In this document: in pieces, positions 1 through 64,000 of the stretch
How the letters are laid out: each line of letters begins with the position of its first letter
Position numbering within the stretch: position 1 is the stretch's first letter
From: Lytechinus pictus
Lineage: Eukaryota
Assembly: GCF_037042905.1 (NCBI RefSeq)
Contig: NC_087252.1
Span: forward strand, 5,830,001 to 5,894,000
DNA: 64,000 nt
Direction of reading: 5' to 3'
Made by a program: the position numbers and the translations under genes
The notes under the pieces: generated by a model
What the model was told of the DNA's origin: nothing
The model's database searches: none
The model's input: the letters and a program-made list of their open reading frames with translations, nothing else

Positions 1-1399
1 TAATAACATAAATTTAATCATTTTTCTGTATTATCAAGTGTTTACGCAATTATTTCAATTATTGACTTTAAACAATAATGAGTCTGAAGGGGACATTTTC
101 CTTTTTCTTTCTTTATTTTGAAATAACATGTATTCATTTAAAGCATAATAAGATAAAATGAACAAAAACAGACATATATCACATCAAATATGTATTTTCG
201 AATAGCAACATTACGTCACAAGAATGCTACAAAACACAACATGTACATTTAAGATTAATTAATCATTTCTTTCCAACTTAAACACTGGAACAAGATGATT
301 CCATTAAAAGTTAATAATTTCTTTGTTTTAAGACTGATCCCATGTAGAAATAATAATAATAATATTAAGAACATGGATTCGGACTGGATGATATTTCGGT
401 AATAATATTGATGATCGTTGTATTTATTTAAATCTCAAATATATTATTTGTTCTACTGATTATAAATACAGTTCGCCGTTTGTTTGAAAATTGCTGGTAC
501 ATTTCGTGTAATAGGCATCAAAGATACATATGTCACTGTTTTATTCGGTGCAATAGCAAGAATTGCACAAACAAAATACACGTCAAATATAGGTCCAACA
601 TATCGTGTTTCCAGTTGGTTTGAGATTTGCTCATGTCTTATGCTGTCCTTATTACAGATCTATTACCTTGAAGCAGCCTCCTGCACACATTTTACCAACA
701 CCCTTAACTCAATATTGAAAGATATAGGGGAATAAACAGCCTTGGCATTCAATTAACATTACTCAAATTTCTGATCAATCATACCTTCTCAAAGAATCAT
801 GTTTCCATGGTCTGTCGAGTTTTAATGGGTGTATGAGAATGCAGGGTCACGTAAAAGCTTACTAAATGTATTTAACAATTTTGAAACTTATTTTTGAATA
901 TAACTTGTACAAACGGTTTATTACAACCTATCGCCTTAAGTTTATAATAGAGACCATTCAACGTGTTCAAAATGTATGACAGTTATTGGCACTGAATGAA
1001 ACAAGACTCGTAATTGTATCCTAATCTATCTCATGCTGTTTTCCGTCATTTGTGTTCTCCCTTCAAATAAGGTAGATGATCCTTTTGAGTGGATGATTAT
1101 TAAACAGATTAAAAACAGAATAAACATAATTAACGACTTAAAGAATAATCATTTCCTGAACAATACCTGTCTAAAAATGTACAGATAACCCGGGATGAAC
1201 TTGTATTTAATAATATATTAGTACACTTGCTAGACTAAACGTTGCCACTTAGCCTTAAACAACAAAATGTATGATTTGTACATAATTCCATGAAGCTGAT
1301 AATAAGCTCAGAATAAGCACAAAAATATTTACAAGAAATGTTTGTTGACAAATTATTATTACTATTTTTTTTGTAATAACAGATGGTTGTGTTTTGTCT

Positions 1400-2446
1400 C
1401 ATGCGGGGTTTATTAAAAATGTTTTATTCAATATTTGGGATACTAACAATACTTTCATCATCATATTATCATTGCCATAGTCATAATCATCATTCTTGTT
1501 AATATTGTCATCATTAACCGTATCAATAAATCATGCTTATTGAAATTATCATTATTTCTGATAATATCCTAATCACCAATAATACGGTAATCACAATTGT
1601 CATGAAATTATATCAAAACTTTATCCCGGATACATCCAAAATAGGTTGGTCCTATCAATGATGATACTTTAAAAGAGGTGATAGATGACGAATACTTGTA
1701 CGCCATCTACGTATTCTTGTATGAAAATACAAGTCGAAAATGGTACTTTGGGGCATATTCTCAGGTAACTAAGAATGTTTTTATGCCGGGATCAAATTTG
1801 CTGAAATAAATCGTGAATATATTGTAATTTGACAATTCGAAATAATGATATTTCAGCGCCGTCTACTGCCTGACGAGACTTTCACTTCAATGTCAATATG
1901 AATTGTTTTTATCAAGAAATATGATAAGCGTATTTTGGCAATCACTACGCAGTCGTTTTCTACAACGCACAAATTCCTTTGAAAATGCAAGTCGAACTAC
2001 AATGGCCGAGGGGTTTTCGGGAAAGCAGATCGTCCGAAGATTTGACCGGACAAAAACAATCCGAATATGTTGTTTGTCCAGAGTCGAGGACGTGACTGCT
2101 GTTTTTATTCACCGATTTTCGACAAAGGCTGTTTCGTCATTGAAGGGCTCATGAATAAAGATTATCTGTGTTACAGAAAGCGTCTGCGTAGAGATTGCAC
2201 AAAATGCCCTGGTGAATGATGAGAGGGCCCATCTTACGTATGCTGTACTCTGGGGGAACCTTCATCTTTAACGGCCCCCTCAGTAAGCAGTGATCAAACA
2301 AGTAATTTGAGGTAATGTTTAGGCCCTCAAAGCTCATTTGGTGGATGTTATAGTAAGTGTAGTTGGCGATAATTGATATTTGCCAGATTGAAACCCTTCT
2401 ACATCTTGTGTCTTACAAAAGTTCACATTGGGCCAAGAAGGATCAA
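1400..2446 (-). other. Probable terminal 3'UTR exon of the CART-like gene (3' end uncertain)
   Basis: Good acceptor ttttttcttattttag|TTGATCC at 2446. Possible donors upstream at 3977 (GG|GTACGA, just after the stop) or 4022 (CAG|GTACAC, which would give ...DDPTS*). Minus-strand AATAAA hexamers occur near 2103 and 1409-1427. Confidence 0.4.
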
Positions 2447-3981
2447 CTAAAATAAGAAAAAATATATATATATCCACATTTAGTTGGGTCCCGAATTTTC
2501 CTATTGCATATAAAACAGATATAATACATACTTAACTTAATTCCGAAATATATAATTAAATGCTCAGATATGTAAATAACATAATGATTCTTACCTGAAA
2601 ATTAAAATGATATAGTTCTTTGATATTTGAATACTTAAGTACATTATATCAATGCGTAAATATTTAGATACTTAATTACTCAAATATTGAAATTTCATAA
2701 ACTTAGATATTATACTTAAGTACTTAGACGCTTAATATCTAAAAATATTAAAGATGAAGTTCAGGCAGAGGAATAACAAATGGAATAATAGTGAAAATAT
2801 GATGAGTAAACGGTAAACGAATCCAGCGAATGGTGGACACACGGTTACCCGTCTTCTTAGGATTGGTGGGTTCAAGCAATCCGGCTCATAACCGAATTTA
2901 AAACACTGCAAAAGAGAAAATCCGAGATAAAGGCATATTCAAATGTAAAATGTTGTTTGTCTGTACAATAAGTACGTCAGGGGCACTGTCGTATTACGAC
3001 ACATTAAACACTTTTTCGCTTTATTCTCTAACTACATAACTTTTTTTGCAATTTATTGTAAAAAATTAAAATACATTATTAATGCAATAGGAAAATAAGG
3101 CGCTGGTATCATAAGTAGAAGATATTTGTTACAAATACAAACAATATGAAAATTATGCAAATATTATTTTTTTACGGATATAGATTTGTGAAGATCGTGC
3201 CTTATTTTTATTTGCAGAAAACATGTTAATGACAAGACATTTCCGCTTCAAGTGCACTTCATAAACTTTAAATGTGCTCTCCAAGTATTGTCTATGCATA
3301 CTCATTTATCATTTTCCCATTTTTTAAAGGAAGTCTTATTTATTATGAGGCAAAGGACACATTTAATCAACCTTAAAGCGTGCTTACCTTCGTGGCTATC
3401 CAGTTAAATCTAGTGACTAGTTATTTCGTGAGATTTTTGGAGGCCTAAACAGATCAAGTAACAAGAACCCTACCATGTCTACATGAAATTAAAGATATTT
3501 GTACGAAATAGGAAACTACTTTGATTTATTGATATATTTATATAATTCTGTGCTCAACGTAATAAAACATAACCAATATTAGAAAAATAAAGAATTATTG
3601 AAAGTAAACATATTTCCCAAAATATAAACCTAACATAAGTTTTTTTGTAATCGTCTGCCTGTTTTGCTACTGATTTTGTTATCAATTTATGTCATTTATT
3701 AATTTCAAGTGTACGGTTGGTAGAATCTTGTGTACCGAATTTACTATTATTACTCGACCAAACTGTTTCCCTGATTTTCTGATTTTGCTAAAAAATGAAA
3801 TTTAATGGATGTAAGCATATTTATTATGCATGTAGCATTTAAATCTGGGGTATAAAGAACAAACGAAAGTATTTATTAGTCTGAAAATAAAACAATTTGA
3901 AAGCGCGATGTTTTGATAAATTTCAAATATTTGTTTTTCTTTAAAGCGGGTTTCCCTTTTTGTTAGCAGGTCGTACCCTCA

Positions 3982-4179
3982 TTATAGAACTCCTCGAGAC
4001 CATATGATGCGTCTTGTGTACCTGGTAGGATCATCTCGGTTGGGCATGCATCGGAACTCTCTATTATCCGGTGAATAGTCGCAACTATAACCGTCGGGAC
4101 AGTCACACAGCCACCAGCGTCTGCTTCGGGCTCTTCCTCCGTAGCTATGGTAACACTGCTCATATTGCTTCACTCGACA
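3982..4179 (-). CDS. Last coding exon: 6-Cys CART-like domain
   Basis: Acceptor ttttttgtattattatcctcattttag|TGT. The only frame open from this acceptor gives CRVKQYEQCYHSYGGRARSRRWWLCDCPDGYSCDYSPDNREFRCMPNRDDPTRYTRRIIWSRGVL*. Cys pattern and the LCDCPxGxSC motif match CART by eye. Linkage to the upstream exons is inferred from strand and phase. Confidence 0.72.
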   Translation of the reverse strand, partial: CRVKQYEQCYHSYGGRARSRRWWLCDCPDGYSCDYSPDNREFRCMPNRDDPTRYTRRIIWSRGVL

Positions 4180-5920
4180 CTAAAATGAGGATAATAATAC
4201 AAAAAATCGTTACCTTTATCGTAGAAGTACCTATAATGTACAATGAAAATTGAAAGAAACAAAAAAAATCGATGGATTGAGGATTGACCTAAGACAATTG
4301 CTAAAAAGAAGAGTAGAATACGCTATCGTGCGCAGAGTATGTATGCATTTTTTTAATGGTGAATTAATTGGTATATGGAAAGACAGTTCACCAGTTGTTT
4401 TATAGGACATGGGATTAAAATTATGATATTGAAAAAATACAATACAACGACATCTGTTTAATCATTATTATCGTTATTATCATCACTGATATTATTATCA
4501 TTATTATTGTAATTATCATTATTATTATTATTATTACTATTTCCATTATTTGACCCTTCGGGTAAGGGTTGGTCTTAAGCCCATATCATCCTGCCTTTGT
4601 TAGACCGATGCGTATCCTTAAGTGTAATACAAAATTGGCCCTTAAATGGAGGGCAAAGGGGGTGGTGCTTTTCTACGAAAAGATGTCGGTTGACCGTCTG
4701 GGAAAAGAAGGAGTGGGGTTGAAGGGGGTGGTTGTGTTGATATGTCGGTGAGGGATCCTTATAAGCACTAATACTATAAGTTTGCTGAATGCTTCTAAAA
4801 CCTTTCCTTTCATGTGACACACTGCCTTGAATCATCTACAACAACTAGAAACTCGCCTCGCATTTAAGTGAATGACTTTAAGCCGGTTCTCTTGCAAACA
4901 AATACTCTCGGTTAATATATCTCAGTGACCTATTGCAGTGAGCATGTCCCTTTTTTTTGGGGGGGGGGGGTCAAAATGCAGCCTTCATGGCTCAGAAGAT
5001 TTATCATTTTAGAACATCGGGCTATTTAGATCCAGCATCAACAATTTCACCTAGAATGTTTTTTTTGGGCAACAACGAGCATATTAGAATCTCTTCGCTT
5101 TCCAATCAATCGTGAGCTTCATTAATACAGTGTTTAGAGGGATTGGATTGCGATTTATAAATGAATACGCGATGATTTATGCAATGGATTGCTATTGTTA
5201 GTGGTCATAAATCATCTGCGTGTATTACGTGCGTTATGACTCCATTTATAAACAGAATAAGAAAGTACAAGCAGATGCATGTTGTATACACATGCACAAG
5301 ATGCAGCGCATGCACACTGTTTATTTATAAAGATTGAATTTGGTAGTGGGGTAATATATAGTAGTGGATGATAAACTTCTTTGGTAGCTTGAATGATGAC
5401 TATATTATTAAAAACACAGATGACATTCATCATGGATAAAACTAGGAGTCCGAATTAGTTTGAACTATCTATGACGTTAACACTTCATCCATTGCTGGTC
5501 TTCAATTCCCACTGGGAAGTGTTCACTGATTCCTTCGCGGTGGAAACTATGCACAGAGGGTAGTCGCTGGAGCACCCGTCTACATGTATTTGCTTTGAAT
5601 GGTTTAATTGAGTACCAGACGGTGTCCCTTGATGATATTTCAATCAAAGTCGGACAACATGAAAGTATTTCCTTATTAAAGTTCTATGCCAATATTTTTC
5701 TTGCTTGAGTTGGATAAAAGTTTTTTAGATCTGTTTTTGTTGGGTTACATTCGTAATTCCGAAGGTTCGTTAGTCCGAAAACGAACTAAAGTTCGTTAAT
5801 GCGAAGGTTTGCTAATCCGAAAATGAAGTAAAGTTTGTTTTTCCGAAAATGAAATTGGTTTATTTTTGTAACAAAAAAAAAGGTGTTGTAATTAGAAAAT
5901 AACAAGATATCATTCAGTAA

Positions 5921-6158
5921 TACACTCTAAAAATCAAGGATTGAAAATAAATCCAGGTCAGCTTTGAATAGTGACCAGCCGAATATTAGATTTAGTTTTA
6001 AACCTTGTAGATTTCAATATAAATGAAAACAATTGGAATTTAAATGTTTTGAGATTTGATAATTAATCCTAAAGATTTGAAATAAATTTTCAACATTCTG
6101 CTGGTCACTATCCACAGCCGATCTGGATTTGTTATTAACCCTTGATTTTTAGAGTGTA
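5921..6158. mobile_element. Palindromic MITE with CACTC termini, TA-flanked
   Basis: TA-CACTCTAAAAATCAAGG ... CCTTGATTTTTAGAGTG-TA; the internal arms are also complementary (atagtgaccagc / gctggtcactat). Confidence 0.8.
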
Positions 6159-7808
6159 ATTTCAATGGAGGATGATACATGTGTATGTTGTGGTCAAAGC
6201 ATGTAGGAATTCGCGCTTGGATCAGACATCTTTTTGATTTTGATTTTCTTTGAGCAATTGCTGCCTGATCGAGCGAATGGATTAAACATGTTGGGGACTG
6301 TGTGTTGGTCACATGTAAATAACCTCCAGATAATGGGATTTTTTTAGGGAGGTTGTTTCATTTTTAACAGCTTCTGCTGATTATGATGAAAAAAAATCCC
6401 CGTAGGAAAAACAATTGCCCTTTTCTCAAAATGGAAAGTGCCCTTTTTTAAGTAAAAAAAAATTGACGTACTACGTAATACATTTCAGGTTAGAAAAATC
6501 ACAATTTTTGCTCGCGCTTCGCTCGCCTCAGTTATTATGTAGTAAGGTACTCACCCCTTTTCTGGTTATAAAATTATTAGAATGTCCAGTTTTCAGGTTG
6601 GAATATCATAAATTTTGAGCTCGCGTTTCGTGCTCGCGTTTAATTACTTTGGTTAAGTACCAATCTTGTTTCATTATTACGAGAAATATAAATATAAATG
6701 AAAAGGCTTCAATATCATTGCACTTCGCAGCAAAAGGCTTAAGTAAGTATAATTTACAGGTATGTATAGTAATACAACTGGTTAAAAACATCAAACATGA
6801 AATTACTCAATATAAAGAGTTATCGTGCTTTTTAAAAGGAAAAGTTGCTAGGATGCATCGCAAGCATCCTGATTTAAAAAGAAAGAGTAACGGGATTAAA
6901 GTAGACAAAAAACAGGAGTCCGGATACGAGCGAGCCGTCAAATCCAATGCACAGTTTCAGTCGAGAATCATTAAACCCACCTGCAAATAATTCCACCAGA
7001 ATGATGGAATTGATTATCCCATACCCTGGCAGAACAGAGAAAAGACAAAATCGGTTAACAACGACTGGAAGTGTGCCCTATTGCAGCCTATGAACAATTA
7101 CTTCTAAAACACACTTATATTCATACTACACTCATATATCAAGACCCAAGACACCAAAAGTGCCTTAAAACAACTCACTTAAACCCTTTCATTCAGCAGT
7201 CACCATGCACACGACGCACTCATAAAAATAGGGATTATAACAATATTGGGGGGGGGGGGTGAGTGGTGAGTGCTCGCACGTTCCAAAATAGACTTATCCA
7301 ACGAAAAACTGATCAGTAATGTCCACTACCACTTGCGGAGATTTTGATAAAAATGAGTTGGAATATTGGTATAGATATCCAAACACCGATTCATTAAATA
7401 TATTACAATGCTCTGGGTGTTTAATTTTCATTTCTTATTGAAATGTCCAAAAGTTTGAGCTTGCGATTAGCTCTCTTAACATCTCGCGCGGGATGCCCTT
7501 TTAACAGTACGGCCTAATTAGCGCCATAATTGACCAAAATGCGAGTTTTAGAACTTCAGATTTTTTTTTTTCAAACAGCGTAAAAAGCCTATAAAAATAT
7601 ATAATAATAATCATGAATCACTTCAAAAAGGCTTTGCTCAACTTAATTACTACAAAACACACAACGACAACCTCGTTATAAAAATGTCACCAAAAGGCCA
7701 ATTTTGACATATACGTGCCGTTTTTTTTTTTTTTTTTTTTGCTTTTTTGCTTTGCTCCGCCCCTAAAAGAAAAATATGTTCCGCCGCGCCCCTGCTTTCC
7801 CATCCTCG

Positions 7809-8092
7809 TACATTGTTATAAAAAAACTGATTTTACAGAAAAATCAAGATTTTGTAGAAAGCAATAACAGAATCATTATGTAAATTCATAAAACAGGAAT
7901 TTTTCTGCAATTTAACAGAACAGGTCTGTTTGAAAGGGGAAAAAGGGTGTTTTATTAAAGGAAATTTGTAAGGTTCCATACACCAAATACAAATTTTCTG
8001 TAATTTTACGTGAAATAATGTAAGATTACAGGTGTTCTCGAGACTCTGGTGCAGAACTTCTTTTATTTTAAGAATAAATTTCTTACAGTATA
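7809..8092 (+). mobile_element. CACTG-terminus non-autonomous DNA transposon, copy 1 of 3
   Basis: Closely similar to 14154-14455 and 37542-37798 (gcaataacagaatcatt...gtaaattcataaaacagg...gttctcgagactctg). Confidence 0.8.
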
Positions 8093-9420
8093 CAATTTGT
8101 AAATAAAACAGTCTTTCTACCCCCCCCCCCCTCCCTCCACCACGCTTTCCCTTCCGGTTTTCCCCGCTTCGCCGACCATTTCATTTTTCGAACTAACGAA
8201 CTTTATTTCATTTTCGGATTTACGATTTCATTTTCGGGTTAACGAGCCTTCGGAATAACGAACCTAAATTCCGTTTTCGAACTAAAGAGCCTTAGGAAGA
8301 ACTAGGGGAGGATCCAGAATTTTCCAACGGGGGGGGGGGGGGCAAATTTTTCGGAGGAAAATTTTGACAAGCAAAAAAAGTTTGGTGAGATTGAAGAGCG
8401 CCATCATATCATTCTTACTTTCACAACAGGTTCACATCCATGAAAACTTAATTCGCTTATCCACTTTATGTTACCCATTTCTCCGAAGGAAAAGCAAAAA
8501 TCTATCCAGCGCATTGATCTCTCTCCAACATTGTATCGTTTTGATATGCACAAAAATATAGTGCCCTATATGAATGAAGGGTCAATATTTTCTTTGAAAA
8601 ATATAAAAATCAACACTACTTCGTATAAAGCTGTGCAATTTGACCAAAAAAGTGCTGGTTTTCGTATGAATTCAGCCTTGCCTTCGCTTAATGACTATTG
8701 TAGTAACTTGAAGACATATGATTTTTTTTTTTTTGGGGGGGATGATTTGTGAAAAAAAAAAGGTTTTAAATAGGGAATATATATGAGGATGAAGGAAATG
8801 GAATAGAGTCAAAAAAAGTTTCATGCTTGACTTAGTATTTCTTCATGTTCTTGTTAGTGTTCAAACTTGTTTCACAGGAGCAGTCATGGTAATTGTCGAC
8901 CGGACAAACCCCACGGAATCCTTCGTTTCTAAGAATCAGCTTTGAAAATATTTGTTTTTAAGATTGCGTTTCCGTTTGAGTGGGATCATTCTCTATGTCG
9001 TAACTACGATACGAATGTGACGTCATATACCACTCTCGTATCAATGTTACATTATTCAAAGAAATGCATGACGTACTAAAGGAAGAAGAGTTCCGGTTGT
9101 TTTGTTGTTAGTCGTTGATGGTCGCCACTTCTCCAATGCGTCGGGGATGGTGGTGGTGGTGGTGGTGGTGGGGGTGGGGGGCGGGTGTTGTTGCATTAAA
9201 TAGATACCACTGTCGATATCCAGTATTAGGTGGTCAGGAACTGTCCTTCACATACATTTACATATGTTTATTTTGCATTATGAGTTTGATAATCATACGT
9301 GACTTGAATAGTAATCATTTAGAGTAATATAAATGAGCAGTTTGAATATATATATTTTAAATATTTTTTTTGTTGGCTTTTCAAGAAAAGAAAGAAAGAT
9401 TTTCTTTGAGAGAAGTATGG

Positions 9421-9528
9421 ACAGATCTACCTTGTAAAAACGGAAAGTATAATGTCAAATAATGATTTGATATTATATCAAACAATTATTTGATATTATA
9501 ATTTCTTTTTTTTACAAAGTAAACCTGT
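9421..9528. repeat. About 108-bp imperfect palindrome (hairpin or MITE remnant)
   Basis: acagatctaccttgtaaaaa...tataatgtcaaataat paired with attatttgatattata...tttttacaaagtaaacctgt. Confidence 0.6.
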
Positions 9529-12224
9529 TCGTGATTCTCGTCTAGAGAAGACATGAAGTAGCTACCCTTGAAATAGATAATTAATATTGTTATCATTATC
9601 ATTGATTTCCATTAGTTATCTAATTATCACGTAAATAAAAATATAAGAAAGCATTTATCAAATAGGGGATATGCAACACAGGTCTCGATACAATTATGTA
9701 GTACTTCAAGGCCAAGGTCGGATTATGCCCGCTGACTACCTTCTGGCTGACGTGGAGACTGGTCGTCGCAGCCTAGAGGTTACATCAGTGCAGTCATTTA
9801 AACCGAGGGATGCTTCTTACTAGAACTAGAATTACAGAAACATTGACGATACGGATGAGCGAGAAGGGTAACCAAAGATGTACCAAGGGGTAGTCTTTGG
9901 GCTACGGAGGTGACTTAATCGAGAAAAGGAAACTGAGATACATGTACACTGGAAACAGTGTAGAGGTTCTTTCCTGGATCTTATTCAGATATCATGCGTG
10001 AAGGAGGGTAATGATAGCGGCGAATTCAGGGAAGCTCTGACATTTTATCAGATCCACATCCGTAATGCCAAGTAGTCATTATGCATAGGTTTGCTGATGT
10101 ATTTCAAGATCGAAATACTTATTACTGTTGCCATAATCATTACCGGTGAACAGATTGGGGCGGAGGTATGGACCCGCAAAAATATCACTACTAATGAGGC
10201 AAAACGGGGAAAAGAAAAGGAATTGAAAACGTGTAAAATATGATATATTTTCGCGGTTTAATGTTGATATCTAAAGAAAATAGATTGCTGGTATTAAAAA
10301 GGCAATTTTTGCTCGCTTGCTTCGTTAGCTAGCATTTTTTTTTCCCCATACATGATGCCTGACCCACTCAAATGTTTTATCTCAGAACGCTTCTACATAA
10401 ATCATCATCACCACCATAATCACCATAACTATTGTCGTTGTCATGATGATCATCAGCTTATTTATTTAAATGTTTAATAGCGTCAGTATTTTCATTTAGA
10501 TTATGACTAGAGCATCAACATAATCATTGCTGCTTTGCTGCTTTTCATGTGATGTAAATTTGGACTTATGCAGTGCATGCTTGTGTCAATGAATCCGGGC
10601 ATCCATTATGGTGTAATTTAGAGATCAATTTTTTTTATGAAAAATAGTCATTTTTTATTACATAAAACGGTTTTATTCAATAAATATTTTTCGTTGGTTG
10701 AATACATATTTCTTGCAATTAAGTTTACTGCAAGTCACGTATGAAAGGATGGTCAATAATTTGTGTATTCTTCCTACCATTCATAACTTGGTACATTTTG
10801 AATCTTAGATCATAGACAAAGAATACCACCTCATAACTAAAGTCTAAACAATGCTAAGCATATACTCTTCATAATTTTGTTTTTCATTTATTTAAGTAAA
10901 AATGTCTTTAACGACATATTAGAGAGTTATCTCCTTTTTTAAAATCTTTGTTGTTATTAATTTCTATATGCTTTGAGACCATCCGTTTTCAAACCAAAAA
11001 TAAGTCACCCAAAATAAATTTTAAGTTAGTTATAAGACGTCCGTAAAAAATCGAGTCAAAGAAACTCGTGTACTTTATCTTCTATCTTTCTTTACAACTT
11101 CGAATTTTACCATGGAGAACGAGGACTCATTTAGATAAGCCTCTTTTATAATTTTGCTTTTTGAGACTGAATGTTTATTTCGGCTATTACAGAGAACCTT
11201 CCCCGGCAAATTATTGTTGGATTTGATTATCTGACGCCACGTCTGAACGATCCTATACATGTATAGTGATAGGGTCACGCAAGTTCACGCTGACAACGTA
11301 CAGACAATGAGATCAATTTCCCTTTTTTTTTTGGTTTTAATCAACATTGAGTGAATGAAATAAATCCTCTTCTTGGTCGTTTGAACAAGGCTGTTATGGA
11401 TCCAATAACTCGCTTGACTTGCCCGGGAATCTAATTCTGCGATGCTCAAATTCCATTACCAGCCTAAAAAAGGTGAGTATATATTACATCGTGGCTGTCT
11501 ATTCAATGTATCTTCTTCTTTCTACCTCTCACTACTCTTAACCGTTCCTACTATTATGCCTATCTTTATAACTTGTCTGATTTACTATCAATAAACTATG
11601 TTGTTTTGTTGAAGGCATTTTTAACATCGATTTGACATACGAAAAAGTGAGGATATATGAGGAGACTGCGAGTTACATGTATAAATAGGTATAGAAGTAT
11701 TGGGACAAGAAAATTCATAGAAATATTTTCGTGGGTTACACTAAGCATGCTTAAAGAAAGAGGAAAGTTTGGAAGATGAATGATGGCATAAAGATAGATG
11801 GGGACATATTTGAGTACTTAAATGAATCTAAGTGCATTGTTGGATCACTAATATGATGACAAGTAGCTACCACGCTGCCAGACAACAATCGATGACGTCA
11901 CAGTGCAACACTTCAACATTTATGACGTCACAACGGCAGTAGGTTTGCGTATTGATGATGGAGAGGGTCGCTTGGATCGATACAAACTTTTGATTTAATC
12001 AGCGAGAAAGCGTCGACTTCAATCTTCACCATTTAATAATAACAATTCTTATTTCAATTCAGGAGTCAAGTAAATAATCACCATTGATTTATTGAGGAGT
12101 GCGGGAACCATGAACTCATCACGAGTACAATAGATTTATAACAGGGTTGAATTGAATGGCTGTATATAATCCAAATGAATCCTCACTATCTAATTAACTC
12201 TCTACTCCATGTAACTATTTTTAC

Positions 12225-12306
12225 CGGAAGTAGTGCAGGTATACGTTCACATAGGTGCGTAGGCACCATTGTAATTTGAATCGGATTTGAATAGACGTTG
12301 AAATTC
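12225..12306 (-). other. Candidate internal or alternative exon (82 nt) of the CART-like gene
   Basis: Acceptor tttgtactctttcag|GAATTT and donor CCG|GTAAAA. In phase 0 it reads EFQRLFKSDSNYNGAYAPM*; in phase 2 to 0 it reads NFNVYSNPIQITMVPTHLCERIPALLP. Usage cannot be determined from sequence. Confidence 0.35.
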
Positions 12307-14153
12307 CTGAAAGAGTACAAATTAAACATTATACAAACCAGCATACATGGCATATGTAATGGTTCAAAAATAATCCGTGTAAACGAATGCAGTTGTCAAT
12401 CATTTAAAGTGCATTTATCGTAATTAAGTTTTAATTGAATAACTACAACCAACAAGGAAAAGGGAGTCCAAAATGTAGATAGAACTAGTAAACAAAAACA
12501 AAAACGCATGTATTTTGCTTAGAATAAATACTCAGAAAGACCTACTTTGTGGAAAGTATTGTCCACCCCCTGTCTCTCTCTCTCTCACACACACACACAC
12601 TCCCCGTAGCAAACCCACATTCACACACATCTAAATATTTTAAACATTTAAATCTTAGCGTAATTGGACATCTGTTTATTTCGATGTTTTGCTTTACTTT
12701 TTTTCCAAGACAAATTAGGTTTTAAATTTTTTTAATGAAAATTCAGAATAAAATAAATCATCATTCCGAACTTCACGAAGTTATTTTGACATTTGTCACA
12801 TTTTCGTTGTTTTCACCATAGTCATTTTTATTTCAATTGTTGAACGTGCTTAAATATCTTCCAGGGTGAGCATTCGTCCTTTGCTTCTACCAATAACACT
12901 GTCCCCGCCCCCGACGCCTTTTACGAGATCATTGCTTCTCATTATTAGAGATATCTCAAAATGAGTTCGAACAGAATCCAATAAAATGACCACCCAAGTG
13001 TTTGCACATATAACAGAAAAGAAAGCCAAATGGCTCTAGAAAAAAATGTAGTTGCTGAGAAATGAGCAAAATAAGCACGGAATTCCATAAAATGTCAGGT
13101 ACTTTCCCCCCTTGAATATCAATGCACAGGCCAATATATTACCTTTTTATGTTAGTGATCATCAGAAGTATCGGTGTTCAACTAAGATTTCCTGATTTCA
13201 CAAAGACAAGTTGATTTCAATACAACATATATCTAGATCTGTGACAACATGATGGCAATTAACCTTTTCTTAAAAGCCTTTTCTGGAAATAATTAACGTT
13301 GGCTGTAATGATTTTCTTTTACCTATTATCAAATAAAAATACATGATTGTTTTGTTTACATTTTCGGGAAAAGGGTGAGTTCTCATCGCCTACTCTACTA
13401 ATACAAACAATTATAATAAAAACCTTTCCTAGATAATAACATAATAAATTTACGACTTTGGATAGGCCGTATGTAGTCCCGTGGTGACTGTAATGGCAAA
13501 GTATAGTAAATCAATTTATTTAGGAAAGATGAATTTCACTTATCTCTTCATCATCGGGGACCTGGCTTTAACGTACTTAGGCAATTATTTCCACGGACTC
13601 ATATACAAAAGGACCATATCCCCATTGTTTATTTAGAAGACATCTAATACTCTCTGGTTACACCAAACGACCCGACCCCCAACCGACCAATCATATGCAA
13701 CTAGTGATGACGTGATCGTTTTGTCGTTCTTAAATATGTTCCGCATGTGTGACAAGAGCATAAGGAATAATCTAACATTAGATATTAATAATAATCAAAA
13801 AGTTCATTTGGAAAAATAGTAAGGATTAAAATTAATGAATTGAAAAAAATATAAACTGGAATTTTAAAAACAAATGCATCGTCTCCTGAAATAACTGTAT
13901 TATGTCGTAAGAAATGTTGCTTTTAGATAAACGCGCTGATTTTGTCGGTCCTCTGGTTGCTTGCTTACAAGCATTCATGCTTTCTTAGCAATCAGGTAAA
14001 AAATCACCACCAATACCAATACCAATACCAATTTGAATTGCATTAGCTAAAGTAGACCTTGCCGGGACTTGATAACCAGGCCGTTACGATACCCGCCAGC
14101 CAAACAAACAAAAATGTATCAAACATTGACATTTTTAACAAAAATATTAATGA

Positions 14154-14455
14154 TACACTGTTAAAAAACCCTGATTTTACAGACAAAAAAGATTTTGCAG
14201 AAAGCAATAACAGAATCATTCTGTAAATTCATAAAACAGGAATTTTTCTGCAATTTAACATAACAGGTCTGTTTAAAAAGGGGGAAAGGGTGTTTTATTA
14301 AAGGAAATTGGTTAGGTTCCATATACCAAATACCAATTTCCTGTAATTTCACGTGAAATAATGTAAGATTACGCAATCTGGTAAGATTACAGGTGTTCTC
14401 GAGACTCTGCTGTAGGAACTTCTTTTATTTCAAGGATAAATTTTCTAGCAGTGTA
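14154..14455 (+). mobile_element. CACTG-terminus non-autonomous DNA transposon (EnSpm/CACTA-like ends), copy 2 of 3
   Basis: TA-CACTGTTAAAAAA ... TTTTCTAGCAGTG-TA terminal inverted repeats; about 300 bp, repeated three times in the window. Confidence 0.85.
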
Positions 14456-17400
14456 CTTCGTCCAAGAAAAAAATTGACAAGCAAGAAACAAAGCAAAACA
14501 ATAAAAAACAAGAAAGGTCTTCATTCTAAGGGGGGGGGGGCACACTTCTCTTTAACGGAATTTTACATTACAAATTTTAAGTGTGTGTCTCTCAAGATGG
14601 GGGGGGGGGCACGGGCCGGGTTTGCCCCCTGGATCTGCCAGCGAAGATAGCAAATCAGTTAACACATTAACACTGACATATTTTATTAAAACCGATATAA
14701 TTCAGGAGTTAGAATGATTCAGAAAATGGAAAATTCAGAGAGTAATATTTGTTTTTTTAATAATCTTTTTGACACATTTCCTCTCGCTTTTCCTGATAAA
14801 ATAAACTTTTATGTATTTATTTAAATTCAATTCGCATGAGGGTCGGATTGGTAAACAACAGCGTTAATAACTATAGCCTGAAACATGTAAATCATATAGG
14901 ACGGATAACTGCTGACATGTTTATGTTACAAAGTAGCTTTTAGCTGAGACAAGCCGTCATTCGTAACTTTATCACTTATTCTAAAACAACGTATATGTTA
15001 TAATTAGACTGATAGAAAATAGAAATCACCTTAAATTACATTGGCATAGGAATATAATTTCAAACGAGTTAACCTTGAGCCAACTTGCCTTCTACAATAC
15101 AAAAATATCTGAATATAGACTGATTTGTAAAAATGAACAGAATACAGAGATAAGGATTGTTATTTTTCGGAGGATTATTCAGACAGCTTTCCTATTTAAT
15201 GATTTGCGCATTTTCAAAATATTTCGCCCGGGTATATCATTGTTGCTGACATTTAATAAAGCGGCATATCAAATGATCTTCACCGTTTGTTCAAATAACA
15301 ATTTATAAACATAATGAATATATATATCAGAAACGATACACATAATTATAAATACATACACTAGAGGCAAGAAGTTTACGTACACCAAGGAAATTCAAAG
15401 AAAATTTAACACATACCAGACATCCTAAAAATTTAATGTATCTATAAAATATTTATGACGAATTTGGAATCAAACAAATGAGTATGTCATGCCCCTTCAT
15501 CGCGTTACTTTGTCATCAGGATCTGAACAATATTTAGGTGTGTCATTTCCCACCCCTCCCCCCAAATCTTCACATTTTAGACAAATTAAAAAAAAAAAAT
15601 CATATTTGTGCTAGTTACTTCTCAACACAAATATTTCAGATTACACTTTTTTGTTAAATGGTGACATATCACCAAAGAAAATGTAATATAAGTGATATAT
15701 TTGACATTTATATATTTCTACGAAAAGATGTGTGAAAATATAACAAACAATAGAATACATTTGGCACGAATTTTTTTTTTTTTCTTCAAAGAAAATCCCA
15801 CTGAAATATGCTTTAATCTCAACGGCATCCCAATCACGTGAAAGCTCTTTGATTGATACCAAATTCGTCATGGTAGTATTCATATTTCTGAAGATATAGT
15901 ACATTTTACGATGATATATATATATATATATATTCATATATTATACATATATGCATATATATGTATGTGTGTGAGTGATTAAAACTCCAAAGTTTATAAG
16001 CGTTTTTCTTTGATGGATTTTGGATTTTGTTCCAACTTTCTTTATTTCATTTATTCCGTTTTCATCTATTTTCACCAAATGCAGTCTGACTTAACATATT
16101 GTACTCTGCCATTTCATTCTGTTTTGTTTAAGAAATTGAGTAGTGTTGACCAAAAGAGGCTGCTCTGTCACTTTCCCGTACTCAATACAAAATACATGTA
16201 TTTACACAAATTCAGTGACACCCTTTCAATAGTCAACTTCTGTTTCAGGACCTCCGCGGTTGTAGCTTCATGAACTTTCACTGAGTTATTATTATATTTG
16301 GGTGTTAATAGTTTGTATACTCATTTTATTTTCCAGTAGTTATAAATGTAGCACTATTTATCACAAGATATTTTGGGGGATTCCGCTTTGCTTTTGACAA
16401 GTATGAAATTATCCTATATCCACAGTTTTTTTTCTTTCTTCCTTGCTCGTGATATTTATTTATTCATTTCATCTTGTTATCATGGTAATATTCCCTAATT
16501 CGTGCTATAGTCTTTCATCACAAATCTGTCTTGTGATCTTCAATAAATTTGTCATCACCCGTTGATGACGTCTATATTTCGTTTGACATGTTTGTGAAGA
16601 TTCATCTTCGAGAGTCTGAGTTGGACTTCATCCGGGTATTCCTGCCCGTCGGTGTAAATTTGAGCAAACATCTCACTTTACAGAGCAAATATCATCACCA
16701 CCATCGATCAATATATAGAACCACACTCCACAAATATCCTATCCAGAGTAGCCTTCAAACACTGCATGCATCTTGCCAACAAAATAGTTGTCATGGTTTT
16801 AAATGCGACGTTACAGATTAAAGCAAAGTAATGAAACCATGACACCTTTATATTAAGACTAGCCGAATATTCATGACATTAGTAACAATTAAAGTTTGTT
16901 CAAATGATTATGAAACACACTTGATTGAAATTATACTGTATAAGATTATTATCACTTTCACTAATTTTGCAATTATTGATAACATTAATTTCCGGCTACG
17001 ATTGATATTGCTATTTTCTTGTAATCGTTACTCTACTCATCATCATGAATTTAAAGTTGTTTGAATATATATATATTATCTAAGTGATATTTTCCCCAAA
17101 TATTCACACACACAACTTTACCTTAAAAGAATAAGGCATATTACATGCTTTACCAAAGAGTGTACGTGTGTTCTAATCTATAGCTCATTGCAATGAACAG
17201 CCAGCACATTGCATCGCACACATACGCACCCCCACACACAACCGTACGCGCGTACCCCAACAACACGCGCCCATATGCGCACACACTCAGTATATATTAG
17301 ACATGTTAGACCACTCGCCAATTCATATTAACATCCTTCAACGACTACACACCCACCAACGCCTACAAACCCACCCTCACCCACACTTCGCACATACACA

Positions 17401-18896
17401 TACACACTATGGATAGATACCTAATGAAATTAGGTCAGACCAAGCCCAGGTATGGGACGCGATAAGTATCCCTCATTAATCTCTTCGGGTCTATGAAAGG
17501 GCTCATTACGCCATGACGAAAATTTAATCACGCGACATGAATATTTAATCACCCATCCTTACTAGTTTATTCATGGTTTATTCAATTTATCATCTCTTAT
17601 ACAGGGCTCTGTAACCTGGCGATGCGAATGCGCCAAACGGTCTATCGGCTGGATGATGGATGAATATTCCATCTCATGGTGATGTAAGAGGGCAAGGATG
17701 GCTATACCGAGTACAGAGTTAGGATCGTATATACAGCTACCTTTGGCGGATATTATCAAAGGTAAAATAGAATAAACAAATTAGAATCATTTTTTTTGTA
17801 TTTCGATTTGAAAGCAAAATATCGCAAACGAGTTTGAAGTGATGAAAGCATCAAATGAAACATACAAGAATAATTTGGTGCCCCAAGTTATCTATTATTG
17901 ATAATACATTTCATATGCAGACAAAATTTTGAATGATTCTTAAATTTGTAAATTCTATTCAGGTGCTAAAAATTATTCGATGTCCCTTTCGATAAAAAAT
18001 ATCTGAGGAATGAAACTAGTAATTTTCTAAGCAAATATCAAGGGCCTCCTTTTAAAGTAGGTAGTCCTGTGTTGCAATTCTGTTTGTTAATGACAGGTAC
18101 ATTATGTTAATGTTTCTCATGTGTTTTAAAGGGATACTTGAATAAAAGAGCACTCGGAGAAAAACATATTAGGAGGGTTGATGCACTTCATTCTTACAGC
18201 ACAGATCGAGGTGTAATAGCAAGAAAGAACACTTAATAGATGTGCAATGCATGAAATATCATAATTTTATATATTTTTTCGTTATAGAAAAATAATTTAT
18301 ACGTGAGAAAATGATTAGCCATTAGTGACGTCATAATAACATTTGCTAAATGCACAAAACACATTCACGCTTGTACAAATATCGTATGGAAAACATCTTA
18401 CGCGTTATAATGATCTTTCCAAGATGTTTGCTCTGTGTAAAACAAAATTGAATCTGGAAATAAAGATGAAATTTCCTCGCTAACAAATTGTCATAATTGG
18501 ATGGAGACGTCTTAAAGGTCACTCTTGAAAAGAGGATTGTCAATTTCGGAGGATTAAAAAATAGGATTTTCATTTTGTGTGTGCATTACTTGAAAGGGAT
18601 TTTCGTATTTCATAAGGAGTCAAATTGGACGTTGGTAATGCATACGAAAAGAACGATACTGGTAGTAATATATTGCATGATTGTAAACGATATTGATGTT
18701 CATGTGCTTGCGATGAGTTCATGCTAAAAGAATGTCTTTTGAAAAAGAATATATATTTTTACGTCTTCGAGATGTTAGATGAGGTAATTAGTAATTATAA
18801 ACTTAGTGAAAACCATCTATTGCCTATAATGCTGCCAGGATTGGTATAAACATGTAGACATTTACCAGAATAGCAGTAATCGCTTTAGTTAATATT

Positions 18897-19556
18897 TGAA
18901 GAGTTTGGTTGCAAAAGAGGTTAGATCCATTTTGGACCATTCGGAGAAAAATCACGCTTTTTTGTTCTCCCATATTGCAATATCAAATGGATCCAATTCC
19001 TTTTGAATAAAATTTCTTGGCCACTTTTATTCACGTTTTAATAGGAATTTCAAACTTTCTTTGGTATCATCAGAGCCTCTAAAAATATTTAGGCTTATAC
19101 AAAAAAAAAATCATAAAAAATATATATATCCCCTTTTGACAAATGAGCTCTTCAAAAGAGGTTGTTTGCATAAGGGGTAAGATCCACCCCTAAGAAAGTA
19201 TTTTTTTGTAATTCTCCCACATTGCATTAAAGCCATTATTCATATGCGAAACTAAACTTCCATGATACCCTACCACGTGAACATAAAATTGGGTATAAAA
19301 GAAATTTAATTTTCTTCATATTTTCTTAATATTCTTTTCCAAAAAAAATATTGGTGCATCTAAACCCTTTTGCAAGCAAACTGAAATGGATTAACCCCTT
19401 TTGAAAACAAAAAAAGTAATTTTTCTTCACTTTATAATGAAAGGGAAATTCAATTTCTTTTTGGCATCATCCTATAGAGCAATTAAAAGTCTATACATTG
19501 ACACACAAAAAAATGATGAAAAATGGATCTAACCCCTTTTGCAATCTATCTCTTCA
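18897..19556. mobile_element. Non-autonomous DNA transposon with ~37-bp TIRs and internal copies of the TIR motif
   Basis: tgaagagtttggttgcaaaagaggttagatccatttt pairs with aaaatggatctaaccccttttgcaatctatctcttca; the motif recurs internally. Confidence 0.7.
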
Positions 19557-22500
19557 TTTACATTTTACGCTTGATTAATGGCAGTTATCTTTTATAAAAA
19601 AAATCGCATAGATCGTGGGTGAAAATCGTTATGTGCGGTCTTATATCCCATAGGTTTCCTTTTGAGGTTGAATTCGAATGCATTGTTTGAAATTATATCA
19701 GTCTGTATTGTGAAATAATATAATCAATATCAGGTGTATGATAAATGTACACTATTGCCGTTAAATTAGATTCCGGATAAACATTTCAAAATGCATTTTA
19801 TATAAGATGAACTTTTAAAGTCAGGTTATTTTGGCCGATAAACAGCTTAAACCATCATCTTTCAATTTTGTTTAATTCATTGTTGATAGTTAAAAAGGCA
19901 TAGGTAGGTAATTAGTTATTTCCTAATTCTAATGAATCATAGGGAGAGCGAGAGGGAGGGGGGCTGGAATATGACGGTTAAATGATGAAGCATTAACTAC
20001 CATAAATTTTTAAGATGATGAAAACAGGACATTATTTTTATTGGTTATTACAATATAAAGTAGTTTTTCAATACTTTATTTCTCAACAGCGACATACTCC
20101 TACACATACATTACGGTTAGGAAATATAAGCAGACTTTAATGCTTTAAACATGACTAAGTTTGGTGAATAAAAGGCGGGTGAATTTTGCATCCATTTGAG
20201 CTCTCATAATTACATGTATTAATCTTTATTTAGTTTTGCATCAGGCAGGAACGAGTCGGGCTCTCATGAATATTTCTCATCTTTATTCAACACAAAAAAA
20301 ACAATGAGAAGTGCTACCAAATGTGTACTAAAAAATACTTGTGCATTATGTGCGATATATAAATGCATTGACTGAAAGCAACCTTGCAATTACGCGAATA
20401 GTACGAAGAGAAACGATCTACAAGCTTCAGTTGATTTCTAAACGTCATAGTTTAAAATCGAACCGGTAAATAATCTTCTTGATGCCGAATGTCATTTCAA
20501 TACATTTCCCTCATTTCTCCTAACTATACACCTTGTATTATTTAGCTAGTTACATGCCCTAATAGATAAGATGCATATAATGGAAGAAAAACCCAAGTCA
20601 GTGACCTGTAAATAAAACTAAACTACCATGACTACACAGGATGGCGACTTTTCGTTAGGGACACTATACCAACACACCTAGCCGGAGGGCAAAATCCTCC
20701 TTTTGGTAACCTTATACTCTGGTGTAATGACAATTTTCATTTTGAACCACGAATATCAAAATGCTATCACCGGGTTCTCAATCAGAATATGCCCTTTTCT
20801 GAAGTAGTAGGGTGGCGGACCTTTATTGGACAGCGTGGTAACTGTTGCATGCCGTGGGTCACCTTCCATGTACTCAAACAATATTATTGAAGCTGGTGGA
20901 ATATAGCCATGGTATCAACGTTTCCTTGTACGTAAATTGAGCAGTCTTTGAATGGTTTTATCCCAATATTGTGTCCAGCAAAATCCCGAGGTGAGGTTCA
21001 AGGGAATGAACTTAATATTTTTTTTTATTTTACGATAAAAATAATCCTCAATTTCCCACCACACACATACACAAACTCTTAAGGATTCTAAACTCTATGC
21101 ATACTTTGAACTCGCCTTTTCGTTATTTTACACCTAGGCCTATTCATTTACATTCTCGCCCCAAATTATCAAAGTTGATTTTTTTTTCTGTGATATCGTA
21201 TTAATCTGCGTGACGGAATGCACCGAATATGTAATAATATTAATACTAATAATATATAATTTGTGCATAGTGCATTACGCCTTATTATCATAACATCTCA
21301 ATGCGCTTCCAGAGGACTTGGATATTTTTACCCTTGCTTTATAGTTTGGCGGCCGCAATTATTTACAGCACAATTTGATTTCGATTTTGGTCATTTTTTG
21401 GAAGTAGGCATTTGCAAATATTGAGGGGGGGGCAGAGTCTTGAATTTGTGTGTGCTCATCAATACAGACTCAGTACACTGATGACATTTATGTGAAGATA
21501 GATGTAAACGAAGATGTCCTCTGTCTGTTAAGCAATTTTACGAAACAGGGCCAGTATTATACTGTTCAATTAGCATGAACACAACGTTTATCAAATTACC
21601 AATATTTCAGCTTGAACCCTGTATATATTTGATATACATTTTCACCTTTTAGCCGAGAAGCCCAAAGTATAGCCGTGGCGGCAGATAATTAATTCAAATG
21701 AGATTGGCTCCAGAAATAACTACCCCCTTGTTGCATATCCGAAGAGATAATTACAACTGGTCCCAAGTTATTGATGACCGGACTACACATATAAAACAAG
21801 AAATAATTTAAACACACTTCATTCAAATTAAGAAATAAAAATATAATAATAATCATTTGCTGCTTGATTTCATTGACGTTGCTTATATTGTTAGTTAAAT
21901 TTTGATATATCACTGGGGTAGGCGCTGTACCATATTGAATATTAATACTATAAATTGGATAATATAGATGTAAATGTCGATAATTTCGCCTCTAGGCAAT
22001 ATGATCATCTGTGTTGTATCCCCAAGCTAAATCAATTACAGTTTGAGCAAACCAAGTTGCTATTTTTAAGGACACTCTACATAATATGAGTTACTGCCAC
22101 CGTTTACGTATTTTCCCCCTTTTTTTTTTGAAATTCAAGTCCAATCGTGTTCGTAATGGTTGTATCTGTCTCAGATGCGAATAATTGTATAGAACATGTA
22201 GAAGGACGGCCGCATTTCACCTACTGTTCTTTATTACATATTGAATTTACGATTGTATTTAATTTTGTTTGTTTTAATTTCATTTAATTTCATGATATTA
22301 CATTGATCGACTGATCTTTCTTCCGATAGGAATAGGGCCGATAATAGGTTACGTTCAAAACGAACACGTCTTCAGCATCCTTCCGTGATATGGGGCCCGT
22401 TAAAACAAAGAGTTCTGTTTAAACGTTACACAGGAAATCAATTGCAAGTCCCTTATAATGCGCGTTAATTGGTTAAAAACCAAGTTGAGTTGGATTTTCA

Positions 22501-25500
22501 GAGTTGCGTTTGATTGCATCTCTATACCCCGATGGAAGCAAACGAGCATTTTCGGAGGCGTTTTAAAGGAAAATAGAACAGGAAGGAAGTTTGATAGGCA
22601 AGGAGATGAAGTAAAACGGAAGTAAGATATATTCGGGGCTCGGTATGCTATTTCGTAAAAAAAAATCATTGAGGCGAGTATATAGCCTGATGAACTCTTT
22701 TCATAAGAACATCATTAAAAATTGATAAAGGATAACTACGCGTTTCCCTTTCACGAATGTCATCACGATCAGATGACTTCAAACCGTGTACGTAATGGGA
22801 GTATGCTAATGCATGGCGATTATACCAAATAACACTTTCTTCTGAATTTGAAGGTCTTACATTTTTATTCCGCCGTTTTTAGTGTTTTTTGCTTTTTTTG
22901 TAATCTACTTTTAGAAACAATTGTCTGTTAGTATAGAACCTCATCACACATTTACTCAAACACCATGCCGAATGTGGCACCGGAACTTACTATTCGCAAT
23001 GTCCATTTTTAGATATATGTCAAAAGGCACCTTTTTTCGAGCACAGGTTAAATCTGTCCCTGGCTATGGGGTATGAGCATGTCAAAAGAGCAACTAAGAG
23101 GAAAATTTAGGCAAATGAGTAAAATTGTTGATGGCGTGTTCTAATTTGGAGTTCGTTTTGCTTGCGGGCGTTGCCCAACGTATCGTTTAACCTATATACC
23201 TTCAATTATAATGAAATAGATATGGCTGTTGGGTTTTGCCTTTCAGTTTTACACGTGTAGGTGCCAGAAGTACTATTGCTGGCTGTGACACCTCATCGTG
23301 GAAAATCGCCATTCCTCCGCTGTCCAAAATTTGTTTTAAAACTAACTAGTCGTGGAGGCCGGCCTATATGTTAATCAATGGTAGAAGTTATTCCCAGTTT
23401 AGTCCACCTATTGATAGCATGGTTGCAAACTAAATCAAATCTAAAGATTGGGTTTCCGTGCGTGATTGCTCTTTATTTCTTACCTTTGTTTTTATTTATC
23501 ATATAGACAAATAGGGTGTACGTAATGTTCATATTAACCCTTACATTTTAAAACTTGATTAACCTAGGATTTGTATTTTATGTAGCTAAGTTTGAGCTTT
23601 AGCAAAAGTAAATTTCCTTTCTTGGACCTCCTTCCTCTATCTGGGCCGGGCAGATGTTCGTGCTACTTAGGATAGTTTTCAACGAGTTACCAATAACAAT
23701 AGCCTCTTTGTTAATAGTGATGTCCGTCTCAAGTATGCATTTACCTGTCCTTCCCAAGATTTCAAATTAATTACGTATCCCTCAAGACAATGCCTGTTTC
23801 ATTATCCGGTTAACAAGTATGACCTCCTTTACATTCCACCTGATTTTAAAATTCTAAAACAAAAGATAGACACCGATAAATAATCTCCTATTCCGTGTCC
23901 TATAGGAGCACGTGCACAGGTGTGGGTGTGGTGCCGGATCATTTGACTACAGCAGCACAAGGCCTGGTGTTCACCCCAATCTTAAGGCATATTCAATAGG
24001 TAATGGAACCCAAAGTCTCATTCTAAAATGAATTTTCTTTTCAACAATGGGTAAACCGTTGATATTACCTGGCCAGCATCAGTTGACGCATCCACAAGAT
24101 GCTTACGGTCAACGAAACTGTTTTCAATGGTAGGGTTACATAATTAATAAGTTTTAAATATAAATCTTGTAAAGTGGATCGATAGCAGGATTCCTTAATT
24201 GTAAAGAAGTATCATTGAAAAACACATGCTGTGGTACATGTAACTTTTTATAGCATGTTCAAAATATTCTGTTATCAAGGAAGGCACGCAATATACATGA
24301 TATAACTGGTCCGAATAACGGCAGGTGCTCTCAAAAGAGCAGGGGTTAGGGCCCCATCTGTCTTCGTGCATACATTCAGTAGTTTGTATTGCCGCGAAGT
24401 TCTTGACATCGCAGGTAGGAACGAGACGGTAAAAAGAGAAGAATTCCCATGGTATCTGGCAGTTACCGCCAACATGGATTGTATTATGACCAAGGTATCG
24501 GGCCAAATGTATTGAATATTCTATTCTCGTAAAATTTAGTCAAATAAACCGAACATAAACAATGGTTTGTGCTATACAGCTACATACAGAAGTATAAAAA
24601 ATATCACAAGATCCAACATTTGCTTAAAAGAATAATATGCGTACGAAACTTCATTTGCTTAACACGACCTCGTCCAGATCTCCCGTTTCCGCGGGCTCTG
24701 CAATGCAATGTTTCTAAAAATCTTATTTTCTGCTTTTTGCATAAATTTGCATATTTGGTGCACAATAATGGATGTTTCATGAGGCGTAACATATCACATT
24801 TGAAGCAGCTTGCTTTCCCGATCATGACAGCACTCACTTTAATGAATATTGGCGAAAAGTGTAATATTACAGACAAAAACTAATTCTTAGGGATATTAAA
24901 TATTAATGCTTCATGGGGTTTTCCCCAAATTTTCATCATTATGTTTGTTTTTATTCTCTGATTTCAAACTAGAGTGAGCATGTATTAATATAATGTTGTT
25001 TTCTTTTTTAAATCCTTATTAATCCATCGGAACTACTGTAGTATCAAATTGCATAGAATATTTGATTGATGAGGAAGGGATGAGAGCTTCCGTTTCTGTC
25101 GTGAATTCAAACACTATTCAGTGCATAACATCATGTTGTCGTAGTTCCATGATAACATCAATTTGGGATGACACTTCATGACAGTCATTTAGCCATAGAT
25201 GTTCTATTTCGGTCAATTTACTTATTTGCTTGCAAACATTATCATGTTTCTCTTTTTATCAAGTACAATCCTGTCAAATCCTAGTTCTGGTAAAAGTCTA
25301 TGACAGTGATGGGTTTCGGCAAAGGGTAGATGTATTAACAGAGCTCCAAATGTGTGATGTTGAAAGTTTACGTAATGTACAATTATCGGGATAGTTAACC
25401 CAGTTGTGTATCCGATTATCCTGGCAGGTGTTGTGTACGGAAAGAATCAGAATACAAAGATCTTTGCATTTTTTTTTTATTGTATTTCAACAGTTATTTG

Positions 25501-27809
25501 AGACCAAGGGTGGTCTGTACATGTATAAAAAACAAATCTTCAAGAAAGCTAATGTGTAGGTGTCATTATATAACCCGAAATCCAGTCCTAGTTTTATTTA
25601 TGTTTTAAACAAAAATCACTATTTTCTGTAAATTCATTATGATTTAACCAATTAGTAAGGATAACTGTTTTGAAAAATGTGGTGGCACTGGCTGAAGGAA
25701 TATATGTTAATAAAATGACTAATTAAAAAAGTTTACATGTATGGGATATTGATTGTCAAGTATTTTTTTGTATTAGTATTTATGAAAATCATTCAGTTCA
25801 AAATCATACAAGTTATAGTTTATCAATAAAACACTGTTCACAAAGTCAAATGATTATTCATAATACAAAACATGTACGAAAAACCCAGAATATAACATTC
25901 AAATCATCTAGAACAAAGAAAATACTTGGTGTGAAGAGATGTAATGTACAGGTGCAATCGATCACTATGTGGCAGAGTGGTAACTGACTATTGCTTGAAT
26001 TTGTTACAAGGGGGGGATGCTGTTACCCCTTTACCACCATGACCATTACTTGCCGTATTTTCAAGAGCCATCAGGCTGACCAACATTATACGATTCATCT
26101 CAATAATCATTTGAATAAAAATAAGCCTTTTTTTTCCAAACTTCTTTAAGACCCAGCCCCATCACCCCTCCAATCCGGTTTAGGGGTTCGCAATATCAGT
26201 TTTTCACTCAATTTTCGTTAACATACTTAGTTAAAGTGGTGTAATTTTGATCAGGACACCGATCTGTTTCAAATAGGATATGTCACGTATTGTAACATCA
26301 TCTACTTATCTCGCACCCTAAGTCAGATATGCAAATTGCTGCAAGAAAATTGAGAAAATTCGTTTAAAATTGTATCAACATGATCAAGTGAGTTTCCAAT
26401 TATCTGCGACTTTTCCTTTATGCATAAATGGGTCCATTGGTCCCTAAACATGGATAAAGGCCCCAAATGCTCGTGAATATTCAATAGATAAATAAGTTAT
26501 TGGGGGTTGCCGATTTCTTAGAAAATGGCGTCCATCTTAGATTGTGGCCCGTATACTTTTTTGCGGAAACCGAGATAATTGTATTTTTTAATGAAGTATT
26601 CAAGTAGGGTAATAGTCATGTAGAGATAGGGTAAAAGGTAAGAAATAAAAAAACTGCTCCTTAAGTAAAATGACGGGGGAAAATGTATTACCACTGTGTG
26701 TGTAGCTCACCCCTGTTGCAAACATAATTGCATGTATGCCTCAGAAAACATATTTTGTTTTCAAAAGCCAAATGATACAAGTAGAAAGGGTCTAGCACAC
26801 GGCTACAAAAGTGATTTTGACTAGCCATGAATTCCCTCTATTTTTCATTTTAGAGACCGAGATATTATGATAAATCATTTCCTCATCAAATTGTTGCCTT
26901 CCCAAGTCGGGTGTATAATGGAATTTTAATATTCCTCTGATGGAGTTTACATCATAAGAACGGGATGGAAAACCAGTCATCCGAAATTCATGACTTACAA
27001 GGAATAATGGAAAACACATCCTTAGCATGTCACTATACATTAGGTAGAAGAGACATATTATTCCTACGCCACGATATTTTTCTTCCATGTTGGTGTATTC
27101 CAGCCGTCTGGCTATTTCTAACAGATATCTTAAGTTGTCGTTGTCGTTTTCGAATCTGTTTTTTTTTTTCTGTACTATACATAATTTCGCACAATTTGTT
27201 TTTTTATAGATATGCTAAGCATTCGCATTCACCCAGCATGAGTATTTTCCCCCATTTTTTTGTTTTTGTTTGTTTGACCTGGATATGAACTCTTAAATGC
27301 CTTTTTTCTGTAATTATAATCCATAACCTATAAGAAAAGTAATATAAAGTGAATAAGAAAACTTGCACTTATTTTTTTTCTTCTGTTCTGTACAAATTGG
27401 TTGAATACGTTAATACGTGTATCAATAGTATATTAGGCCCATTTCCTTTATTCGTTTCTTTTATCCTGAAGGGGGCCAGTGATACCCCTTTTTTCTCGGT
27501 CTTTCGGGAAGAGTGGACCACTGTGAGCCGAAGATGATGCAACTAATGCATACAACTACAGGACGTGTACCCTCCTTATTTTTCCATTTTGTATATACTT
27601 GTGGGACTTTTACATCGAAATTCATAGAGAATATTCGTCCCTTCCTCTTCACTTTTGTTCATTAAGAAGCTGCCACTTCCCGTTGCCTTAACATGCTTAA
27701 CTTTCTGTCATCAGACCCTCTTATAAATATACACTGCGAGTAAAATCTTGCCAGCACCTGACGCACAATTTAAATAAAAACCACCAGGAGTTAAGCGGGT
27801 ACCTTCCAA

Positions 27810-28130
27810 ACTAAATTGGATTGTGTTAGTGAGATGAACGCAGAGTGATAAAGTAGGATCCCTTCGGGGGGATATCCCAAGTCATTGCCGGTGTCACATC
27901 GCAACCAGACAGCCGTTTCGGATTCGTTTTCTTCAGGTAGTAAACTATGTTCCGGCCGCAAGGCGCAGTTACATACAAAACAATTTACTGCTGTATTGTA
28001 TAAGTTGAGATATTTAATTCATGTATATGTGAAGCGCATAGATATATATATATATATGACTTGGGATATCCCCCAAAGGGATCATACTTTATCACTCTGC
28101 GTTTATCTCACTAACACAATCCAATTTAGT
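27810..28130. mobile_element. MITE with ~75-bp near-perfect inverted repeats
   Basis: actaaattggattgtgttagtgagat...gatatcccaagtcat pairs with atgacttgggatatc...atctcactaacacaatccaatttagt. Confidence 0.8.
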
Positions 28131-29379
28131 ATTTTACATGTTTCAAAAAAGACCCCTGAGTGCTAATTTCGGAAAAGTGTGCGCCTATCAACACTTGATA
28201 TTACTTCTAAAAAGATTGATACAGGAGAACTTTCATAATTCAAAACCCCTAATAAATTATGGAACACCAAATCAGAATAGTCGCTTTGAAATTTGATATC
28301 GATCCTAAGCCTTTATGTAACTTGAATGAGTTGAAAATGAATAACACAGGAATCGTATCAACTACGAACATGCAATCAGAAATCACCAGTCGCATGCGAC
28401 GTCACCGACCTCGTGATTGGTTTTGACCAATCTAATTTGATTATCGCTCGAGAGTGATCCATGCTAACGACTTTATGGTAATTGTGCTTCCCTAGCAATT
28501 ATCACCCGACTTCCAAACTGTCTAATTTCAGAATTGCTTGTGGGACCTAAAATCGAAGTGAACCTTGGGGAATGTCCAATTGAGGTTAGTTAATGTTGTA
28601 CTTTCTTTCATGAACAACCCATTATACACACACACCCACACACAAACACACACATGTTCGGAAATTTCTCTCATTCTCTCCTTTATTCCACTGCTATTCT
28701 TTTTGTTTACATCTTGTTGTTTCGAATAACATCTGCTGTGTGATATAATAGAATTTATAGAAAGTAACTTTTATAAGATGATGCTGCTTTAAAAATATAT
28801 ATATATATTTCGCACACCGTGTCCGAGTGGGAAAGTAATAGCTCCAATTATGTGTCCCAATCAAGCTTAGGTCCACTTCATAATGGTAGAACATAAACTT
28901 TTTGATTGAAAAGCTTACACATGGGGATTGTGATGTAGTTCATTCACAAACTCATGAACTTTTATGATAGCGATGTAATTACCAGGCAATTATCAAAACT
29001 GTAAACATTTATCAGAACTAAAAATATGAAATATGAATTATTGTGCTCTTGGCCCTAAAATATTTCCTACAACCTTCATTAAGTTCCTCAATTATAATTA
29101 TTTTTCTATAACTTTTTTAACGATTTTGGCAATTGTAAATATATGTATTTACATATTTATTCGATTGCATTTCTTTTTGGAAAGAAGAATGCGATGAAAA
29201 TATTAACTAATGTCTTGAATGGATTGATGTTTACTTGATATCATACAGTTCATTATTTCCATGCATATCTAAATGGACAAGAAGAGGAACAGATAAGCAT
29301 TTGTTAAACAAATATATATATATATATATATATATACAATTTGCAAAAGTAGCTAAAAGAAATACAGTAACTGTCTTAC

Positions 29380-29403
29380 CTTGAATATAAGTTCCTTGAA
29401 TGC
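29380..29403 (-). CDS. 24-nt microexon (AFKELIFK) of the same minus-strand gene
   Basis: Long pyrimidine tract acttctctctttctttcttccatacag|GCATTCAAGGAACTTATATTCAAG|gtaaga. Both splice sites are strong, and the exon preserves frame and is stop-free in phase 0. Confidence 0.7.
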
Positions 29404-31581
29404 CTGTATGGAAGAAAGAAAGAGAGAAGTAAGGAAAAAACTAAATTAACATACACAATTATTTTTTAATGTACATGTACCAATTGCATTCAACACAACA
29501 GTGACACCTCTTCAAATTGACACAAATGTGCGTTATCCTATCTACAACTCTGATATATTTAACGCGTATTGGTATATCGAGTTAGTCAAGCACGAAATGG
29601 TTAATAATGCCCCAGTGCATACTGATACAGTTTTCAAACACCAGGCATTAATTCACGTACAACCCTAACCAAAGCATTTTTTTGGAAAATAACGTATTTA
29701 TAGAAACAAGCATGGTAAAAGATGTATAAACTTCTCTCTTTTTCAAATAAAAACAACGGTAATGGATGCGTTATCCCGTTTTATAGTTGATAACAAATAT
29801 CAAAATATGTGACGTTACTATCAAACAATAACTAAGTGGAATGTACAGCACAGACTCTCATATCATATTATTCATAAATTGATATTATCATAACCATGAT
29901 AACCAAGTTGTCAGATTGAAAAAAAACCCGGGTAAAACACTGTCCCCGCACATTCAGTATCACTCCCTCTAATAATGTTCATTATGGATCCATGATGTCT
30001 ATTTATCCATCATATCTGCCTGTCATTCTCGGGTTGGTATTTGATAAGTGCAATTATCCGCCAAATTGGTGACATTTCCGATCAGGCTTTCTCGGGCCTT
30101 AACCTTTTATGCATCCTTTGTTATGGCAGTCCCAGGCCTCATACAGTTTTATTTGCCTTTTAACTGTGTAAATGTCATAAGTGGTCGGATGTATGAGATT
30201 CTAATTAGTTTTTGGGGAAGTCGAATTTTGTGTTCAAACATTATTTTGGGTAACTCCACTTTCCCCTTCAATTGGGTATGCAGTTCGGGGAAAGTGTCTA
30301 ACAAACTGCTTTTTGTGATGCTTGTTGGAAAGTGAGCTTCCACTCAGTTATCGGCTAAGCCCATAATGATGAATATCCAATGCAATGAATCCAATTGAAT
30401 TCAAGCTAAATATTTTATATCAACACACTGTGAATCCCAGTTCCCTATTAGAATCAGACGTGAGCAGATGAGTGGAGAAAATAATTCATTACTTATTCAA
30501 AAACCTAAAAATCATTTTGTTCCTAATTCAATCATTATGTTGATACGATCACTCGATGAATCAGAGTAAGAGAAGATGAATGTCAACACCGAACATTACA
30601 CTAGGGTAGGGTGGGGGTAATTATGGAATATTCCATAATTACTTATCTTCGCATACTCTGTATTCCCTTCTTTCTTTTTTGGGGGGGGGTTCTGTGGAAG
30701 TCCGTCGCACCCAAAGGGTTAAAATAAAAGGAAATCACTAACAATATCTTTACTTGGATGATATTCCTTCTAAATAGACTGTAGTGTATTGCAGAGGGCT
30801 GAGCAATAATATGTTTTTTTTTTACTTAGCTTCATCTCTTTCTACTACGAAGTATTTGTATCATAACAATAACGTCAATTTTATATTGAATTGAAATGAT
30901 TCCTCCAGTTGGAGGAACATTTGAAATGCGATCTGTTAACGAATCATGACTGGGACAGATAAGATGAACAGTCCTGGGAAATCTATTCCTATAAGGCGCC
31001 TTTTACCAAAGGACAGACCAGGAAATGCAAACAAATTGATACAATTAAAGCTGAAACGGTATCTGGTGGTTCCCAACAAGGCACGCTGGTTGATTCAATT
31101 ATCAGCGCACAATTTTTGTCTCCATACCAATTGGATATTCTGCGCGCGTGAACATAATACTCGCATTTGATGAGCCCTGGCTCACTCTTCCTAAAAAATA
31201 GAAACTGTTTGACTTAATAACGGTTGTTTTAATATTCCAAACAATGGATCGAGAGTGAATGAAGGATTGCAGCTTAGGCAAACTCGTTTGGTTTAATTGA
31301 AACAAAATGATAATGTACTATTCTTAACCCTCGCTCATTTCAGTAACGTTTTATATTTCGGTCGTGGCAGACTTTCGTCATTAATCTATCTGCAGTATAT
31401 TAGGTAGAACTTCACAAATTATTTATGGAACGCTGAATTTTCCGAATAATTGCTAGCAGTATTTTAATTCTTGCCTGAACATGGAAGAGAATTATATTTA
31501 GAAATAATACATTATAATAGTAAGTATGGAACTATTTCACTATTAGGACTGCTACTACTTTATAACAACTTTTTTTCTACT

Positions 31582-31611
31582 TTACTTCTTCTACTACTAC
31601 TACTACTACTT

Positions 31612-31642
<31 letters not shown>

Positions 31643-31836
31643 TTCTACTACTACTACTACTACTACTTTTACTACTACTACTACTACTACTACTTCTTCT
31701 TCTTCTACTACTACTACTACTACTACTACTACTATTACTACTACTACTACTTCTACTACTACTACTACTTCTACTATTACAACTACTACTACTTCTGCTG
31801 CTGCTGCTGCTGCTACTACTACTACTACTACTACTA
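31582..31836. repeat. (CTA)n microsatellite with CTT/CTG interruptions
   Basis: Direct inspection; source of the poly-Leu ORF. Confidence 0.97.
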
Positions 31837-32884
31837 AAACTTATATTACTGTTACTGTAACTATTACTTCTTCTGCAGCTATACTGGTACTATTATTAAG
31901 AACAAAACTACTTCTACCACCACTACCACGCCTATTACAACTATTACTATTAATAGTAGTGTTGATAATGGCGAAACAATTATAACTGTTAGTTCAAGTT
32001 TAGTGTATATCCTCCCCCAAATAATCTAAATACAATGTGAAGTAGCCCAATAATCGAAATTTTACTGGAGTTAATAATATATATCCAGCCATCCTGATAC
32101 CAAAATACGCGCCGTGATATCGGCCGTCTGCACCATAATCGATGTCTTTTTATAGCATCGATAATTACCGCCGGGTATGAAGTATAATTAATCCTACACA
32201 TCAGAGTCTAATTAATGGGTCATATTAAACTATAATTACTTTGCCTCTAATTATTGATCTTGCCTGACAAGTCAATTGATTAACGACAAGGGGAAGTTGG
32301 ACGTCAGGTCGAAAGTAAATGCTTCTAAGGTAGTCAAGCGTGATGAGACCGCTTTAAACAGGATATAAAGCGTAGGATATATAGGCCTACTGCCCTTATA
32401 GACGTTGTAGAGGTCATCGGTAAATTAAATATATAAATATGCAACAAATCATTTTTGTCATAATGTAGCATGTATATAGCTTCACTGTATACAATTTCCT
32501 GTAGGCCATTTTGCAAAACGCAGCGTGAAGAAACATTGAAGCTTTAGTGCTTAATATTTTGGCCTTGATACTTTTGCAACATTATTATTTTTTTCATTTA
32601 GTCATTTAAAAATACTTTCATGCTTATTCTCCTCGAAAACTAGAGGTCATTACTAGATCATAACATATTACAATCTGCTGCTGTGTTATCAATATAAATG
32701 TTTTATCACTTTCTTAGTCTAATTAAAAACAAAGTCTAACTGTAAACAATAATTTGTCAGTGATTCTAAGCAAATAGATGATGGTATACAGGGAGGGGTT
32801 TTTTCCCTCCTTTTTTTTTGGGGGGGGGGGGATGGGTGGTGGTGTGGGCAAACAATCACAAGGTACTGAATAAGTCTGAAGAAA

Positions 32885-33159
32885 TAAAAATAACAATCAT
32901 AGCTGGATTTATATAACGCTTTTTCCCTATGGATGCAAAGCGTTTGCTATTATTACCTGACTATAGCTCGAGCTACCATCACCGGTGCTCGAGGCATGCA
33001 ACGAATTAATCCTGCTTGGTATCCATTTACCTCACCTGGGTCGAGTGCAGCACAGTGTGGATAATTTCTTTCTGAAGGAAGACACGACATCGCTAGGATT
33101 CGAACCCACGAAACCCTGTTTGAAAGCCGAGAGTCAGAGCCCCTAGACCGCGACGCGCT
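32885..33159 (-). mobile_element. tRNA-derived SINE
   Basis: Minus strand tRNA-like head with A-box-like cgcggtctaggg and B box GGTTCGAATCC, then core ccacactgtgctgcactcgacccaggtg, then a LINE-like tail aagcgttatataaat. A related copy lies at 59791. Confidence 0.75.
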
Positions 33160-33999
33160 TTATTTGCTCTATCAAGATAATATTTTCAGTATTCATATCA
33201 GGAACTTTACATTCATTACTGGTAAAACTCAACTATGATGTTGGGAGCTTTGTCCACAAGAATCAAATTGTTCTTAAAGGCAATAGGATTTAGCAGGATA
33301 ATTGAATATTCCAGTCTCGATAGCGAAGAATAATTAATAGGGTTTTTTTTAATGGGTAAGCGAAAAGGGTGGTTGTTTTGGGTGATGTCATATACATGTA
33401 CATCAACCAGGTTTATGTAGCGTGTATAGACATAGAGATCCGCAGTCATTATACTCCAGTGATGTTTGGTGTTATTTCAATCCCTTTTAACTGTTTGGTG
33501 TTAATGGGTGTAATTTTACATGTTTACACTTCAAGGGGTGGTCCTCTATAGACACCATCTGGTGTTCAACACCCAAGATATTGCTTTCGCAATGAAATTA
33601 TATGGGGATGACCTTTTTTCCTTTGTTTTTAATCCCTGAACTGACTTCCTCGATGAAAAAAAGAAGATGACAACAAATAAAAGGAAATATAGATTTTTAA
33701 GGCTTTGCATAATAAATTGCTGGTGCAACTTTTTTACGCATTCCGTTTAACGAGCTTCGAATTTCATCTCTGTACCTTTCAATTTATATCATATTCGACG
33801 GGATTTCAATTATTCCAATATTCTGCTTAAATACAAACAAACGGGTTTGACTCTATGATAATTGTATGCTTAACATATCGCTGTAATACATTTGTAACAT
33901 TCGATTTTTTTCATGCACCTTTTAAGCTTCGAATAATTAAACCTAGGTGGAGAATGCAGCATTTTAAAAGAAGATGAAAGCGCATAAATGTCACTAACT

Positions 34000-34120
34000 C
34001 TTGAACATCTCTGCGGATGATACCCAAATCAAATGCTTTCGATACACAGCTAGAAATACCAATACGACCAGGTTTGTTGGTTTCCCAAAAACTCAATCCC
34101 ACTTAATATCCGCATCAGAA
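34000..34120 (+). mobile_element. Possible highly decayed non-LTR reverse transcriptase fragment
   Basis: Reads SADDTQI (compare YADDTQ), then after a frameshift WFPKNSIPLN (compare W-x3-N-x-L-x-LN of CR1/L2 RTs). Short and weak. Confidence 0.3.
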
Positions 34121-35372
34121 CAAGAGCATCGTATCGTATCCACTCCTATTTCTTCAGGCTGTTGAATTAGTCTTGATGTCAACCATGCCTCGACTTTAGT
34201 ATCATCCTGTCCGAAGCTTTCCCTTACTTCCACAAAAAGTAAACCGAAGAAAACATTGGATACATTTAATGACTAAGTGAGATTAGTGACCTATTTACTT
34301 TAAGTAGAGATGTTGAAGTGTCCGCGACTGATTGGATTAGAAATGTATTAATTAAATTTGGATCTTATCGTTTCACACAAAGTGATCATACTATCAACAG
34401 ATTGGAAATAAGTGGAGCGTGCTCTGATTTATTCTACACCGACTGGAATTAGTAGTAATGATTAATTCATTACGATGTGCCAATTTTGAATTTAGATTAT
34501 AAATAGTTTTCTTATATTGTTTCAATCATATGATCTGCTTGAAGAATAATCCGATATCAGATACAAATTATCCCAAGAGCTTATGTTGACTTTAGAGTTT
34601 ATTTTATTATAACTTTTTTTTTCCGGGGAAGGGGGTGGTTGGGTGGGGGTGGGAGTAAGCAAACTGATAGTGATTTTTTTTTCCTTTGCTCTCCTTCTTT
34701 GTTTTTTTATATACCTTTTCCTTTCTTTCTTCCTTCCTTTCCCTCTTTTGTCTTTTCTTTTCTGTTCTCATGTTCCTCTCCATATGTCTCTCTCTCTTTT
34801 ATTTGGTTCCCATGGAAGACCAGCTGCACATATAATTGGTGCAGCTGAATATGGGTTATCCAACCGTCTTTTGATCTTTTGTTTTTTATCTTCTAACTTT
34901 CTCAACATGTTTCAATCATTAATATTTTTTTTCTCTTTTTAATCAATGTTTATAATTTATTTCATTATGTATGTATATAATACTCCTTGTATCTCTCTAC
35001 ATGTATATATTGTTATGTATTTTATGATTGAAAGAAAAACAAACGAACAAACAATGCCATAATTAGCGTTTTCATGAAACAAAATATTGACTAAAGGCCG
35101 AGATGGTTTTTGCTTCTACACAGAGAAAGACACATAGAAAAAATATGGATAAGTGAATGACGGACTTATGGAATTGCTGAGGGTATCAGTCTTGTTTACG
35201 ATTCCACGCTTGCTTAAGATTCATTTGAAGAGAGGCGTTACGAAGTGTGAAATTGCCCGAGGATTATGCCCAGGCTAATCAGTCCAGGTGTAGTAAAAAT
35301 GACGTAGAGTCTGATAGCTGTGTAGCTTTCAGGTCCGTCGTGTTTGGCTTGAATGAATACTGTCCTCTAATA

Positions 35373-35532
35373 CCTTGGTCACATTTGTTCTACGGGGGCC
35401 GTACGGCGAGTCGAAAACAGCCGTTTTAACATTTTGTGTACCAACTATACATATAGGTGGTTTGAATTAAAATCAATAAAACGGCTGTTTTCGACTCGCC
35501 GTACGGCCGCCGTAGATCAAATGTGACCAAGG
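35373..35532. mobile_element. ~160-bp palindromic MITE, copy 1 of 2
   Basis: ccttggtcacatttgttctacgggggccgtacggcgagtcgaaaacagccgtttt pairs with aaaacggctgttttcgactcgccgtacggccgccgtagatcaaatgtgaccaagg. Confidence 0.85.
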
Positions 35533-37541
35533 TTTTAGTAATACTTGTTGTGCATGAATAACCGAGGATGCTCCTTGTAATAACGTTGTGGATGAAAATG
35601 TCATTTTGCAAGATCCAAGGCCCGTTACGGTAAGAGTTACTTTCAGAGGCAAGCTAAAGAACGAATGCTATCTCTAACGGTTCACTAGTGACGGGTAGAT
35701 TTGGATTCACAAAAAGAAACAATCATGAAGTTATGATTGACAAAGGTATTAGCATCATGTCGCTTGATGATTACGTTCACATTAAACTTGGATTAAATCT
35801 GAAAAATAATTACCTCTATCGACACCATCTAAACAATAAACACCTAAAGGTCTTGCACAATGCAGGATTGCAACACTTTTTTCAAAAAACCTTGGTAAGT
35901 GCACAACTGTATGCACTATTAACGATTTATTAGCCCAAAGACCAGACAGTCGCACCAGGACATTGGTTTGTAACACTTTACAAAGGTATCCCAACTGGCA
36001 AGAACGCAGTGTAACCGATCATTTAGATGCGTTAATATATCTAAGGTAGAAGAGAGTGCTTACAATGTGGAAGCATCTTCGCAACGCTAAATGGTACATT
36101 CTGGTGCAAATGATATTTCACACATTGTAGTCCACAGTGTGAACACATCTTGAACTGACTATAAACACACCATGTGACATTTTTTTTTTTTTTTTGCAGG
36201 AACTATACTGGTGATTCGGGAAATAATCACATAATCATTTAAACTTGGGATGCCTTAACAAAGGTAACAACACGTCTCTTTGGTGTATTATTTCTTTTTT
36301 TTTTCAAAGAATAATTGCTGCCTTTCTGCAAGGATATTTTAGAGTCGCACTTTTCTCATTAGTCCCCTCTGGAGTATTTTCATTAGTGTTGTATTTCATG
36401 TTAATGTTTATTTTTCATTTTCTATAGAGCAGAGCATTCTCCTCTCACTTGTTCAATCGGTTATTTTTTTTTCCGTGAGGGATTTTGATTTGCATTTAAA
36501 TTAGGATTACCAATAGCAAAACATGAATTCCATTTTCCAATGGAATGTTATCTTTTGAGAATTCGCTAAAAAGATTCCATACATATATCCTCGATCAACG
36601 ATTCCTATATTAATCTCGATGGGTGTTACGCGTTATTACAAATGCGATGAATCGACGTGTCTTAGAACGTGAGTGGCATTTCAGAAGAAAGTTGCAAAAG
36701 CTCAAAAAAGAGACATTCTTAACAGAAAGCTCTGAACGAAAGACATGAATTTTGTCAAAGTGAGAAATGATTGAAGGGGGGCGGGTGGGCGGCACAAGTA
36801 CCCCAAGTGAAAATACAAATTTAAACCAGATTTAAATCGTCATAAGGACGGATAAGGTGGCCTGTCGTATAGGTCTCCGTGCCCGAAAAACGAAAGAGGA
36901 AGGCTATCAGCAACTTTCATCGCGCTGCAAGATAACCTGTCGGGCCGCGCCCACCTTAGTTAAGAGCAAGCATGCGCTGCATGGAGCATGGATGACCAGT
37001 CCAGCCAAGGAGATAGGTCAGTGGTCTGGATGACCAGTCCAGCCAAAGAGATAAGTCAGTGGTCGATACCTATAATCAAGGAGATATCACCATGTCTAGT
37101 CATTCACATTTCTGCTCTCCCACCAGCCTTGCACATTCGCAAGCAGACACGCTCACGGACAAAGTTGGTACCAACGAATCTATAGTATCTCATCAATCTG
37201 CATATAAACTCTAAGCTAGTTCTAGTTTTAATTGGCAATTTCGTGGTGAGACACGTGCATTGTGTCATTCTATCTTATATACAAAGTGTATAATCATTTT
37301 CTTTTCTTTCAAAATTGCTTTAGTTATAACAACTTACTTATCCCCCATTAATTCATCAGAGTATTTTTTTATCTAATTTGATCTATGCAGATAAAATGAA
37401 ATATTAAAATGTTCAAATCACCAAAATATTTCAAATGCAAACCAAACATATTCCTAAAGTATCAAACGTTATTCACTAATGACCGAATACAAAATGTAAT
37501 TTTGGTAGGGATGATCTGGAAGAAACCTGTGAGGGGTTGAC

Positions 37542-37798
37542 TACACTGTTAAAAAACCCTGATTTTAAAGAAAGCTATAACGGAATCATTCTGTAAATTC
37601 ATAAAACAGGATTTTTTCTGCAATTTAACAGAGCAGGTCTGTTTAAAAAGGGGAAAAGAGTGTTTTATTTAAGGAAATTTGTAAGATTCCATACGCCAAA
37701 TACCAATTTCCTGTAAGATTACGCAATATGGTAGGATTACATGTGTTCTCGAGACTCTGCTGCAGGAACTTTTTAAGGACAAATTTTCTAACTGTGTA
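37542..37798 (+). mobile_element. CACTG-terminus non-autonomous DNA transposon, copy 3 of 3
   Basis: Starts tacactgttaaaaaaccctgatttta; same internal sequence as the other copies, with small deletions. Confidence 0.8.
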
Positions 37799-38412
37799 AT
37801 TCTTACTTGGTATTCTCGTCCCGATCAATATCCGTTCCTTGAAACGTTCCTTGGGGGATATTTACTCTCTGAATGGACTCTTTGCATATTCGGAAGGTTA
37901 CACCAATATTAGGATCACACTGGTAATACACTTCTTTGCTTGTTTATTAAAACGAGGTTGGCAAGGGCTCCGTGGAGGCTGAATATATATAGCTTTTATT
38001 CCAACCTGCCGGTAAAAGGGCCACCTTTTACGCACTTTACACTTAGGTATATGCTTACGAAAAAGGTCAGCCATTCTTGTGTCCCAGTTAAGATTCTAAC
38101 GCCTACCTGTCTTGCACCCTATGATGCATATCAAAAGGGCCTGATAGGTTATTATAATATCGTAAATAATTGCTTACGATTGAGAATTTGTTTCTTAAGG
38201 TATTAGAATATCTCTTTTTTTCAAAATGACAAAACAATACCCCACACTGTTAAACAATAATGTAAGTTACCAAAAAATATTAGATTACTATAAATTGTTT
38301 CTGATGGAGGATAAACTTTCCGGAATGTTTGTTTGATGCAATCTAGTTAACGTTATAAAATAGTTAAGTGTCATTTTTTTAAGAGTAACTGTGTTACAAA
38401 GTATTTAGTATA

Positions 38413-38582
38413 CCTCAGTCACATTTGCTCTACATTGGCTGTACGGCGAGCCGAAAATAGCAATTTTAACATGTTTTGAACCAGCTACATGTACATATAA
38501 CTATGTAAATTTGAATAAAACATGCATAAAAAGGCTGTTTTTGACTCGCCGCACGGCCGCCGTAGAACAAATGTGACTTATG
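38413..38582. mobile_element. ~160-bp palindromic MITE, copy 2 of 2 (more diverged)
   Basis: gtcacatttgctctac...gtacggcgagccgaaaa pairs with ttttgactcgccgcacggccgccgtagaacaaatgtgac. Confidence 0.8.
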
Positions 38583-41500
38583 TTATGGTAAACGCATGGT
38601 AAACAGGTCCCCTTTGAATTTGAAGTTTGTTCCGCAGTGTGTATATGCTTTATTGGCCCATCAGATATGCCCAAAATATCAGTTTTGCCTGTCTTTGATT
38701 AGGAGAAAAGACATAAGGCTCTTGAGTATATTTTTTATTTCATTTTATAATTTTCTATATTTTGCTTACTGTCCCCAAGAACACAAAGACTATGTAGGTT
38801 CCGTTTTATATTATTTTGTATTATATGCTTTACAGGAAGTTTTTGCTTTGTGGTAGAGAAAATGGGAAAAAATGTCGAGCGTAGATAATTATTATTTTTC
38901 TCTCATGTATACAATCATGACAATGCATGTTATATATGAAGAGCACATTCACACGAACAAAAAGCTATGCACTTTAAGTTATTAATCTTCATAATGGACA
39001 AGGTTCATTTAGACAAACTTGATTGTAACTGGTATAGGTATATCATCATTAACATAATTTTCACTTCGTATTTACGAAACATATTTTCTCAAATTAAATG
39101 ATGTATGAAATCATTACTGCGTCGCTGCGATTACCCGTGAATCCATTAAGTATTATGAAGTGGATTAAGCATCTTAGATGAAAAAGGGGTATATTTAATA
39201 ATCTTTTCCCTATTGCGCCGTTGATAAAACTGGCTAGTTTTTTTAAGAACAGTTGCAATATCATATTTCCAGTGTTTGATATGATACGGAATTATTATTA
39301 ACAAGAATTCAGTTAATGACCATGAAGAAGACTTCAGATAGAAAAAAAGAGACATTTCAAAACCTGGACCATTGATTTACAAAGAACGGATCATATGATT
39401 GAAAACAGATTTTGAGAATTAATCTAGTTTATTTGTTCTATTAAAATACATACCATGACCTTTGAATCTTACAGCAAGCGTAAAACCAACAGTATTGGAT
39501 CATGAAATTAATTTACATAATTATTGGTTAATAACGGTCTTGCCTCCCTCATTTCCAAGATGTGCGGGAAATACGAGATATATTATGATCCATGAAAAAA
39601 TCAATGTTTAAAAATCATATTTACTCATTATATAGATAATAATAAAAAAATTAGGAAGTCGGTCCGCCTTGCCCACTAAACACTTTGTTCGAGCGCAGTA
39701 ATTACTGAGGCATGCAGTGCACGAACAAAATCTTGTAAGCAAAAGGGTTTTTTTCCACGCGGTTGAAAGTCACGTTTATGCAGGCGCGTAGCCAGGGGGC
39801 CGTGGGGGCGGTCGCCTCCCCCCCAAAAAAATAAAAAGCGCTCCCAAAAAGAAAAGAAAAAGGGGAAAGGAGAAAAAGAAAAAAGCAAAAGGAGAAAAGG
39901 GAAGAGAGGTAAAGCTTTGTTGTTTTCTCCTTCTTTTGGGGTCAAAAGAATAAAAAACCTAAACGAGACGTTTTTCTCTTTCCATACAACATTTTGCTTT
40001 TTCTTCTTAATCGAGTTATAATCTAAGAAATATCAAAATTAGAACAGGTTAAAGTTTTAGAGATTTTGTTTTAATATTCAGAGCTTAAACGCCATTCGCG
40101 GGAAGGAATAGCGCCCTATTTCATTCCTGTATATATATATATATATAATTATAATTTATAATTACTATACATATGATATGCTCAATAACAGGAATGCATA
40201 CTTAGGCCTACTAAGAACCAACCATACGACCTTGACAATCCCTTTCATTGTTCTTTATCGCACTGCATAAAACGTTGAACTTATACATATTCAATCAATG
40301 ACTTATAATTGTGTTCCCATCGATATATCCTTCAATTGAGTATTCAAATAAACGGTAGTTTCTAGAAAGAGTCTTGACTCTTGTGTCTTTCAATTCCAGC
40401 AGTATTCGTGACGTGTAAACCCGCACGTAAATTTGATCCCAAGTGTGTTTAAATACCTGCTCGTTTGACCTACTTCAAGGTGAAAGTTGGATCTTTGAAG
40501 TGTCCTTACGCCGCGTACGTTGAGACAAAATCAACATTTTCAGGGCTCACTGGCCTGGTCCCACGTGTGTTAACCGATCTCCTGTCTTGTTTATTATACG
40601 TTTGGTAGTGATTTATTAAACAGGTGTTTCTTTCACGTTTTTATTCAGCCAAACGTCCTTGCACAGCAAGTCACAGCAATGCACCATTCTCTAATAATCT
40701 TTTGCTCGAAGTAAATGTGCAAATTTTCCCTTATTCTCTATCTTTTCCTGTCCAAATTCTTCTTATCCATCATCTCCGTCTATTTAATCCAATTTCCCTT
40801 GTTATATCTCTTTTCAGTCCCCCCCCCCCCCTTCAGCGTTCTGACCATCTCCTGTACGATATAATATTTACCTATAGTTCTGCTATTCTTTATTACGCAT
40901 TAAACTGACGTGAACCAAATCCATGTAGTGTACTCTTTTCTCCTATTTTCACAAAATAACATCCTTAAGACTAAGTCTCCCCTTCATGATATATTCCCTG
41001 TCTGTATATGGTATGGCGTATTAATAAATTCGTCAATATACCTTTATAGAAAAAAAAACAGTCTTCATCCTAATTTTGTTTAATATTAATTTCTAATCAC
41101 ATTATGATTTTAATACACAGCAGTCACTCATAAAGTGTAATCGGAGACATTCCAATTCAAAGCTTAATTGAATGACATATCGTATTCGTCTTCATATCAA
41201 AGGATTTATGAAGTACCTTTTATTAAGAAGTGCTTGTCATCGTTGACCTTATAATACTTTCACATCTACCGCAGAAAGCCCGTTGGTATGAAGATTAATG
41301 CCCTTTGCCCTGTCCAATTCGAAAGAAGGACTAAGCGGACAGCAAGAATAATATATCTTACGAGGTATTATACTGTATATTATATTGTTTGTACTGTCAT
41401 TCAAGTATATGGACATCCTTTTAAAGGTAAGGACTCTTTCTAGTGATATTCATAGTTGAGAATGGTTTCATTTATTTTGTTTGGGAGGTGATTGATATTA

Positions 41501-42873
41501 TTTCGCTTCTGAAAATATTAAAGCCGATTTTCTTCCATATTATTGTACATTTCATCATCATCGTCATTGTCGTCGTCATTATCATCATCATCTCCATCAA
41601 CAATAGTCACCGTCATTTTCAACATCACCTTCAGTGTTATCATTTGTATCACTGTTCATGTTGTTCTCACTTTCGATGATGATTTGTTTTTTTTATATAT
41701 TTTGTTTTGTAAATTTGCTTCATCGGTTGGTATTTCTTCAATTGTGGTTTTCTTTTAAAGATTATATATTATTGACATGTGGTATATTTGTCGATATCGT
41801 TGTAGGAATCTTCTGATCGATATATAGTTTCGATTTGTCAAAATAGGGAATTAAAATTGGGTAGATGAATTGAAGAATAAATATGATAAAATAATAGTTC
41901 GTTTTAATCATATCAAGGAAAATGGCGAGAGCATATAAAAATATGTCTGGTTTAGACTACTAAACGAGTATACGACACTTTGATAATTTATATATTACTT
42001 ATTCGCTGGCCGACAGCTCAATAACAGGATAACCAACACAAATATTGATACAATTAGCGTCGATTGGTAGTTATAGATATTTGGAAAGCACTGCGTCTCT
42101 TATTTAGTGCAAAATTCAAATACTTGCTCAGGCTATTTAAATCATACAATCAGTATCTTTCGTCTGTGGTCAGTACGGTTTGTACGACTACAATGTGGCG
42201 AGTAACCAGAGGTAAATGGTAGAACATTGTGAATAATAACTTCTAGATAAAAGTAGGATTAAATATGAATGTTGATATTATCCTCTTTACTTTTCTACTT
42301 AAAAGGGCAAAAAACAAATCATAATGACATTTTCCCCAAACACAAGAGTGATCCAAGCATTCTTGAAGTTAACAGGGGAAAGGGTTTGTCAGGTATCTAT
42401 CATGTCAGGAACTTGTACACTGCTTCAAAAACAGAACTTGGGACCCTTATGCTATTCACGTTTGGATTCAAATGGTCCAGCCGTTTACACTTCCATGTCT
42501 AAGAACTTGTCGTTAAATTATATCTCAGAGGGAGAGAGATGGGGGGGGGGGGGAGAAAGCAGCAGTTTCATAGATATTCCTTTAATACCAATGATCATGA
42601 TGATCGATGTGGTTTGTCGGACTACTCTAAACTTGAAGAGACCTTCAAGTAAGAGCAACTGTTTTGAGTATTTGTATGTGCTTTTTGGTTTGGCGATTAG
42701 TTTATTATTCGTTTCGTTCGAATTTAGGAATTAGCTCGCAGGGGAATTACGAAGCAGTCATCTACCACCTGTCTAACGCGTATGGTCAGATTGGATTGGC
42801 GCGTGTCGAACACGTGATTCATGGTCTGAGGTGGGGTTGAACTTCTGTTTAAAGTCTACAAACGGATAACATA

Positions 42874-43676
42874 CAGTGCGTCCCACAAAAAAACGAAACC
42901 GAGATTTATCGATGATTTATCATAACTTAATCACAAATACAATAGACAATAAAGCTTCGAATCTCCTCTTTCATCTGAAATTACCTAGATTAATTCTTAT
43001 TCACGCATGAGTGAGCAAAAACAATTAGAAGAGGGGATACCAAAAAGTCACTTGGTGGGCTGTATCTGGGTTGAAAAAAACCCACATTTTCAAAAGTTCA
43101 GTATCTGCTCTTTAATTTTATACCTCAATTACAGAAAATGGGCAAGAAATAAAAAAGTTCTGGTTATTTGAAATAAGGCTTAAATTTCAATAATTTCATA
43201 ACATGAAGATGTTTTACAGGCTAGCGTTCAAACTCACTCGATACTCCGTTTTGTTGACGATCAGCCATGCATTAAGTCTTTTGTTAACCGTGCGATAGCT
43301 TCTGTGGGGAAACCGGTGAAAACACGTTTATTTAATGAAATTATGGAAATACAAGCATTGTTTCGAGGGAACATAACTTTTTTATTTCTTGACCATTTTC
43401 GGTGATTAACGTATCAAAAGAGAGAGCAGATATTGAAATTTTTAGGCATGTGATTGTCTCTTTGAAATTCAGATACCCCTGCCAAATGAGTTTTTGGTAT
43501 CATTTCTTCAAATTGTTTTAGCTCACTCATGCATGAATGAGGAATAATCTAAGTACTATCAGATGAAAGATGAATTTCTAAGCTTTACATTGGTAGATAA
43601 TTTTTCTATTGTATTTATGATTAAGTTATGATAAATCATCGCTAAATCTCGGTTTCGTTTTTTGTGGGACGCACTG
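42874..43676. mobile_element. Tc1/mariner-type non-autonomous element with long TIRs and TA target duplication
   Basis: TA-CAGTGCGTCCCACAAAAAAACGAAACCGAGATTT ... AAATCTCGGTTTCGTTTTTTGTGGGACGCACTG-TA. Complementarity extends roughly 300 bp inward; there is no transposase ORF. Confidence 0.88.
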
Positions 43677-45372
43677 TATAGTTGGCAGCTTTTCTCACTC
43701 ACACTAATTCCTTAAAGGGGTAAAATTTTAGTTTTAAATGTTTTTGTTTTTTGTCCCGCAAGAGTCTCTCTTTCTCTGTCATTTTCATACTGGCCCCTTA
43801 CTTGCTTGCATGTGAATTATATCACACCCCTCTCCTTATATTTTTATTTTCTGTTCCCCTATATTATGCTCGAGATTCATTAATTCCCTTTCATATCGAC
43901 ATTCTTACCATCTTTGAATTTTTATATCTCAAGGGATCCATTTGATAATCATTTATTTATTTGATAACAAATTAATAAATAGATTGATTAATTAATTTTT
44001 ATTAATTAATTGTTTCATTCATTAATTTTGAATTTCATTCATACATTCATTCATTCATCCATTTATTATTTTTAAATCTTATTTACTTATATTTTTTTTG
44101 TAATTACCTTATTAATTTGGGGTTTATTCAAGTAAATTTAGTTTGCTTAACATTTTCTCATGTATTATAATTTATTTGTCTATTTGTGCTTTTATTCATT
44201 TATAAATTAATTAATGTAATTAGTTGTCTATTTATGTCTCATTTTAAGAGGGAATGTTTGATTTATTGATTGAGTTAGAAACATGTTTTCGGTCGTTAAT
44301 CTTAGATATCATGATCTTCCACTATGCGGTAACAAGCCAATACTACCATGACCACACATGAATCTTAATAAATAGAAGCATTGGTTTGGATACTTGATTG
44401 CAATATTAGCATTTACCAATTCATCCAAATTAAACAGCGCGAGCGCACTTTCAAGACCTTCGCGATTAAAATCAGGCATGCTATTCGTGTCTGTGATATT
44501 CTACTACGTCAACCAATATTAATGACCAATAATGAAAAATTACTTCTCACAAATAAATTAAATGTTGATGTTGTCTCTCACAAACTTCCGACTTTATGAT
44601 AGCATAAAAGCACAGCGGTATTTTATTTTTATATCTGAATCGTTTTTCCCATCAAGTTTGATGGTATCTTAAATTAGATACAAGGTAATGCCATACATGC
44701 ATTGTGTACAATTAACTAGACTCCATATTTTATTTTAGACTGCATTGAATAATATTGATAATGATATATAATTTATGTCATTGAATATGCTTATAGTGTA
44801 TTTATGACAACGATTCGTTTTGTAAATGGTTGTCATAAAACAATGAAAATAATTTGTATTATACTTCATGGTCTGTTGGAATAAAAACTTAATTTGAATT
44901 TGAATTTGAGTAATACCAAAATGTATCGATATTCATTAAAGGCAAAAAGAAGCTGCTGAAAACTGCTTATCTAATAAAAAAGAGCCAATGTAGTAAATTA
45001 AGAAGTCAAAAAGGGGGCCTAAGCTTTTGATCCTAGCAAAATCTTTGTCGGAGGCAAAATGACAAACATATAAAAATATATAATATTCATTAAAAGCAGA
45101 TTGAATAGAAGATAAGAAAGATGTATGCACAATCAAACTAATGAGATTTATAGAAATTGCGGTAAAGGGTTGATTTCAGACTACCACGTAAACACCCATT
45201 TGGAAAATAAATCAAGCATAACATTGATTTGTTTTAAATGAAGTTTTCTTAGAATAGTATGCCATTTTAAAGTTTCCAATTCTTCAAAAATATTCATGCG
45301 CACTATAATGGTCTGCAAGTATACGAAAGCTGATGTTGTCACAATTTTATTTTGCATTTCTTTGTATTAAGA

Positions 45373-45406
45373 TATACATATATATGTTTATATATATATA
45401 CATATA

Positions 45407-45451
<45 letters not shown>

Positions 45452-45480
45452 ATATATATATATAAATATATATATATATA
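45373..45480. repeat. (TA)n microsatellite
   Basis: Direct inspection. Confidence 0.95.
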
Positions 45481-46340
45481 TTTGATGGTACTGGATTTCC
45501 CATAAATGTATGAGAGCAAAAATAACATTGTGGAAAGGGAAAATAAAATAAACTTTAAGATAAGTTGTGTGACGTCATCGGGTTCCATATTTGCATCTAT
45601 CAATTCTATTTTGTGCGTGGGTGTGTGTTGGGGTGTAAGTGTGTGTGCGTGGGTGAAATTTAGCAAAACGGGAAAAATGCTTTATTCAACTTTTGTATCC
45701 TCTGTCCAATGTTGATATTTTTCCAGATCTTAGCCTGATTTACATTTCTTTATTTATTTAATCATTCTCTTTTTTGTCAGGGAAAATGTACTTTTTGTGA
45801 AATGACGTCTGCTATCTTCCTAGAGATATAAACGCTTTTTTTTTTCGATGTACATGTATGTAGTAATGTAACCGAACGATCTTAAAATGATTGAAAATTT
45901 TGAAAAGGTATGAAAGTAGCTTAATAATCCGATTATCATATCATAGAGATTATTTCATAACGAAGTTGGTGCTTTTCTCAAAGGTATCAAAATTCGCCGT
46001 GTGGGTAAGAGAGGAAGATGATTAGCAAATTGTGCATACATCTCTCCCCGACTCTTTCCGTCTTCCCTTTTTTGTATCTCTGTTTTTTCTCTCTCACTCC
46101 TCCTCCTCCCTCTTCCTCTATCTCTCACGCTATGTCTACACCTTTCTCCCTGTTAACCGATGACACATGTGCATTTTAAAATTATGAAAAGTAAAAAAAA
46201 TTGAAAACACACACACACTTTTTTAAATTTATGATAACATTAAGATAGATCTTTGAATCATACATCACATTTTATAGGATATGGATTCCTTATTGTATGC
46301 CTACCATTGATCGTAAATGCACTTTAAAGAATATACTTAC

Positions 46341-46430
46341 ATCCATGTTATTCTTTGAGTATCTTGCTTCTGTAATAATAACCAAGGCCAGCAAAAAAGC
46401 AACAACTGAAAGTTTCATCCAACTCCCCAT
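46341..46430 (-). CDS. Coding exon 1 (signal peptide) of a putative CART-like secreted peptide precursor
   Basis: Minus strand ATG at 46430 reads MGSWMKLSVVAFLLALVIITEA/RYSKNNMD: basic residue, hydrophobic core and a T-E-A cleavage site. It ends at a consensus donor GAT|GTAAGT, phase 0. A TATAAA box lies about 65 nt upstream of the ATG. Confidence 0.85.
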
Positions 46431-46494
46431 TCTGATGCTCTGAAAAGTCGATTCCTCGAATCTAATATTGTTCACACAATAGTGTGAGGGTCAA

Positions 46495-46533
46495 TTTATA
46501 CGCAGTCTTATCAGCTTTTCACAGGGAATTCCA
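46495..46533 (-). promoter_or_regulatory. Core promoter of the CART-like gene: TATA box and kappaB-like palindrome
   Basis: TATAAA on the minus strand at 46495-46500 implies a TSS near 46470. GGGAATTCC lies at 46524-46532. Confidence 0.5.
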
Positions 46534-48728
46534 AAAAGTTAACTCCAAAGATATGGGACACTTTCTAATGCGTGATTAAGCTTTTCGTTTGGAAAAGTGA
46601 TGTAGATTTTGGAAGCGAAAGTGGCGTCGCCGGGCACTTGCAATGGAAAAGCATAAACGTTGCAAACGCGTGCGCATTTTAGTTTGCGTGCGTACCTCGG
46701 AACCGCCAAAAGCATTGGTTCTCATTTCACTAGGATGCCAAATATACTTATTCTACCTGTATTTTCTTTTCTGCATCAAATCATCTGTATTACATACTAT
46801 CTTTCAACCACTACAAAATAACACATAGCACATATGTATGGTAAAATAATACAAATGACAACCCAAACAGAGTATGTTTTTTTAATATCAATAACAATTT
46901 TTCACCATCGTCTATTTATGATACAAATTTGTTATTTTGAAAATGAATGTAATGTTCAACGGAGTGATAAAATTTCAATAAAAGCGTTCAACGATTGGAC
47001 ATACAAAAACAGTATAAATAGTGAAATTAATTTCAACTCCTACATTTTCATAAAATCAAAATAAGGTATCGTTTTATACATTTCGTAAAATGAATACTTC
47101 GAATATTTTTCATCTTTATCAATATCAAATATAACTATTAAGGTTTTTCTACTTCACACAAAAGTTGCCAAATAAGATTAGTAAAATGTTTTGTATTGGT
47201 AATTCTGTACAATATCAAAATGCACGTATGAGTAGTTTGTATCATTTATGGATGGAAGGAAAAAGCTATACGTTTTAGTTTCCCCTTAATCTGGAACTCT
47301 GTACCTAATTTTGTTCGCTCATGCAATTATCTCTCCCTCTTTAAAAGAAGTTTGAAACAATACTTTACTTCAAAATATGTATAATTTAGCAGCTTCGATA
47401 CTTTTTTATGCACACAATATTGACCTCTTCAAACATGTGTTAACTATCATATTTTGTGTATATATCTTTCACCCCTTACTTATGTCACCTATGTTTATAT
47501 ATATATATATATATATTTGATTTTATTATGATATGCAAAGTAGCCTCCATATAAGCATTTGATTGTTAAGGAGACTTTATCTCACAAGGCCATTATTGTT
47601 TTTTAAGTCCTCCTATTTCACTTCTTCTATATATGACTATACAGGCCGAACTATATCTTGTGTATCTATCTTAAGCTATTGTTGTAAGATTTATTCGCTT
47701 TATCTGTATACTTGATGTGTATATTTGATGTAAATATGTACTCATTATTTCTAGAGATGAAATAAATAAGAACTAAAGTGAACTAAAATTTCAAGCGACA
47801 AATATTTTATCGAAGACCATCACACGCCATGCAGATTTGCTTTTGCTCAATAAGCAACTGTCTAGGGCCAACGAAAAGTGTCGTCTTCCTTCGATATCTT
47901 TATAATAACTCTTACCGAGGGAGCAAAGGTTAAAAGTTATGAAAAATGCACAAACAGACTATTACTACACTAGATAACACACCTGACGATTTTTTATCAA
48001 AGAAATTATCATTGGGGAAATTACGAAATTATTTGACTTCAGAAATGTTTCATGAAAACAGTATGCATACCACATGCAATAGGTGGGCTAATGACATCAC
48101 ATTCCAACTATTCATGGAAGATGAAGAGAGGTGGTGTATGTAAAGTATATCTCCCTGGTAACGAATAAGTGTTTATTTCGTATTATTCGATGGATGTGTC
48201 TCCTTGATGTCTTATTCTATTTCTATATCATCTTACTTCAGTTATGGTTTCTATATAACATGTTTACAATGTCACTGTATTCATATCCAATGTATGGAAT
48301 GTCTATAGCATTTTTTTTTCTTTACTCTTTTCATACATGTAAATCATAATATATGGTGAAAATTATTACACATGGACTGATGTGTTACTCGTAGCACCCA
48401 GGAATAACATTTATTCAGCATTAGAATTTACTCCGAAGTCCGAATGAACAAAATTGAAATTAATGAATAAACAATTCGATTTAAATATAATAATTACAGG
48501 TCTTGATTTGGGGTTACCTTAATCTGAATGGGAAAATATTCAAATAAATTTAGACTATATAATGTGTTTTTTCTGAATGAATTGTGTAAAATGATAATAA
48601 TAAAATAAAATATATACAAACACTAATCATGCAAAGAACGATAGAAGAATAGATATAGAAAAACACGCATGTATATAGAGAGAAAGATAAATAGAGAAAG
48701 GAGGGGAGGGAGAGAGAGGTGAAGAGAT

Positions 48729-48729
<1 letters not shown>

Positions 48730-48799
<70 letters not shown>

Positions 48800-48840
48800 T
48801 ACAGATGGATAGATAGATAGATAGATATATAGATAAATAG
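48730..48840. repeat. (GATA)n microsatellite
   Basis: Direct inspection. Confidence 0.95.
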
Positions 48841-51160
48841 GTAGAGAGAGAGAGAAAGAGAGATAGGGGAAGAGACAAAGAGAGATACATAGATAGCTGG
48901 AGGGAAAGATATGAGAGACAATCGGGGGCGGAGAAGGGATTTAGGGTAGACTTAATTAAAACTTTTGGGATAGACGATCAAAATGAATAAAACCGTCCAT
49001 TAGCTTGGCAAATGGGCATTCAAAAATGATAATAAATAATTCAAAGTTAGCTGTACAAATACTTGTACTTTAGAACTGCATCCAACTGGAAAATAACATT
49101 GAATAATGCTATAGATAAGACAACACAAAAACAGTAATATTAAATCTCTGCCGTGTCCGGTTTTCTGGACCCGTTTATGGTGTCTTTCAAAGAACGATGC
49201 GCTTAGCAAAATGCCAATGAGCGTAGAAGAAACCTCCGAAAGTAGTAAAATCCATGGAATGTCATGTTTTCAAGAGCTGGCCCTATACATAAACATGGGT
49301 TTCTCCGAATAAAGTAGTAATTTGCTTTCATTGAAACGTCTTCAGTTGGCATGACCCTTTCTGAAGATAATTCATTTATTGGCTAATTCGCATTCGTGGC
49401 ATAGATTTCTGACATTCTCTGCGAAGTATTACTCCATCAATCTTGTCTTTCAATAACTTAGCCCTGGGGTGGGATGTATAAAGGGAAACTGTCAACGTTG
49501 GTGTTTCTGTTTGAAAAGCATACTACCCTCTCTAAAAATGATCCAATACCGACATCGTGGTGGGAAGCCTAGCATCTTCTTCCTTGTATCATTCCTCCGC
49601 TGTATCGGAGATCCGCAGTTTAATACAAAAACAAATGTTGCGCTGATAATCTGAGCTCATTTACACAGTTTATTTAAATAAACATCTTGGTCCACATGTT
49701 AATTTTAGAAAAAATGAATGATGCTACACAATCAAATTTGTTTACGAAAAATGAATGTATTTTAAATCACGTTTATTGAACTTTCTCTTTATGTTGCATG
49801 TGCAAAAACAAAAAAGAACAACTGAGTGATTGACATAGAATACTGCCAGCAGAATCGTTTTAGTTTATACGTAAGAAAAGCAGGCTGTGTGATCATGGAC
49901 CTATTACATGGTGTGATGGCTTGACCCTCGGCGCTAGTTGGGACTTTAGTATTTATCCTCTTGGTTGATTATCAACCATCGTCTTCATATCGTCGAGCAA
50001 ATCACATTAAAAGTTAGGAAAAAGGGTGTATTTTTGTTTCAGATGGGTTTGTAATTGAAATAACATAGCATTTAATCTCAAGTATTTATTCAGAATAATG
50101 AAGATAAGGATTAGGGTTTATTTAGTTTTGGAGGCTGTGTTTTATGTTTGCCTTTAGCGTGCAGATCGTCCATAGGAGCAATTTTCGCCCGAGCATATGT
50201 CATGGAAACCGAGTAAAACATGCCTGGCAATTCATGGAAAAAAGTCACATGCTAATACAATAATTAGCGAGTTCACGCAACGGGAACGGATTTTAGAACA
50301 TAGAAAATGTATTGCAATTGCTCGTAAAATTACACGTCACAGGCGAGAGGTCTTTGTGAAAATTGGCGAAGCGGGACCGTATTCGATGCTGACGAATATG
50401 TCGTGTGTAGAGTCACGGACGAAAGTGCTGTTTATATTAAATGAATCTTGAAAAGAAAAGACTACTTTGTCATGAAGGGTTTGAGACAATAGTGTCTCTA
50501 TGTTTCCGAATAGAAAACTTCCTATTAAGAACTCAAGCAGTTGTATTCTCTGCCAAATGCCAATAGATGGCAGCAAACGCGAATAATCTGCTTGAATGGA
50601 TTGATGTCGGGTGCAAATATCTATCGAGATATAAATCTGACAATGACTAATTTGTGAAATAACTCAACCGCTTTACACTCAGCTAACGAGAGATGTGTAA
50701 TCCCCAGTAACATAAGTTTGTACTGTAACTGTTGTCGACTTGGTATTCACGATAATTCAGAGATATTAACAAACAATAATGATGATGGCGATACTACTTA
50801 TAACAATGAAGACGATGATTATGACGATGGTAAAAGATGATGAAAACGAAAAAAATCTAACAATGAATAGCGCCAACATTCACAACAGTAAACCACAATC
50901 AATATCTTAAAAATAACACCCAAAAAATGCAATAGCATGAATTAAACAAAATCATTTATTCAAAAATATGTAGCTAAAGCTGAGAACATATAGGCCAATA
51001 TTGATTTAGTAGACTTGAGAGTGTGAGGCAGTCTACAGGTACATTTTTACCCCTTTGCCCTACGCCTGGAAACAATGAATTAAAATACGCATTAAATCAC
51101 CCCTAAAATAATAATAAATACCAATAAATAATGATAATTATGGCTATGATAATGAAAACA

Positions 51161-51270
51161 ATACTATTACTACTACTACTGCCACTGCTGCTACTACCAC
51201 TACTACTATACTACTACTACTAATACTACCACTACTTCTTCTTCTTCTATACTTTTTTTTCTACTACTAT

Positions 51271-51322
<52 letters not shown>

Positions 51323-51500
51323 GCTACTACTACTTCTTTTTCTATACTTCTTCTACTACCTCTATTACTACTACTACTACTACTACTACTATACTACTAC
51401 TACTACTACTTCTTCCTCTATATACTTCTTCTACTACCTCTATTACTACTACTACTACTAATACTACTACTACTACTACTGCTACTACTAGTACTAAAAT
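51161..51500. repeat. (CTA)n compound microsatellite upstream of the Ig gene
   Basis: Direct inspection; contains a duplicated interruption ctatacttcttctactacctctatt. Confidence 0.95.
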
Positions 51501-51765
51501 AATACTAATGATACTACTGATAATAATAATGGTGATGACAATAATAACAATAACAATGATAATAATAGCAAACATAAATACTTTGATCGAACACTATTTT
51601 TTCATGTTTTTTCATCATTGGCACTTCAACGATCATGATTGTTAAAATAGCAGAATAATAAAACAAACGTCCATACTACTAATACTGTTTGATAATGGTT
51701 ACATTGGTGATCGTTGTAAAAAGTTGGTTTGACATTGTTAGTAGATAGTCCAAGTCCACACCATG

Positions 51766-51839
51766 GCCAATTCCACTACATGCCTACTCTACTTTTGACC
51801 AATCAAATTAGAGGCCGGATAGTTATTACCATGACGTCA
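51766..51839 (+). promoter_or_regulatory. Proximal promoter of the Ig-domain gene: CCAAT boxes plus a full CRE
   Basis: CCAAT near 51767 and 51799, and TGACGTCA at 51832-51839, about 250 nt upstream of the ATG at 52087 in a locally GC-richer stretch. Confidence 0.5.
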
Positions 51840-52086
51840 CATTTGAAAGTAACAGGTGTCGGTGCGTTGTCGCACACGAAGTGGAGTATGAGAGGGTTGT
51901 TCCTTGAGCGAGTATTTGTTAGAGAGTGAACTAAACTGAATTGGAGGCACCAACATTGCTACTTCTGCGGCATTCAGGAAGGACTAATCAGACATCAGGT
52001 ATGAAAGCAAATTGGAGTAATTAGGAGCGAGCAAAACAAAGCTACTTTTTAGATCTTATTGGACTGTATTCAACCTGCCCATCGCC

Positions 52087-52171
52087 ATGATGGTTGTTTC
52101 TGGAGGACTAACATGCCGGATGTTATGGCCAATCGCCGTTTGTCTCCTCGCTTGTGCTCTTAATGCAGCAG
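52087..52171 (+). CDS. Ig-superfamily protein, coding exon 1 (signal peptide)
   Basis: GCCATGA start context; reads MMVVSGGLTCRMLWPIAVCLLACALNAA(G). Donor CAG|GTACGT, phase 1, compatible with the next exon. Confidence 0.8.
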
Positions 52172-55040
52172 GTACGTACACTATCTTGTATGTTTCTCTC
52201 TATATCCACTGCAGGTATAATATATACCGGTAGGTATAATTTATGTTATGCTCATCAGAAGTTGTTCAAACAGCCAAAGTCACATCGTTTTTTTAACAAT
52301 GATACGTTGTTTTATGCAGGTGAATTGGCTACTTAAAGGGGATATGCGGACGTACCACACATGCCAAAGGCACCCCCTTTTTGCATTGAATCGTATCTAT
52401 TCTTTTTTGATAATCAGATTGTTTTGCATTGTTAACAAATACAAATTCTTGATATCATGATTTTAAATCTTGAAATCGGATTAATGATATAAGGCAAATT
52501 ATGCTTAATTTATACCTCAGCCAACCTGGTTTGATAGCCCATCAATTTCATTTGTTTTCTCAATAAAACATAGGTAGGTGACCTTTGGCGATTTTTCATA
52601 AACTTAGAAAGTATGACTTAAAACTCGTTCTTAAACTCATAGTTCCGTGTGATACAAAAAAAATACAAATCATCAAAATGGTCAGATCGTTATCAGGGAA
52701 AAGGCTCCCACTTCATCGAAATTGAGATTGGCATTGGATGATTAAAGTTTCCCCGTAAGCAAACTTTAAATCAAATATTACACATTGTAAATCAGCCACC
52801 TTATATGCATGCGCTGTATCATTTTTTTTATGGAAAGGGGGGATGTAAAGAAAAACGCACAGAGGAAAGTTCATGGGTGTGTGGGTTGGTGCGAGGGGAG
52901 GGGCGTGTCAAAGAGAGAGAGATAGAGATAGAAAGAAAGAGAGTAGGTGAGAAAATGCGCACATGGGAAGGGGTGACATGGTAATATTTAAACAAAAAAA
53001 ACTTGATTTAACTTCTCCAAGGTTCCAGGGGCCCGTAATTGACACTACTTAATTACATGAACGAAATACCCGGGTAACTAATGAATTATCAAATAATGTC
53101 TTCTTGAAAACCGAGAACAAGTGCCCCCGCAACTGACAGCTGCATGGCATCGAAGGGAATTAAAAGGAAGGAACTTGAAGAGTGGTTTACCTGCACAAAC
53201 TCGCATTGGCCTCTGTGACACGACCTTAGTCATCATCTTAAAACGAATACACGGAATAGTTTGAAAGTATTATCAAATTAGGAATAATGACGTTATATGT
53301 CCCTTGCCTCCCAAGTTTAGAGGGGGCGGCAAAAGGGCAGAAACAAAAAAGGTCATTTTTGGTCATGAGCATGAAAATTTGTTTTTAAATGCATTTACAA
53401 TGCATATAAGTATTCATTAAATGCTGCTGGACTTTTTCAAGTGAATATAAACTGTTAGACAAACTTAACATTTTAATTAACGATTTTGACAGCAAAAAAT
53501 AAGCAAACGAATAAACAAAAAAAAACCTGTAAAAATATAAGAATAATACGGATTGTACTATCTCTAAAGTTTTATCACGATTATTTGAGTTTTATTTCGT
53601 TTTATTTTGATTCGATTGATTTGATTTTATCATTATTATCTAAAAATTACAGCAATTATTTGTCTATGTATTTCAATGAATCATTATTCCGTAAATACAT
53701 ACAATCTCGGGGAGGCGGACGAGGGGGGGGGGTCGTATTCATTTTGAAATCTAGGGCCTCGGGAGAACATCCATTTCATTAGCTCTTTTACTTTTTCATT
53801 CGTCCTCAATAAAATGAAGAAAGAAACCCTAATCGAAAACACCTCCTGATTCTTTTCACTTTTTTTCATCGGGGTTTGTAAGTTGCAGAATGTAGCAGAT
53901 TTTTTCCCTTTCCCGTCTAAACGAAAGTTTACCAGGTCTCAGAATCCATGCTACTGTCATCGCCTCCGCTCTTAATTTCCTCCCCGTAATACCCCCTGCT
54001 AGTATTCCTCCACGTTTAAAGGGAAATCCGTATTGTGAGGAAGATGAAGACAATAATTTGAGTTCATTTATTTTTAATGTTACTAAGGCAAAATGTTATA
54101 TCTAAAAATGGCATTTATTATGATCGATTGCTCTTCACATTCCCTCTCAATTCTTATGTCCACGGTGACCTAAATAGGCAAAATGTATGGTCGAATATTT
54201 ACGTGTAGTCCCATACACGCGATTATATGTGTGCAGTGGTTGTGAAGTGCCACAAGATAGAGTTTGCATCTAATAACATCATTTATAAATCTTTAGTTAT
54301 GAATCATTTTTGTTATCTTCTAATCAAAATTTCTTAATCACATCGAGTCATTTTTAACGCTTTCTGCGTTAAGTGTTTATAGGCAACACGTGTGTTCAAA
54401 ATGGTCAATAGAAATTGCATGTCTATAGAATGGTCCATTTAGTCCTGTTATCCCTCACAGTATACTTATGAACAACCAATTACACTGTTAAATCTCATCG
54501 AAATACTCTTTCAAGTCTCTAAACAATTTTATTCAGAGAGACAGAAAAAATAAAGATATTCCAAATATGATGCTGTTGGAAATAGAAACACAAACACACA
54601 CGGGTATACAGTATCTTCACATCTTCATACATAATTACTTTAAGGATATTACCTTTAATATATTTTGAAATAAGCTTTAAAAATTATATATACACTGGCT
54701 CCCCAAAATTTCTAAGACGAAGTAAAAAAAAAATGAAAACAGGAAAGGAAGGGAAATGAAAAAGAGTAAAATATATCTTTTTGTCAATATCTAGTTCTAG
54801 ATTTGATTTTAATTTTCAAACAGATGGAAAATCTTCCACTCCTTTATTTATTGAAAATTTGCTCCATACGACTTGTTGCGAACCCTCATGAACTTTGCTG
54901 ATTACACCTAACACTCATATGTCATTATTATCATTGTCATCATTTTTATGATTATTATAAATATTTTTCTCATTACTATTATCACCATGGCCATCATCAT
55001 TTATGCATCAGTGATTCGTTATCATTTATATTTAATGTAG

Positions 55041-55192
55041 GTCTACAACTAGCTACACAGGCCAGACAGGACCTTATGAGCCCAGAAGGAACCAAAATCT
55101 TTGAAATGACCTGCCCCGTGTCAGGGGTCATGGGTCAAGTTTACTACAGATGGCAATACTCACCGGCAATGCATCTTACACCTGGAAATGAG
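55041..55192 (+). CDS. Ig-superfamily protein, exon 2 (first half of Ig domain 1)
   Basis: tttaatgtag|GT CTA...; reads LQLATQARQDLMSPEGTKIFEMTCPVSGVMGQVYYRWQYSPAMHLTPGNE with B-strand Cys (MTCP) and C-strand Trp (YRWQ). Donor GAG|GTTGGA, phase 0. Confidence 0.8.
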
Positions 55193-55859
55193 GTTGGATA
55201 GTTTGATATTGTACACATTACTTGTTAGTGTTTGGGCTTTAAAAAACCCTTTTACTATACTATGGTTACTTTTGATGCAAGGAAAGTTACACCACACTTC
55301 AAAACAGTTGATTTGACACATTTTTACCATTTCATCATACAGATAACTAGTTTTGGTAAATAAGGAAGTGAATATCAGATTTAAAATAAATGTTATTATA
55401 ACAACTCTTTTTTTTTCATTTTCCCCATTTGATCTTTGAAGCCTAATGTTACTATCTTAATATTATTAGAAGCTGTCTATATTCACCAAATTATGTACCA
55501 CAATAAGAATAAATAGAATATAATGCATGGAAATATGATGTAAGAGAAAGGTTGGTCTATATATTTGTTGTTGATATTTGTGAGGTGTAGATTATGATGA
55601 AAAAGGAAAAGATATACATGTTGGATATAGACTTGCATCTGGAATCATTTGAAATTCAAGCTTTTATCGATTCGATATTATCTAATTTCATCCATTAAGT
55701 AATCCCTAGGTAAGAACAAAAATCTGTTTTCACTGGTCGCAAATATCCTATGGACGATAATTGTTCCTAGTTGGTACCGAATCAGCTGGAAAACCAGCTT
55801 TTTGTACAGTTGCTTGTGATATTTAAATCAGGCTCCTGGATTACGATGTTAAGCCATCA

Positions 55860-56061
55860 CACTCTTAAAACAAATCAGTCAAACTGACTAGACAAGTAGT
55901 CAATTGGATGCAACTGATATGCTAGTCACCTTTTCTGACATATATTATAGTTAGAAATAACTCTGTTCTAGTAAAATACGACTAGAAAATAGTCAAATAT
56001 GACTAAGAATAACAGTTGCACCCAGCTGACCCTATTAACTAGTCATTTTGACTGATTTGTT
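55860..56061. mobile_element. Palindromic MITE remnant with CACTC left terminus
   Basis: cactcttaaaacaaatcagtcaaactgactag pairs with ctagtcattttgactgatttgtt; tgcaactg pairs with cagttgca internally. The right terminus is truncated. Confidence 0.6.
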
Positions 56062-56166
56062 AGTTTACTGAAGATGTCAAGCTTTTTGACACGCAGTTAT
56101 GTTTAAAGTTATAAAAAAAGAGAAATATTTTCTTAAACATTTTGTTCTTTTCCTCTCGCTTTTCAG

Positions 56167-56311
56167 ATTGTCCAATCACCTCAACATACTATACGATCGG
56201 ATTCCTTAATCATCAGTGAAGTTACAAAGACAGACGCTGGTTTCTACACGGCCAGTGTTACTGATAATTCTAGAAGAATTGTCAGGTGTATGTTTCAACT
56301 TACTGTAGGAT
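56167..56311 (+). CDS. Ig-superfamily protein, exon 3 (second half of Ig domain 1)
   Basis: ctcgcttttcag|ATT; reads IVQSPQHTIRSDSLIISEVTKTDAGFYTASVTDNSRRIVRCMFQLTVG with the LxIxxVxxxDxGxY motif. Donor T|GTAAGT, phase 1. Confidence 0.85.
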
Positions 56312-57216
56312 GTAAGTACCTGAACATAAAAAACGGAGACATACTCATTCCAATAATCTGATGATAATGCGAGTCATCATCATCTTCATCTTGCTAATAT
56401 TAGTAACGAAAACAAAATTAATTATGATGATATCAAGAAAGATAGTTATTGCAACAACATGATTCCTAGTAATAAATAGCAATGAAAATAAAATGAAATT
56501 TCAGATTCAATAATACGGAGTCTAAAGCCTCTTATCAAAGACCACTTATTACTAGATACGCACTTATATCATCATTTTTAGGGGACTAACTTTATATGGA
56601 AATCAGTTTTATATTCCAAAAATCAGTTGTATTTTCCTTCTTTTATTTCTTAATTGGTAGATCATGTGAATTTTGAGGTGATAATCTAGGTATTCAGTAA
56701 ACAGGTAAATAACGGCTATATATAGAAATGACATAATAACAATTGCCAGATTCTTTTAATGTAAAGCAAAAAGTATTAGTAAGTTTCCTCCACATCGTGA
56801 GATCAGTGAGGGACGCTTCATGCACAACGTCATATCATTATTGCACGCTAATGAAGTATATTTGGACATTCTTATAGTACAAATCATATCTTTGAACAAG
56901 AGCCACATTATACAGTTTTTGCTTGATTGATATGATATTTAAAAACAGAGGGTTAATATGTGTAGGGCATGTAGAAGAGAAGAATATATCGCTATGAATT
57001 ATCAGTTTAATCATGACATACCCTGTTCTAACGTGTGGTATATTGTCATCCCATGAAATTACATTGTCCCTCATTGCATATCCCTGTATGGAGCTGACTT
57101 AGGGAAATTAGATTTGATCGATGCAGGAAGAGGCATATTTAAGGTAAATCTTCAAAACTTAGTTGTTTTAATATCGTGTCGAATACGATTCATATCTATA
57201 AGTAGTATAAAAGCAG

Positions 57217-57577
57217 TTAGAGGGAAATCCGTCCTTGGCCATAAAATGTTGTGTTGGGAAGGTGTAAATAAATTTAACAGAGTGGTGAAAGTTTCAAAGA
57301 AATCGGACAAGCTGTAAGAAGGTTAGAGCTGCTTTGAAATTGAGATCACTAATACTGTGTAGATTTCAAATTGGCAACTGTGTAAGTAAATTATGACAAA
57401 TATGCAGCCAATTTGAAGTCTCCATGGGTATAGTGATTACCAATATTTACAACTTTTCAAAATTCATAACTCTCTTGTTGTTTGTCCAATATTGTTCAAA
57501 CTTTCACCTATCAACTTGTCTGATTTTTTCTTTTCCTAGTAAAAACAAGTTTTTATTTGGGTTGGATTCCCCTTTAA
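57217..57577. mobile_element. TTAA-flanked (Kolobok-like) non-autonomous element
   Basis: Ends ttagagggaaatcc and ggattcccctttaa; internal inverted motifs ggtgaaagttt / aaactttcacc and ggacaa / ttgtcc. Confidence 0.5.
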
Positions 57578-57804
57578 AAATACACGATAAAAACCACTGT
57601 TACAAAAATATTAACAAATGTTATGAAAAGTGAATTATTCCATAAAAGTTTCATTTTAATGCATTCAATATAAGGCATCGTTTGACTCTCTGAAAAGTAT
57701 ATCGAAGGTCTCTTGGTGAGTAAATTACAAAAAAAAAACATCAAAACACATGTTTAATGTGACCTCCATTAAATTATATCTATATCAGATATTACATAAA
57801 TTTT

Positions 57805-58239
57805 ATGCAATATCTGATATAGATAAAATTTATGCAAGAACTTGATGAACATGATCTGTCAAATTTGAAAATTAGTAACATAGTTCGCCACATTACCTTA
57901 CTTCAATGTAATAAATATGTTCCCTCAAATTATTCAACCGATTAAGGAATATATAATTTCCACTTAGTATTGTTGAGGGATAACATTCATCGTTTTAAGC
58001 ATAAGCTATACCTGTGACCTCCACTAATGTAATATCTGATATAGATAAAACAAAAAAAAACATGTATGAACATGATATGTCCAATTTGAAAATAAGTAAC
58101 ACAATTTCCCACATTACCTTCATTCAACATCATAATATGTTTCCTCAAATTAGTCAACCGATAAAGGAATATATCGTTTCCACTCAGTATTGTTAGGGGA
58201 ATAATTAACATTCGTTGATTTAAACATAAGCTATACCTG
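57805..58239 (+). repeat. Diverged tandem duplication of ~220 bp
   Basis: 57805-58015 and 58027-58239 share aatatctgatatagataaaa...atgaacatgat...ccacattacctt...aaggaatatat...ataagctatacctgt. Confidence 0.85.
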
Positions 58240-59790
58240 TTCTCAATTTTTGTTTGAACATAATACATGCACAATGTCAATAATAACAATGCATTATAAA
58301 AGAACGGTTAGATATGCGCTTAATAAATTGCCTGTTAAATGACACTTTTTTCTTTTTCTCGATAGCAAGCCCGAATGGCAAGTACTCGTGTGATATAGGT
58401 GTTTTAGCCAATTAGGAAAAGTCACGTTGAGTTTCCGACTAGATAACTTCTGAGGGGGATAATTTTCCTGTTAACGGGATTAACGCCCATGCGGGTCAAT
58501 ATCTTTAAAAGGTGTTAATATCCTAACATATCAATCCTAATCTTATTTAATCTGTATGCAAGGTGCCTTCAAACCTCTCCAAAAGAAAACTGATCTCCAA
58601 CTGACATTCAAACGCACTAGAAGTTTTCGAGGAGGGTATTGGTGTACCCCTTCACGTGGTCATTCAATTAGCTTACACCCCTATGACTCACCCCTACTGT
58701 TACTCACATTGCGGCGAATAGAAGTTAGGGGGTACAGGTGGTAGGCTAAAGGGGGAAAGTGACCGCGATAGGAAATTCAGTTCCCAGTGAGATTCATCCA
58801 AGGGGGAACTAAAGGTTATATATCTCATTGGCATAACCATTGTCATGCTAACATAATGACAAGTTTAGGATAATCCGTGATCTATTTTCAAAATCAGGGA
58901 ATAATGTGTATTTCCTGTTTAGGGGCGAAGCAGGTATCAAAGTCAATGGCAACTTGGTCATTTACATCCCCTTCCGAGCATTTGATCAATGAATGGTGTT
59001 TTAAATGTTTAAATCTGCCTGTGCAATGATATCATAGGAAATACGTACATGTAGCAATTATATTGATAGTTTTAGTTTAACGGGGATCCGACTTTTCAAT
59101 TCAATTCAAGTAAACATTTTTTTCTTGCAAATCACATTTGTCATATGAAGTAAACAAATCAATGCAGGGGGCTCCATGTCTGCACACCTTACAAACATAT
59201 TTTAGTTGATAATGTTCCTCATATTCTTATGAGTGACACAAGCATTTACATGTACATGTATATCTTTATATTTACACGTGTGCTATTATATATTACATTC
59301 CAGTGGTAATTTCCAAAAAGGATATAGACAAATTGAAATTCATTAAAATCTTTATTCTTAGCCAAAAAAGGACAACTTTCTTCTCTGTTACTCATATCTC
59401 GAATCTTTGTTGGGAAATCGGATTTGTGCCAGCTAATGATAAAAATAGGCAAAGAGAATGTCATGAGACAGGTTTAGTTTTTACCAGTTGCAATGTCTTT
59501 GGGCCAAATGTTACTTTTTGGCTCTTAATCACAGACGTGTGACGACAGGTCCTTATAACCGCAACTACTTTGATCGGTAATATTCATGCATCATTTACTT
59601 TTTCGACCCGACATGAATTTCGAAACGAATATAACTTGGCTAGAACACCTTTGTGGCTCGGAAATTCAGAGTAACACATTTCGTGAAACCATGGACCTAT
59701 TATGGTGAAACATACCCACTCGCCCTTATCGCATATTGCATTTATGTACTTTGGAACGTTGAAATATCACCATGGTAACTCCTATCTGTA

Positions 59791-59915
59791 GGAGCGTCTT
59801 GGTCTACACGTAGTGGTTAAGACTCACGTTTGAGGGACGTGTGTTTGATACCCAGTTATGGCGTGTTTTCCATCAGCAAGAAATTTACCCACATTGTGCT
59901 GTACTCAACCCAGGT
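59791..59915 (+). mobile_element. Degenerate 5' part of the same tRNA-derived SINE family
   Basis: ggagcgtcttggtcta...gtgg head and core cccacattgtgctgtactcaacccaggt match the 33-kb copy. Confidence 0.65.
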
Positions 59916-60080
59916 CCGTGTAGAGTAGGACATTGCTCCCATTTGAAAAAAGATATGGTTTCGATACACGATACTGAAATTTTGCAAATGATAATTGTTT
60001 TCAAAAGCAAGTGAAAGTAGTGATTCATAAAAAATGACCCCCGTATTATGGCGTCGAAAATAATGGGGAAATGTCATTCA

Positions 60081-60323
60081 AAGAATAATAGTTAAAATGT
60101 ACACTCTTAAAATGTTGGGCAACATACTCTCCATACAAGAAATGGGTAATAAAGTATCCAACTCTTGGTAGTTTTCAACCAGTACTGTGTAGTTTTCACC
60201 CACATCTCACATTATTGGTTTAAAACTACTACCCACTGAGAAGTCGATAATTTGTTAACCTATTGTTGTGTGGACAGTATGTTGCCCAACATTTTAAGAG
60301 TGAACATATTAACTATTATTTTT
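60081..60323. mobile_element. Palindromic MITE with CACTC core termini
   Basis: cactcttaaaatgttgggcaacatact pairs with agtatgttgcccaacattttaagagtg; symmetry continues about 20 bp outside these termini. Confidence 0.8.
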
Positions 60324-60470
60324 ATTGTGCCTTGTAATATGACTATTTATACTTTGTATCGAAAAAAAAGCTTACAGTCATCGTATGGCTCGTGATGCAT
60401 TTTGATACAAGAATACTCTACACTGTTCTGTTTACAAACTCCTATACATGCCTAAAGGGATTCTGCAAGA

Positions 60471-60810
60471 TTTTTGTGCAAGCTCGTCCCTGTATTTTTG
60501 TGCAAGCTCGTCCCTGTATTTTTGTGCAAGTTCGTCCCTGTATTTTTGTGCAAGCTCGTCCCTGTATTTTTGTGCAAGCTCGTCCCTGTATTTTTGTGCA
60601 AGCTCGTCCCTGTATTTTTGTGCAAGCTCGTCCCTGTATTTTTGTGCAAGCTCGTCCCTGTATTTTTGTGCAAGCTCGTCCCTGTATTTTTGTGCAAGCT
60701 CGTCCCTGTATTTTTGTGCAAGCTCGTCCCTGTATTTTTGTGCAAGCTCGTCCCTGTATTTTTGTGCAAGCTCGTCCCTGTATTTTTGTGCAAGCTCGTC
60801 CCTGTATTTT
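60471..60810. repeat. Minisatellite, 24-bp unit TTTTTGTGCAAGCTCGTCCCTGTA, about 14 copies
   Basis: Direct tandem copies with no spacers and one C>T variant in the third unit. It explains the five overlapping periodic ORFs in the track. Confidence 0.97.
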
Positions 60811-61853
60811 GGGGGGTTATGAACAGAAAACAACCTAGGCGGCTTTAGTGATCTTAAAAACATATCAAATATAACATGAATGGAGTCCTATTTACATACA
60901 TGTTTTTTTTTTTCAATATCTAGTAAAGATAGATGTACTTTCCCTTACCCTTTCAGGGTGAAAAACATATAGTTCTTGCTGATCTACACAAAAAAGCAAG
61001 ATGGAGGTAAAATAAATAAACTAATATTTCTTTGCAGAAGCTGATGAATTCAATAACCCCGATTTCTCGTTCTTGTTTTGATTTTCTTTTTCAATAGGAC
61101 ACTGATTTGTAAAGACAAACATTTAGAATTTTGTATCAATGACACATTTGAAGAATGTTTTATTCAATTAGTTTGTGGTTGTTGATGACAGTTACAATGA
61201 ATGAATCATCATGATTAGAGAGACCTTAAGATCCTCTTACAGAGTCGAGATCTGCTTCCCCCTCCTTTCCTTCCTTTCAAGCAAAGACAAAACGTAATGT
61301 TGGCAGAATCTGTCAAAGTTAGTCACTTCGTAAGCCCCTCGATAATACAGGGGGCCTAGCAGACGATATTTTGCCACGTTGTCTGGATATATTGCCTCTT
61401 TATTAAAGGTGAAAATCGAATGAAACTATCCAAATTGAAATCCTATCAATCACAATCACAACTTGTCAGACATAATTATAACTTTTTAATGTTTTTAAAT
61501 TGATTTCATATGCTAGATACTCTCCAGTCTGTTACCATATCCTTTCTTTAAAAAAATCTGAAATGCTTTTTACCCTAACACTAAAGCTTAATTTCAAGAT
61601 TTATTTTCTAATCTTTCCGTATACTTCATTTCCTCACTCTAACAGATAATTGTTATCATCACGTTTTGCATTATTATGATGGGATCATATCTAATACTGA
61701 CGTTTATCACCACCATCAGCATCACATAATAATAATTATAGTTTTCAATTAATATGATTAATTTCAACACCATTTTACTTTACAAATTTACATTATCTTC
61801 ACTGCACAAATTACATTCGTGTATTATTTTTCTCTCATTTTCTCCTCAATTAG

Positions 61854-62033
61854 ATGGCCCAGAGTTAGTTGATGTTGTTCCAACCACGGTCACAGCCAAT
61901 TTCTCTCGTCCATTTATCTTGACCTGTCCAGTAAGAGGTGTTCCGTTGCCCCATGTTATATGGAGGAAGAATGGGCGCACATTGGCACCCTCGGCCAATG
62001 TCCAATTCGATGGTCTCGATATTAGTTTTGCAT
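61854..62033 (+). CDS. Ig-superfamily protein, exon 4 (first half of Ig domain 2, I-set-like)
   Basis: Pyrimidine tract ...ctcaattag|AT; reads (Y)GPELVDVVPTTVTANFSRPFILTCPVRGVPLPHVIWRKNGRTLAPSANVQFDGLDISFA with LTC-x3-G-x-P-x-P-x3-W-x-KNG. Donor T|GTAAGT. Confidence 0.92.
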
Positions 62034-62732
62034 GTAAGTATACGTTTCAGAGGTATTCTCAAGATTGCTATATGGTGACTTGTTTGAAGTTGTCGAAATT
62101 GAGTCAGCAGATTACTGATTTCGAAATTGAAAGAAAATGTTTATAGATAAACCATGAACATTATTATTTAAGTTATTCAAATTAGTAACAATCTATTTAT
62201 GCAGTAAACATGGTAAAAAAATAAGTTAGCAATAGAAAGTCTCAGCCTCCATTAAAGAGAGGGGGTCTCCAGACCCCCCCCCCCCCCCTCACCATCTCTC
62301 TCCTTCTCTCTTTCTTTATTTCGGAACAAAAATGGAAAGAGAATTTATTCCTGAACACCTGTCTCGGATTTTAGAACGAAATCTTCGGGTATCTATGATT
62401 CACGATGAATGTTCTTCAAGAGGAGTTTCATCTTAGAATTCAGATTCTGACAGTTCAAAACAGCATTGTCAGTAATATCAAATTGGAGAAGCATGTCTTT
62501 TAATAAAAAAAAAATCAAAAGATCATATTTCGTTTAACGTTTCAATATCAAGTGAGATATAATACCTTCATTCTTTGAATGTCATATTTTAAAGAGATAT
62601 GATTTAGTAATGAAGATTTTTGTTTTGCACAAGCCTTGGGTTTTTTTGGTCGATCGTTTTGTTGGGGTTCGTGTGCTGGAGAGAGAGAGGGGGGACAGAA
62701 AGAGAGTATGAGAGAGACAGTCAGACAAATTC

Positions 62733-62736
<4 letters not shown>

Positions 62737-62826
<90 letters not shown>

Positions 62827-62829
62827 ATA
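62737..62829. repeat. (GATA)n microsatellite
   Basis: Direct inspection. Confidence 0.95.
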
Positions 62830-63017
62830 GAGAGAGAGAGAGATAAAAAAAATAAGGGAGAGAGAGAGATGGAGAAGAGGAAATAAGGGGGTGTCAACGT
62901 CAACGAGTCGAGAAAGTGTTTTTTTATTTGGTATGTGAAATCCTGATAAACATAATAGTTTCATGTTTTTTCTTAAAGTTTTCTTAAGAGTTTTGTCTTT
63001 ATCATTCTTGTTTCCAG

Positions 63018-63110
63018 CCGTCTCTGATTCTGATAGAGGTCAATACCAATGTTCGGCAACCAACCCTTTTGGAACAGTCACCAGTCCGGTTACTATAATT
63101 AATATTCAAT
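63018..63110 (+). CDS. Ig-superfamily protein, exon 5 (second half of Ig domain 2); the gene continues beyond the window
   Basis: cttgtttccag|CC; reads (S)VSDSDRGQYQCSATNPFGTVTSPVTIINIQ with the DxGxYxCxAxNxxG motif. Donor T|GTAAGT, phase 1. Confidence 0.92.
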
Positions 63111-63924
63111 GTAAGTATAGGGGCGACCATCCCGGGCCCACCATTTCTTTCGTCATGTTCGTAGAATACGCTTCACTAGCAAACCATGCCGATTTCTGAG
63201 GTGTTCTTACACATGGTACATGAAAAAGGGTATTGATTCGTTTTATTTATCCGGACACAAATATAAATCTTAAATTCAAAGACGTATTGTCAATTTGCCA
63301 ATAAGATTGTCAGCAGTGCCGAGTAACGACTCATTTCCAGTTACTATTGTAAGAAACCATGGGCAGTGAGTCACAACTAATCATGAAATGATAAACTGTT
63401 CCGAAAAAAAAAAATCCGATAATGATTGCATGACATTTTCTGCGATGAAAATTTGCTTCGATGGAAAATCTGCACGTTAACCCAAACATAAAATCTAACC
63501 TCCAAAACTAAATTAACCTTAATCCTTATATTTACATTATTCTGAACCAAAAACTCGATTAGAATGCTAACTCTAACCTTGTGCCCTTTGAGATACGAGT
63601 AAATGTCACAGAAGCAAGTGTCGTGTCACCCCCATGACTCACTCGACAAAGAATGACCCCTAACGAGCGTAAATTTAAGTAATTAGAACTTTAATTCTGC
63701 TCTGCATTTTAGAATAGAAATTATGTTATGCAGGGGAGATCTTCAGACGTTATAATCATCATCATTATTATTATAATGATATTTTCTCACGGAGCAGGAC
63801 TGTGTATGATGTCTAAGGGGGTGTTGCAAGAAAATATTTACAATCAATCGCAAATATTATGTTGCACTTTTAACATGTATAATTTGATTTTAGCTGAAAT
63901 TTCTTGTCTTCCTATGTATTTTCC

Positions 63925-63995
63925 TTAAGCGCTTAGAGACATTCTTTGTGATAAGCGCTATATAAATTATGTTAATTATTATTATTATTATTAAT
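63925..63995 (+). mobile_element. 3' tail of a LINE/SINE ending in (ATT)n
   Basis: aagcgcttagagac...aagcgctatataaat...attattattatta resembles the tail of the 33-kb SINE. Confidence 0.5.
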
Positions 63996-64000
63996 TGATT

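Follow-up and report, generated by a model that had tools for sequence, protein, structure and literature searches.

A four-exon sea urchin gene for a predicted-secreted six-cysteine peptide, likely a divergent homologue of CART

Does a sea urchin possess a relative of CART, a peptide with a major part in vertebrate appetite and reward? The question is raised by the minus strand of a 64,000-nt window of Lytechinus pictus DNA (contig NC_087252.1 of GCF_037042905.1, positions 5,830,001 to 5,894,000), where a first-pass annotation joined three exons into a 103-aa secreted protein ending in six cysteines and assigned it to the CART family. That annotation also treated CART as usually a vertebrate peptide, a view that is outdated, since a 2026 paper (PMC13364575) reports proto-CART in the tunicates Ciona intestinalis and Styela clava and in the lancelets Branchiostoma floridae and Asymmetron lucayanum. 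The same paper still calls CART an orphan ligand and follows its history back only as far as tunicates and lancelets. No report of echinoderm CART was found in the literature searched, and the NeuroPep database holds CART entries for Chordata only. A motif search of three echinoderm neuropeptide catalogues, covering supplement text but not figures and with the original sea urchin catalogue outside its scope, returned only orexin and the tail of TRH-2.

A spliced gene with four coding exons

The locus holds a real minus-strand gene, in which four coding exons are spliced to give a main product of 101 aa with six cysteines (Table 1). The presence of bindin identifies the genome as that of a sea urchin. 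Four sequencing runs aligned on positions 2600-4450, namely X15 and X1 from organism A, X7 from organism B, and X20. No run containing the stretch has an RNA label on record, and none has a tissue label; X15, X1 and X7 are taken as RNA because they contain spliced joints while the genome has a single copy. In contigs of these three runs, the unaligned ends at 4181/4186 run through exon 2 into the end of exon 1. This means that both long junctions named for checking in the first-pass annotation (46341>29403 and 29380>4179) exist in transcript-like sequence, and that exons 1, 2 and 3 are joined across introns of 16.9 and 25.2 kb in two organisms. Exon 2 is complete in the unaligned ends of X15 and X1, and most of it is present in X7 with one synonymous change. 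The X15 contig has 255 unaligned letters and may begin 5′ of the TATA-like box; no ATG lies within 143 nt 5′ of the start codon. X20, a set of raw reads of which about 6% was sampled, gave three aligned reads and no joint among those listed. A 17-nt AG..GT stretch at 4230-4214, considered as an additional exon, is used by no contig or joint.

Table 1. Features of the gene, in window coordinates
Feature	Position	Strand	Basis or detail
TATA-like box (putative)	46495..46500	-	70 nt 5′ of start codon; sequence only
Coding exon 1, residues 1-30	46341..46430	-	Translation, hydropathy; last 8-13 nt joined to exon 2 (3 runs)
Intron 1, 16,937 nt, phase 0	29404..46340	-	GT-AG; transcript-like junctions
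Coding exon 2, 24 nt, residues 31-38	29380..29403	-	Contig ends, motif score
Intron 2, 25,200 nt, phase 0	4180..29379	-	Ends directly 5′ of Cys1 codon; GT-AG
Coding exon 3, 158 nt, residues 39-90 and part of 91	4022..4179	-	Six-cysteine domain at 4179-4048
R-x-R-R, residues 56-59, Cys2-Cys3 loop	4117..4128	-	Sequence; putative convertase site
Intron 3, 1116 nt, phase 2, GT..AG	2906..4021	-	Joint 2905/4022 in 3 runs
Exon 4, coding part (end of residue 91, residues 92-101, stop)	2872..2905	-	Transcript-like contigs
3′ UTR, aligned part	2600..2871	-	Transcript-like contigs

The three exons first proposed (46430-46341, 29403-29380 and 4179 downward) therefore stand, with their GT-AG, phase-0 introns 1 and 2, and it is the C-terminus that has to be revised. 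Intron 3 had been missed, and in the main form the sequence for the last 12 residues of the 103-aa model and its stop at 3982 belongs to that intron. Contigs of X15, X1 and X7 skip intron 3 at depths of 34.5, 57.5 and 22.4, while those that contain it have depths of 2.6-2.9; its retention is a minor form, which would encode the 103-aa reading. One contig of 2912 nt extends past position 2600, and the UTR may thus continue as far as the start of the window.

Comparison of the two organisms shows that the coding sequence is under purifying selection. Organism B keeps the reading frame and shows two differences from A, each synonymous, in 195 coding bases, compared to 21 in 272 bases of the 3′ UTR (Fisher p=0.0008, or p=0.007 if three unplaced differences are all assigned to the coding part). 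No amino-acid change was seen between organisms that are about 8% apart in the UTR. Exon 3 has one copy in the whole genome, and a six-frame scan of 264 kb gave one occurrence of the six-cysteine pattern. For rival loci across the genome, two shorter core motifs were searched rather than the full pattern. No rival six-cysteine locus was found among 10 matches to the first motif, nor in 23 places examined for the second (of its 125 matches, the 100 listed comprised 78 copies of a single tandem repeat, of which one was examined, and 22 others, all examined).

The predicted precursor and its processing

Exon 1, which ends in a phase-0 donor, encodes a predicted signal peptide (about residues 1-22, called from hydropathy with the cleavage site placed by eye) and the start of a propeptide. 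The cysteines, at residues 39, 47, 63, 65, 71 and 82, have the spacing 7-15-1-5-10 first described for them. The proposal of a secreted six-cysteine echinoderm protein is thus borne out as a spliced gene whose product has a hydrophobic N-terminus and is predicted to be secreted. Arg and Trp abound in the Cys2-Cys3 loop, and past the six-cysteine domain lies a C-terminal tail of 19 residues, partly encoded by exon 4. No dibasic KR/KK site precedes the domain; the sole adjacent basic pair is R58-R59, within it. Two single-sequence AlphaFold2 models have four strands (pLDDT 79-82, pTM 0.38-0.39). With these models, Foldseek gave no match at E<=0.001, and VIA-align reached a best Z of 2.3 in a wide search and gave none in a second, the listed rows containing neither CART nor colipase folds.

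On the CART model, the signal peptide would be cut after about residue 22, and the domain may fold as two β-hairpins with CART-like bonds Cys1-3, Cys2-5 and Cys4-6. Because there is no KR/KK site, the peptide would be released either as the intact chain of 79 residues or following cleavage at K38, a single basic residue. Cleavage of the R-x-R-R loop may also occur, giving a two-chain, disulfide-linked form. The peptide would then leave neurosecretory or gut endocrine cells and act on a cell-surface receptor, probably a GPCR.

Likeness to CART and competing origins

Similarity searches point towards CART at scores that are all non-significant in Pfam and PDB. With exon 3 as 65 aa, CART (1hy9) was the sole PDB match at E<=10 (E=0.54). 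The 45-aa domain gave two matches, of which CART was the one cysteine-rich (E=0.35, 14.7 bits), tied with an unrelated designed protein. Among 24,736 Pfam families searched with exon 3 alone, CART (PF06373) was the second of two matches, at 11.3-11.8 bits (E=0.29-0.41), far below the Pfam cut-off of 27 bits, and the top match was the Lustrin cysteine repeat (E=0.03-0.05). Of the rival families named for checking in the first-pass annotation, prokineticin, colipase and Dickkopf gave no match in Pfam or PDB at E<=10. Two non-coding loci elsewhere in the genome, on C7 and C20, outscore the gene against Pfam CART (17.2 and 18.3 bits); neither has the six-cysteine layout, and both were dismissed as noise.

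A word search of protein databases found no homologue. The single match among 1.84 billion protein representatives, P0003, was rejected as a bacterial-type repeat protein sharing a short Trp-Cys motif only. An astakine-like exon from this genome, searched as a control, returned nothing either, and the blank results therefore carry no information on novelty. In the ESM Atlas, one 112-aa, mostly arthropod cluster appeared at 0.78, a lead only, with no usable named match.

The gene shares with vertebrate CART (PF06373, 1hy9 and CART1-6 of PMC4436185) a signal peptide (here predicted), a short propeptide and a C-terminal six-cysteine domain, as well as the core around Cys3-Cys5 (C-x-C, then five residues to Cys5), an intron directly 5′ of Cys1 and a propeptide stretch that resembles the vertebrate helix. 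Its 101 aa compare with 102-147 aa in tilapia and seabream CART and about 100-130 aa expected of the family. Against three 10-residue motifs from the start of vertebrate CART exon 2, residues 29-38 reach BLOSUM62 scores of 16-18. In this comparison, chosen post hoc, 0.2-0.6% of the random 16-mers and 0.1-0.2% of the shuffles score at least as high. However, intron 1 falls two codons inside this helix-like stretch rather than 5′ of it, and exon 2 has 8 codons compared to 28 in human CART. Three spacings differ from the 5-11-1-5-6 of chicken CART1/2, the KR/KK site before the domain, which the literature counts among CART features, is missing, and the 19-residue tail on a fourth exon comes with an extra intron. 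Vertebrate CART is linked to MAP1 and CRTC (PMC4436185), whereas the sea urchin gene is linked to neither. It lies on C8 with none of six synteny marker families; MAP1 and CRTC are both on C20, and the remaining markers are on C5, C11, C3, C16 and C19. Genes can change chromosome.

The chordate proto-CARTs, compared here from the available description in PMC13364575 rather than from sequence, are single genes in which the six cysteines lie in an exon beginning at Cys1. The Ciona gene has four exons, as here, and the tunicate and lancelet proteins match Pfam CART only under relaxed settings, again as here. They differ in having a dibasic site in exon 2, and the present host is not a chordate. 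The echinoderm precursors np11 and np15, renamed eclosion-hormone-like (PMC4772807, PMC5627052), are also secreted, with about 100-110 aa and six cysteines. Their available descriptions set them apart by an acidic spacer, an eclosion-hormone cysteine pattern and, in np15, a dibasic site; the sea urchin product has neither the spacer nor a dibasic site before the domain, and no eclosion-hormone family was matched among the 24,736 in Pfam.

Taken together, these data suggest that the gene is likely a divergent CART homologue, a proto-CART encoding a secreted peptide signal. The family assignment made at first is supported by the best cysteine-rich PDB match, the second Pfam match, the intron at Cys1 and the helix likeness, together with precursor size and layout, the lack of a rival six-cysteine locus and purifying selection. 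It is opposed by the non-significant scores, the spacing, the absence of a dibasic site and of shared synteny, the offset of intron 1, the short exon 2, the tail and the extra intron.

An origin from the ten-cysteine domains of prokineticin, astakine and Dickkopf type (PF06607) has to be weighed against this, as their last six cysteines have a similar C-x-C-x5-C arrangement. An unlikely proposal is that such a C-terminal half became a stand-alone peptide in echinoderms, the CART likeness reflecting a shared deep fold or convergence and not orthology. The colipase half-domain has the spacing 9, 13-17, 1, 5, 7-13, and the sea urchin spacing falls between it and that of CART. The sea urchin spacing is also as near to the last six cysteines of ten-cysteine domains in its own genome as to CART; the lack of a dibasic site and of synteny with vertebrate CART also fits. 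Judged by the disulfides of prokineticin, a half-domain should likewise form the 2-5 and 4-6 pairs, and connectivity by itself would therefore not distinguish this proposal from CART. Against it, phmmer gave 0.7-4.1 bits with three own-genome domains, astakine-like and Dickkopf (L006, L007 and L009, named from cysteine pattern), compared to 14-14.7 for CART, and cysteine-anchored scores with the three were not above shuffles (reached by 231, 916 and 246 of 2000). The blank for these families in Pfam and PDB counts against it as well. A PF06607 profile search of the genome matched five other places and not this gene. In the two astakine-like loci a single uninterrupted frame holds all ten cysteines; an intron ahead of the fifth cysteine would thus have to be new, and the helix-like propeptide stretch would be left unexplained. 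That exon 3 is instead the C-terminal half of an actual ten-cysteine protein, or that the exons come from different genes, is very improbable. The spacing is compatible with a half-domain, and a rare isoform is conceivable given four runs aligned on 2600-4450. However, the upstream cysteine exon that such a protein would need, raised in the first-pass annotation, is absent from these transcripts: exon 3 joins the cysteine-free exons 2 and 1 directly in all three contig runs, which refutes this alternative for the transcripts seen, and the ten-cysteine genes are separate, on C7, C3 and C18.

It is doubtful, too, that the product is an unrelated, lineage-specific cationic cysteine-rich peptide with a defence or paracrine role that resembles CART by chance. 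Every similarity score is within noise, the Lustrin repeat leads in Pfam and the loop is Arg/Trp-rich, all of which would suit such a peptide. Yet defence peptides are usually multi-copy and fast-evolving, while this gene is single-copy with no amino-acid change between A and B, and chance would have to bring together three separate CART-like features (the domain, the intron at Cys1 and the propeptide helix).

Implications for the CART family

If the gene is not CART, it is an undescribed, conserved gene for a predicted-secreted peptide, absent from the supplement text of the echinoderm neuropeptide catalogues searched. The balance of the evidence tips slightly towards a first non-chordate CART orthologue, in which case the peptide would go back to the deuterostome ancestor or earlier, with the architecture of exon 3 and the propeptide retained. 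A true homologue would extend the family beyond chordates and move its origin to that ancestor, and would add an echinoderm form that lacks a dibasic site and has a C-terminal tail and a loop that may be cleavable. The question of CART's receptor, which is still unsettled, would gain a distant genome for profiling and become more testable, since any candidate receptor should have an echinoderm orthologue responsive to the peptide. In addition, sea urchin larvae would permit in situ and knockout work on such a gene.

Gene structure and transcripts

The CART-like gene has four coding exons, and its product is a protein of 101 residues with cysteines at positions 39, 47, 63, 65, 71 and 82, followed by a 19-residue tail. 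The three minus-strand exons proposed in the first-pass annotation are present in the sequence, with GT-AG introns in phase 0. A third intron was overlooked there, and the 103-residue product described represents, at best, a minor form in which this intron is kept. In three contig runs (X15 and X1, both organism A; X7, organism B), depth over this third intron is 22–58 spliced versus 2.6–2.9 unspliced.

Exons and introns of the CART-like gene (window positions)
Feature	Position	Length (nt)	Strand	Remark
Exon 1	46430-46341		minus	30 codons, hydrophobic N-terminus
Exon 2	29403-29380		minus	8 codons
Exon 3	from 4179 downward		minus	first codon is cysteine
Introns 1 and 2		16,937 and 25,200	minus	GT-AG, each phase 0
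Intron 3	4021-2906		minus	skipped in X15, X1 and X7

In these contigs the sequence departs from the genome where exon 3 starts, and the unaligned bases beyond match exon 2 followed by the final part of exon 1. The two predicted long junctions, 46341>29403 and 29380>4179, are therefore real. The comparison covers 4 of 22 runs and window 2600-4450; the fourth run, X20, consists of raw reads and places only three on this interval, with no listed joint. Exon 3 has a single match in the 811.7-Mb genome, on the contig of the window (C8), and bindin is encoded in the same genome (E=1.5e-67), which marks it as that of a sea urchin. No record labels X15, X1 or X7 as RNA; the splicing at their joints, together with the single copy of exon 3 in the genome, indicates that they are. 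A low-depth X1 contig (window 3817-3969, minus) carries an 11-nt insertion and stops at 3817, just beyond an AATAAA at 3825. It could represent an intronic polyadenylated form giving the 103-residue reading, or a mere contig break.

Between the genome and organism B, 2 of 195 coding bases differ, both synonymously, compared to 21 of 272 UTR bases (p=0.0008, or p=0.007 with three unplaced differences all taken as coding). The reading frame is under purifying selection, over this short distance only.

Likeness to CART and competing readings

Sequence comparison suggests a weak likeness to CART, in one consistent direction. Against the PDB, CART (1hy9) is the sole match at E<=10 for exon 3 read on to 65 residues (E=0.54), and one of two for the 45-residue six-cysteine domain (E=0.35), the other being a designed protein. 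Against the Pfam CART profile (PF06373), exon 3 scores 11.3–11.8 bits (E=0.29–0.41), below the cut-off of 27 and second to the Lustrin repeat, and the 65-residue reading gives no CART match. The Pfam score alone proves nothing, because two non-coding loci of the same genome reach 17–18 bits.

Proto-CART is described in two tunicates and two lancelets, found only under relaxed Pfam settings (PMC13364575, 2026). The CART genes of that paper share with the present gene an intron placed exactly at the first cysteine, and their alignments begin at exon 2, which opens with a conserved amphipathic stretch. Residues 29–38 score 16–18 against three versions of this stretch, a likeness spotted after the fact and reached by 0.2–0.6% of random 16-mers. 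Intron 1 falls two codons inside the stretch instead of before it, and the dibasic site of CART is absent. When intron bases around exon 2 (window 29356-29409, minus) are read in frame, likeness to the vertebrate exon-2 helix extends 2–3 residues per side. Speculatively, exon 2 may have been shortened by new internal splice sites, and the dibasic site lost with it.

Cysteine spacing is 7-15-1-5-10, compared to 5-11-1-5-6 in vertebrate CART (PMC4436185), and is intermediate between vertebrate CART and astakine-like or Dickkopf-like half-domains. An independent half-colipase peptide might show such spacing. Ten-cysteine domains of the same genome, two in astakine-like exons on C7 and C3 and one in a Dickkopf-like gene on C18 (names from cysteine pattern), score 0.7–4.1 bits against the six-cysteine domain, with cysteine-anchored scores not above shuffles; this reading is unlikely. 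An unrelated cysteine-rich peptide, which the sub-threshold profile score would allow and which leaves the intron at the first cysteine to coincidence, is less likely still. A ten-cysteine protein completed by an upstream cysteine-rich exon, an alternative raised earlier, is highly improbable: X15, X1 and X7 transcripts contain no cysteine-bearing exon between the two long junctions. The gene is probably a true CART homologue. The earlier assignment to a CART-family precursor stands as a CART-like candidate and not as family membership, given the spacing, the score below cut-off, the missing dibasic site and the linkage described below.

The astakine/prokineticin-like exons (L006:1501-1737, C7; L007:1501-1734, C3) are unusual in that seven residues separate Cys2 from Cys3, and the exon of L007 has no match in the protein collection.

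Linkage and neighbouring genes

MAP1 and CRTC paralogues are CART neighbours (PMC4436185). Both are found on C20 here. Four further markers, from human chromosome 5q, lie on C5 (MRPS27, IQGAP), C11 (MAST) and C19, C16, C3 or C11 (carboxyl transferases). None of the six is on C8, and marker placement therefore counts moderately against orthology with CART. A first core-motif search found the six-cysteine layout only at the CART-like locus among 10 matches, as did a second among 23 examined places. Among the matches listed for the second (100 of 125) none is on C20; a motif interrupted by an intron would escape these searches.

The CART-like gene is flanked directly by Ig-superfamily genes on its upstream side and by a soluble guanylate cyclase on its downstream side. 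The Ig-superfamily cell-surface exons (window 61742-63200, plus; L011-L014) start on the opposite strand, some 15 kb upstream of exon 1, and form at least two genes in tandem that combine Ig domains with a likely transmembrane exon; our impression is that they are nephrin/kirrel-like. The cyclase gene (L022:9449-9619, L021:739-909, plus), with HNOBA and catalytic domains, is convergent with the CART-like gene. Its region holds a reverse transcriptase (L022:4452-5932, minus) that carries a GIY-YIG domain and is Penelope-like to judge by its domains, and a second reverse transcriptase piece (L021:3891-4286, minus). A minisatellite (window 60470-60810; 14 copies of a 24-bp unit) is open in several frames, and a tandem array at C8:33236763-33322524 has at least 73 copies of a unit of about 1036 bp, with further copies on C258.

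Novelty and proposed action

Among the matches listed, searches of open-access literature gave no CART from an echinoderm or other non-chordate; such searches can miss relevant papers, because PMC13364575 did not surface either. Two echinoderm papers use the word CART, in their reference lists alone, and it is absent from the main text of a review and of two echinoderm neuropeptide catalogues. Motif searches of the supplements of three catalogues gave nothing related to the protein, and NeuroPep has CART entries for Chordata only. Protein databases return no homologue, a blank that is uninformative because the own-genome control is equally blank. The gene is real and apparently undescribed in open-access literature.

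Two single-sequence models predict four strands as two hairpins (pLDDT 79–82, pTM just 0.38–0.39), and fold searches with them favour neither the CART nor the colipase fold. The predicted signal peptide would be cut near residue 22, and three disulfides would form as in CART. The peptide may be released whole, or cut first at a single basic residue; the loop from Cys2 to Cys3 contains R-x-R-R, and cleavage there could give a form with two chains. By kinship with CART, it may act as a neural or endocrine signal to a receptor.
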